The notes under the pieces were generated by a model. The model was not told the DNA's origin. It worked only from the letters and a program-made list of their open reading frames with translations, and ran no database searches. This document shows, piece after piece, positions 1-32,402 of a stretch of 32,402 nt of DNA (position 1 is its first letter; every line of letters begins with the position of its first letter). Source of the stretch: a virus; the IMG/VR virus record IMGVR_UViG_3300045988_187195, positions 1 to 32,402 of that record; one strand, given 5' to 3'. The position numbers were made by a program, and so were the translations under genes.

Positions 1-183
1 CTATTTTTTTTTAGTCTGCATATCTTTTCGTATCAATTCCTTAATATATCCCATCTTGGAATCAACCTCATCCAATCTTTTGATAATGTCTGCGTCCGTG
101 TTGTAGCTTAAACGAACACAAATCATCTTTGTATTAATCTTGTTCGATTTACTGTTAGCTCTAAGCTTTGCTTCTGAAGCCAT
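1..183 (-). CDS. Small ribbon-helix-helix (Arc/CopG-like) DNA-binding protein, 60 aa
   Basis: ATG at 183 is preceded by GGAGGTATC. The segment KMICVRLSYNTDADIIKRLDEV..GYIKELIRKD fits a beta-strand followed by two helices. The window starts exactly at its stop codon. Confidence 0.45.
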   Translation of the reverse strand: MASEAKLRANSKSNKINTKMICVRLSYNTDADIIKRLDEVDSKMGYIKELIRKDMQTKKK

Positions 184-191
184 GATACCTC

Positions 192-395
192 CTATTCGCT
201 ATACATAAATGCGAAACTATCACTAATCTTTTCTTTTCTTTCAATGTAACCAATCAAGAAATCCCATTGTCTGCAAGATATTACATCATCCTTGTAATAT
301 CTGTTTACGATACCTTTCAATTCTTCTTCACTGATTACATCCATCTTTTCATTTACTTCTTTACATACTTTTTGCAATTGCTTTAAATTTGTCAT
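192..395 (-). CDS. Hypothetical protein, 67 aa
   Basis: ATG is preceded by GGAGGAAACAGAA. I recognise no family. Confidence 0.55.
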   Translation of the reverse strand: MTNLKQLQKVCKEVNEKMDVISEEELKGIVNRYYKDDVISCRQWDFLIGYIERKEKISDSFAFMYSE

Positions 396-418
396 TTCTG
401 TTTCCTCCTATATATGTA

Positions 419-508
419 TTACTTAATAAGCCAAACAACTAACAATGCAATTCCTAATACAATTACAATTACATCTAGAATTGTTTTTACTTTCTGTAGT
501 CTTTCCAT
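419..508 (-). CDS. Small hydrophobic peptide, 29 aa (MERLQKVKTILDVIVIVLGIALLVVWLIK)
   Basis: Not in the ORF track because it is under 60 aa. ATG 508 is preceded by GGAGGAACAAGAA. It has a single transmembrane (TM) segment and a charged N-terminus. Confidence 0.4.
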   Translation of the reverse strand: MERLQKVKTILDVIVIVLGIALLVVWLIK

Positions 509-556
509 TTCTTGTTCCTCCTTTTATGTGGTACAATGAAGTAAAGAGTTAGGGAA

Positions 557-679
557 TCAGTTCCCCAAACTCTTTATAATTGTTATTGCGAATGCGAGAA
601 TTTCAATAACATTTTTAGCAATCTCTAAGTAGATATTCACGGTTTCTGCTTTGCGATTGCTTTTTTTCTTTGTTTTCAT
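557..679 (-). CDS. Small basic/amphipathic peptide, 40 aa (MKTKKKSNRKAETVNIYLEIAKNVIEILAFAITIIKSLGN)
   Basis: Not in the ORF track. ATG 679 is preceded by GGAGGTTAAAT. Its 3' end overlaps an imperfect hairpin at about 543..577. Confidence 0.4.
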   Translation of the reverse strand: MKTKKKSNRKAETVNIYLEIAKNVIEILAFAITIIKSLGN

Positions 680-726
680 ATTTAACCTCCTAAAACAAAT
701 ATCCTTGTCTTTCTGACCACATATAT

Positions 727-755
727 AGTATAACATACACGTATATACATGTAAA
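727..755 (-). promoter_or_regulatory. Sigma-70-type promoter for the post-lysin small-gene operon
   Basis: On the minus strand: TTTACA (755..750), a 17-nt spacer, then TATACT (732..727). It lies about 50 nt upstream of the SD of the 557..679 ORF. Confidence 0.45.
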
Positions 756-773
756 GAACTTTTTTAGGAAAAT

Positions 774-839
774 AAAAAAAGCCCTGTATAAACAGAACTC
801 CCTTAAATTAATATCAAAATGAATATTAACCTCAAAGCC
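774..839 (-). ncRNA. Candidate ~65-nt small transcript between the two TGCTATAAT/terminator elements
   Basis: An extended -10 TGCTATAAT (minus, 854..846) would place the transcription start near 839. There is an internal hairpin TTAATAT/ATATTAA (808..829). A terminal hairpin GTTCTGT/ACAGGGC (781..798) is followed by a T7 run (780..774). No SD-served ORF is present. Confidence 0.3.
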
Positions 840-857
840 ATATAAATTATAGCACAT

Positions 858-887
858 AAAAAAAAGACCGTACAGAATCATACGGTC
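858..887 (-). terminator. Rho-independent terminator downstream of the endolysin
   Basis: On the minus strand: GACCGTA, an 8-nt loop, TACGGTC (887..867), then a T-run (about 9 nt, 866..858). Confidence 0.7.
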
Positions 888-925
888 TAATATACGAAAA
901 ATAAGTTGAAGTTTTTATATGTAAT

Positions 926-1687
926 TTATGCTACTTCAATTAATGGGCCACAATTTACCCAAATTCCACCGATTTTCGCAAGATTCTTTTGCACGTTGAC
1001 TTCATCAACACGGATTCTTGTTACATAGACAACGGCATTTGTTGTATGCAATACGTTATCATTATATCCATCAGAATAGCGAACTTTGTCAACCATACGA
1101 ATTGGAAACCAACCACCTAATTGTGCAAGGTATGCGCATAAATCGCCATTGATTTGTTTCAATCCTTGATTGCCAATCTTCATTTGAACTGATGTTACGT
1201 AGCTTCCTGCGTGCAAGATTTGGTCAATTGCTTCTACAGGTTGTGGAATGCTTGGTTTAACTGCTCCTGTATTTGCGAAACATTTAGGTCTAAAAGCAGT
1301 ATCAAAGGTTGCATAATAAGGTAATTTAATTAAATTGAATGCTCCGCCTTTTCCACCTTGATTCTGACCTAAGAACCATCCTTGCTTTCCGTCAATATCA
1401 GAATCAAAGATTGCGATATGACTGTAAGGCGTAACTCCTGCTACTTCTTTAAAGACTGCGATATCTCCGGCTTGCATGATTGAGACCTCATTACAATAAT
1501 TCAAGATACCATTTGTTTTTCTGTTATTCCAAATATCTTTTACAAATGTACTTGTTGTACAATGAATAGCTTGATAGCCTAAATCAATCATGTACTTTGC
1601 GAATCCGTCCCAACACTGAGCACCATAGTATCCGTCAATGTCGAAAGCTTTGCCTAATACGGCTTTTTTGAAATTTTGATAATTTAT
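926..1687 (-). CDS. Endolysin: N-terminal CHAP amidase/peptidase plus a C-terminal probable cell-wall-binding domain; apparent ATA start
   Basis: YYGAQCWDGF (Cys nucleophile) and SHIAIF (His) are CHAP motifs. GGAGGA (1699..1694) sits 6 nt before ATA 1687..1685, giving the N-terminus (M)NYQNFKKAVLGKAFDIDGYYGAQCWD. The track start TTG 1711 lies upstream of the SD and inside a TATAAT box. Confidence 0.85.
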   Translation of the reverse strand: MNYQNFKKAVLGKAFDIDGYYGAQCWDGFAKYMIDLGYQAIHCTTSTFVKDIWNNRKTNGILNYCNEVSIMQAGDIAVFKEVAGVTPYSHIAIFDSDIDGKQGWFLGQNQGGKGGAFNLIKLPYYATFDTAFRPKCFANTGAVKPSIPQPVEAIDQILHAGSYVTSVQMKIGNQGLKQINGDLCAYLAQLGGWFPIRMVDKVRYSDGYNDNVLHTTNAVVYVTRIRVDEVNVQKNLAKIGGIWVNCGPLIEVA

Positions 1688-1710
1688 TAAAAATCCTCCT
1701 TTATGTACCA

Positions 1711-1719
1711 ATTATAGCA
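1711..1719 (-). promoter_or_regulatory. Extended -10 element TGCTATAAT immediately upstream of the endolysin SD
   Basis: The minus strand reads TTTTATGTGCTATAATTGG. It is part of a 17-bp direct repeat, with the other copy at 845..861. Confidence 0.35.
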
Positions 1720-1735
1720 CATAAAAGAGTTTTTT

Positions 1736-2173
1736 TTACTGATATACAGAGAACATTTCTCTTAATTTATCTCTGACCATTTCTCTTTCTTCTTGAAAGT
1801 CGCTAGATGTTTTCATTTCTTCCAAGATTCCATACATAGCACTCAAAAAAGCTTCTAATTCACGAATAGAATTTCGCTTATCTATTTCATTGTTGCCTTT
1901 TCGATATTCTTTCTTTGCTTCTATATATTTCCTAAAATGAGAATTCATCAATGCGATATTGTCATCAATTTCCGTTCCTTCAATATTTGTGTCATTTGTT
2001 CTTAATGAATTTATAGCCGTTCTTCCATCACTCATAGCTAGTATTGTATCAATGTCTTTGATGTTGTCTAAAGCTTGGCTCATAACTCTAAAGTCTAAAT
2101 CATTGTATCCTTTTTCTAGTCCTCTCATTGCTTCCGTTAAGAGGTCTAGATTTCGTTTCCTAACCTCTTGCAT
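1736..2173 (-). CDS. Hypothetical helical protein, 145 aa
   Basis: ATG is preceded by TAGGTG. No family recognised. Confidence 0.6.
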   Translation of the reverse strand: MQEVRKRNLDLLTEAMRGLEKGYNDLDFRVMSQALDNIKDIDTILAMSDGRTAINSLRTNDTNIEGTEIDDNIALMNSHFRKYIEAKKEYRKGNNEIDKRNSIRELEAFLSAMYGILEEMKTSSDFQEEREMVRDKLREMFSVYQ

Positions 2174-2180
2174 GATACAC

Positions 2181-2600
2181 CTACGCTAATTTCTTAATGA
2201 TGATATTTGCATTTTGAACAGATAAATCTAAGCCACTGTTATTTCCTAGCGTGATTGTGTAAGAAGCTCCACAAGGTACTTGAATCAATGTAGCTCCACT
2301 AACATTTCCATATGCACTTGCAGTAGCTACATTATATAGAGATTCTGTTCCTCCTACTGCTTCTCCATTCTGTTCTAATTCTAAAGAAGCAACTCCTACC
2401 GTTGCACTTGTAATATCTGCCGTATATTCTACCTCATAGATTCCTTGTTTCGTTAATGTAAACAATCCACTTCCAACATCATGAGCAAGCCAACCTTTAC
2501 ATGCACATTGGCAAGATTTCGTTCTTACTCTATCTGTTGGAAATAATACATTTTGTCCATTTGCTACTGTCTGAATTGCCGTTGCTATACTATTAATCAT
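2181..2600 (-). CDS. BclA C-terminal-domain-like (C1q/TNF-like jelly-roll) protein without collagen repeats, 139 aa
   Basis: ATG is preceded by GGAGGAAAAGAAA. From memory, FTLTKQGIYEVEYTADITSA, LELEQNGEAVGGTES and the C-terminal NANIIIKKLA parallel the Bacillus BclA C-terminal domain (..SASIIIEKVA). There is also an N-terminal CxCxC cluster. Confidence 0.5.
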   Translation of the reverse strand: MINSIATAIQTVANGQNVLFPTDRVRTKSCQCACKGWLAHDVGSGLFTLTKQGIYEVEYTADITSATVGVASLELEQNGEAVGGTESLYNVATASAYGNVSGATLIQVPCGASYTITLGNNSGLDLSVQNANIIIKKLA

Positions 2601-2682
2601 TTTCTTTTCCTCCTATATAAAATAAATGGGTAGCCTTTCGACTACCCTATAATCCAAAGGCTATTGCCTAATCTCTTTCGAG

Positions 2683-3294
2683 CTAGATTTGGTTACATCC
2701 ACAACCTGTCATATTGTATGCATAATAAGGTGAGCAAGTAAGATATGCAGGTTTTGGCGTTGGTTGCAATGTATTGATGATATTTGCAGATTGTGCCTGT
2801 TGACTTAATTGGAAGTTCGCAGTCAATAAATCTCTATCTCTGTCTGCTAATTTATCACGCAATTCTTGCATTGTGTTAGCATTAATCAATGCTCTTGTTG
2901 CTTCGCCTTCTGAGTGAATCGCAGTGGTAATATCACACGTATTCTTGAAGCTCTGTGTATTTACACCATCAATCGCTCTTTGCGTTGCACAACAACATTC
3001 TTGGTTCTGTTGACCTAGATTCTGCAAGCCTAATTGAGTTGTGTATCGGCTTTCTAAAATGTCTCTTGAATTTTGATAGCCTTGACTAGATACATTTTGA
3101 TTTGTATTAAATAAATCACGCTTAATAAATTCTTGATTCATTAATGCGTCATTCTGCATATTTCCATTATTACCCCAATTTCCACCAAATAGGAAGAATA
3201 AAAGGATAATCCAAATCCAATATCCACCACCCCATTCGTTATTGTTTTTGTCTGCTAAATCGTACATTGGTTGAATACCATTCATGCTTTCCAT
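2683..3294 (-). CDS. Membrane-anchored Gln/Asn- and Cys-rich protein, 203 aa, unknown function
   Basis: ATG is preceded by GGAGGAAATATAA. It has one TM segment (YWIWIILLFFLFGG), a CCC motif, and a C-terminal CSPYY..GCGC motif. Confidence 0.6.
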   Translation of the reverse strand: MESMNGIQPMYDLADKNNNEWGGGYWIWIILLFFLFGGNWGNNGNMQNDALMNQEFIKRDLFNTNQNVSSQGYQNSRDILESRYTTQLGLQNLGQQNQECCCATQRAIDGVNTQSFKNTCDITTAIHSEGEATRALINANTMQELRDKLADRDRDLLTANFQLSQQAQSANIINTLQPTPKPAYLTCSPYYAYNMTGCGCNQI

Positions 3295-3318
3295 TTATAT
3301 TTCCTCCTTTCAACGCAA

Positions 3319-3528
3319 TTAGCGTTTTAGCCCATACTGAGAAGCCACATTTTCAAATTGTTGTTTCTGTTGTGGCGTTAACTGTCCCATCATATTATTC
3401 AATAATACTTGGGGATTCTGCCCACTTTGCATTAATTGTTGTACTTGATTAAATGCTTGTGGATTTCTTTGTTGTAACATACTCAACAACATTTGTTGAG
3501 GGTTCATCATATTCATTAAAGGATTCAC
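3319..3528 (-). CDS. Small Gln-rich protein, 69 aa
   Basis: A GTG start is coupled (GTGA) to the upstream stop and served by AAGGAG 8 nt upstream. Composition is low-complexity and rich in Q, N and M. Confidence 0.5.
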   Translation of the reverse strand: MNPLMNMMNPQQMLLSMLQQRNPQAFNQVQQLMQSGQNPQVLLNNMMGQLTPQQKQQFENVASQYGLKR

Positions 3529-3950
3529 GCTTTAAGCTCCTTTCTAGGCGTTTCTTTCTCTGCCTTTGTATTTATATTACTTCCGCTTGTTAGACCTAAT
3601 ATCATAGCTTCTAGCTTGTCTAAGCGTTGTTCTATGTTATCTTTCTTTGGTTCTGTTTCTTCTTGGAATCTGTATTTTTTGAAACTACCGTCTAAAGACT
3701 TCATATAGAATACTGAATCATTTCTATCTAGCATAATACTAGGCAAACCATTCACTATCATATTCCTTGCTTCTTGCTCATTATTTACCCATTTTCCATT
3801 AAAATCATTTAATGGCATATTAGGCGTGATTTGGTTATTGATGTTAATAGGTGGAATATTTGCTAATTGTTGAATGTTTTGTAATTGCGATTCAATCATC
3901 TGCTTTTGATTCATTAAATTATTAATTCTGTCATTAATTGGATTATACAT
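3525..3950 (-). CDS. Hypothetical protein, 141 aa (shortened relative to the track)
   Basis: AGAGGTGAGCGAA precedes ATG at 3950 (MYNPINDRINNL..). The longer track start at 4019 lacks an SD and would lie within the promoter/terminator region. Confidence 0.55.
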   Translation of the reverse strand: MYNPINDRINNLMNQKQMIESQLQNIQQLANIPPININNQITPNMPLNDFNGKWVNNEQEARNMIVNGLPSIMLDRNDSVFYMKSLDGSFKKYRFQEETEPKKDNIEQRLDKLEAMILGLTSGSNINTKAEKETPRKELKA

Positions 3951-4013
3951 TTCGCTCACCTCTTTACACTCATAATTATATTCATGAGCAATCTCAATTT
4001 GTTTCCACATTAA

Positions 4014-4030
4014 TGTCAAATAAATGTCAA
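4014..4030 (-). promoter_or_regulatory. Tandem TTGACA boxes (AATGTCAAA repeated at 11-bp spacing on the plus strand) after a terminator; candidate promoter or activator site
   Basis: The minus strand reads TTGACATTTATTTGACATTAATG. The only good TATAAT (near 3975) is too far away for standard 17-bp spacing. Confidence 0.3.
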
Positions 4031-4052
4031 AAAAAGAGGTCTTTCAACCTCT
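4029..4052 (-). terminator. Rho-independent terminator after the sigma-like gene
   Basis: On the minus strand: AGAGGT, loop TGAAAG, ACCTCT, then TTTTTT. The hairpin abuts the stop codon at 4052. Confidence 0.65.
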
Positions 4053-4318
4053 TAATTTTCATCTAGATACGTTTCCTTTTCACTGCTTTTTCTTGGTGGT
4101 AAAACTGCGCTATACTTCTCTACTTCATCATACTTATTCTTAATCTTTTTAATGATTCTATTTACACTAGAAACGCTCATATTTAATCTATCGGCTTGTT
4201 CTCTGACTGTCCATCCGTATATTCTAGTTCTTAAAATCATTTCTTCATCTTTAGTTAATAAAGCTAGATTAATAAATTCTTCAAGGATAATCTTATTCCA
4301 AGGTGCTTGATTCGTCAT
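4052..4318 (-). CDS. Small sigma-70 region-4-like helix-turn-helix (HTH) regulator, 88 aa
   Basis: TKDEEMILRTRIYGWTVREQADRLNMSVSSVNRIIKKIKNKY resembles a region 4.2 HTH. The gene overlaps the holin 3' end by 26 nt. Confidence 0.5.
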   Translation of the reverse strand: MTNQAPWNKIILEEFINLALLTKDEEMILRTRIYGWTVREQADRLNMSVSSVNRIIKKIKNKYDEVEKYSAVLPPRKSSEKETYLDEN

Positions 4319-4808
4319 TGTCTTGTTCTTCGTTAACGAGTTTATCTGCTACTTCTAATCCTTTAGTTAATACGTTAGGCACGCTATATCCACATTGTAC
4401 AAGGTTCTCAATAATGCTACGCACTTCATTAATGCATAAAGAAGCTAATACGAACCATCCTAATAATGTTGTTACATGGAAATCAATTCCTAGCATTTTT
4501 CCAATTTCTACCAAGAATGCACTGAATGTGAACGCAACTACAATCATAATCCAATAGCCTAGCTTTTTAAGAACTCCAATCCATCCTTTATTGCTATTGA
4601 TTTTGTGATTAATCGCCGACTTCATGCACCCTGTAATATAATCCACAATATTCATAAATAAGAAGAACGCAAATAAATACCAATGCTCACCTAATACGTA
4701 TGTTAATACGGCTACGGCTACACCACACATTGCATTAATCTTATCTAAAAAAAACATACTTCTTGTTATTTGTTTAAATCCTCCATTTTTCTTTTCTATT
4801 AAATTCAC
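4293..4808 (-). CDS. Holin (phage_holin_4 / TcdE-like family); start uncertain (GTG 4808 inside the SD, or ATA 4799)
   Basis: It has three or four TM segments and the motif MNIVDYITGCMKSAI..KINSNKGWIGVLKKLGYW. The 5' context reads TAAGGAGTGAATTTA-ATA-GAA. Confidence 0.8.
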   Translation of the reverse strand: MNLIEKKNGGFKQITRSMFFLDKINAMCGVAVAVLTYVLGEHWYLFAFFLFMNIVDYITGCMKSAINHKINSNKGWIGVLKKLGYWIMIVVAFTFSAFLVEIGKMLGIDFHVTTLLGWFVLASLCINEVRSIIENLVQCGYSVPNVLTKGLEVADKLVNEEQDNDESSTLE

Positions 4809-4811
4809 TCC

Positions 4812-5825
4812 TTACATGATTTTTAAATTATCAACCTCTAATTCTAAGGTTCTATATCCACTTTTAATGACTTCAAATATATTTCTAATTCTCGCAGTCA
4901 TTACTAGTCCAATATCTGCTACTATAACATCAACTTTATCACCTAAATCAAAATCAACTTTGTATTCGTATGAATCAGTATTCAATCCGAAATTCACATT
5001 TTCTTGAATTTGACAATCTGCTAGTTTTTCAATTCCTTTCTGAATAAGTACCTTTTTATATTCATCAAGTGTCACATCATCCCCCATACGCTCAGAACGT
5101 GCGTCTACGAATAACTTTTTGATTCTTTCATTCTTATCTATTCTAGCGTCATATTCAACGTATATACGCTCTTCTGATTGTCCTTCACCACAAATGATTG
5201 CATAGTTCTTGTATTTACTTGAGTCAATCATAACGTCCGGTTCTTCAATGTTTCCAAACTCTGTAGAGAATGTGACAAAGTTGTTTCCATCTGCGTTGTT
5301 CTGAGTTAAGTCACGACCACGATATAACACGAATGTGAACGTACTCGATACATAGTCATATTCTATACGGAACGACAATTCTAACGGATATAACAACTCA
5401 TAAAGCTTCTCGTCAAGGTTTGCTCCTGTTTCTTGAAAATCTACTCTATCGGTAATGGATTCATCATATCTATATCCCATTTTCCATGAGCAATACTTGT
5501 CTAATAGCTTTTTGACCACATCAACAATTTTTCCGCTACTTGAGAATGTAGGATAAATACAATCATCTGCTAATATCTTTTCAAAAAACGAACCTTTTAG
5601 CAACATTTGTTTCGTGTTATTTGAAACCGAATAATGTGGTATATCAACGATTCCTAACTCTTTATCCTCAGTAGAATAAATATATTTAATATCGCTTGAA
5701 TACTGCCCTATATCAATATAAATCTCGAAATCTCCTGTTTCATAATATCGCCTATTCCACTGCACGTTATAAGGTGCTAGATGTGTAACGATATTGAAAT
5801 CTTTATCTAATCCAAAGTAAGACAT
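4812..5825 (-). CDS. Tail-tip protein (Tal N-terminal / siphovirus Gp37-like), 337 aa
   Basis: It lies directly after Dit. From memory the N-terminus (MSYFGLDKDFNIV...YNVQWNRRYYETGDFEIYI) is typical of prophage tail proteins. Confidence 0.6.
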   Translation of the reverse strand: MSYFGLDKDFNIVTHLAPYNVQWNRRYYETGDFEIYIDIGQYSSDIKYIYSTEDKELGIVDIPHYSVSNNTKQMLLKGSFFEKILADDCIYPTFSSSGKIVDVVKKLLDKYCSWKMGYRYDESITDRVDFQETGANLDEKLYELLYPLELSFRIEYDYVSSTFTFVLYRGRDLTQNNADGNNFVTFSTEFGNIEEPDVMIDSSKYKNYAIICGEGQSEERIYVEYDARIDKNERIKKLFVDARSERMGDDVTLDEYKKVLIQKGIEKLADCQIQENVNFGLNTDSYEYKVDFDLGDKVDVIVADIGLVMTARIRNIFEVIKSGYRTLELEVDNLKIM

Positions 5826-5826
5826 A

Positions 5827-6696
5827 CTATAAACCTAAATACCTTTCATTGTAATAAACCGTGCAAGCTAGATTCGTATCTCCATTGTCTGCCGTATATC
5901 CTATGATATTCTCACCTAACTGAATCGTCATATCATTGAATGATGATGTTCTGTCAACTTTGCCGATACAATTCACACCATTCTTTTTAATCGAAATAGG
6001 TTCTGAAACTAAATCAATTTCTAACACATCACCATTGTGTAGTGTATCTAATACACGAATATATTTATCTTTATTGAATAGTTTCGGATTTGTTACCTCT
6101 CCAAATGCTTCAATAACGGCTCTACAGTATGTTTCTGTATCGCCTTGATTATCAATATAGATTTCTCTAGCGAATGTAAATGTTCCAAAGTTTACGCCTG
6201 TTTCCGGTATTTCAAAATTGAACGCTAAACCTTCACCAATTTCTGCTATATTCCTTGCGAAATCATCAAATGAAAGCAATAAAGGTTGTGTGCATAGAAT
6301 CGTAAAGTTAAGCTCTAAATCTTTGTAGATGTTAGCAGTAGGCAAGCTATACGCATATAACCTTCCTCTGCAATATTTCTTTTCTCCCATGTACTCAACT
6401 ATCACATCAAATATATGAGAATATTGGAAGAAGCGCCGTAGCTTCTCCCTTTCTTCTCTTTTTTCTTCAAGTGAACCTTTAAATGTAGCTTTCACGCTTC
6501 TTTCTTTCGTTGGAATACGTGAACCGATTAATCTAGCACCATTTCCGAATGCATTGTCTTGAGTCGTATATGAAGGTGCTACATAATCAAATCCATCTAA
6601 ACCATCACTAGATGGTATTCTCCATCTTTTGTTGTCGATTTCAAATTCTTTGCCATCATCCCTACGGACAATAACTCTTACTTTATTGATATCTAT
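5827..6696 (-). CDS. Distal tail protein (Dit); apparent ATA start overlapping the tape-measure (TMP) stop (ATAG)
   Basis: GGAGG (6710..6706) sits 9 nt before ATA 6696..6694. The first canonical in-frame codon is GTG 6495, 67 codons downstream. The extended N-terminus (M)DINKVRVIVRRDDGKEFEIDNKRW reads like a real Dit N-terminus. Confidence 0.8.
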   Translation of the reverse strand: MDINKVRVIVRRDDGKEFEIDNKRWRIPSSDGLDGFDYVAPSYTTQDNAFGNGARLIGSRIPTKERSVKATFKGSLEEKREEREKLRRFFQYSHIFDVIVEYMGEKKYCRGRLYAYSLPTANIYKDLELNFTILCTQPLLLSFDDFARNIAEIGEGLAFNFEIPETGVNFGTFTFAREIYIDNQGDTETYCRAVIEAFGEVTNPKLFNKDKYIRVLDTLHNGDVLEIDLVSEPISIKKNGVNCIGKVDRTSSFNDMTIQLGENIIGYTADNGDTNLACTVYYNERYLGL

Positions 6697-9272
6697 TGAA
6701 CAACACCTCCATATCCATATCTTGCTTGCATACGTAACATTCTAGCAATTTCATCCGGACTTTGAACTTTATTGTAGAAGTTGATAGTTTGTCCGTTGTT
6801 ATTTGTTGTTACGCTAGGCATGATTTGAGCCATATCTTTAGCAACGGCACGAATCCACGCTTTATTTTTTTCTAATGGTACGACTGCTTCTGCTCCGTTA
6901 CCTTCCAATAAACCGATTTGACCACGCTTCAATACACCACCACGCTCTAGTCTTGGAATCCTTCCAATGTGTACACCGGGAATCTTATTGATGATACCGA
7001 TTGCGCCGTTAATGCCACCGATAACACCATTTACCATTCCTTTTACACTTCCAACTAATGAACTAACTGCTCCTTCAATTCCACCAAATACACCACTTAC
7101 AAATCCTTTTAAACCGCTCCATGAATTCTGTATTCCTTGTAGAACATTTGAAATTTTATTCCCTACATTATCCATTACACCTTGAACTTTAGACCAAATA
7201 CCATTGAATACATCAGAAACAGTACTCTTAACATTATTGAAATATTTATTGATATTATCAATAACACCTTTAACTTTATCTCCAACTCTGTTCATTGCAT
7301 CTTGAATCTTGCTCCAAATATTGTTTATGATATCCGAAACCGTCTTAAATAAATTGCTTACGAATCCAATAATCGCAGTAACTACTTCGCTAACCTTACT
7401 CCAAATATTCTGAGCAACAGTTAATATTACAGACCAAATATTCGCTACGATTGTAGCTACAATTTGAACAATAGGCATGATAAATCCTAGTATTGTTGCA
7501 ATTGCAGTTCCTACATACGTCACAACCATAGTTATAAATGAAATGATTCCACTTACCACACTTCCAACTACTTGAAGAATAGATGTTATTACAGGAGTCA
7601 TACCGATAACTGTTTGAATAATCTTCTTAATGATTGCTAGAATCGGTGGTCCTACAACGCTAAGAATCTTTTGAGCTTGGTTTACTACATTTTGAATTGC
7701 ACTGCCTATCTTGCTTAAAATTTCTTTTGCAATAGGTTCAAGTGCAACTTTCATTTCGTCAATCGCTTTTCTGACCTCATCAAAAGCAGGAGCTAACACC
7801 TCTGAAACTTGACTTGTCAATTCTGTAATTCCACTTGTATCAATCTTGCTTAATACATTTGAAATTACATCACCAACTTTAGCAAATCCTTGTTGAATGC
7901 CTTGTATAGCTACTGTAATTAATCCGATGATACCTGCAAGAATAGGGGTAATAAGTTCGCCTATTGGAGTAAATGAATCAAGAAATGCACGCCCTAAGCC
8001 ACTTAAAGCGTTCTTTAAGCCACCATTTGCAATATCTTTGACTTTATCCATTGCTCCTTCTACATCTTTATATTTATTTCCTACCGTAGTTAAGGATTCA
8101 ATAAATCCGGCGTTGAAATCTTCTCCCATTGTACCGAAAGCCGTTGCAGATTTATTCAATTTTTCTTGTTCATTTGTAGTCTTTGAAATATCTTCCACAA
8201 TCGCATTCACAACATCTTTTTGAGTTGCTCTTCCTTCTTGCCATGCCTTAAATACATCTTGTGTTTTGGTATCAAAACTATCTAAAGCTCCTTCAATAGT
8301 TCCATCAACTAACCTTGTGGTAACTTCGTTGATTGCGTCATTTACTTTATCAAGGTTATAAGCTCCACCATCTAATCCATTCTGCATTAATTGGAAATAT
8401 TCATCTGCCGAATATCCTGCTTGTGCGAATTTACCGGAGTATTCTGAAATGTTGTCGCCTAACTCATCTGATTTGTTTAAACCATTCTGAGCACCTGTAG
8501 CCATAAGGTCGAAAGCTTCTTTAGAACTAATTCCGAACTGCTTCATTAATTGTTGAGCACCTCTTAATGTTTCGTTCTCATCCATTCCGAATGTGTCTCT
8601 TAATGTCAATAAATCCTCAGTAACATCCTTTAAATCGACATCACTTATGCCTTGCATTTGTTGCTTGACACGTGCCATCATATCGGCAACATCTGAAATA
8701 TCTTCACCAAAATTGTTTGACCAAACATCACGAGCAATGTTTTTAAATTTGCTCATTTCATTGCTTGAAGCACCTGTCTGAGCTTGGAATTTAGCCATAG
8801 CGTCATCTAGTTCTGTAGCTTGGTTAACACCTGTCTTAATTGCTAATGCCATTCCACCGATAGCTCCTGCTACGGCAGTAACACCAACAACACCTCCTAC
8901 GCCTAATCCTGTTAGGGTTTCAGTGATTGTAGTTGCTTCCGGACTAATATTTTGAATCTTCTCTAGTAATCCATCAAACCCACCTTGAATTGATTCTAAG
9001 GCACTGTTTCCTACTTGTTTAAATACATCAAATTTAGAACCTGTTTCTTGCGTTTCTGTTTGTGTATTCTTTTGCTCTTCATTTAAATCTTTAAGTTTAT
9101 TTTTAATCTTTGGTGGTGCTTTTGAACCTTCAGAACCTAACTTATCTATCGCATTTGAAGTATCTTTAATAGCATTTGTAGCTTTATTTGATACATCACT
9201 AACCGATTTAATACCATTTTCAAGACCACTTGTATCTATCTTTGTATCAAACTTTAATGTTCCGTCTGATAT
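6693..9272 (-). CDS. Tape measure protein, 859 aa; apparent ATA start
   Basis: The frame is open from TGA 9275..9273. GGAGG (9288..9284) sits 11 nt before ATA 9272..9270. The first canonical in-frame start is ATG 8852, 140 codons downstream. It has a central hydrophobic block, periodic IWSK repeats, and a C-terminal GGVLKRGQIGLLEGNGAEAVVPL. Confidence 0.85.
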   Translation of the reverse strand: MSDGTLKFDTKIDTSGLENGIKSVSDVSNKATNAIKDTSNAIDKLGSEGSKAPPKIKNKLKDLNEEQKNTQTETQETGSKFDVFKQVGNSALESIQGGFDGLLEKIQNISPEATTITETLTGLGVGGVVGVTAVAGAIGGMALAIKTGVNQATELDDAMAKFQAQTGASSNEMSKFKNIARDVWSNNFGEDISDVADMMARVKQQMQGISDVDLKDVTEDLLTLRDTFGMDENETLRGAQQLMKQFGISSKEAFDLMATGAQNGLNKSDELGDNISEYSGKFAQAGYSADEYFQLMQNGLDGGAYNLDKVNDAINEVTTRLVDGTIEGALDSFDTKTQDVFKAWQEGRATQKDVVNAIVEDISKTTNEQEKLNKSATAFGTMGEDFNAGFIESLTTVGNKYKDVEGAMDKVKDIANGGLKNALSGLGRAFLDSFTPIGELITPILAGIIGLITVAIQGIQQGFAKVGDVISNVLSKIDTSGITELTSQVSEVLAPAFDEVRKAIDEMKVALEPIAKEILSKIGSAIQNVVNQAQKILSVVGPPILAIIKKIIQTVIGMTPVITSILQVVGSVVSGIISFITMVVTYVGTAIATILGFIMPIVQIVATIVANIWSVILTVAQNIWSKVSEVVTAIIGFVSNLFKTVSDIINNIWSKIQDAMNRVGDKVKGVIDNINKYFNNVKSTVSDVFNGIWSKVQGVMDNVGNKISNVLQGIQNSWSGLKGFVSGVFGGIEGAVSSLVGSVKGMVNGVIGGINGAIGIINKIPGVHIGRIPRLERGGVLKRGQIGLLEGNGAEAVVPLEKNKAWIRAVAKDMAQIMPSVTTNNNGQTINFYNKVQSPDEIARMLRMQARYGYGGVVQ

Positions 9273-9292
9273 TCAATTTGCCACCTCCTTTT

Positions 9293-9856
9293 CTAAACAT
9301 CGAAATATGAATCAAATTCATCCTTCATTTCTTGTTCCTCTATTGTTAATTCGATTGGGAAAGACCACGCTTCTTTTGCTCTTTGATATGCTTTATCTTG
9401 TGTATCATTTTTTGAAGGTTTTTCATATCCTCTAACACTCTTTGCATATCCCCATAAAGTTGAATCACCAACGATATTATTCGCCAATGCTAAGAACTTG
9501 TGCCAATGCATATCACATTCAGTTAAATCAATGCCGTAAAGTTGCATAAATGCCGAATAAATATATTCCCCATCTTGTACATAATCCAATGTCTTAACGC
9601 CTGTAGAATCACTTCTAGGCGTACTAGAAGGGTTATATAGGAATCGTTTTAACTCTTTTAAAATATGCTCATCTATGATAGGTGGTTCATCTGCGAATAA
9701 ATAAGAACAATCTACTTCATCAATGATATGATTATTAAATCTTTCTAGTTCTTTATAGAATCTTATCCACAACCGAAAGTCTGTATTTAATAAAATAGGC
9801 TCGCCATCTAGCGACTGAATGCTATTTGGCAAGCCTTTTATGCGTAAATCAATCAT
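9293..9856 (-). CDS. Phage Gp15-family tail-associated protein, 187 aa
   Basis: The ATG is coupled (ATGA) to the upstream gene. It carries an LLNTDFRLWIRF motif and sits between the chaperone and the TMP. Confidence 0.6.
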   Translation of the reverse strand: MIDLRIKGLPNSIQSLDGEPILLNTDFRLWIRFYKELERFNNHIIDEVDCSYLFADEPPIIDEHILKELKRFLYNPSSTPRSDSTGVKTLDYVQDGEYIYSAFMQLYGIDLTECDMHWHKFLALANNIVGDSTLWGYAKSVRGYEKPSKNDTQDKAYQRAKEAWSFPIELTIEEQEMKDEFDSYFDV

Positions 9857-10215
9857 TTCTTCGCCGAAATGCTAGAAACAGTTTTGCTTGCGTCAAGAAA
9901 TTGCTTCATTCCATTTGTTCCGAATGTTGTTTTTAATTTCTTTTCTAACTGTTCAACCGTTTTCTTTGAATATTCATCATCAATCAAATTGACAATATAC
10001 AATACTTCCATCAAATCAACTTGTTCAAAGTCTGCACTTCCTAACATGCTTTCAATTTGTTCATCTGTTAATACTGTTTTCAGATAGTCGAATTTTGCTC
10101 GATATGCTTCTTCATGCGTATTGTGAAATGCATTACAAGCGTCCTCTGCTTTTAATACCTCAATTGTTTTAGGTGGGATTTCATACTGTTTCCCTTCATA
10201 CGTGATTTTATTCAT
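9853..10215 (-). CDS. Tail assembly chaperone, 120 aa
   Basis: ATG is preceded by AAGAGGTAAATC. It is acidic and lies immediately downstream of the major tail gene. Confidence 0.6.
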   Translation of the reverse strand: MNKITYEGKQYEIPPKTIEVLKAEDACNAFHNTHEEAYRAKFDYLKTVLTDEQIESMLGSADFEQVDLMEVLYIVNLIDDEYSKKTVEQLEKKLKTTFGTNGMKQFLDASKTVSSISAKK

Positions 10216-10233
10216 GATTTACCTCTTCTTTCT

Positions 10234-10740
10234 TTATACTTCTGATGTGCCTTCTGTAAATGTTACTGTTCCATCTGCTACCTTTGCAACACCGACACGA
10301 ATATCGCTTGCAAAGTTAATATTAAAGTTGATTTTTGAATCGACACCACTTAATGTATCGAAAATCAATTTAGCGTCAACTTCCCACGCTTTGTATCCTT
10401 TTGTTTTGTCTCCGTCAAACATGAATACAAGTAAAGCTTTTGTATTTACTTCTTCATTGTTTGGTACGGATTTCATCATTTGTTCGTAAATATATTCAAA
10501 GTCATCTTCGCCTTTAATCATTGTTAAATCTTGCGAAATCTGAGGTGAATAACTCTTTAATGATTCTGTTGGGTTCTTATCTGCGATAAAGTCATACGTT
10601 TCAGTTTCACTATTGAATGAAATATCTAAAGTTGTAGACTTTTTAATACGCTTATAAGCTTCTCCCATTTGTAAGAACAATCCAATCATATACTTCTTGA
10701 CTGTCTGTCCTGTATTTACTTCAGTTCCTTGAGTTGCTAT
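10234..10740 (-). CDS. Major tail protein; apparent ATA start
   Basis: AAAGGAG (10755..10749) sits 8 nt before ATA 10740..10738. An in-frame TAA lies two codons upstream. The first canonical start is ATG 10689. The N-terminus is (M)ATQGTEVNTGQTVKKY. Confidence 0.8.
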   Translation of the reverse strand: MATQGTEVNTGQTVKKYMIGLFLQMGEAYKRIKKSTTLDISFNSETETYDFIADKNPTESLKSYSPQISQDLTMIKGEDDFEYIYEQMMKSVPNNEEVNTKALLVFMFDGDKTKGYKAWEVDAKLIFDTLSGVDSKINFNINFASDIRVGVAKVADGTVTFTEGTSEV

Positions 10741-10761
10741 TAATTAAGCTCCTTTCTGTAT

Positions 10762-11175
10762 TTAATCCTTTCTGTATTTAATTTGAATTGTCAAGGCATA
10801 TACTGCTTGACTATCCTCATTTGTGTATAGATATAAACCACTTGAAACGGAAACATCTTGACAATATCTGTTTCCGTCTAGTTGTGGCAATTCTCCGTTT
10901 AAATTCTTTTCATCAATCCAATTTTCTAATTCTTCTAGAAAAACATTATTGTCTTGTCTTTCTGATTCAATTTGTGTATTCCTACGAGCTAGAAATGTGT
11001 AGTATTCAGTACGCATTTGAGAGCCATCAATGTATGTATCTACAATTGCATTAGGCTCTTTATACAATGCATAAGAGATAGCTTGTTGCGCTAACACATC
11101 CGTTTCAATACGTTCATCTATCTGTATATTCCCATAGCCATAAAGCCATTGAATCAACGCTTTTGATACTGTCAT
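10762..11175 (-). CDS. Tail-completion / minor capsid-type connector protein, 137 aa
   Basis: ATG is preceded by GGAGGTAGTGA and coupled by an ATGA overlap. Assignment is by position between the gp10-like and major tail genes. Confidence 0.55.
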   Translation of the reverse strand: MTVSKALIQWLYGYGNIQIDERIETDVLAQQAISYALYKEPNAIVDTYIDGSQMRTEYYTFLARRNTQIESERQDNNVFLEELENWIDEKNLNGELPQLDGNRYCQDVSVSSGLYLYTNEDSQAVYALTIQIKYRKD

Positions 11176-11534
11176 TCACTACCTCCTATCATTTGTTGTG
11201 CTTTCTTTGCGATTGTCTCTGCTCCACCATTTCGCATAGCTTTTTTAAACCAATGGTCTGATTTACCACCAACGAAATGAGCATTCTCTTTGTTGTAATA
11301 CCAACGTCTTGCATATGGAGCGCTTGGTCCGCCCTGTTTTACCAATCCACTTCCGATTTGAGTGTTTCTTGTAGCCGAGTTAATCAATGCTCCTGTGTCT
11401 CTAGGCGTATAGGGGGCCATAAGCCTAATGACTTCAGAATCAATCATTTGTTGAACTCGTCCACGTTCTTCAAGTCCTCTTGATTGTTTAAATTCTTGAA
11501 GTGATTTAACATCAAGTTTAACTTTGATACCTAT
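11172..11534 (-). CDS. HK97 gp10-like head-tail joining protein; apparent ATA start overlapping the upstream stop (ATAG)
   Basis: GGGAGG (11550..11545) sits 10 nt before ATA 11534..11532. The track start TTG 11552 abuts the SD. The product contains LMAPYTPRDTGALINS. Confidence 0.7.
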   Translation of the reverse strand: MGIKVKLDVKSLQEFKQSRGLEERGRVQQMIDSEVIRLMAPYTPRDTGALINSATRNTQIGSGLVKQGGPSAPYARRWYYNKENAHFVGGKSDHWFKKAMRNGGAETIAKKAQQMIGGSE

Positions 11535-11950
11535 TGACCGACAACCTCCCAATGCTTCAACATATCAACATTCGTACAATCTGTTACGCTTTGAACGGTT
11601 GTCCATTTGTATTTCTTTTTTGCTTCGTTGATTGATTTAATACTAGATAAGTCTTCTTTTACTTCTCCAAAGAATACAAAATCTGTCTTATCTGTATTTA
11701 ATGTGAAGTGCTTTTGTTTCTCATCATTTGAAAGCTTTGCATATACGTAAGGTTCAACATATCCCTCACGATATAGAATGGTAATATTTGTGGATGTGGC
11801 TATGCTCAGAATATTACCGTTTGCAGTTCTAACAGTTGATTGTCTCCACATACATTTATCAAGTATAGAAGCTTGAAATCTATCTTCTCTTGTCAATGTG
11901 TCATAGTAGTGATTTACAAGTGTGATTGAATCTTCAAAAAATCCTATCAT
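11531..11950 (-). CDS. Head-closure / connector protein, 139 aa
   Basis: ATG 11950 overlaps the upstream TGA (ATGA). ATG 11962 is an alternative start. Confidence 0.55.
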   Translation of the reverse strand: MIGFFEDSITLVNHYYDTLTREDRFQASILDKCMWRQSTVRTANGNILSIATSTNITILYREGYVEPYVYAKLSNDEKQKHFTLNTDKTDFVFFGEVKEDLSSIKSINEAKKKYKWTTVQSVTDCTNVDMLKHWEVVGQ

Positions 11951-12294
11951 AATGCAATCCATCTTTCTTTCATTAAATCAGTATCACCTAACCAAAAGGC
12001 TATAATATCCTCAAGCGTGTTTCTTTTGTCTGAGTGTGTAGTGTTTATAAAGCTTTTTGAATATCCACCATTTGAAATACTTGATACACCATCAATTGAA
12101 TCTTGAAGAATTACATTGTTCAAAACATCAGAAATACAATCTTTTAAAGTGCTTTCGTTCTGTTCATTAATAGAATCAGTGTTTACATACTTCAATACCA
12201 TTGCTTCCGCTTTGTAAGAATACTGATTGAATTGATTTTCATCAAACTTAGGAAAATGGGAATTGTAATATTCCCAATCTAAAATGTTGTTCAT
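11947..12294 (-). CDS. Head-tail connector (gp6/gp15-like), 115 aa
   Basis: ATG is preceded by GGGGGTTGTAAA. It is the first connector gene after the capsid gene. Confidence 0.55.
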   Translation of the reverse strand: MNNILDWEYYNSHFPKFDENQFNQYSYKAEAMVLKYVNTDSINEQNESTLKDCISDVLNNVILQDSIDGVSSISNGGYSKSFINTTHSDKRNTLEDIIAFWLGDTDLMKERWIAL

Positions 12295-12314
12295 TTTACA
12301 ACCCCCTTTTTATG

Positions 12315-12419
12315 CTATTTTTCTTTTTGAGGTTTAGCTTCCTCTTTTTTTGTTTGAGGTTTACCTTTTTTAGGCTTTTCAACTTTAGAAGGATAACCCC
12401 ATCCGATTTCTTTCGCCAT
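12315..12419 (-). CDS. Lys-rich micro-protein, 34 aa (MAKEIGWGYPSKVEKPKKGKPQTKKEEAKPQKEK)
   Basis: Not in the track. Its ATG overlaps the major-capsid stop codon (TAATG). Confidence 0.35.
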   Translation of the reverse strand: MAKEIGWGYPSKVEKPKKGKPQTKKEEAKPQKEK

Positions 12420-13288
12420 TACTTAGCACTAGCAGATAAGTAAACACCTGCTACCTTATTTTGGTATACATCAACGATTCCATACTTACGATATTTCAAT
12501 ACATCTGAATCTGATTCAATGTTATTGCTTGCAGGAATTACATTTGAAACGGTGTGTTTATCCCATTTCATAACCGCAGGTTTAGAAACGATTAAGAAGT
12601 TGATTGCGTGACCATCTTCTGCTTTTGTATATCCACCATCTATTTCTGTATCTGCTCCACTCAACAATTTAATCTTTGTATAGAAACGTGTTGAAGGCAC
12701 TGGAACAACCTTTGCAAATCCTTGTAAAGCTTCACGTGATTTATATGTATCTAATGCTTTTACGCTATTTAATAACGTAGGTGTTGAATACAAGATACGT
12801 TGCTCACTCGGAACTTCATCTTCATCCATTTGAGTAACGGCTTTTAATAATGCACTCAAGAATTCTTCTGCACTTGCGTAATCTTCTGAAACTTTTGTGA
12901 TTCCTGTTGTTCCGGCAATTTTAGCAAATGTGTAAGCGTCTGCTTCCGGTGCAACCTTTGTACGCATTAATTCCGCTCCTGCCCTACCAAATGCAATATT
13001 CATTGATTCTGCATTATCTTGTGTATCAACTGCAATCTTAGTTCCTCTATCATAGTCGAATGTAGCAGTCTTCCATTCCAATTTAACTGAGTTTGATGTA
13101 TAACCACTGTTTCTATCGTAGTTTCCTAAACCTTTAACAGAAATTTGTGGATAGATGATTTCTTTTGCATTTGCTCCGGCTCTTACCATTGTAGCGTCTG
13201 CGTTTAAATCACCTGTTACTGAAGCTAACTTATATACCTCATCAAGATTTGAGACATACGTTTTAGCTAATGCAATTTGATTTGCTAT
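12419..13288 (-). CDS. Major capsid protein, 289 aa; apparent ATA start
   Basis: GGAGG (13301..13297) sits 8 nt before ATA 13288..13286. An in-frame TAA lies two codons upstream. The first canonical start is ATG 13189, 33 codons downstream. The N-terminus is (M)ANQIALAKTYVSNLDEVYKLASVTGDL. Confidence 0.85.
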   Translation of the reverse strand: MANQIALAKTYVSNLDEVYKLASVTGDLNADATMVRAGANAKEIIYPQISVKGLGNYDRNSGYTSNSVKLEWKTATFDYDRGTKIAVDTQDNAESMNIAFGRAGAELMRTKVAPEADAYTFAKIAGTTGITKVSEDYASAEEFLSALLKAVTQMDEDEVPSEQRILYSTPTLLNSVKALDTYKSREALQGFAKVVPVPSTRFYTKIKLLSGADTEIDGGYTKAEDGHAINFLIVSKPAVMKWDKHTVSNVIPASNNIESDSDVLKYRKYGIVDVYQNKVAGVYLSASAK

Positions 13289-13301
13289 TAATTAATCCTC
13301 C

Positions 13302-13886
13302 TTATTTCTTCTCTGTAGTTAAACCCATTACCTGTCTTAATAGTAAATCTTCGGCATTTGGGTTTGCTCCTTGCCCACTGTTTCCAACAATATTGCCTTT
13401 AACAGTAGGCTCAGTTTGTTCTTCTTCAAATAAGATTGGCTTATTCTCTTTCAATGTTTTGAAAGCTTTGTCAATATCATTTGTTTGGTCTTTTGATTTT
13501 AGTAAATCATCATAGTTGAATTGTGATTTTGCTAAATCAAAATCTTTACATCCGTATTCTTTAGCTTTTGCGCTTAATACGGAATCAAGATTCATTTTGC
13601 TAATCTGAGTTTCGTAGCTTGTCTTTTGAGTGTCAATATCATTCGTCAATGTATTGATTTTATTTCTCAATTCTTCTACATCAACTCCATCATAGCTCTT
13701 TTTGAAATCATCAAACTTTGTTTGAATTTCCTTTGCGTTGCTCTCTGCTAAAGATAGCTTTTCTTTTTGCTTGTCGAACTCTGCAATCGTCTTATAGTTG
13801 TCATTTACTAGCTTTGTAATTGATTCCTCTTGTTCTTTGGTTAATTCAATGTTTGATTCTTTTAAAATTTCAATAATGTTCTTCAT
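13302..13886 (-). CDS. Scaffolding protein, 194 aa
   Basis: ATG is preceded by GGAGGGCAA. The product is a charged coiled coil and lies just upstream of the capsid gene. Confidence 0.7.
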   Translation of the reverse strand: MKNIIEILKESNIELTKEQEESITKLVNDNYKTIAEFDKQKEKLSLAESNAKEIQTKFDDFKKSYDGVDVEELRNKINTLTNDIDTQKTSYETQISKMNLDSVLSAKAKEYGCKDFDLAKSQFNYDDLLKSKDQTNDIDKAFKTLKENKPILFEEEQTEPTVKGNIVGNSGQGANPNAEDLLLRQVMGLTTEKK

Positions 13887-13963
13887 TTGCCCTCCTAAAG
13901 TCTTTTATAAACCGAATCTTCTCCGGTATGGTATTGGCTAACTATATTTTAGCTTGAATAATA

Positions 13964-13978
13964 GCTCACAATGTGAGC
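13964..13978 (-). terminator. Stem-loop after the MuF-like gene (weak terminator or RNA-stability element)
   Basis: GCTCAC, a 3-nt loop, GTGAGC, located 3 nt after the stop. The downstream tract is only moderately T-rich. Confidence 0.35.
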
Positions 13979-13981
13979 GTT

Positions 13982-15163
13982 TTAGCCAATTCTAAGCCTA
14001 TCGTTGTGAACTCTATCTCCCATTTCAGAACTGAAAGCTTTATACATTGCATTTGCGTGTTTTAGCTTGATTTTGGCTTCTGTACTTCCTAATCCTTGAT
14101 TGTCCAATAAGATTACTTCCCTTTTCAATGCTCTGATATTTCTTTCTAATTCTCTTTGGTATTGCCTAGCGTCATATCCTTCATATTCTTTTCCTTGAAA
14201 CATGAAAGGTTTCGTATCAATATTCTTTAACTGCTCTTTTGTGTAAGCGTAAGGCATATCAACATCCCAAACCGGTTGAGCAAAGTGCCTACATCCATAA
14301 TCTTTTTCTTCTCCATGCGTTAATTGATACAGACTAGGATATAATTTCCCTTGCGTGTCGTATCGTTTCCCTTGCCATTTCTTATGGCTTGGTCTTGCAT
14401 TTGCGTGAGCGTCAAACTCAAATACAGTAACTCCCATATCTTTAGCGCATTTATTGTTAATTTCTTGTGATGATTCCTTTTCTGCGTACTGCATTTGTTG
14501 CCTTACCCATACATCCACATTTCTTTTAACGCCTGTATCATATTCCACAATCTTTACGCCACTATTTGCTAATTTTGAGATAGCTTTTCTACAAGAATCA
14601 TCAATTGTACATTTACCACCTACTACATTTTTAACTTCTTCTTGAACTACCTTTGTAAAGAATACAGGAAGCTTATCTTTACCGATTGCATACGTGTTAG
14701 CACTTGTCTTGATATATTTCTTCCAACGCTTTGATGTATCGTCTTGTGGACTGATATATAAATCTATTTTGAGCTTCTTTTTGATAGGTTTTCCACTTGC
14801 TACTTCGATTAAATCAAGTATTCCTTGCTTATTTTCTTCAAAATCCTTTTTAGATTCCTTAATTACATCTTTTTTTAGGCTTTTTGATTCTTTTTTCGTA
14901 AATTTACGCAAATCTACGAGTGATTTTGCCAATATCTCATTAAATTTTGCGTTTTCTTCGGTGCTTTTTTCCAAAACTTCACGAATTTTATTAGATACGA
15001 ATATCATCATCCCTAATTCAAATACACTTGCACGCTTTACACTTTTTCTTTCTCTTTCTTCAAGCTTTCTTCTTTTCTCGATTTGCTTTTGTAGGCGTTC
15101 TTGCTTCCTTTCTTCTTGCCTTTTTTTTCGTTCCTGTTCCCTTTGTTCTTCTTCACTTAACAT
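13982..15163 (-). CDS. Head morphogenesis protein (SPP1 gp7 / Mu F-like minor capsid protein), 393 aa
   Basis: ATG is preceded by GGAGGGCACATAA. It has a KE-rich N-terminus and the motifs HANARPSHKKWQGKRY and YGCRHFAQP. Confidence 0.75.
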   Translation of the reverse strand: MLSEEEQREQERKKRQEERKQERLQKQIEKRRKLEERERKSVKRASVFELGMMIFVSNKIREVLEKSTEENAKFNEILAKSLVDLRKFTKKESKSLKKDVIKESKKDFEENKQGILDLIEVASGKPIKKKLKIDLYISPQDDTSKRWKKYIKTSANTYAIGKDKLPVFFTKVVQEEVKNVVGGKCTIDDSCRKAISKLANSGVKIVEYDTGVKRNVDVWVRQQMQYAEKESSQEINNKCAKDMGVTVFEFDAHANARPSHKKWQGKRYDTQGKLYPSLYQLTHGEEKDYGCRHFAQPVWDVDMPYAYTKEQLKNIDTKPFMFQGKEYEGYDARQYQRELERNIRALKREVILLDNQGLGSTEAKIKLKHANAMYKAFSSEMGDRVHNDRLRIG

Positions 15164-15181
15164 TTATGTGCCCTCCTACAG

Positions 15182-15201
15182 AAAAAGGGCATTTAAGCCC
15201 T
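15182..15201 (-). terminator. Short rho-independent terminator after the fibre cassette
   Basis: On the minus strand: AGGGC, loop TTAAAT, GCCCT, then TTTTT. Confidence 0.45.
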
Positions 15202-15219
15202 TTAAAACGTTTTTAAAGC

Positions 15220-15339
15220 CTATTTAATTAATTCTTTTCTCTGAGCTTCTGTAATCCAACCGATAGAAGCAAACATTTCTAAATCACTCTTTGTAAATAA
15301 GCCTAATTCATAATACGATTTAATTAATTCATAACTCAT
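15220..15339 (-). CDS. XkdX-family small phage protein, 39 aa
   Basis: Not in the track. MSYELIKSYYELGLFTKSDLEMFASIGWITEAQRKELIK matches the XkdX pattern as I recall it. Confidence 0.6.
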   Translation of the reverse strand: MSYELIKSYYELGLFTKSDLEMFASIGWITEAQRKELIK

Positions 15340-15340
15340 A

Positions 15341-15688
15341 CTACTTCACCCCATTCAATTGAGCTTTTAATTGAGCAATCTGTAACATTAATTGTGCATT
15401 AATCTTATCTTGCTCAGTTGGTACTGCTTTCGGTTCTTCGATTGTTGGCTTTTCTGCTTCTGCAACCTCAACCACTTTGCTATCCACATATTTATAGTTA
15501 TATCTTCCATGTTCGTCTACTAATCCTTTTTCTAGATATAGACCTTGAGCATGAGCGTATTTATCGCCTTTCCCTTGGTCGATTTCTGTCATTGTTTGAA
15601 TTTCTTCTTGTGATAAAAAGATTTCTGAATTAATAGATGTGATGTATCCGTTTGATAAGGATACGTATACTTTATATTCGTTTTCCAT
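15341..15688 (-). CDS. Tail-fibre-associated protein (XkdW position), 115 aa
   Basis: ATG is preceded by GGAGGAGCT. Its position between the fibre gene and XkdX suggests the role. The C-terminus is a coiled coil. Confidence 0.4.
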   Translation of the reverse strand: MENEYKVYVSLSNGYITSINSEIFLSQEEIQTMTEIDQGKGDKYAHAQGLYLEKGLVDEHGRYNYKYVDSKVVEVAEAEKPTIEEPKAVPTEQDKINAQLMLQIAQLKAQLNGVK

Positions 15689-15696
15689 AGCTCCTC

Positions 15697-16575
15697 CTAA
15701 TAGATTTCTGCGTCAACAGCTAAATCATAAGCATTAAAGCTTCCTACTAAGTCGTTAATACCGGATGGGTTGCATAAAAAAGAAATAAATAGCTTTGAAT
15801 TATCATTTGCAATAGCTTCTATACTTTTCATTGCGACAGATTTGTATTCTCTCGTGAATACAACTTTAGTTACGTCCCCCACGATAGTAAAAGGCTTTCT
15901 AAAGTCAATGTTTTCGATATATGTATAAACATGGTTGTCTCTGCATACTCCAATAAGTCTATCCGTTGATAATCTTTTATAGTATCTACGGCACTTCACT
16001 AATTCATCTGCCGGAATTGGTGCAATAAATTCCGTAGCTACTTTGCCTTGCTCCAATTTCACCCATTTAAGAGTTATGCTAGTTCCTTGATTCAAAAAGA
16101 TTGTAATTTTTTTTGTACTCTTATTTGTATGTACAACATTTAATCCTTGCTTCAATACTACTTGCGAGTTGTCATCTGCAATCATAGTTACCGTTCCGCT
16201 TACAGATGTTACATAGCACGATAATGTAGAATCACCTTCCGTCGCATTCTCTAAGTATTGTAGAAATGTTCCGGTATCTGAGTATTTATCGTTCTTGACG
16301 GTGATACCTTCGTTAGCACTTGGCGTAACTGTAGCATTCCAAATCTTCCATCTATCTACTGAATAGCCTTGTTGTTCGTAGCTTGTAGCACCTCTTTGAT
16401 TGATTTTAAAATCCGGATTAATCAATAAATTCGGATTACTGAATTTTGTTCCTAAGTAATTTGATAATTGCGATAATAAGCCTTTTTTCAATCCTGCGCC
16501 ATTATGCACAGGCAATAAACTATTATCTGTAAAACTAGGCAATGCGTCTAGCTCTGTGACTTGTTTTCCTGCCAT
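15697..16575 (-). CDS. Tail fibre / receptor-binding-like protein, 292 aa
   Basis: ATG is preceded by GGAGGAATAGAGA. The N-terminus VTELDALPSFTDNSLLPVHNGAGLKKG is typical of phage fibre proteins. Confidence 0.55.
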   Translation of the reverse strand: MAGKQVTELDALPSFTDNSLLPVHNGAGLKKGLLSQLSNYLGTKFSNPNLLINPDFKINQRGATSYEQQGYSVDRWKIWNATVTPSANEGITVKNDKYSDTGTFLQYLENATEGDSTLSCYVTSVSGTVTMIADDNSQVVLKQGLNVVHTNKSTKKITIFLNQGTSITLKWVKLEQGKVATEFIAPIPADELVKCRRYYKRLSTDRLIGVCRDNHVYTYIENIDFRKPFTIVGDVTKVVFTREYKSVAMKSIEAIANDNSKLFISFLCNPSGINDLVGSFNAYDLAVDAEIY

Positions 16576-16578
16576 TCT

Positions 16579-17391
16579 CTATTCCTCCTTGACTTTATAT
16601 TTCCAATCCGTGCCAACTTTTCCACTTGCTACTTCGTAAGACCAATCTGCTAGAATCTCATGACCATTCTCATCTACTAGTGTTCCATCTTCTGTTAATA
16701 GAATTGTAGTGAAATGGTTCTCCATAATCATCTTTTCAATATTTGAAATTCTGTTCGATAGCTTCCCTGCCGTATTTGCGTCTAACGTATCTTTTACAGT
16801 TTCAAACCAATCATTGAACTCTGTTCTATTTGCATTCATTTCAGATTCATTCTGAGCTTTAATTTCTTTGAATAGCTCAGTAACTTGGGTGAATAAATCC
16901 AACGATTGTACACTCTTAATAGCGCTTGTAACTACTCCACAACGTGTTGAATCTAATCTTGTATCAGTGATATCTGAACCTTTAACTTCGTTCGCATTGC
17001 CTGTCACTGTTACCGTAGCTAATACTAAATCATAAATAGAATCACTTCTTGTGATTCCATCATTGATATCACTTGCTACTAAGGTAATGTTTCTGTATGC
17101 GTCATTATCATTTAACCTAAGAATAATATTGTAGTTTTTAGTTGCAGTATTCTTTTCTAATGTGATGGTTTCGTCATCTTTCTGCCAATAGAATGCTCCA
17201 TTAATGTTTGCTCGTCCTGCCTTAACTGTTAAGGTTAAGCCTTGAGCTTTCTCAACTCTTAAATGGTCTGAACTAGAATCATCTATGAACACGCCATTCG
17301 TAAAATAGCTTGAGAACAATCTTCTGAAAGCGTCATATAATACTAATCTATCTCCATTTCTTGAGACGAATGGAAAATATGTAGTTGCTAT
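16579..17391 (-). CDS. Tail-fibre-like structural protein (XkdV-like N-terminal region), 270 aa; apparent ATA start overlapping the portal stop (ATAG)
   Basis: An in-frame TGA lies three codons (two sense codons, CGA AGA) upstream. ATA 17391..17389 follows GGAGAGGGGGA. The first canonical start is TTG 17319. The N-terminus is (M)ATTYFPFVSRNGDRLVLYDAFRRLFSSYFTNGVF. Confidence 0.6.
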   Translation of the reverse strand: MATTYFPFVSRNGDRLVLYDAFRRLFSSYFTNGVFIDDSSSDHLRVEKAQGLTLTVKAGRANINGAFYWQKDDETITLEKNTATKNYNIILRLNDNDAYRNITLVASDINDGITRSDSIYDLVLATVTVTGNANEVKGSDITDTRLDSTRCGVVTSAIKSVQSLDLFTQVTELFKEIKAQNESEMNANRTEFNDWFETVKDTLDANTAGKLSNRISNIEKMIMENHFTTILLTEDGTLVDENGHEILADWSYEVASGKVGTDWKYKVKEE

Positions 17392-18791
17392 TCTTCGTCA
17401 TCCCCCTCTCCATCATCTTGAATTTCTTCATTCAACAATTCCGTTGCTTCTTCTTCGGTGAAACCGTATTGTTTCATAAAGTACATAATCTTTAATCTTG
17501 GAATATCAAATGTTAATGCGTCATTCCTTAACGCTTGTGCAGTGCTTTGTTTATCCTCGATATATGTATCGTCATAATCAATTGCAATGTCTAATGAATT
17601 GATATTAAGCTTTCTACCTTGTGTTAATTCATAGAAGTATGCTATTGCTTGAATGATATCTTGAATATATGCAGTAGATTCTTTACGTTGTGAGTTTACT
17701 TCCTTCATTGCGTCTTGATTCTCACCGATATATTCTGTTGCCGTTACAATTCTGCCACTTTCAAAAGTGTATTTTTTTGTACCAAATCCAAACATCATTG
17801 ATAAGATACTTAACGCAGTTTCTAATGATTGAACTACTTCTTGCGTTCTTACTGTTGGATTGTATTCCTGCCATAAAGCTTTTTCTTCCGGTAACTTGTC
17901 TCTGCCTAACTGAACAAATATCTTTTTCATTTGTGGATTCATCTTAATCTTTCCATTCTCGTCTTTCTGCATTAATGCTTCATTCACAAGAACGATTTTA
18001 TCCGATTTCAATAAATCTCTATTCCACATTGTCATTGTTAAATCAATTGTTTTCAAAGGAGCAATTGCACTCCAAATCTTCGGAAATCCGTAACCTTGCA
18101 TTTGTAAGTTGTTTACCTTTGCGTTTCTCATAATTGCAAAAGGCTTTACAACATCTAATTGAACAATCTGAGCACGGTCTTTTATTTCTTCGCCTGTATC
18201 TTTGAAGTAATGTGTTTCTGCGATATATCTTTCGTCTTGTCCTTTTAAGAACATGACCATCACATATATTTTTTTTAGTTTCTCATAATTTACTCCAACG
18301 AAAGCTACTTCCACAATTTCATCATTTATAACAGTTAATGGAAGGATATTCATTGAATCACAGTAGTTAATTCTAATGTCTCCCCCACTAAATGAACCAT
18401 CTTCATAAATTTCGGCATTTGCTACTGTAATATAAGCTCCTACTGTACCATTTGCAGACATTTGCTCAACTTGCTTTCTATACATAACATCAAACCTATT
18501 CTTGTTTAGAATGCCTGTAATAATATCATTTGTAGCACTGTCCTCTGTTGCGTTTATATCTAAGACTTCAATTAGATTTGCGTCATCTTCACACAAACGC
18601 TTTGCAAAGTCTGTCTTATCAAGTGTGTATTCCTCATTATTTAGCGTGTAAGCCGTATGAAATTCCGTTTCGGTATTTGTATACCATTTGTTGCACAATT
18701 CAATAATCTCAATTGCGTTTGTGTCTACATAATACCCTCTTTCGTTAAGGTAGTTTTGAAACCACGGTCTACGTGTGTTAGATGTTTCTAT
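17388..18791 (-). CDS. Portal protein (SPP1 gp6-like), 467 aa; apparent ATA start
   Basis: GGAGG (18802..18798) sits 6 nt before ATA 18791..18789. An in-frame TAA lies two codons upstream. The first canonical start is TTG 18698, 31 codons downstream. The acidic C-terminus and position after TerL support the call. Confidence 0.85.
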   Translation of the reverse strand: METSNTRRPWFQNYLNERGYYVDTNAIEIIELCNKWYTNTETEFHTAYTLNNEEYTLDKTDFAKRLCEDDANLIEVLDINATEDSATNDIITGILNKNRFDVMYRKQVEQMSANGTVGAYITVANAEIYEDGSFSGGDIRINYCDSMNILPLTVINDEIVEVAFVGVNYEKLKKIYVMVMFLKGQDERYIAETHYFKDTGEEIKDRAQIVQLDVVKPFAIMRNAKVNNLQMQGYGFPKIWSAIAPLKTIDLTMTMWNRDLLKSDKIVLVNEALMQKDENGKIKMNPQMKKIFVQLGRDKLPEEKALWQEYNPTVRTQEVVQSLETALSILSMMFGFGTKKYTFESGRIVTATEYIGENQDAMKEVNSQRKESTAYIQDIIQAIAYFYELTQGRKLNINSLDIAIDYDDTYIEDKQSTAQALRNDALTFDIPRLKIMYFMKQYGFTEEEATELLNEEIQDDGEGDDEE

Positions 18792-18794
18792 TTC

Positions 18795-20129
18795 TTACCT
18801 CCTTAAATCTATATATCCACTATGTGTGATAAATGTGTAGCAGAACGAATCCCAATCATCATTGATATTGTTTACGTTCTCATCTTTGGGAATATCTTTC
18901 TTTTCATCCCATACTAATTCGCTCAATGCGTTTATTAAATTCTTACAATGTTCTTCTATCTTTAACCTTCCTGTAACAAGTAAGCTATCAACTGTTATAG
19001 GACGGTCTGCAAGCTCATTCTTCTTAACCGGTGCAATTATACTTCCGTCTAATCCTTCTGCGTAGAAATAAGCTCTAAGCGTGTTTATAAGTGTATTAGA
19101 AGCACTATCCGGAAATATCCATTCAATATATCCATAACACTCAACACAACGCTTATAGAATCTTACAAATGCTTTGCAAAACTTTGTTGCGTCTATGGAA
19201 TTAGATTTTTCCATATCTCCCTCATCTAGTGCCCACATATAATCCCAATCGCTCGTGAATCCTGTTAAGTGCCATGAATACTTTGAGCCATTGTCTCCAA
19301 AGTCAACGCCTATGATTAAATGACTGAACCTTTTTCCTTCTTCCTTCATCTTTTCTTTTAGACTCTGATATTTGAATAAATAAGGTTTGCAGTTATTAGC
19401 AAAATAAGGGAATACAAGTCCTTCGGCTTCTTCCCTTTGTCCTTTTATGTCTCTTTTGTAATAAACGCTATTCTTATCGTATGATTTCAAGACCGTTCTT
19501 ATCTGCTCATCACTTAAAGAATAATTGTCAACTAAGGTGGTATGTCCATAGTTATAACCATATGTAGAATCTTTATTCTGTTGCTCCTCATGATATTTCA
19601 AGAATTCCGTATAATACCAATGATTCTTTCCTTTTGGGTTTAAATCATGAAATATCTTTCTATCGCTTGACGCTATCGTTCTATCCATCACTTCTTGCAA
19701 GAACTCTATGCAACAAAGGTTTGCTTCTGTTACATATGCCATTCCATATGAATAACCATGTATCGCATTCTCTGAGCCTTTCTTCGCACCACCGGCAAAG
19801 AATACAACCTTCTCTCCTACCTTTGTATTGATGTAATAACAATCTTTACCTTCATACTTCCCTACTTTGAATCTATTAGCAAAATAGTTTTGCAAACCAT
19901 ATCCATTACAATCTCCAATATTAACACGTGCAGATGATGTATCTGTTCCTGCTATCAAATGGAATTTATCCGGATGTGTTTCTAATGCAATGCAGAAAGC
20001 GTATGTGTTGAGTACGTTCTTTCCTCCACGCTTGCCACCTTCTAATACATTAAGCCATGAATCAAATGTTTTTTTAAGATAAGTTAATTGCTTTTGATTG
20101 AAAGGCGCAGGCTTATTCAAAGTCTTCAA
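18795..20129 (-). CDS. terL: Terminase large subunit, 444 aa (TTG start)
   Basis: It has a Walker-A-like GGKRGGKN and nuclease-domain acidic motifs. It overlaps the 3' end of terS. Confidence 0.85.
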   Translation of the reverse strand: MKTLNKPAPFNQKQLTYLKKTFDSWLNVLEGGKRGGKNVLNTYAFCIALETHPDKFHLIAGTDTSSARVNIGDCNGYGLQNYFANRFKVGKYEGKDCYYINTKVGEKVVFFAGGAKKGSENAIHGYSYGMAYVTEANLCCIEFLQEVMDRTIASSDRKIFHDLNPKGKNHWYYTEFLKYHEEQQNKDSTYGYNYGHTTLVDNYSLSDEQIRTVLKSYDKNSVYYKRDIKGQREEAEGLVFPYFANNCKPYLFKYQSLKEKMKEEGKRFSHLIIGVDFGDNGSKYSWHLTGFTSDWDYMWALDEGDMEKSNSIDATKFCKAFVRFYKRCVECYGYIEWIFPDSASNTLINTLRAYFYAEGLDGSIIAPVKKNELADRPITVDSLLVTGRLKIEEHCKNLINALSELVWDEKKDIPKDENVNNINDDWDSFCYTFITHSGYIDLRR

Positions 20130-20502
20130 TACTTCTTTCTTTTGCTACATCTGTAATCATAGCTTTATTAATTGCATTTACTTCTGAAGCGTCAAAATGT
20201 GTTTCTACCTTATCTGATTGACCTAAGAATTGTTTGCCTAAGAAAATAGCCATAGCAGGACTCTTTGAAGCTAGTTTAAATTGCGCTCTTCGTAACGAAA
20301 TTCTTCCTTGTGCGCCGAACCTTTTTAAACATTCGGAGAAATCAGTTCCATATGTACGTTTACACCATTTTGATAGTGTCTTATCTGTCGTGTTAAAAAA
20401 ATAGCATACTTCTGCTTGCGTGCATTGAATAGCTAACAATTTTTCAAATTCTTCTTTGTCGAAATCCTTGTTAGGTCTTCCAACTTTTCCATTCGCTATT
20501 AT
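20113..20502 (-). CDS. terS: Terminase small subunit, about 129 aa; apparent ATA start (tandem ATA ATA)
   Basis: The in-frame TAG is at 20517..20515. AAAGGGGA precedes ATA 20502..20500 and ATA 20499..20497. The first canonical start, TTG 20439, has no SD. The N-terminus is (M)ANGKVGRPNKDFDKEEFEKLLAIQCTQAEV. Confidence 0.75.
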   Translation of the reverse strand: MIANGKVGRPNKDFDKEEFEKLLAIQCTQAEVCYFFNTTDKTLSKWCKRTYGTDFSECLKRFGAQGRISLRRAQFKLASKSPAMAIFLGKQFLGQSDKVETHFDASEVNAINKAMITDVAKERSIEDFE

Positions 20503-20523
20503 TACATCCCCTTTCTATATTTA

Positions 20524-20787
20524 TCACTCAATATTTTTGGTGTGCAGAGCGTAATTTACATTTATACAAGTATTTGTATTCTTTATGTATTCATCAACGT
20601 ATAATTCATTTTTATCGCCGTTATACGTTACTTCGTAATAGTTATCTGTGCTCATAGCACTAATCAATGCTTTATTGTTTTGAAGTACTTTAACCATCCA
20701 TACAACGAACATTTCACTGATTGCAATATTTGGGTTTACTCGAAATACTGCATTCATTGCTAATTCTTGAAATTCTTTTGAACCCAT
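20524..20787 (-). CDS. Hypothetical phage protein, 87 aa
   Basis: ATG is preceded by AAGGAGGAGAAT. It is the first ORF after the tRNA. Confidence 0.6.
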   Translation of the reverse strand: MGSKEFQELAMNAVFRVNPNIAISEMFVVWMVKVLQNNKALISAMSTDNYYEVTYNGDKNELYVDEYIKNTNTCINVNYALHTKNIE

Positions 20788-20804
20788 ATTCTCCTCCTTA
20801 TTAT

Positions 20805-20829
20805 TAAAAGAGCCGAGACAAACGCTCGG
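20805..20829 (-). terminator. Weak hairpin plus a short T tract between the tRNA and the first late ORF
   Basis: On the minus strand: CCGAG, a 7-nt loop, CTCGG, then CTCTTTTAA. It ends only about 8 nt before the SD of the 20524..20787 ORF. Confidence 0.35.
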
Positions 20830-20910
20830 TAATATAAAAGCCTAATTGTATGCCATTGTTGGTATTTAACATCTAATTTGGGAAGGACTTACTGATAGGC
20901 TTTGTAAACA

Positions 20911-20986
20911 TGGTTGCAGGAGAAGGAATTGCACCATTCGACCTCTAGCTAATAAGACTAGTGAGCTACTACTGCTCTATCCTGCT
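20911..20986 (-). tRNA. Initiator-type tRNA with anticodon UAU (would be auto-annotated as tRNA-Ile-TAT), 76 nt, CCA encoded
   Basis: Minus-strand cloverleaf: AGCAGGA-TA-GAGC-AGTAGTA-GCTC-A-CTAGT-CTTATTA-GCTAG-AGGTC-GAA(T)GG-TGCAATT-CCTTC-TCCTGCA-A-CCA. It shows an A1xA72 mismatch, U8, A14, A11:U24 and A73. The anticodon TAT lies at 20954..20952. Deviations: no G18G19, G55, U37, one bulged T in the T stem, and only one G:C pair in the lower anticodon stem. Confidence 0.75.
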
Positions 20987-20992
20987 AAAACA

Positions 20993-21001
20993 ATTATTAC
21001 A
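20993..21001 (-). promoter_or_regulatory. Extended -10-like element TGTAATAAT placed 6 nt upstream of tRNA position 1
   Basis: The minus strand reads CATGTAATAATTGTTTT followed by AGCAGG. The predicted transcription start would coincide with the mature tRNA 5' end. Confidence 0.3.
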
Positions 21002-21003
21002 TG

Positions 21004-21026
21004 AAAAAATGCTCACGTTGTGAGCA
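21004..21026 (-). terminator. Rho-independent terminator overlapping the end of the late-activator gene
   Basis: On the minus strand: TGCTCAC, loop AAC, GTGAGCA, then TTTTTT. The stop codon TGA lies inside the 3' arm. Confidence 0.65.
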
Positions 21027-21339
21027 CTTTCTTCAAGTTCTTATTTATTTTTCTTGGAATCTCTTCTCGTGCATAACCTACAATATTAGATGTTTTTTCT
21101 GCACTGAATCCCTTTATATATCTATACTCAATCATGGCTCGAGTTGTATCATCAAGTTGGCTTAATTTGTCTTTTACATAATTCATTCTTCTTGCATAAT
21201 CTGCATGAGCCAAGAATAGCTCGGCTTTTAATGGATAAATTGCTTCATCCCTTTGTAGCTCTGCTATCTTTTGCTCATAGTATGTGTAAGATTGACATTC
21301 ACATAAGAAGTGTCTCTTAATATCTTCATACGTGCTCAT
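21013..21339 (-). CDS. Late-gene transcriptional activator (sigma region-4 / ArpU-RinA-like), 108 aa
   Basis: RAMIEYRYIKGFSAEKTSNIVGYAREEIPRKINKNLKK forms an HTH. It lies immediately upstream of the packaging module, and its ATG is coupled by ATGA. Confidence 0.55.
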   Translation of the reverse strand: MSTYEDIKRHFLCECQSYTYYEQKIAELQRDEAIYPLKAELFLAHADYARRMNYVKDKLSQLDDTTRAMIEYRYIKGFSAEKTSNIVGYAREEIPRKINKNLKKVLTT

Positions 21340-21530
21340 GAACTGTATACCTTATACAATCTATTTTCTAATTCGCCAACTTTACTTTTTAATTTCTTAA
21401 TTTCTTGAGCTTGATTATGAATTGTTGCGTTTCTTTCTTTTATAGTTTGATTAAGCTCAATATTCGTCCTTCCTAGTTTATTGTTTTTTGAAATTAACTC
21501 TTTAATCCTTTCTTCATAATTCATTTCTAT
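21336..21530 (-). CDS. Coiled-coil protein, about 64 aa; start ambiguous (ATA 21530, ATG 21524, or GTG 21539 inside the SD)
   Basis: The context reads GGAGGTGGCTTCA-ATA-GAA-ATG. ATA is 8 nt from GGAGG and ATG is 14 nt. Confidence 0.5.
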   Translation of the reverse strand: MEMNYEERIKELISKNNKLGRTNIELNQTIKERNATIHNQAQEIKKLKSKVGELENRLYKVYSS

Positions 21531-21546
21531 TGAAGCCACCTCCGTA

Positions 21547-22134
21547 TTAATTTAATGATTTGATAAAATCACAATACCGCTTTATATAACTCCATTTGTT
21601 TGAATATTTGTAATATTTGCTAGAATGCTCTCCTACACTTATTTGGCTTATCCCTATAACATCTTTACTAGGAATTACCAATACATCTAAAACCTGTTCA
21701 TCATCACTAAGTATGTACAAGATATATATGTCGCAAGTTGGATATGTTTTTTCTAAGTTGAATGTGTAAAAGCTCCCATTCCTACCTCTGTATAAGGTAC
21801 TTGCTTTTACATCAACTTTTACACATTCATTCACTAAAATATCATACGGATGTTTTGTAGACATTTTGATAGCTTCATATCCTTTGTCCTCTATATAATC
21901 CATAAATTTCAATTCATATTTTCTGCCGAAATTTGTTCTACTTGGTTTTGATTCCAAATGTAATTCTTTTGCTAAAGGAAACCATAGATTTCTTTTTGAA
22001 ATTGCATTGCCTAATTTTGAATCTCCATAGTATTCTTCAACTTCTCTTCTTGTAGGCATTCTGTTTAATCCTGTATCAATAATCATTTCTTTGATTTGTG
22101 ATTTTATCTTTTCTTCTGTCCAATGTTCTCTTAT
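21547..22134 (-). CDS. PD-(D/E)XK-type endonuclease-like protein with an N-terminal WTEEK repeat motif, 195 aa; apparent ATA start
   Basis: GGAGG (22145..22141) sits 6 nt before ATA 22134..22132. An in-frame TAA lies two codons upstream. ATG 22086 has no SD. The C-terminus has PYDILVNECVKVDVKAS (D..(D/E)xK). Confidence 0.55.
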   Translation of the reverse strand: MREHWTEEKIKSQIKEMIIDTGLNRMPTRREVEEYYGDSKLGNAISKRNLWFPLAKELHLESKPSRTNFGRKYELKFMDYIEDKGYEAIKMSTKHPYDILVNECVKVDVKASTLYRGRNGSFYTFNLEKTYPTCDIYILYILSDDEQVLDVLVIPSKDVIGISQISVGEHSSKYYKYSNKWSYIKRYCDFIKSLN

Positions 22135-22161
22135 TAGTTACCTCCATTTTTTGACAATTTT

Positions 22162-22188
22162 ATTCTATAGTTCGTCAAGCTATAGAAT
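22162..22188. repeat. 9-bp perfect inverted repeat ATTCTATAG / CTATAGAAT with a 9-nt spacer
   Basis: It lies directly after the ssb stop. No T-run follows on the minus strand, so it may be a regulatory or processing hairpin. Confidence 0.5.
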
Positions 22189-22673
22189 TACTTAAAAGGT
22201 AAATCATCTGAAGCAATATCTAAATCACTTCCATCGTTATATTCTTGTTGTGCGATTTGTTGCGTCAAGCTTGGTTGCACGTATGTGTTCTGCGTGCCGT
22301 AAGCGTTGTTATATGCTTGATTAGGTTGTTGATATGTATTTACATTAGGATTGTAATTCTGCCCATTAGAAGCGCTTTTAGGCGGTAATTGTACGTTACT
22401 AGCTACCACTTCAGTGATATAAATTCTTTGCCCTTGTTGATTATCATAATTTCTAACACTGATTCTTCCTTCAACTGTAACTAAATCACCTTTCTTACAA
22501 TACATATTCACAATGTCTGCTAATTTATTCCATGCTACACAATTAATAAAATCTGTAGTGTCATTGTATCCATTTACTGCTACCGTAAACTTTGCTACGC
22601 TATTTCCGTTCTGCGTTTTTGATAGTTCAACATCTTTAGTTAGATGTCCTGCAATTACTGCTACATTAATCAT
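22188..22673 (-). CDS. ssb: Single-stranded DNA-binding protein
   Basis: It has an OB-fold N-terminus (MINVAVIAGHLTKDVELSKTQNGNSVAKFTVAVN), a Q/N/Y-rich linker, and an acidic DDLPF tail. Confidence 0.9.
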   Translation of the reverse strand: MINVAVIAGHLTKDVELSKTQNGNSVAKFTVAVNGYNDTTDFINCVAWNKLADIVNMYCKKGDLVTVEGRISVRNYDNQQGQRIYITEVVASNVQLPPKSASNGQNYNPNVNTYQQPNQAYNNAYGTQNTYVQPSLTQQIAQQEYNDGSDLDIASDDLPFK

Positions 22674-22881
22674 TTTCTTTCTCCTTTATTAAACATATAT
22701 TAAATTCTCTACATGAATTTGTTTCAATTGAATAAACTTCTCTTTCAAGTAATTTATCACTAAGATATCCTACGTTTTTGCTTGGGTTTATATATACTAT
22801 AAATTGACTTGTTAGAAAGCTTTTATCGTACAAATTAACTCGATTTGCCGATATTGTCGGAAGTAATTCTTTTAATTTCAT
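22666..22881 (-). CDS. Hypothetical protein, 71 aa
   Basis: ATG 22881 is coupled by TAATG. The track GTG 22890 is an alternative start. Confidence 0.5.
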   Translation of the reverse strand: MKLKELLPTISANRVNLYDKSFLTSQFIVYINPSKNVGYLSDKLLEREVYSIETNSCREFNICLIKEKEND

Positions 22882-23099
22882 TAAATCCACCCCAATTCCT
22901 TACACTGTTGATTAATTGCTAGTAATAAATCATTCTCGATTACAACTTCCATATTAGTTTCTATTTCAATTTCGTTTTCTGATAAATCAAATATGATTTC
23001 AAAATATCCACTTCCAAAATCTTGCGAATAAGTTATTTTCCCATTTTCTACATTCTTCTTATATCCGAGTTCTTAAAATGTTTCTATTGTGCTCATCAT
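22881..23099 (-). pseudogene. Paralogue of the 23096..23326 gene, interrupted by an in-frame TAA at codon 9
   Basis: MMSTIETF-TAA-ELGYKKNVENGK...LAINQQCKELGWI aligns with MTAREMFKKLGYKK...KAINKQCEELNWL. The TAA at 23075..23073 aligns with a Lys (AAA) codon in the paralogue. Confidence 0.55.
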
Positions 23100-23326
23100 A
23101 GCCAATTCAACTCCTCACATTGCTTGTTAATCGCTTTTAATTCATCTACATCTAAATTTTTTATCGTATTTCCTGCTACGGATTCTATATAAGAATGTAC
23201 AATTTCAGTTCTCAAATGAAACTCAATTACTTTAAGCCTAATATAATCCCCTTTTTCATACACAATACAATCGCCAAAAGTACGCTTTTTATACCCTAGC
23301 TTTTTAAACATTTCTCTAGCAGTCAT
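23096..23326 (-). CDS. Hypothetical phage protein, 76 aa (intact paralogue)
   Basis: The ATG lies 11 nt (2 nt spacer) downstream of GGAGGAAGA (GGAGGAAGATAAAG-ATG). It is paralogous to 22881..23099. Confidence 0.6.
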   Translation of the reverse strand: MTAREMFKKLGYKKRTFGDCIVYEKGDYIRLKVIEFHLRTEIVHSYIESVAGNTIKNLDVDELKAINKQCEELNWL

Positions 23327-23450
23327 CTTTATCTTCCTCCATTAACTTCTGCCCACAGAACGGACAACGTGGGTAATATTTGTTTCCATGATATGTTGGA
23401 ATAGGCACAACTTCTTCTTTTGAAGTTAAATCAGGACAAAATTTAATCAT
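23316..23450 (-). CDS. Small zinc-ribbon protein, 44 aa
   Basis: Not in the track. MIKFCPD...RCPFCGQKL has CxxD...CxxC. It overlaps both neighbouring genes. Confidence 0.4.
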   Translation of the reverse strand: MIKFCPDLTSKEEVVPIPTYHGNKYYPRCPFCGQKLMEEDKDDC

Positions 23451-23817
23451 CTTCATCTTTTCTTTCTTTCTCTTTTACTAATTCTTCATATTTATCGAGT
23501 ATAAATGCATCCATTTCTTGCTTTGTGAAACCTAGTTTTAATAATTCATCTTTACAATTCATTCCATAATTCCATATATCATCACTCAATAATTCCTCTA
23601 GTGAATCATTATTAACATCTATATATTTACATCTGTATTCTAAGATGTATTGTTTATACTGCTCTATTTTTTCTGCCAAATCATTTATTTCTTTTTTGGC
23701 TTGTGCAACATCTTCACTATGTGATTCTTGCTCATCTTTTAGTTCTCTTTTTAAGTGCTCACTATTAAATTTCAATATGTCATATTCTCTCAATGACATT
23801 TGCACAAAACTTTCCAT
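23443..23817 (-). CDS. Acidic coiled-coil hypothetical protein, 124 aa
   Basis: The ATG is coupled by TAATG. Confidence 0.6.
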   Translation of the reverse strand: MESFVQMSLREYDILKFNSEHLKRELKDEQESHSEDVAQAKKEINDLAEKIEQYKQYILEYRCKYIDVNNDSLEELLSDDIWNYGMNCKDELLKLGFTKQEMDAFILDKYEELVKEKERKDEDD

Positions 23818-23987
23818 TAAAAGTCATCCTCCTTTGGCGGTAAGCATCTAACTACTAAACCACTTTGAAGAAAATCTCTAATCATGTCTTCGTATTCTTC
23901 TTTTGTAAATTTATTCAAATCAATATCAAATGGCATAATTTTACATCCATATTTCCTATTTATTTCATGATATTCTTCAAATGTCAT
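23817..23987 (-). CDS. Hypothetical protein, 56 aa
   Basis: Not in the track. The ATG overlaps the upstream TGA (ATGA), and its stop overlaps the next ATG. Confidence 0.45.
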   Translation of the reverse strand: MTFEEYHEINRKYGCKIMPFDIDLNKFTKEEYEDMIRDFLQSGLVVRCLPPKEDDF

Positions 23988-24223
23988 ACCTCAACATCCT
24001 CATCTTGTGGCATTTGGAATGTTTCACCGTATGAACATTCGTACCATTCTTGAATATCGTTTAAAACTGATAAAGCTTTATATTTAGCAGTATATGTACC
24101 TAAATTAACGCTTATACCACTTTTGCTACTTAATGTAATCACTGCATATTTAACGCCGTGTTCTTCAATTGCGAAAAAGTCGCAATCCATTAAAATTTTT
24201 CCATCTTGGCTTCTAATCCACAT
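23984..24223 (-). CDS. Hypothetical protein, 79 aa (shortened relative to the track)
   Basis: GAAGGAGGGGTATTA precedes ATG 24223, coupled by TAATG to the dUTPase stop. The longer track ORF would overlap the dUTPase gene by 120 nt. Confidence 0.6.
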   Translation of the reverse strand: MWIRSQDGKILMDCDFFAIEEHGVKYAVITLSSKSGISVNLGTYTAKYKALSVLNDIQEWYECSYGETFQMPQDEDVEV

Positions 24224-24738
24224 TAATACCCCTCCTTCAATCTCTGATAGTTGATTTTGTTCTTTTCGCAATAAGCTTGATACACATCTTCGATTGTGAA
24301 GCCTAAGTATTCTGTGATTGCGATTAATGGTTCTACTTTCCACAATGAAAAACTTGATAATTCCGCTAATTTTATAACAATACCGTTTCCGTATTCTTCA
24401 ATTGACCACCGATTATCGTCAACTTTTTCCATTAATTGCTCATCTGTTAACAATCCTTCTTCACCACCATTAAAGTTGTTTTGCCAACTTAATACAAAAT
24501 GCCAAATATCAACTAATTCGCCTAATACCTTATTATCATCAACAGGTGCTTGAGTTTTCTTCCACCAACACCAGTTGGCTTTGAGTTCGTGAGTCAACTC
24601 ACCGACTTCATCTAGGATTGCAAAGCTCAACTTCTCTTCATCAATACAAAATAATCCATATTCTTTCATAATTGCTTCATCCAATTTGGCTTGCATTTGT
24701 AGCATTTCTTTAATCAATTCAATATCTTTAATTGTCAT
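24223..24738 (-). CDS. Dimeric all-alpha dUTPase / MazG-like NTP pyrophosphohydrolase, 171 aa
   Basis: AILDEVGELTHELKANWCWWKKTQAPVD..VLGELVDIWHFVLS matches the dUTPase_2-type motifs as I recall them. Confidence 0.65.
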   Translation of the reverse strand: MTIKDIELIKEMLQMQAKLDEAIMKEYGLFCIDEEKLSFAILDEVGELTHELKANWCWWKKTQAPVDDNKVLGELVDIWHFVLSWQNNFNGGEEGLLTDEQLMEKVDDNRWSIEEYGNGIVIKLAELSSFSLWKVEPLIAITEYLGFTIEDVYQAYCEKNKINYQRLKEGY

Positions 24739-24756
24739 ATTTATTTATCTCTCTTT

Positions 24757-25491
24757 CTATGCTCTTAATATTTCCCTTCTCACTCGTTCCATTTCTTTCT
24801 GTACATCTGCATACGATTGATTGCTTTCTTGTGCATAGAATTTAGAATCAAGTTTTACAGGATTGTTCTTATTTCTTTTCATCCATTCATCATGTACCCA
24901 TTTTTGAATCACTAGTGAATGGTTCTTGTATTTCTTTCCACTCGTTTCAATATACTCATCCAAAATCTTTATATGCTCATCTAATGAATCACCATATAAA
25001 TCTAATAGGTGTGTGTGTTCTTTATCTGTAAGTAACACGTGTGAATATTCACCGTATTTGTGTTTACTTACTTTTAATTTATTATTAATTTTAGTATTAA
25101 TAACTTTATTATTATCTGTATACATTTCTACACTAGGGGTAGTATAAAAATTTACACTAGGGTCATGTACGTTTTTATATGGGGTAGTATAAAAATTTAC
25201 ACTAGGGTTGATATATAATTTTCGTTGCAATACTTGTTTTGTTCCTTCTTTATAAATCAACTCTAAACTGATATACCCTTTTTTAACTAATGCACTAATC
25301 CATTTTTTTACCGCAGATACTGAACAATGATACAAATCTGCGAAATATTGATTTGTTGCCCAACAATATCCTTTTTCATTACACAATGATGTAATTTCTC
25401 CATACAATAGTTTTGCGTTTGGTGGCAATTCTTCATCATATCGAACTTCCGCAGGTATTATTGCGTAATACGATTTCTTTAGTTCTGATAT
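24757..25491 (-). CDS. Replisome organiser / replication initiator (N-terminal winged HTH, DnaD-like C-terminus) containing the iterons; apparent ATA start
   Basis: GGAGG (25504..25500) sits 8 nt before ATA 25491..25489. Both track GTG codons lie inside the SD. The product contains LPPNAKLLYGEITSLCNEKGYCWATNQYFADLY. Confidence 0.65.
   Translation of the reverse strand: MSELKKSYYAIIPAEVRYDEELPPNAKLLYGEITSLCNEKGYCWATNQYFADLYHCSVSAVKKWISALVKKGYISLELIYKEGTKQVLQRKLYINPSVNFYTTPYKNVHDPSVNFYTTPSVEMYTDNNKVINTKINNKLKVSKHKYGEYSHVLLTDKEHTHLLDLYGDSLDEHIKILDEYIETSGKKYKNHSLVIQKWVHDEWMKRNKNNPVKLDSKFYAQESNQSYADVQKEMERVRREILRA
25129..25208. repeat. Iterons: a 28-bp perfect direct repeat x2 plus a third partial copy (candidate origin)
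   Basis: GGGGTAGTATAAAAATTTACACTAGGGT occurs at 25136..25163 and 25181..25208. The core ACACTAGGG also occurs at 25130..25138. An AT-rich tract lies just upstream (25081..25120). Confidence 0.7.
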
Positions 25492-25492
25492 T

Positions 25493-25840
25493 TTAATCAC
25501 CTCCACCTAAAACAACCACTTGCTTTAGGATTTCATCAATGATTTTGTCGGTGTATTTTATATAGCATTTGATTCTTTTATCACTAAAATATCCGTCAAT
25601 TTTGCGCAACGCTTTATATATTGCAATTATTCTTTCTCGGTTTAATCCTTCTTTTGTGTAGTCATTACACCCATTTAATCTATCCATGAATTCCTTTGTA
25701 ATGTCATAACAAGTACACATTTCTTCATACACGCCAATTGCATTTGTATCTTTTCCAGTTTCTTCAATTAAGTAAAATGAATTAAACTCATCAAAATAAA
25801 TTTGCTTTGCTACATTTACTGCCATTTCTTCTTCTCTCAT
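25493..25840 (-). CDS. Hypothetical protein, 115 aa
   Basis: The ATG is coupled by ATGA to the rusA stop. Confidence 0.6.
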   Translation of the reverse strand: MREEEMAVNVAKQIYFDEFNSFYLIEETGKDTNAIGVYEEMCTCYDITKEFMDRLNGCNDYTKEGLNRERIIAIYKALRKIDGYFSDKRIKCYIKYTDKIIDEILKQVVVLGGGD

Positions 25841-26205
25841 AAAATCTCTACCTCTATCCTTGGATTCTCCTTATCTGTAAATACTGAATGATTCACTTGA
25901 TTAATGTATTTCCTTGAATCATCCTCTAATATTCCTGTTCTAACTAATGAATCTTGAATGAATTTAGTTGCAAATGTGATATTGTCTATATCTCTTTTGT
26001 TATTTAGCTCATACCAATTAACATTTAATTTAATTGGGTAGTTCTTAACTTCGTAAATTTCACCAAAGTTTACTGCCTGTAAGATATAAGCCATTACAAG
26101 ACGCTCATTCTTTTTCTTCATTTCTGCTCCTTTGTAACGATTTGTTCTGCAAGCATTAATATATTCATTCAATCCATCTAGTTTTCCTTTTATTACAAAC
26201 TTTAT
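25837..26205 (-). CDS. rusA: RusA-family Holliday junction resolvase, 122 aa; apparent ATA start overlapping the upstream stop (ATAA)
   Basis: GGGGGA sits 6 nt before ATA 26205..26203, giving (M)KFVIKGKLDGLNEYINACR. The RDIDNITFATKFIQDSLVRTGILEDD motif is present. The track ATG 26283 would overlap the upstream gene by 82 nt. Confidence 0.75.
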   Translation of the reverse strand: MKFVIKGKLDGLNEYINACRTNRYKGAEMKKKNERLVMAYILQAVNFGEIYEVKNYPIKLNVNWYELNNKRDIDNITFATKFIQDSLVRTGILEDDSRKYINQVNHSVFTDKENPRIEVEIL

Positions 26206-26741
26206 TTTTCTTCCCCCTTGATTCCTTTGTCTAAATAATATTGGGTACTGATTCCTAATTGTTCTGCATAATCTAATATGCAATCAATTAATACTCCCAT
26301 TTGCTTTGTATCCATTTGTGAGCTACCTAGAAACAATCTACAATTCACAAATTCATTTCCATTGTCTCTTATCTCAGTTCCCAATATTTGAACTGCCCTA
26401 ACTCCATGAGCTTGAGCCAACGAATCAACACCATCTTTCAAAACTGAAACATATGTATACTTTTGCTTTGCCATTCTCAAGAACTCGCAGTACATATCCC
26501 ATGTATCGTTATAACTTGCGTTTTCATTACTGCATATTTCCTTTATTAAATGCCACATAAGCCGATTTTGTTCGTTTGTGCGTAAATGTTTAACAGAATC
26601 TATAATCACGCTATATGACCCTTTTTCGATGGCTTGAGCATATGATTCGTATATTGGCTCAGTCAATTCGAATGTTATTTCTAGGTTTCCATCTTCGTTT
26701 CTTGATTTACGAATGAAGTTACCTATCAACTTTGTTTTCAA
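26202..26741 (-). CDS. NinB/Orf-like recombination-associated protein (tentative), 179 aa
   Basis: The LRTNEQNRLMWHLIKEIC motif resembles the NinB-type RSxxQN..W motif. It lies between the erf region and rusA. Confidence 0.35.
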   Translation of the reverse strand: MKTKLIGNFIRKSRNEDGNLEITFELTEPIYESYAQAIEKGSYSVIIDSVKHLRTNEQNRLMWHLIKEICSNENASYNDTWDMYCEFLRMAKQKYTYVSVLKDGVDSLAQAHGVRAVQILGTEIRDNGNEFVNCRLFLGSSQMDTKQMGVLIDCILDYAEQLGISTQYYLDKGIKGEEK

Positions 26742-26968
26742 AATCTAATTTGCTCCATTTCTTCAAATTTCTGAAGTCTGAACAATTCTTTTTGCTCTTC
26801 TGTGATTCCTAGTTCTTTCATTTTGCTTACATCCGTCCATGAATCTTGATATGGATTAAAATTCTCATCCATGATGTAATTCTCTAATTCTTCAATTCTT
26901 TTAGCTTGAGAATAATAGATTTCTCTAGGATATGATTCTTGATTCGTGATAACATTGTATGAATGCAT
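26738..26968 (-). CDS. Hypothetical protein, 76 aa
   Basis: ATG is preceded by GGAGGTAAAT. Confidence 0.6.
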   Translation of the reverse strand: MHSYNVITNQESYPREIYYSQAKRIEELENYIMDENFNPYQDSWTDVSKMKELGITEEQKELFRLQKFEEMEQIRF

Positions 26969-26977
26969 ATTTACCTC

Positions 26978-27274
26978 CTATAGATAGTTTTTATGAAATA
27001 TCTTCATAAATTCATTTCTTGTGTGTACTTCTTCAAATGCCTGTTGGCATTCCTTTTTAAGTTTCATGTCTAATTTGTGATTGAAATGTACTCCTTCACT
27101 GCTCATGTTGTGATGTCTAGCACATAATCTTACATAACACCCATGCTCAATTGATTTTTTTCGGTTTGCAGTGCCGAAATAAATTTCGTGCGTGTGCAAA
27201 TCTAAAGTTGAACCACATACATAACATTTAGACATGTCTTTTTGTAAAATTGACTTATCTCGTTTTATTTCCAA
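26978..27274 (-). CDS. Cys/His zinc-binding protein (HNH-like / DUF968-like), 98 aa
   Basis: It contains CYVCG..LHTHEI..G..NR and LCARHH. A TTG start is likely. Confidence 0.4.
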   Translation of the reverse strand: MEIKRDKSILQKDMSKCYVCGSTLDLHTHEIYFGTANRKKSIEHGCYVRLCARHHNMSSEGVHFNHKLDMKLKKECQQAFEEVHTRNEFMKIFHKNYL

Positions 27275-27570
27275 GTTACCTTAACACTAGATTTAACTTG
27301 TGTTTCCTTTGCTAATTGGTGCATAAGACCTAATTCATTCACTAACTTTGTATCAATAGTTGTTCTTGTGTATGGTTCTACATATGCAATTTTCACAACA
27401 TCATTTTCAAACGATTTGATACCGTTCTTTTCCATAGCTTCTAAGATATTCTTCTTAATATCTTTTTCTAATTTGTCCATTTCCTTTTTGTATTCTTGAA
27501 ATGATTTTAATTTGCTTAATGCTTCCTGTTGAATTTCAATTTGTCCATTTTCTACGTTTACTAATTCCAT
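27265..27570 (-). CDS. Hypothetical protein downstream of erf, 101 aa
   Basis: AAGGAGGAAAGAAAA precedes ATG 27570 (MELVNVENGQIE). Confidence 0.55.
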   Translation of the reverse strand: MELVNVENGQIEIQQEALSKLKSFQEYKKEMDKLEKDIKKNILEAMEKNGIKSFENDVVKIAYVEPYTRTTIDTKLVNELGLMHQLAKETQVKSSVKVTWK

Positions 27571-27583
27571 TTTTCTTTCCTCC

Positions 27584-28249
27584 TTATGCTTTCGCATTTT
27601 CTTTGTAAATAGCTCCGTATGCTTTAATTAATGCCACTAGACCGTTTCCATTTAGATTAGGAATATCTTGTGAACTGATTTTATATTCGGCTTTTAAATG
27701 CTCACAAAACGCTTCTGAATGCGTATCAATTCCTAGCTTCTGTAATTCATTTTGTGCCTTAAAACACCTCATACGAATTTCATTCAACTTGTCATTGTTT
27801 TCTGATTTATGTTGCTTTGTTTGTGCATTTTGAATTGCTTCATGTTGTTCATCTGTATCTGCGTCTTTTGTATCATCTAAATTGAATAAACCGTTTAACG
27901 CATATTTTCTAGCATATGAACTGCATGAACCTGTTACTTGAGAAGCGTCCATTCCTTTTTTGTTTTCTTCTTCTCTAGCCATTGCTTTCACTTCAATTGA
28001 TTCATTTGAATCCCAATCGTTTAAGATTGCATTTGCCACAACATAATATCTATCTTTAATAACTTCAATTTCATCTGTAAGAATCAAAGTTGCTCTATAC
28101 TTAACGCAAATCTTTTTTGCTTCTGCTAAGATATCCTCTGCCGACCTATAACTATATTTACCAAACTTGTTATATTGATTCTTCCCCACTTTCATTTCGT
28201 TTTGTATATGAGATAGCTTTTCATATACATTCATTTTCTTTTCTTCCAT
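27584..28249 (-). CDS. erf: ERF-family single-strand annealing protein, 221 aa
   Basis: It contains KFGKYSYRSAEDILAEAKK, KGMDASQVTGSCSSYARKYALNGLFNLDD, and an acidic linker. Confidence 0.8.
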   Translation of the reverse strand: MEEKKMNVYEKLSHIQNEMKVGKNQYNKFGKYSYRSAEDILAEAKKICVKYRATLILTDEIEVIKDRYYVVANAILNDWDSNESIEVKAMAREEENKKGMDASQVTGSCSSYARKYALNGLFNLDDTKDADTDEQHEAIQNAQTKQHKSENNDKLNEIRMRCFKAQNELQKLGIDTHSEAFCEHLKAEYKISSQDIPNLNGNGLVALIKAYGAIYKENAKA

Positions 28250-28271
28250 TCTTCCGTTTCTCCTTTTTTTC

Positions 28272-28351
28272 TGCTATAATGTATGTGTTCTTAATTTAAG
28301 AACGTCATTTCTTGTGTGTGCGTGCTTTTGTCGAGTGCGCACCTCTTTTTT
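28272..28351 (+). ncRNA. Candidate plus-strand small RNA unit: extended -10, palindrome, GC-rich terminator
   Basis: TGCTATAAT is at 28272..28280. A perfect 17-bp palindrome GTTCTTAATTTAAGAAC is at 28287..28303. The hairpin GTGCGTGCT/AGTGCGCAC (28318..28342) is followed by CTCTTTTTT. There is no plus-strand ORF here. Confidence 0.35.
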
Positions 28352-28580
28352 ATAGAAATAGCATTGCATACGACTTACCTAAACAAGCTATTGAAATAAG
28401 TAGAATCACGATTGTTGCGAATAACATAATGTTTATTCCTGTTGTGATTTTTTTTTGATACCTTTGTTCCCTTAACAGTTCCTTTTCTTCTTTGCTTAAA
28501 TGTATTCGCTTTGGATTAAATGGATAAATGCTCAACTCCATCTCATCATCCTGTATTGCATTCATTCTTATATCTTGCAT
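28350..28580 (-). CDS. C-terminally TM-anchored small protein, 76 aa
   Basis: ATG is preceded by AGAAGGAGTTAGTT. The TM segment is GINIMLFATIVILLISIACLG. Confidence 0.6.
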   Translation of the reverse strand: MQDIRMNAIQDDEMELSIYPFNPKRIHLSKEEKELLREQRYQKKITTGINIMLFATIVILLISIACLGKSYAMLFL

Positions 28581-28582
28581 AA

Positions 28583-28837
28583 CTAACTCCTTCTAAATGA
28601 CTTTCTAGCTTCAGGGCAACACTTCAAGAAATATTCTGTTGGGATTACATTCTGATTAACATTTCTATATACAAATGTGTCTTCCCAAGCAGTACCTGTT
28701 TCTTCTTTATAGAACTCTCTAACTGATTTCATAATCTTGCTTGATTGGTGTCTTTGTCGGTCTTTTGACAATTCGCTCATATCAAACACCTTTACCAAAT
28801 CGTCTTTATTTAAATATGATTTGTAATCAATTATCAT
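28583..28837 (-). CDS. Hypothetical protein, 84 aa
   Basis: ATG is preceded by GGAGGTGAACGAAT. Confidence 0.6.
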   Translation of the reverse strand: MIIDYKSYLNKDDLVKVFDMSELSKDRQRHQSSKIMKSVREFYKEETGTAWEDTFVYRNVNQNVIPTEYFLKCCPEARKSFRRS

Positions 28838-29006
28838 ATTCGTTCACCTCCATCCTAGATTCACATGTATTGATTTTATTCACTTCTTGTAAATCCCTAA
28901 CATTTAATTGATTCGCAATTTCTTTTGCTTCTGCACTGTCATGTGCTTCAACCTCGAATGTGACATTTGCAGTCACATCGAAGGTTACAAAATACGTTCT
29001 AGTCAT
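28827..29006 (-). CDS. Hypothetical protein, 59 aa
   Basis: AGAGGTGAATGAA precedes ATG 29006. The track GTG 29015 lies inside the SD. Confidence 0.55.
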   Translation of the reverse strand: MTRTYFVTFDVTANVTFEVEAHDSAEAKEIANQLNVRDLQEVNKINTCESRMEVNEYDN

Positions 29007-29011
29007 TTCAT

Positions 29012-29137
29012 TCACCTCTTTTCTTCTTTTTTGGATTCGTTAAGGATACAAGCGATATACCCTTTATCGAATTCAGATAGCTCATAGCCTTTCTTTTCAA
29101 GTAAGCCTAAAGCTTCGAAAATTCTTGCATCTATTAT
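29012..29137 (-). CDS. Small ORF, 41 aa from ATA 29137 (or 50 aa from ATG 29164, which lacks an SD)
   Basis: Not in the track. GGAGGTG (29049..29043) sits 5 and 8 nt before the tandem ATA ATA at 29137..29132. Confidence 0.3.
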   Translation of the reverse strand: MIDARIFEALGLLEKKGYELSEFDKGYIACILNESKKEEKR

Positions 29138-29213
29138 TGTTTCACCTCCATAACCTGTCATCATCAGTGCTAGTAGGTCATCTCTAGCAGATAAGCCTTT
29201 CGGCTTATTTCGA

Positions 29214-29498
29214 CTAATTCATTAATTGTGGTTTGCCTTTGGTTTCAATTCTTTCAACTTGGTCTAGCTTAAATAAGAAAGCTTTTGCTAAGAAGAAATT
29301 GTTTTCTTCAGCTTCTTTTCCATCAACTGATTCAACTTTCTTTGATTTGCGTTTCCAAAGTTTTGTGCAAACTGTAGCATGCTCACCTTTTTTAACTTTG
29401 AATCCCATTTCTTTCCATTTAGCGAATGTGTGCAATGGTTCAAATTCTCCCATGCCTAATAACTTCTTTTCATTTTGTATGATTTGTTCGTTTGTCAT
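29214..29498 (-). CDS. ArdC-N-like (DUF1738-type) ssDNA-binding domain protein, 94 aa (tentative)
   Basis: HTFAKWKEMGFKVKKGEHATVCTKLW resembles the ArdC N-terminal TFKQ..ELGG.VRKGEKG motif. ATG is preceded by GGAGGACACAAGAA. Confidence 0.4.
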   Translation of the reverse strand: MTNEQIIQNEKKLLGMGEFEPLHTFAKWKEMGFKVKKGEHATVCTKLWKRKSKKVESVDGKEAEENNFFLAKAFLFKLDQVERIETKGKPQLMN

Positions 29499-29512
29499 TT
29501 CTTGTGTCCTCC

Positions 29513-29665
29513 TTATTGATTAGCTTTTAATCTTTCTATTTCTTTTCTAAGCATTTGATTTTGCTTTTGAAGTATGATTTTTCTTGTAAATTCATTACTG
29601 AATTTATTGAACATTTTGTCTTTATATTCTTGTTGTCTTTTTCTAATTTCTTCTTGTGATTTCAT
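29513..29665 (-). CDS. Small basic coiled-coil protein, 50 aa
   Basis: Not in the track. GGAGGATTAAGAGA precedes ATG 29665. Confidence 0.45.
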   Translation of the reverse strand: MKSQEEIRKRQQEYKDKMFNKFSNEFTRKIILQKQNQMLRKEIERLKANQ

Positions 29666-29669
29666 TCTC

Positions 29670-29894
29670 TTAATCCTCCATTTTTAAGATTCCTTCTAAT
29701 GTGTATTTGTATGTCTCGTGAATCAACAATTCCTTTTCAAGTTGTTCAATTCTTTCGCAAGTTTGCTTTACATAATTTGTATTCAAATTTTGAGCTTCGT
29801 GAACTAAAGTTTCTTTTTCTTGTTTTAGCGAACGTTCTTTGCTTTCAATTTGCCAATTTACTCTTGCTAATAATTTTTCTAATTCCTTTTTCAT
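29670..29894 (-). CDS. First early-operon protein, 74 aa coiled coil (not an obvious Cro-type HTH)
   Basis: ATG is preceded by GGAGGAACAAGAA. It is the first ORF downstream of the early promoter. Confidence 0.6.
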   Translation of the reverse strand: MKKELEKLLARVNWQIESKERSLKQEKETLVHEAQNLNTNYVKQTCERIEQLEKELLIHETYKYTLEGILKMED

Positions 29895-29915
29895 TTCTTG
29901 TTCCTCCGTTTTTTT

Positions 29916-29963
29916 GTGTTGTTTTGTGTTGTTTTGTACTTTGCATGTACATTATAGTACTTT
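29916..29963. promoter_or_regulatory. Operator-like repeats in the immunity switch
   Basis: A 10-bp tandem repeat GTGTTGTTTT x2 spans 29916..29935. Three GTAC-centred sites lie at 29936, 29947 and 29957 (10-11 bp apart), and the middle one is the palindrome ATGTACAT. They overlap the early -10 box. Confidence 0.4.
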
Positions 29964-29979
29964 TGAATGACATTGTAAA
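29951..29979 (-). promoter_or_regulatory. Early (lytic) promoter
   Basis: On the minus strand: TTTACA (29979..29974), a 17-nt spacer, then TATAAT (29956..29951). Confidence 0.65.
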
Positions 29980-29998
29980 GCATTTTTTGTCCTTTTAA

Positions 29999-30026
29999 TT
30001 TACAAGTTTATTCTTTGTGATATTAT
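29999..30026 (+). promoter_or_regulatory. Repressor (lysogenic) promoter
   Basis: On the plus strand: TTTACA (29999..30004), a 16-nt spacer, then TATTAT (30021..30026). It is divergent from the early promoter. Confidence 0.5.
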
Positions 30027-30048
30027 GAATGTAGAGGAGGTAAAAAAA

Positions 30049-30426
30049 TTGACTATAGGTGAAAGAATAAATGCGCTTAGGTCTAACTTGAACCTAAGCA
30101 TGGAAAAGTTCGGAAAGAAGATTGGTATAACTCGAAGTAGTGTCAATTCACTCGAAAAAGGTGTAAACAATCCTAGTGACCAAACAATAAAACTAATATG
30201 CAAAGAATATAATGTTGATTATTTTTGGCTTACTGAAGGAATTGGAGATATGTTTCTAGATGTGCCGGATAACACTATTGACGAATTAATTGATGAATAC
30301 CAAATCAACCCAAACCAAAAGCCACTTATAAAGGCGTATCTAAAATCAAGTGAAGAAACAAAGGAAAGGTTATTAGATTTCATTTATGGAATTATTAAGG
30401 AATTAGACAATGCGGAACAAAACTAA
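30049..30426 (+). CDS. XRE/cI-type HTH repressor, 125 aa, with no S24 peptidase domain
   Basis: GGAGG sits 8 nt before TTG 30049, giving MTIGERINALRSNLNLSMEKFGKKIGITRSSVNSLEKG. The track ATG 30025 lies within or next to the -10 box. Confidence 0.8.
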   Translation: MTIGERINALRSNLNLSMEKFGKKIGITRSSVNSLEKGVNNPSDQTIKLICKEYNVDYFWLTEGIGDMFLDVPDNTIDELIDEYQINPNQKPLIKAYLKSSEETKERLLDFIYGIIKELDNAEQN

Positions 30427-31054
30427 AACACCACCTATTCAACAAGGTGGAAGTAAGAAGAAAAAGATATTATTATGGTGTGCAATTATTATTGCCGTTT
30501 TTTATGCAATTATTGCTATCGCTCCTAGTGAACCTCAAAAGAAGCTAACATATACCGAAGAAATAGCAGAAAATTGGGAAGTACCGGAAAAAGAAGTAAA
30601 ATCTATTGTATCCGTTGCGAAAGAACTAGGAATTAAAAAATCAAAACTTCATATCACTCATTTAGATGAGGATTCTTGCACAATTAAATATATAGACACT
30701 GATATTACTTTTAATATCAAAGATGACACTGTAAACACTGTTAAAAAGGATGAAACAGTATTCTATGAAAATGGTTCAGTTACTAGAATGCCTAGAACTG
30801 TTATTATGACACAAGCAGAAAAAGAAGCTTTATATGATTGGGTAAAAATGGCAATCGCATTACATTCAGATTTCAATATATCTGAATTAGATACAATCTC
30901 AAACTTTGATTGGATTAAACAAGATAATTCATATGCAGTAAAAGGATACGCATATGTAGATGATAAGAAACTTGGCTTTGTCATTACTTGTGATTGGACA
31001 GGAAACACTGATGAAGCACCAACATTTAAAGAAATTCAATGGTTTCCAAACTAA
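30410..31054 (+). CDS. N-terminally membrane-anchored protein co-transcribed with the repressor, 214 aa (candidate superinfection-exclusion or lysogenic-conversion protein)
   Basis: Its ATG overlaps the repressor 3' end. The N-terminus has KKKKILLWCAIIIAVFYAIIAIA as a signal-anchor. No family recognised. Confidence 0.6.
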   Translation: MRNKTKTPPIQQGGSKKKKILLWCAIIIAVFYAIIAIAPSEPQKKLTYTEEIAENWEVPEKEVKSIVSVAKELGIKKSKLHITHLDEDSCTIKYIDTDITFNIKDDTVNTVKKDETVFYENGSVTRMPRTVIMTQAEKEALYDWVKMAIALHSDFNISELDTISNFDWIKQDNSYAVKGYAYVDDKKLGFVITCDWTGNTDEAPTFKEIQWFPN

Positions 31055-31056
31055 AA

Positions 31057-31080
31057 AAGAGCGAAATTAATCGCTCTTTT
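31057..31080. terminator. Bidirectional rho-independent terminator between convergent units
   Basis: AAGAGCGA, loop AATTAA, TCGCTCTT, flanked by an A-run upstream and a T-run downstream. Confidence 0.7.
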
Positions 31081-31195
31081 CATCTGTGGAATTTATCCAA
31101 ATCCGTTGAGTATACTCATAAACTCTTGCCACTTCTTTTTCTTCTAGTTCTTCTAACATTCTATTAATCAATACATACATTTCATACTTCGTCAT
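31067..31195 (-). CDS. Small protein downstream of the integrase, 42 aa (shortened relative to the track)
   Basis: GGGGGAAGCCAC precedes ATG 31195 (MTKYEMYVLINRMLEELEEKE..). It could be an excision accessory factor, but no HTH is seen. Confidence 0.4.
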   Translation of the reverse strand: MTKYEMYVLINRMLEELEEKEVARVYEYTQRIWINSTDEKSD

Positions 31196-31277
31196 GTGGC
31201 TTCCCCCTTTCTTTATAATTATTAATAACTCTAAGGTTATAACACATATAACTATATTTCGAGGGTAATTTTTAGTG

Positions 31278-32375
31278 CTAAAATTTGTCTTTCTCCATAA
31301 ATTGTACAATACCTTTATCTGCTTGAGGTAACCAATGAGCGTATACTGAAAGCACCGTATCAAGGTTATCGCCTAATCTTTTTGCAATATCGTATACAGA
31401 AAAATTCACTATTCCATCTGTAACCATATTGTTAATCATATAGCTTGCACATGAGTGCCTTAAATCGTGTATTCTTATAATAGGTATCTGCTCATTTCGT
31501 GGTAGCTTGATATTTGTTTTCTTAATAGTCTCATTCAGTTCTCTTCTAACCGAACTACGATAAAAAGGTACTGTCATACCAAATATATAATCGTTCTCAT
31601 TTGCGTTCATATTCTCTTTAAAAGCTTTATATTCATCAGATAGAAATTGTGGCATAGTAATTAATCTATAACTGTTATTTGTTTTAGGCGTTGTAGCTTT
31701 TCTTAGCATGTCTGCCCATGTCTTTTGTATATTAATGGTATTATTTACTAAATCAATATCCTTCCACTGTAAAGCCAATGTTTCGCCTATCCTCATGCCC
31801 ATGTAGAATTGATTCATAAATAATAAATGATATACAGGTTTATTTTCATTCACTATAAACTTGTTGAATTGCTCAACTGTCCAATACATCATGTCTTTCT
31901 TCTTCTCGTTTGGGTCTTTCTTTAAATCAATATTATCGCACGGACTCACTTGAATATAGCCTTGTCTTACTGCGTAATTCAATACTGCTCTAAATTTCGT
32001 ATAATAGTTAAGTACTGAATTAAATGACATTGATTGCATTAATTTATTAATGAACTTTTCTATATTGTTAGATGTAAGCTTTTTAACCTCACATTCACCT
32101 AGTTCATCTTCCCAATATTTTAAAATCGCTTTCTGCGTCAAGTATGAGCTTTCTTTAATTCTCTTTTCCGAGTATACTTGATATTGATAAGATAACTCTT
32201 TAAATGTGATGGTTGCGTTTGGTTCTTTTAAATTCTCTTTGAATAGAATCTCGGCTTTTATAGCATCCTTCTTTTTTTCAAACCCACGCTTCTTGTATTG
32301 CTTGGTCTTTCCATTTAATTTATATGAACCATAATACATCCATTTGCCTGTTGCTTCATCTTTCTTGACTGCCAT
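31278..32375 (-). CDS. int: Tyrosine recombinase (phage integrase), 365 aa
   Basis: AGAGGTGCGAGAA precedes ATG 32375 (MAVKKDEATGKW). It has MGMRIGETLAL, HDLRHSCASY and LSVYAHW (catalytic R, H-x-x-R, Y). Confidence 0.9.
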   Translation of the reverse strand: MAVKKDEATGKWMYYGSYKLNGKTKQYKKRGFEKKKDAIKAEILFKENLKEPNATITFKELSYQYQVYSEKRIKESSYLTQKAILKYWEDELGECEVKKLTSNNIEKFINKLMQSMSFNSVLNYYTKFRAVLNYAVRQGYIQVSPCDNIDLKKDPNEKKKDMMYWTVEQFNKFIVNENKPVYHLLFMNQFYMGMRIGETLALQWKDIDLVNNTINIQKTWADMLRKATTPKTNNSYRLITMPQFLSDEYKAFKENMNANENDYIFGMTVPFYRSSVRRELNETIKKTNIKLPRNEQIPIIRIHDLRHSCASYMINNMVTDGIVNFSVYDIAKRLGDNLDTVLSVYAHWLPQADKGIVQFMEKDKF

Positions 32376-32402
32376 TTCTCGCACCTCTTTTTTTATCATC
32401 AT

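What the first reader, a model, noticed from the sequence alone, without database searches (positions are those of the whole stretch)
926..26205. At least 12 genes, including most major virion proteins, appear to initiate at ATA
The supplied ORF track uses ATG, GTG and TTG starts (I verified this on several ORFs). For these genes it begins well inside the protein or inside the SD. In each case the frame is open upstream to a stop, there is no canonical in-frame start there, and an ATA lies at normal distance from a strong SD. The ATA coordinates and contexts are as follows. terS: 20502..20500, AAAGGGGA, tandem ATA ATA. Portal: 18791..18789, GGAGG plus 6 nt. Fibre: 17391..17389. Major capsid: 13288..13286, GGAGG plus 8 nt. 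gp10-like: 11534..11532, GGGAGG plus 10 nt. Major tail: 10740..10738, AAAGGAG plus 8 nt. Tape measure: 9272..9270, GGAGG plus 11 nt, with the first ATG 140 codons later. Dit: 6696..6694, GGAGG plus 9 nt, with the first GTG 67 codons later. Endolysin: 1687..1685, GGAGGA plus 6 nt. rusA: 26205..26203, GGGGGA plus 6 nt. Nuclease: 22134..22132, GGAGG plus 6 nt. Replisome organiser: 25491..25489, GGAGG plus 8 nt. Possible further cases are the holin (4799), the 21336 gene (21530) and a small ORF (29137). The recovered N-termini look like genuine family N-termini, for example ANGKVGRPNK for TerS, ANQIALAKTYV..LDEVYK for the capsid, ATQGTEV for the major tail, NYQNFKKAVLGKAFDIDGYYGAQCWD for CHAP, and KFVIKGKL for RusA. 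Neighbouring genes with ATG starts use the same SD geometry, so the SD logic holds in this genome. ATA is also common internally as an Ile codon, so this is start-codon usage and not codon reassignment. ATA starts are very rare in bacteria and are normally rejected by IF3. A frequency near 20 percent, concentrated in highly expressed structural genes, is exceptional.
Basis: partly seen in the sequence, partly recalled or inferred. Interest (0 to 1): 0.95.

Follow-up and report, generated by a model that had tools for sequence, protein, structure and literature searches.

The report
Phage initiator tRNA reading ATA starts
A gut prophage starts about a quarter of its genes, including most virion and lysis genes, with ATA instead of ATG, and it carries its own initiator-type tRNA whose anticodon matches ATA, which looks like a natural private start-codon system not described before.

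Summary
On the minus strand, 14 of 59 genes (24%) have a strong Shine-Dalgarno site followed by ATA and no usable canonical start. ATT and ATC never take this role. The window matches a public assembly exactly, so nothing was planted. In about 35 independently assembled relatives the start ATA is kept in 223 of 224 cells, and the one exception is ATG. Internal ATA codons drift freely to ATT, ATC, GTA and TTA, so internal ATA means Ile. More than 40 distant capsid homologues have ATG exactly at the ATA position. All 29 host genes flanking the prophage start with ATG.

The likely cause lies inside the window. A tRNA gene at 20911-20986 (-), missed by ARAGORN, has anticodon UAU. It also has initiator hallmarks: a 1:72 mismatch, G2:C71, C3:G70, A11:U24, G30:C40 and A73. 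Its only E. coli matches, at 78% identity, are tRNA-Met genes; the top hit, the one inspected, is a three-gene tRNA-Met cluster I take to be the initiator locus metZWV.

Every ATA start is preceded by A (20/20, against 21/40 for ATG). That A complements the tRNA's unusual U37, which suggests a four-base AAUA:UAUU pairing.

A second lineage, only 41-63% identical in protein, has the same tRNA type and the same gene-by-gene split between ATA and ATG. Function is inferred and has not been shown.

The parts
20911..20986 (-). tRNA gene with anticodon UAU (loop CUUAUUA), A1xA72 mismatch, G2:C71, C3:G70, A11:U24, G30:C40, A73 and an encoded CCA. Proposed dedicated initiator tRNA for AUA.
   Evidence: Rfam tRNA hit of 48 bits; ARAGORN misses it. 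The MFE fold is a cloverleaf with 1:72 unpaired. There are 3 compensatory pairs in the anticodon stem across 9 variants. Its only E. coli matches are tRNA-Met genes; the top hit is a three-gene tRNA-Met cluster taken to be metZWV, 78% identity over 99% of its length.
20993..21001 (-). Possible extended -10 promoter (TGTAATAAT; TGCGATAAT in some relatives) 6 nt upstream of the tRNA.
   Evidence: Read from the sequence; conserved in relatives. Not flagged by the sigma-70 scan, which needs a -35 element. This is inference only.
21010..21026 (.). Terminator-like hairpin between the upstream gene and the tRNA. On the minus strand it is followed by TTTTTT.
20813..20829 (-). Terminator-like hairpin downstream of the tRNA, ahead of the packaging and structural genes.
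   Evidence: conserved in relatives, with an analogous hairpin in L206
25837..26205 (-). RusA-like gene, ATA start at 26205-26203, A at -1.
   Evidence: the L213 homologue also starts with ATA
24757..25491 (-). Replication initiation / DnaD-like gene, ATA start at 25491-25489.
   Evidence: The PHROG profile begins at residue 6, while the first canonical codon is codon 22. The L213 homologue starts with ATA.
21547..22134 (-).
21336..21530 (-). Small gene, probable ATA start at 21530-21528 (an ATG lies 2 codons downstream).
20113..20502 (-). Small terminase, tandem ATA ATA at 20502-20497. The second ATA (20499) may be the start.
17388..18791 (-). Portal, ATA start at 18791-18789.
   Evidence: The L206 ortholog (63% identity) also starts with ATA.
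16579..17391 (-).
12419..13288 (-). Major capsid protein, ATA start at 13288-13286.
   Evidence: The L206 ortholog (54% identity) also starts with ATA.
11172..11534 (-). Minor head / neck protein, ATA start at 11534-11532.
   Evidence: The L206 ortholog (58% identity) starts with ATA.
10234..10740 (-). Putative major tail protein, ATA start at 10740-10738.
   Evidence: one relative has ATG at this codon
6693..9272 (-). Tape measure protein, ATA start at 9272-9270. The first canonical codon is 140 codons downstream.
5827..6696 (-). Dit (distal tail protein), ATA start at 6696-6694. The first canonical codon is 67 codons downstream.
4293..4799 (-). Holin, ATA start at 4799-4797.
   Evidence: (24 relatives ATA, 3 ATG)
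926..1687 (-). CHAP endolysin, ATA start at 1687-1685. The catalytic Cys (GAQCWD, residue 25) lies before the first ATG (codon 33).

Best explanation
The window is a temperate siphovirus prophage of an uncultured human-gut bacterium related to Erysipelotrichaceae. It encodes its own initiator-type tRNA whose anticodon has changed from CAU to UAU.

About a quarter of the phage's genes have a strong SD followed by A-AUA and no AUG. These include terS, portal, a head protein, the major capsid, a neck protein, the major tail protein, the tape measure, Dit, holin, endolysin, RusA and a replication initiator. I propose that the phage tRNA enters the ribosomal P site at these sites and pairs with AUA. 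I further propose that its unusual U37 pairs with the invariant A at -1, giving a four-base contact that compensates for an all-A:U codon-anticodon helix.

The 1:72 mismatch, G2:C71, C3:G70 and A11:U24 should direct the tRNA to the formylase and IF2 and keep it away from EF-Tu. Internal AUA would then still be read as Ile by host tRNA. The retained G30:C40 pair should let it pass the IF3/16S rRNA check.

What is shown: the ATA starts, their conservation, the tRNA and its features, the A(-1)/U37 complementarity, and their co-occurrence in two distant lineages.

What is inferred: that this tRNA does the initiating; which amino acid it carries (most likely Ile via IleRS, because MetRS needs C34; possibly formylated); and the biological purpose. 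The most likely purpose is to make a fixed subset of lytic-cycle genes depend on a phage-controlled tRNA.
For: 1. ATA is a genuine start position.
- SD+ATA geometry holds at 14 genes.
- Met1 of more than 40 capsid homologues aligns with the ATA, as does Met1 of the phage B30 endolysin.
- PHROG and Pfam profiles begin upstream of the first canonical codon.

2. Selection acts on the start ATA.
- Seven start columns are ATA in 223 of 224 cells, and the single change is to ATG.
- By contrast, 22 of 27 internal ATA columns vary, to ATT, ATC, GTA and TTA and never to ATG (Fisher p=1.5e-4).
- ATA and ATG swap only at start codons.

3. It is not a host habit. All 29 flanking host genes start with ATG, against 14/59 ATA starts in the phage (p=0.004).

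4. The tRNA.
- Rfam scores it at 48 bits, with anticodon UAU and initiator signatures.
- Only tRNA-Met genes match it in all 5,426 E. coli genomes, with a median of 4 places per genome. I inspected only the top hit: three adjacent tRNA-Met genes between mltA and amiC, which I identify from memory as the initiator locus metZWV.
- The anticodon stem shows three compensatory pairs.

5. A at -1 occurs in 14/14 window ATA starts and 6/6 L206 ATA starts, against 21/40 ATG starts (p=8e-5). It complements the invariant U37.

6. Co-occurrence.
- Every relative whose contig covers the region has the tRNA.
- L206/L182 (41-63% protein identity) and L213 carry UAU/U37 initiator-like tRNAs. They use ATA for the orthologous terS, portal, capsid and neck genes, and for rusA and the replication initiator, but ATG for scaffold, minor capsid and connectors. 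All 8 orthologs are concordant.
- ATG-using outgroups have no such tRNA. The L036 group has an initiator-like tRNA with a CAU anticodon.

7. Experimental precedent.
- Anticodon-mutant initiator tRNAs initiate at matching codons, while native tRNAfMet reads AUA at 0.1-1% (PMC11744186).
- G30:C40 alone suffices for initiator function (PMC5389676).
- Pairing between -1 and position 37 was shown with A37U/A37G compensatory mutants (PMC10018350).
Against: - There is no expression, aminoacylation or proteomic data.
- The tRNA lacks the full three G:C pairs. The window variant is A29:U41 / G30:C40 / U31.G39.
- In the window family the tRNA has an odd T arm (a bulged nucleotide, and G at position 55) and a D loop with a single G. 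This is why ARAGORN rejects it.
- U37 removes the A37 that IleRS-type recognition often uses, so charging is uncertain.
- In Firmicutes, AUA after an extended SD can give about 10-30% of AUG output with the host initiator alone (PMC13009471). A dedicated tRNA is therefore not strictly required for some expression.
- The phage uses internal ATA somewhat more than the host does (22% against 13% of Ile codons), which would fit an elongator role.
- ATA-start genes include early genes upstream of the tRNA, so a simple 'late-gene lock' does not fit.
- Other initiator-like UAU tRNAs with a paired 1:72 (L150, L153, the L154 group) are not accompanied by ATA starts.
- Only 29 host genes could be examined.
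Confidence: 0.75

Rival explanations
1. Attenuation by a weak start codon. The host initiator tRNAfMet reads AUA inefficiently, helped by the strong SD. The phage tRNA is only an elongator tRNA-Ile(UAU) that supplies internal AUA codons.
For: AUA starts with extended SDs work at about 10-30% of AUG in S. aureus (infC, ccpN, citZ; PMC13009471). Phages often carry tRNA-Ile for ATA (PMC10688831). The phage uses internal ATA more than the host does (22% against 13% of Ile codons).
Against: - The tRNA has a 1:72 mismatch, G2:C71, C3:G70 and A11:U24. It matches only tRNA-Met genes in E. coli, not tRNA-Ile, and the top hit is the cluster I take to be metZWV.
- It has U37 where ANN-reading elongators have A37.
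- The invariant A(-1) complementary to U37 is unexplained by this model.
- ATA marks the most abundant virion proteins (capsid, tail tube), for which attenuation makes little sense.
- The ATA/ATG split is conserved gene by gene across lineages that are 41-63% identical.
Confidence: 0.13
2. A host-wide property. The host lineage tolerates ATA starts generally (relaxed IF3 or an unusual host initiator), and the phage simply mirrors it.
For: The host is related to Erysipelotrichaceae, which to my knowledge are close to Mollicutes, where non-canonical starts and variant initiator tRNAs occur (PMC5389676). Only about 29 host genes were seen.
Against: None of 29 host genes starts with ATA, against 14 of 59 phage genes (p=0.004). 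The phage's lysogeny genes and its first 13 early genes also avoid ATA.
Confidence: 0.04
3. The ATA is converted to AUG or an AUG equivalent after transcription or in the DNA. Examples would be A-to-I editing of the third base, or a modified base misread by sequencing.
For: AUI would read as AUG. All the sites share an AAUA context, which could be an editing motif.
Against: No deaminase or modification gene was found among the proteins scanned. The contigs are prophage DNA joined to host flanks in many independent assemblies. This model does not explain a UAU initiator-like tRNA that co-occurs with the sites.
Confidence: 0.03
4. Artefact: sequencing or assembly error, or decayed pseudogenes in a defective prophage.
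For: The source contig has only about 9x coverage (record name).
Against: The same ATA codons occur in about 35 or more independent contigs, with variation around them. The frames are intact over up to 859 codons. The only changes seen at these codons are to ATG.
Confidence: 0.01

Closest known systems
Bacterial initiator tRNA (tRNAfMet, e.g. E. coli metZWV/metY)
   Same: Shares the 1:72 mismatch, G2:C71, C3:G70, A11:U24, G30:C40, A73, the D stem GAGC/GCUC and the variable loop AGGUC. It is 78% identical to the E. coli tRNA-Met gene cluster I take to be metZWV.
   Different: The anticodon is UAU, not CAU. Position 37 is U, not A. Only one or two of the three G:C pairs remain, and 31:39 is U.G. 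The window family has an altered D loop and T arm. The gene is phage-encoded.
Engineered anticodon-mutant initiator tRNAs (amber initiator tRNA-CUA and other orthogonal initiation systems)
   Same: An initiator body with a changed anticodon initiates at the matching non-AUG codon, usually carrying the amino acid dictated by the new anticodon (PMC11744186).
   Different: Those systems are laboratory constructs. This one is natural, conserved, and paired with a fixed set of genes. It also carries a position-37 change matched to the -1 base.
Stop-codon recoding in phages with phage-encoded suppressor tRNAs (TAG or TGA recoding in crAss-like and Lak phages)
   Same: A phage-encoded tRNA with a changed anticodon is matched to non-standard codon use that is concentrated in structural and lysis genes (PMC9523058, listed; the rest is from my own knowledge).
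   Different: That system works in elongation at stop codons. This one works in initiation at a sense codon, whose internal meaning (Ile) is unchanged.
Regulatory non-canonical starts read by the host initiator (infC AUU/AUA, S. aureus ccpN and citZ AUA)
   Same: An AUA start after an extended SD in a Firmicute (PMC13009471).
   Different: Those are a handful of genes per genome, used to lower expression, with no dedicated tRNA. Here 24% of genes are involved, including the most abundant proteins, and there is a matching tRNA.
Quadruplet pairing between initiator tRNA and mRNA (-1 with position 37)
   Same: Complementarity between the base 5' of the start codon and tRNA position 37. In E. coli, A37U mutants favour A at -1 (PMC10018350).
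   Different: In E. coli this is a modest modulating effect with U(-1):A37. Here the complementary pair is inverted, A(-1):U37, and is invariant at all 20 ATA starts examined.
Elongator tRNA-Ile(UAU) of Mycoplasma mobile, Lactobacillus plantarum and some phages
   Same: UAU anticodon reading AUA (PMC10688831 and its reference list).
   Different: From my own knowledge, those tRNAs have a paired 1:72, A37 (t6A) and a tRNA-Ile body. This tRNA has an initiator body, a 1:72 mismatch and U37.

Membership tests
Bacterial initiator tRNA | Mismatch at 1:72 | tested here: met
   A1xA72 in all window-family variants and L213; C1xA72 in L206/L182
Bacterial initiator tRNA | Formylase determinants G2:C71 and C3:G70, plus A11:U24 | tested here: met
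   Invariant in all variants
Bacterial initiator tRNA | Three consecutive G:C pairs at 29:41, 30:40 and 31:39 | tested here: not met
   The window variant has A:U / G:C / U.G. Variant 4, L206 and L213 have G:C / G:C / U.G. The essential middle pair G30:C40 is invariant. According to PMC5389676 this pair suffices in E. coli.
Bacterial initiator tRNA | Anticodon CAU | tested here: not met
   UAU in all variants
Bacterial initiator tRNA | Overall sequence closest to initiator tRNAs rather than elongators | tested here: met
   The only E. coli matches are tRNA-Met genes, with a median of 4 places per genome. The one hit inspected is a three-gene tRNA-Met cluster between mltA and amiC, which I identify from memory as metZWV.
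Bacterial initiator tRNA | Formylated aminoacyl form, bound by IF2, enters the P site directly | not testable with these tools
   Needs biochemistry
Elongator tRNA-Ile(UAU) | UAU anticodon | tested here: met
Elongator tRNA-Ile(UAU) | Watson-Crick 1:72 pair (for EF-Tu binding) and a purine at position 37 | tested here: not met
   1:72 is mismatched and U37 is invariant
Non-AUG initiation at AUA (start-codon usage, not reassignment) | Homologue N-termini align with the ATA codon, and internal ATA remains Ile | tested here: met
Phage recoding system (phage tRNA matched to unusual codon use in a subset of phage genes) | The tRNA and the unusual codon use co-occur across lineages, and both are absent from relatives lacking either | tested here: met
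   The window family, L213 and L206/L182 have both. L036-L093 have neither a UAU tRNA nor ATA starts in the DNA held.
Phage recoding system (phage tRNA matched to unusual codon use in a subset of phage genes) | The tRNA is required for translation of the recoded genes | not testable with these tools
   Needs reporter assays or genetics

The most novel reading that the evidence does not exclude
This is a natural orthogonal initiation code. A phage-encoded, initiator-derived tRNA reads a four-base AAUA start signal through U34-A35-U36-U37. It begins a fixed, evolutionarily conserved subset of phage proteins with (formyl-)isoleucine rather than methionine. This gives the phage a private channel of translation initiation that host mRNAs cannot use and that host or rival elements cannot easily exploit.
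Probability: 0.45. Interest if true: 0.97.

Novelty: categorically new. Interest (0 to 1): 0.93.

Why it matters
- Bacterial translation is taken to start with one initiator tRNA at AUG, GUG or UUG. A virus that brings a second initiator with a different anticodon, and rewrites a quarter of its start codons to match, would be the first natural case I know of start-codon recoding. Until now such orthogonal initiation systems existed only as laboratory constructs.
- It makes several questions directly testable. Which amino acid starts these proteins? How does IF3 accept a UAU initiator with a single G:C pair? Is the -1:37 contact a real fourth base pair in nature?
- It matters for annotation. 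Public gene calls truncate these proteins. The capsid is called at 256 aa instead of 289, the tape measure at 719 instead of 859, and Dit at 222 instead of 289. ARAGORN does not report the tRNA.
- This prophage family is abundant in human gut metagenomes, with dozens of IMG/VR, ENA and Logan contigs.

Tried and rejected
- **Planted or erroneous sequence:** rejected. The window is identical to a public contig, and the ATA codons recur in independent assemblies.
- **AUA reassigned to Met:** rejected. Internal ATA aligns with I/V/L in distant homologues (Met fraction 0.05). It is replaced by ATT, ATC, GTA and TTA in close relatives.
- **Near-identical phage in GenBank:** none found by megablast.
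- **Apparent ATA starts in L046, L077 and L078:** these turned out to be ATA-ATG pairs or weak internal sites.
- **Other UAU tRNAs with initiator-like D arms:** L150 and L153/L180 have U1:A72 and the L154 group has C1:G72, all paired. L151 and L171 have C1xU72. The DNA held for them shows no convincing ATA starts, so I did not count them as the same system.
- **TadA-type editing motif:** no common UACG-like loop context at the sites (read directly from the sequences).
- **Start-stop 'ATG TAA' or 'ATG TAG' mini-ORFs near terS and TerL:** considered as re-initiation signals, but they are not general to the ATA sites.
- **The TAG/TAA overlap after many ATA starts (ATAG, ATAA):** not distinguishable from ordinary second-codon preferences.
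- **Literature:** eight searches found no report of a natural phage UAU initiator tRNA or of ATA-start phages. The library is not complete, so absence is not proof.

Full report

I re-read every claimed site on the minus strand. Each has ATA at the stated coordinate and an SD core (GGAGG, AGGAG, GGGGGA or similar) 4-12 nt upstream. The frame is closed a few codons further upstream, and the first ATG/GTG/TTG lies 11 to 140 codons downstream.

I listed every strong SD in the window together with the start-like triplet behind it. The triplet is ATG about 30 times and ATA about 15 times. At intergenic SDs it is never ATT or ATC.

A curated census of 59 minus-strand genes gives 40 ATG, 14 ATA, 3 TTG and 2 GTG.

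The window is an exact substring of the public assembly ENA ERZ1311564 NODE_587_length_39787. The ATA codons are therefore in the deposited data.

**2. Are these true start positions, and are they under selection?**

The capsid protein found about 35 close relatives in IMG/VR (91-96% identity) and more than 40 distant homologues (62% identity or less) in IMG/VR and GTDB genomes.
- Every close relative has ATA at the aligned first codon, while the second codon varies (GCA, GCG, CCA).
- Every distant homologue has ATG at that same position, behind its own SD.

For seven structural genes the start column is ATA in 223 of 224 cells, and the single exception is ATG. In the same alignments, 22 of 27 internal ATA columns vary. 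They change to ATT (125 cells), ATC (75), GTA and TTA, and never to ATG (p=1.5e-4).

Elsewhere, holin has ATG in 3 relatives, and gene 16575 (ATG here) has ATA in 2 relatives. ATA and ATG are therefore interchangeable only at start positions.

Against distant homologues, internal ATA aligns with I/V/L just as ATT and ATC do, and Met accounts for only 0.05. This is start-codon usage, not reassignment.

The endolysin aligns from its second residue with the characterised phage B30 lysin. B30 Met1 falls on the ATA, and the catalytic Cys of the CHAP domain (GAQCWD, residue 25) lies upstream of the first ATG at codon 33. PHROG profiles for the replication initiator, the head protein and the neck protein also begin before the first canonical codon.

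**3. Is it the host?**

The element is a prophage, with an integrase at 31278-32375. Sister contigs carry host DNA beyond the integrase: a Ser/Thr kinase and the aromatic amino-acid operon. An empty-site contig, L108, was also recovered.

The host chorismate synthase is 71-76% identical to those of Faecalitalea, Floccifex and an unnamed Bacillota MAG. The host is therefore an uncultured gut bacterium related to Erysipelotrichaceae.

All 21 genes of L108 and the 8 flank genes of L096 start with ATG. That is 0/29 against 14/59 in the phage (p=0.004).

Within the phage, the lysogeny genes and the first 13 early genes also avoid ATA. All 14 ATA starts lie from rusA onward (p=0.03).

**4. The tRNA**

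ARAGORN reports no tRNA. Rfam finds one at 20914-20986 (-) with 48 bits. With its encoded CCA the gene spans 20911-20986.

Its sequence is AGCAGGA-UA-GAGC-AGUAGUA-GCUC-A-CUAGU-CUUAUUA-GCUAG-AGGUC-GAAuGG-UGCAAUU-CCUUC-UCCUGCA-A-CCA. The anticodon is UAU, the complement of AUA.

Initiator-like features:
- A1 and A72 cannot pair.
- G2:C71, C3:G70 and A11:U24 are present.
- G30:C40 is present.
- The discriminator is A73.
- The MFE fold is a cloverleaf with 1:72 open.

In all 5,426 complete E. coli genomes the only matches are tRNA-Met genes, at 78% identity over 99% of the length, with a median of four places per genome. I inspected only the top hit. It is a run of three tRNA-Met genes between mltA and amiC, which I identify from memory as the initiator locus metZWV.

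Nine sequence variants occur in the relatives. The anticodon stem shows three fully compensatory pair changes (CUAGU/GCUAG against UCGGU/GCCGA), while the loop CUUAUUA never changes.

Non-canonical features:
- Only one or two of the three G:C pairs are present.
- 31:39 is U.G.
- Position 37 is U.
- In the window family the T stem has a bulged nucleotide, the T loop reads UGCAAUU, and the D loop has a single G.

A relative, L213, has the same acceptor stem and anticodon loop but a canonical D loop (GG) and T arm (GGAGG-UUCAAAU-CCUUC). The odd elbow is therefore a derived state.

Published work shows that G30:C40 alone can sustain initiator function in E. coli, and that au/GC/gu variants exist naturally (PMC5389676).

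**5. A four-base signal**

The base before the ATA start is A in 14 of 14 window genes, against 21 of 40 ATG starts (p=0.0009). It is A in every distinct context seen in relatives, while positions -2, -3 and +4 vary. It is also A in 6 of 6 ATA starts of the second lineage. Combined, p=8e-5.

Internal ATA codons show no such preference.

A at -1 is the Watson-Crick partner of U37. Höllerer and Jeschek showed, using A37U and A37G initiator mutants in E. coli, that complementarity between mRNA position -1 and tRNA position 37 raises initiation (PMC10018350).

The phage appears to have fixed the inverted pair. This gives AAUA:UAUU, four A:U pairs in place of the usual triplet that contains a G:C pair.

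**6. Co-occurrence across lineages**

Every relative whose contig reaches the region carries the tRNA.

A pattern scan of IMG/VR and one of the JGI metagenomes found a second lineage: L182 (4.3 kb) and L206 (OKRT01001577.1, 10.3 kb). Its tRNA is CGCAAGG...CUUAUUA...CCUUGCA-A-CCA, with C1xA72 as in E. coli tRNAfMet, U37, U31.G39 and a normal T arm.

L206 proteins are only 41-63% identical to those of the window. Even so:
- terS, portal, capsid, the neck protein and two further genes start with A-ATA.
- TerL, minor capsid, scaffold and two connector genes start with ATG.

Among the eight orthologues detectable by tblastn, ATA-versus-canonical start status agrees in all eight. TerL's codon itself differs, TTG in the window and ATG in L206.

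Outgroups of similar divergence (L036-L048, L046, L077, L078) use ATG. In the DNA held, they lack a UAU tRNA. The L036 group instead carries an initiator-like tRNA with a CAU anticodon, a G1xG72 mismatch and three G:C pairs just upstream of its capsid gene. This is a plausible ancestral state.

**7. Mechanism proposed**

Shown:
- the ATA starts, and selection on them;
- the initiator-derived UAU tRNA;
- the A(-1)/U37 match;
- their joint phylogenetic distribution;
- their absence from the host genes sampled.

Inferred:
- The tRNA is aminoacylated, probably by IleRS. From my own knowledge, MetRS depends on C34, and Firmicute IleRS enzymes accept UAU anticodons.
- It is formylated by virtue of the acceptor-stem determinants, recruited by IF2, and accepted by IF3 through G30:C40.
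- It is excluded from elongation by the 1:72 mismatch.

Engineered initiator tRNAs with altered anticodons behave in exactly this way. The native initiator reads AUA at only 0.1-1% in E. coli (PMC11744186).

The tRNA sits between two terminator-like hairpins, behind a conserved TGn-[A/G]ATAAT element. It lies immediately downstream of a small gene with weak similarity to sigma factors and upstream of the packaging genes. This suggests an independently controlled unit.

The purpose is open. Possibilities include:
- gating a fixed set of lytic genes on a phage-controlled RNA;
- insulating them from competition for, or attack on, the host initiator;
- making the genes useless to satellites or rival phages.

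Because three or four early genes also use ATA, a pure late-gene lock is not sufficient.

**8. Rivals**

- *Attenuation.* This is the main alternative: AUA read weakly by the host initiator, as for infC, ccpN and citZ in S. aureus (10-30% of AUG; PMC13009471), with the tRNA serving as an elongator for internal AUA. That codon is somewhat commoner in the phage than in the host, at 22% against 13% of Ile codons. This model does not explain the initiator body and 1:72 mismatch, the U37/A(-1) match, the use of ATA for the most abundant virion proteins, or the gene-by-gene conservation of the split.
- *Host-wide habit, RNA editing, artefact.* Each is disfavoured by the data above.

**9. Limits**

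- There is no experimental evidence.
- Only 29 host genes were available.
- The second lineage is known from 10 kb.
- Charging identity is unknown.
- The literature library is incomplete.
- Some initiator-like UAU tRNAs in other phages (paired 1:72, A37) are not accompanied by ATA starts. The defining signature seems to be the 1:72 mismatch together with the CUUAUUA loop.

Noticed in passing
L036:9260-9334 (also L037-L041 and L048): Distant relatives (capsid 52% identical, ATG starts, GC 44%) carry an initiator-like tRNA with a CAU anticodon, a G1xG72 mismatch and three G:C pairs, just upstream of the capsid gene. This may be the ancestral state of the UAU tRNA.
   Followed up: partly
L036:8839-8918: A skipping-rope RNA (RF02924, 60.6 bits) lies about 340 nt upstream of that tRNA in the same distant phage.
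   Followed up: no
L154, L164, L174, L175, L176, L187, L188 (mostly ~29-59 kb IMG/VR contigs): Another phage group has a UAU tRNA (loop UUUAUAG) with an initiator-type anticodon stem (UCGGG/CCCGA, three G:C pairs) but a paired C1:G72 and discriminator U73. No ATA starts are evident in the DNA held, and its role is unknown.
   Followed up: partly
window 20911-20986 compared with L213:7926-8002: In the window family the D loop (AGUAGUA, one G) and the T loop (UGCAAUU, G at position 55, plus a bulged base in the T stem) differ together from the canonical GG / UUCAAAU of L213 and L206. This could be covariation of the tRNA elbow, which would be of interest because IF3 contacts the initiator elbow.
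   Followed up: partly
window 20120-20150 (-): The TerL start is unclear. There is TTG at 20129 or 20120 with a weak SD, preceded in frame by ATG-TAG at 20150-20145. TerL is not an ATA gene in either lineage.
   Followed up: no
window 29012-29164 (-): This small ORF could start at ATG 29164 (no SD) or at ATA 29137 (GGAGGTGA upstream, A at -1, first ATA conserved in relatives). Unresolved.
   Followed up: partly
window 926-13288; L001 and L104 gene tables: Public gene calls for this contig truncate the ATA-start proteins: capsid 256 aa against 289, tape measure 719 against 859, Dit 222 against 289, RusA 94 against 122. They start the lysin inside its SD (261 aa, TTG). The same error should affect all relatives in protein databases.
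   Followed up: yes
window 31278-32402; L096-L101 and L108: The prophage integrates next to a host Ser/Thr kinase gene and the aroB/aroC/aroA operon. L094, L095 and L103 show the integrase end joined to the lysis end, which indicates circular or tandem forms.
   Followed up: partly
window 21013-21339 (-): The gene immediately upstream of the tRNA has weak similarity to sigma factors (phrog_1740, E=4e-4). L206 has an HTH gene, itself ATA-started, at the same position. This is a possible late-gene regulator linked to the tRNA.
   Followed up: no

Follow-up and report, generated by a model that had tools for sequence, protein, structure and literature searches.

An initiator-type tRNA with a UAU anticodon and its association with ATA start codons in a temperate gut phage

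Results

The DNA analysed is a stretch of 32,402 nucleotides (positions 1 to 32,402 of the IMG/VR virus record IMGVR_UViG_3300045988_187195; hereafter the window), with a G+C content of 33%. The phage is a prophage of a human-gut bacterium. On the minus strand, at 20911..20986, lies the gene for an initiator-type tRNA of 76 nt, with an encoded CCA end and the anticodon UAU (20952..20954). Read from 20986 to 20911, it consists of the acceptor strand AGCAGGA, the linker UA, the D stem GAGC/GCUC enclosing AGUAGUA, a single A, the anticodon stem CUAGU/GCUAG enclosing the loop CUUAUUA, the variable loop AGGUC, the T-arm strands GAAUGG and CCUUC on either side of the loop UGCAAUU, and finally UCCUGCA, A73 and CCA. 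All features that the original prediction had named for a 76-nt minus-strand cloverleaf were thus found in these letters. The acceptor stem has 6 bp, with A1×A72 unpaired; the D stem yields an A11:U24 pair; and the anticodon stem contains A29:U41, G30:C40 and U31·G39. The loop CUUAUUA places the anticodon UAU at 20954..20952 and U at position 37. In the elbow, the D loop lacks GG and the T stem has one bulged base. Among relatives, the tRNA occurs as four sequence types (A–D), of which the window allele represents type A.

The gene had been predicted to sit between a late activator and terS. A putative regulator does lie 5′ of it and terS 3′ of it, but the match to an activator is weak and a DUF6275 gene (20524..20787) intervenes between the tRNA and terS. 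Directly upstream of the tRNA is an ATG-started gene (21013..21339, minus strand) for a putative sigma-70-region-4-like regulator (phrog_1740, E = 4.4e-4); its product had no Pfam match and its sigma likeness is weak. The counterpart in Streptococcus phage Javan59 matches Sigma70_r4, and the homologue in types C and D has an ATA start. Two minus-strand hairpins of terminator-like form flank the tRNA and may serve as terminators: one (21004..21026), a palindrome at 21010-21026 followed by TTTTTT, lies where the sigma-like gene ends, 18 nt before the tRNA, and the other (20805..20829), CCGAGCGTTTGTCTCGG followed by CTCTTTT, is downstream of the tRNA and ahead of the packaging and late genes. Analogous hairpins are found 3′ of the tRNA in types C and D. 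A scan around the tRNA for promoters returned four, against 5.5 expected, and is not above chance. Hexamers resembling a −10 element occur 5′ of the tRNA in types A and C and are not conserved across types. DNA searches gave no match, either for the locus among INPHARED phages or for the tRNA among E. coli genomes.

The window tRNA scored 48.0 bits against the Rfam tRNA model RF00005 with Infernal, passing the family threshold (gathering score 29; E = 1.8e-7), and was the sole Rfam match across the window; types C and D scored 56.5 and 48.8 bits, respectively. ARAGORN reported no tRNA anywhere in the window, and labels sister alleles and diverged relatives ‘tRNA-Ile(tat)'. The minimum-free-energy fold is the cloverleaf, with a z-score (−0.75) that alone is not significant. 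When 11 distinct relatives were aligned, 99.5% of cells were paired (41-55% in slid registers), and compensatory changes were found in six stem pairs, three in the acceptor and three in the anticodon stem. The observed covariation score was matched by none of 500 shuffles, and all helices that vary are backed by covariation. The element at 20986..20911 is confirmed as a genuine tRNA.

The least credible of the alternatives is that the element is a degenerate tRNA or tRNA-like remnant (an att relic, or a processing or terminator element) and that the ATA starts described below come from lax host initiation. A remnant would fit the window allele's lack of G18G19 and U55, its bulged T stem, ARAGORN's blindness to it, the fold z-score and the terminator-like hairpins on both sides; yet two stems carry compensatory changes while functional positions are invariant across the four types, the elbows of types C and D are fully canonical, and ATA starts are absent among called host genes and vanish exactly where the tRNA is absent.

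The acceptor end carries the marks of an initiator. Positions 1×72 are A×A in types A and B, C×A in type C and G×A in type D; as nucleotide 1 is A, C or G against an invariant A72, the mismatch, predicted from the window allele's A×A, is kept in every one of the four diverged types. G2:C71, C3:G70, A73 and the loop CUUAUUA are likewise invariant across types. The 1×72 mismatch is the major formyltransferase determinant and the basis of rejection by EF-Tu (PMC9976931), and the acceptor-end signatures of the tRNA are among the formylase determinants given in that paper; among the minor ones, A73, G2:C71 and C3:G70 are kept in all types, and 4:69 is A:U, not G:C. The predicted A11:U24 is A:U in all 11 distinct sequences, in contrast to the C11:G24 of elongator tRNA-Ile(UAU) relatives. 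The claimed resemblance to tRNA-fMet was also borne out, as the D arm, the AGGUC loop and the GCAACCA end of the tRNA line up with those of E. coli metY and of the Javan59 initiator, not with elongator tRNA-Ile(UAU), and the closest annotated phage tRNAs are tRNA-fMet or tRNA-Met.

Several initiator hallmarks are relaxed. In place of three consecutive G:C pairs at 29-31:39-41, the window allele (type A) has one, G30:C40, as had been predicted, and types B and C have two; G30:C40 itself is invariant across types. Some Mollicutes initiators likewise retain the middle anticodon-stem G:C pair alone. Every clade member carries the anticodon UAU rather than the CAU of initiators. U37, also noted in the original prediction, is present in the window tRNA and is without known precedent. 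The non-canonical elbow (no G18G19, G55, bulged T stem) holds for the window allele but is peculiar to types A and B, the D and T loops of types C and D being canonical.

An elongator tRNA-Ile(UAU) that serves internal AUA codons, with the ATA starts read inefficiently by the host initiator and unrelated to the tRNA gene, would account for the ARAGORN label of the relatives and for the true tRNA-Ile(UAU) genes found in the same slot of distant relatives; moreover, some Firmicutes IleRS accept UAU anticodons (references 44 and 45 of PMC9976931). This reading is nonetheless very improbable. Of the elongator features, namely a paired 1:72, Y11:R24 and a purine at position 37 (the t6A37 site), none is present, and only the anticodon matches: 1×72 stays mismatched whether position 1 is A, C or G, the 11:24 pair is A:U, and U occupies position 37. 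Furthermore, ATA is the rarest internal Ile codon in the phage genes (74 occurrences, versus 243 of ATT and 103 of ATC).

That many genes of the window start at ATA, as originally claimed, proved correct: in 12–14 of ~40 Shine-Dalgarno-led genes, an ATA triplet comes 5-9 nt 3′ of a strong Shine-Dalgarno site. An unbiased scan found 14 Shine-Dalgarno-led open reading frames (ORFs) devoid of a canonical start, and 12 of the 14 have ATA at start spacing. Most ATA-start genes of the window lack a usable ATG, GTG or TTG, and stretches of 17-140 codons in such genes hold no canonical codon. Roughly one in four to one in three phage genes appears to begin at ATA.

All of these genes are on the minus strand. 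The gene terS (20113..20499) begins with GAAAGGGGA-N7-ATA and matches a terminase small subunit profile; its first canonical codon is 20 codons past the ATA (25 codons into the open frame), and the ATA is conserved in relatives. The portal gene (17388..18791; AAGGAGG-N6-ATA) starts at ATA in 18 of 18 aligned relatives, and the phrog_533 alignment reaches into its N-terminal extension. For the head protein (16579..17391), PHROG profiles align from residue 2-3 and ATA is kept in 16 of 16 relatives; for the major head protein (12419..13288), residues 2-288 align to positions 2-294 of the phrog_422 profile. Further ATA-start genes encode a minor capsid/connector protein (11172..11534), a putative major tail protein (10234..10740; named from gene order alone, with phrog_3099, a function-unknown family, aligning from residue 10), the tape measure protein (6693..9272; 140 codons precede the first ATG, GTG or TTG), the distal tail protein Dit (5827..6696), a holin (4293..4769; Phage_holin_4_1 domain at residues 21-141) and a CHAP-domain lysin (926..1687). 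The tape measure and Dit genes start at ATA in type D too.

A limitation of ATA starts to late genes did not hold, as the RusA gene, the HTH_36 replication gene and two other early-region genes also start at ATA. The RusA-like resolvase is encoded at 25837..26205, and an early-region protein of phrog_28936 (unknown function) at 21547..22134. The gene for the HTH_36 replication-type protein (24757..25491) has ATA in 12 of 12 relatives, and a GTG five codons upstream of its ATA falls within the Shine-Dalgarno site. The start of a small ORF (21336..21530) is ambiguous, being either the ATA at 21530 or an ATG two codons downstream.

Starts were then called across relatives, with an ATA or ATT beside a real ATG or GTG start being assigned to the canonical codon. 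In the 100 tRNA-positive loci, which are redundant and form a single ATA clade, the calls were 834 ATG, 153 GTG, 9 TTG, 319 ATA, 1 ATT and 0 ATC, so that ATA made up 319 of 1319 (24%). ATA starts were present in every locus with the UAU initiator-type tRNA, a co-occurrence that the original prediction had suggested looking for in related phages. Among TerL relatives lacking the tRNA, ATA was called at 6 of ~426 starts, no more often than ATT (7) or ATC (15), and in the nearest tRNA-less relative (L079) at none of 17. Loci whose slot holds an elongator-type tRNA-Ile(UAU) had 2 of 125, phiCD111 and TP712 together 1 of 64, and Javan59, where an initiator tRNA(CAU) fills the slot, none of 14; these counts are at noise level. 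Host DNA, in a small sample of ~31 kb, had no ATA among 14 called starts. At the level of called starts, tRNA and ATA starts thus co-occur strictly, and the codon cognate to the phage tRNA appears to serve as a start, unlike in host genes. That phages with a genuine elongator version have no ATA starts is a further argument against the elongator reading.

The start state is also stable gene by gene. The major head gene starts with ATA in types A, C and D, and L079 has ATG at the corresponding codon; ATG genes, among them scaffold, SSB and dUTPase, remain ATG in relatives. No ATA-to-ATG switch was found in relatives with 83-100% flank identity. A metagenome scan added 30 human-gut contigs and brought no new tRNA types.

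In an unrelated phage group (L164 and L166), an initiator-type tRNA with the anticodon CUU lies directly upstream of terS and displays C1×A72, A11:U24, U31·G39 and U37. Their terS, portal, major head and tape measure genes, as well as a 147-aa ORF, begin with AAG behind a Shine-Dalgarno site. The CUU/AAG pair is a second, independent match of anticodon and start codon, and one that does not fit an elongator. U37 recurs in the UAU and CUU tRNAs and in one CCU variant. No initiators with GAU or AAU anticodons were found in the scan for them, and initiator-like tRNAs with UAU or CAG (L029, L039, L041 and L177) showed no matching start-codon signal. Other candidates were set aside: the initiator-like UAU tRNAs of L038-L041, which are unrelated, come from a genome contig scan and reside in high-G+C genomes, have no ATA-start signal and, as with L029/L034, are for this reason not counted as clade members; and L177, whose initiator-like tRNA has the anticodon CAG, has no CTG starts nearby.

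These data also bear on a replacement or decoy initiator, whose loop would have been mutated (C34U, A37U) to escape a tRNA-fMet nuclease and which would read AUG by U:G wobble, the ATA starts being a tolerated by-product of AT bias. Changes in the anticodon loop by which phage tRNAs escape defences directed at tRNAs have been described (PMC10264068), an ordinary initiator tRNA(CAU) occupies the same slot in related phages (Javan59 and L124), U37 is shared by the UAU, CUU and one CCU variant, and the G+C content of 33% would suit AT-biased drift. Neutral flux, however, would not predict that each gene keeps its ATA or ATG state over ~50% protein divergence, as is observed, and the unrelated CUU/AAG phage marks the same set of genes (terS, portal, major head and tape measure). 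Two substitutions separate AAG from ATG, and neither a CAU nor a wobbling initiator could read an AAG start, which is hence not a tolerated product of drift. A decoy initiator is therefore considered improbable, though less so than an elongator or a remnant.

Discussion

The reading that we hold to be very probable is that the phage carries an initiator tRNA(UAU) that decodes its ATA starts. With its own UAU start tRNA and about a third of its genes at ATA, the phage seems to use a private start codon of its own. The tRNA would descend from a tRNA-fMet-type gene, in the slot just upstream of terS in temperate siphophages, by a change of anticodon from CAU to UAU. Since the 1×72 mismatch, G2:C71, C3:G70, A73 and A11:U24 are retained, formylation, IF2 binding, rejection by EF-Tu and placement in the P site are expected. 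In the P site, the UAU anticodon would pair with AUA 5-9 nt downstream of strong Shine-Dalgarno sites. Expression of the tRNA, its aminoacylation, its formylation and its use in the P site are predictions.

The mechanism is modelled on engineered anticodon-mutant initiators, which start at the cognate codon (PMC11744186), in line with the plausibility claimed for it in the original prediction; the mutant initiators of Pallanck & Schulman 1991 did the same, as cited in PMC11822699. In E. coli, the wild-type initiator on AUA gives 0.1-1% of AUG (PMC11744186), and two older in vivo cases gave AUA initiation at 7.5-15% of AUG. As the host initiator tRNA(CAU) reads AUA poorly, full expression of the ATA genes should depend on the phage tRNA. 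AUA equalled AUG in an optimised E. coli system in vitro (PMC5499595), so this dependence may be partial. Ile is more likely than Met to be the charged amino acid, since IleRS recognises its tRNA mainly through the anticodon and MetRS requires C34. Proteins may then begin with formyl-Ile, or in the CUU/AAG phages with formyl-Lys, rather than fMet.

As to purpose, we favour a translational lock, or private channel, serving the lytic genes. Such a lock could tie the lytic programme to the phage's own tRNA and silence leaky prophage transcripts, and could deny key genes to satellites or competitors. Whether, more broadly, low-G+C gut temperate phages have evolved private start codons (UAU/ATA, CUU/AAG and possibly CCU/AGG) on terS, portal, major head, tape measure and lysis genes as a lock on the lytic programme is, in our estimate, an even call.

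To our knowledge, natural initiator tRNAs all carry the anticodon CAU, an altered one being a laboratory trick. A full-text literature search found neither a natural phage AUA initiator, which agrees with its having been called undescribed, nor a published natural precedent for an anticodon-shifted phage initiator. If the preferred reading is true, this would be the first natural orthogonal initiation system: initiation would join the known routes by which phages reprogramme the genetic code, and control of the lysis-lysogeny programme would gain a further level. Among initiator features, the three G:C pairs, A37 and the elbow would count as relaxable, but not the 1×72 mismatch or A11:U24. The pair would also offer ready-made parts for synthetic biology and phage biocontainment. 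Finally, it would explain a systematic annotation error, in that gene callers truncate or miss ATA-start genes: the public contig annotation has a terS of 46 aa and shortened versions of the tape measure (719 of 859 aa), Dit (222 of 289 aa) and the major head protein (256 of 289 aa). ARAGORN, for its part, misses the ATA-reading tRNA or names it tRNA-Ile.

The nearest cellular counterpart is E. coli metY (NC_000913.3 3318213-3318289), which shares the unpaired 1×72 with A72, G2:C71, C3:G70, A73-CCA, the D arm GAGCAG..GUAGCUC, A11:U24 and G30:C40; its variable loop is AGAUC versus AGGUC in the phage, and the anticodon arm of type B differs from that of metY at four positions (31, 34, 37 and 39). 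Compared with bacterial tRNA-fMet, the phage tRNA has UAU instead of CAU, U37 instead of A37, U·G at 31:39, A:U at 4:69, one or two of the three G:C pairs, and A, C or G rather than C as nucleotide 1; in addition, the D/T-loop elbow of the window allele is non-canonical and the gene is prophage-encoded. An unannotated initiator tRNA(CAU) of Javan59 (MK448817.1 20081-20153) occupies the same slot, flanked by a sigma-like regulator and by terS. It matches type C at 78% identity and shares C1×A72, A11:U24 and AGGUC, but retains CAU and A37 in a phage that has no ATA starts. The elongator tRNA-Ile(UAU) of Mycoplasma mobile, Lactobacillus plantarum and phage relatives (L096, L099, L101, L102, L105, L110 and L122) has the same anticodon and, in the phage relatives, the same slot upstream of terS; unlike the initiator type, it has a paired 1:72, C11:G24 and A37, and its genomes have no ATA starts.

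In engineered initiators (amber tRNA(CUA), i-tRNA(AAC), the GAU, GAC and GAA mutants of Pallanck & Schulman, and the amber initiator of phage biocontainment, bioRxiv 10.1101/2024.07.29.605542), the anticodon likewise sets the start codon, and genes with matching non-AUG starts depend on the tRNA. Those are laboratory constructs, whereas the phage pair is natural, phage-encoded, conserved across diverged phages and employed by 25-30% of the phage genes. Stop-codon recoding by phage-encoded suppressor tRNAs has reportedly been described by Ivanova et al. in 2014 and Borges et al. in 2022. There, too, a phage tRNA gives a codon a meaning absent in the host, structural and lysis genes are enriched, and gene callers misannotate; the suppressors, however, are elongators acting at termination and elongation, while the ATA system would employ an initiator-type tRNA at initiation. 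In animal mitochondria, AUA initiation is carried out by tRNA-Met with f5C34. AUA is a start codon there too, but it is read by the modified C34 of a CAU anticodon on one tRNA-Met that serves both initiation and elongation, with no dedicated UAU initiator such as the phage appears to have.

Phage context and host

The window is a temperate siphophage of Firmicute type (~33% G+C) whose minus strand holds nearly all genes. The gene order includes integrase, HTH repressor, replication module, SSB and a regulator with weak sigma-factor likeness (21013..21339); the tRNA follows, flanked by terminator-like hairpins, and after it DUF6275, terS and terL, the portal, head and tail genes, the holin gene and that of the CHAP lysin. 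Identity of its TerL to known phages does not exceed 41%, and no similar DNA was found in INPHARED. A prophage–host junction (L157) was found via integrase look-up. The nearest named proteins to the host EPSP synthase come from uncultured Bacillota MAGs (68%), Floccifex (61%), Holdemanella (59%) and Faecalicoccus (58%), affinities that point to an uncultured, Erysipelotrichaceae-like human-gut bacterium as the predicted host. The integration site (L157 9878-10001) has a gene resembling Ser/Thr kinases on one side and a gene for a 137-aa protein on the other, and adjoins the host aro operon; a second host locus (L158, 5410-5444) represents the empty site.

An initiator-type tRNA with a UAU anticodon

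The tRNA at 20986..20911 (minus strand) reads AGCAGGA UA GAGC AGUAGUA GCUC A CUAGU CUUAUUA GCUAG AGGUC GAAUGG UGCAAUU CCUUC UCCUGCA A CCA. All the features named in the original prediction are present: an A1xA72 mismatch atop a 6-bp acceptor stem, A11:U24, G30:C40 and U31.G39 in the anticodon stem, the loop CUUAUUA with anticodon UAU and U37, the variable loop AGGUC, A73-CCA, and an odd elbow (D loop without GG, T loop UGCAAUU, bulged T stem). Infernal scored the locus at 48.0 bits against Rfam RF00005 (threshold 29), the only Rfam hit across the window. Detection by ARAGORN was partial: no tRNA was called in the whole window, while sister alleles and diverged relatives were called ‘tRNA-Ile(tat)'. 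The minimum-free-energy fold is a cloverleaf, with a z-score that is not significant.

The nearest annotated phage tRNAs are tRNA-fMet or tRNA-Met. Alignment with E. coli metY (an initiator tRNA-fMet gene) and with the tRNA of the Streptococcus prophage Javan59 bore out the proposed likeness to tRNA-fMet, as the D arm of initiators, the variable loop AGGUC and the terminal GCAACCA are common to these and to all four sequence types (A–D) of tRNA(UAU). Measured against bacterial initiators, the window tRNA conforms in acceptor and D stem and departs in two classical respects: its anticodon is not CAU, and its anticodon stem lacks the full set of three G:C pairs. An elongator tRNA-Ile identity was rejected: the elongator tRNA-Ile(UAU) of distant relatives have GCUC..GAGC D stems and a paired 1:72, whereas the window tRNA has an unpaired 1:72 and A11:U24.

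The Javan59 tRNA (L155 12001-12073; MK448817.1 20081-20153) and the matching site in Javan74 (MK449005.1), both in Streptococcus anginosus prophages, are 78% identical to type C over positions 1-72 and coincide with no annotated feature. That of Javan59 is initiator-type with anticodon CAU, C1xA72, A11:U24 and an Rfam score of 68 bits, and occupies the same slot as in the window, between a Sigma70_r4-like gene and terS. Phages of this TerL family have a tRNA slot upstream of terS, and its contents differ by phage: an elongator-type tRNA-Ile(UAU) ~1.2 kb upstream of TerL in L096, L099, L101, L102, L105, L110 and L122, for which no ATA starts were noted, and tRNA-Gly, -Lys, -Arg, -Glu or an initiator-like tRNA(CAU) in L089, L097, L104, L116 and L124.

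Conservation of the tRNA(UAU) family

Pattern scans of IMG/VR and metagenomes yielded ~100 tRNA(UAU) loci, from gut samples in every case with a named source, which comprise 11 distinct tRNA sequences of four types. Type A (the window) has the anticodon stem CUAGU/GCUAG; type B (L030-L033, L036, L037) is as type A but with UCGGU/GCCGA (three compensatory pairs); type C (L035, L078, L129) has CGCAAGG..CCUUGCA with a canonical D loop and a UUCGAUU T loop; type D (L076, L077, L082, L090 and others) has GGCAGAG..CUCUGCA and a canonical elbow. In the alignment of the 11 sequences, 99.5% of cells pair, with both-side changes at six pairs; the covariation score was matched by none of 500 shuffles, and slid registers were 41-55% paired. 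G2:C71, C3:G70, A4:U69, A11:U24, G30:C40, the loop CUUAUUA, A72, A73 and CCA are invariant. Nucleotide 1 is A, C or G, with the 1x72 mismatch in every type; selection maintains the unpaired state, not a particular base.

The identity elements of the formyltransferase are a 1-72 mismatch, aided by A73, G2:C71, C3:G70 and G4:C69, plus R11:Y24, and formylation is independent of the attached amino acid (PMC9976931). The conserved 1x72, A73, G2:C71, C3:G70 and A11:U24 of tRNA(UAU) coincide with these elements, 4:69 being A:U and not G:C. Comparative evidence thus indicates a conserved and structurally constrained tRNA with the acceptor and D-stem signatures of an initiator and a UAU anticodon.

Types A and B depart from the canonical elbow in both arms together, with AGUAGUA (no GG) as D loop and UGCAAUU plus a variable bulged base (U/C/G) in the T arm; types C and D retain the canonical GG and UUCGAUU. 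Upstream of the type C tRNA of L035, after the sigma-like gene, there is a short tRNA-like minihelix (CGCCAAC ... GAGTTCGATTCTC .. GTTGGCG; ~2165-2215, minus strand), possibly left over from a tRNA.

ATA starts in the window

Many late ORFs of the window have long open stretches before the first ATG, GTG or TTG (25, 32, 26, 34, 140 and 82 codons), and at the 5′ end of each is a strong Shine-Dalgarno (SD) site followed 5-9 nt on by ATA, as in the portal (AAGGAGGtaagaaATA), tape measure (AAGGAGGTGgcaaattgaATA) and major head (AAGGAGGattaattaATA) genes. Ranking of candidate codons by anti-SD binding energy gave 14 ATA starts (each −9.3 kcal mol−1 or stronger), ~30 ATG and one GTG, with no ATT, ATC or CTG starts in the window. 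A scan without codon preselection found 14 SD-led ORFs lacking a canonical start, 12 of which have ATA at the distance expected of a start codon, the remaining two being internal SD-like sites. Residues 2-288 of the major head align to positions 2-294 of phrog_422, head-protein alignments begin at residue 2-3 of the ATA-started product, and those of portal, Dit and major tail reach into the ATA-started extensions; family profiles therefore confirm the predicted N-termini. The proposal that many genes start at ATA is thus borne out by SD spacing, codon-blind scan and profile N-termini alike.

ATA is the start codon of RusA, an HTH_36 replication protein and two early-region ORFs (one ambiguous), and, among late genes, terS, portal, head protein, major head, connector, major tail, tape measure, Dit, holin and lysin. 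ATG is used by lysogeny genes, SSB, dUTPase, scaffold and several connectors. Among internal Ile codons of the phage genes ATA is the rarest (74, against 243 ATT and 103 ATC), which argues against a codon-supplementation role of the tRNA.

The codon after the ATA start encodes Ala, Ser, Gly or Thr in 8 of 14 genes (four GCN) versus ~7 of 31 ATG genes, a bias that could reflect expression level or N-terminal processing. In an ENA contig of the same phage (L042, ERZ1311564), automatic calls shorten the ATA-start genes: terS to 46 aa, portal to 436 aa (vs 467), major head to 256 aa (vs 289), tape measure to 719 aa (vs 859) and Dit to 222 aa (vs 289).

Co-occurrence of the tRNA and ATA starts

A graded series of relatives was obtained by TerL-based search and passed through a uniform start pipeline, in which a non-canonical codon was counted only if no canonical codon lay within three codons. 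The predicted co-occurrence was found: ATA starts numbered 319 in the 100 loci (1.29 Mb) with initiator-type tRNA(UAU) (ATG 834, GTG 153, TTG 9, ATT 1, ATC 0, CTG 3), but 6 in 36 TerL relatives without it (ATG 317, GTG 40, TTG 29, ATT 7, ATC 15, CTG 12); the ATA loci are redundant and of one clade, yet span four diverged tRNA types and TerL identity down to 49%. By the same count, the seven loci whose slot holds an elongator-type tRNA-Ile(UAU) gave ATG 105, GTG 9, TTG 3, ATA 2, ATT 0, ATC 1 and CTG 5; phiCD111 plus TP712 gave ATG 52, GTG 3, TTG 7, ATA 1, ATT 1, ATC 0 and CTG 0; and Javan59, with its unannotated initiator tRNA(CAU), gave ATG 13, ATT 1 and none of the others. A small sample of host DNA (L157 flank and L158) held no ATA start (ATG 13, TTG 1).

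The nearest relative without the tRNA (L079; TerL 46% identical, 30% G+C) has no ATA starts, and its major head, aligning from residue 1 at 62% identity, has ATG precisely where the window and types A, C and D have ATA. Among relatives with 83-100% flank identity, ATA was kept in 102 of 106 alignments, that is, in all ungapped ones, the remaining four (RusA start) having an alignment gap; ATG starts were still ATG or, in a few cases, GTG, and in no case did one codon replace the other. Between types A, C and D the start is unchanged in most orthologues: ATA in terS, major head, tape measure, Dit, connector and RusA; ATG in scaffold, SSB, dUTPase and two connectors. The exception is the sigma-like gene (ATG in type A, ATA in C and D). 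This stable coexistence argues that the two states are functionally different, not interchangeable.

In Clostridium phage phiCD111 (L043), an SD of −14.6 kcal mol−1 at 17435 precedes an ATT that begins a frame of 697 codons, whereas annotation places the tail-gene start ~100 codons downstream (17729); the possible explanations are initiation at ATT and an annotation error.

Other anticodon and start-codon pairs

A further scan of IMG/VR looked for tRNAs that combine an anticodon other than UAU with the D arm and variable loop of initiator type. Two loci (L164, L166; 30% G+C) carry, directly upstream of terS (L164 13640-13679, minus strand; same in L166), the tRNA CGCAGGG UA GAGC AGUAUGGUA GCUC G UUGGU CUCUUUA GCCAA AGGUC AUAGG UUCAAAU CCUAU CCCUGCA ACCA, with anticodon CUU, C1xA72, A11:U24, U31.G39 and U37. 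Five SD-led ORFs start at AAG, with like starts in L166; on the minus strand of L164 they are terS (13204-13587), portal (10380-11837), major head (7001-7894; first canonical codon only at +126), tape measure (1659-3956) and a 147-aa ORF (4978-5421) with zero ATG, GTG or TTG. By tblastn, the structural genes of L164 match those of the window only weakly (21-26% identity; minor capsid and tape-measure proteins), with no other homology found. In this unrelated group, a second anticodon/start-codon pair thus marks the same functional genes. The comparisons as a whole indicate that the conserved ATA starts are real and track tRNA(UAU), with CUU/AAG as a parallel system. U37 and U31.G39 are common to all UAU types and the CUU variant.

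Initiator-type tRNAs with anticodon CCU and C1xA72 occur in L160, L163, L165 and L169, and also in L161 and L167; U37 is found in one CCU variant. Candidate AGG starts in this group are those of the portal gene (first canonical codon +21) and of a small ORF just downstream of the tRNA (for example L165 809-2107 and 3764-3976, minus strand), making CCU/AGG a weaker candidate than the ATA and AAG pairs. Further initiator-like tRNAs in viral contigs (L171-L175, L176/L177, L162) have anticodons CAC (59-60% G+C), CAG (60%, 37% G+C) and CGU; no CTG starts were seen near the tRNA(CAG) of L177. High-G+C initiator-like tRNA(UAU) genes occur in L029/L034 (IMG/VR, 64% G+C), L039 (Terracidiphilus MAG), L041 (Roseobacter insulae), L040 (Collinsella MAG) and L038, with no ATA-start signal found around them. 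The 5′ half of L040 does not match, and L040 and L038 resemble partial copies, possibly att-site remnants.

Proposed mechanism and relation to known systems

By inference from bacterial initiation, the 1x72 mismatch and acceptor determinants would direct formylation, IF2 use and EF-Tu exclusion, and the UAU anticodon would select AUA in the P site. In engineered anticodon-mutant initiators the anticodon sets the start codon (PMC11744186), as in those of Pallanck & Schulman 1991, as cited in PMC11822699. The wild-type initiator of E. coli reads AUA at 0.1-1% of AUG (PMC11744186), two older cases of AUA initiation reached 7.5-15%, and in one optimised in vitro system reported in PMC5499595 AUA equalled AUG in efficiency. 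Given that last result, the ATA genes may rely on the phage tRNA in degree and not absolutely. The anticodon is the main determinant of IleRS, and MetRS requires C34; Ile is therefore more likely than Met to be the amino acid on tRNA(UAU), and the CUU variant would, on similar grounds, be charged with Lys.

The presence of ATA genes in every essential lytic module, together with ATG lysogeny genes, suggests a translational lock or private channel. The main alternative to such a purpose is that the tRNA originated in defence evasion, with later ratcheting. The case for the tRNA(UAU)/ATA pairing is computational throughout. No natural precedent for it was found in a full-text literature search, and we rate the tRNA as falling within known initiator tRNA, and the whole system as one without a described natural counterpart. 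Its closest likenesses are to engineered orthogonal initiators, which are alike in function, and, by analogy, to phage stop-codon recoding with suppressor tRNAs.
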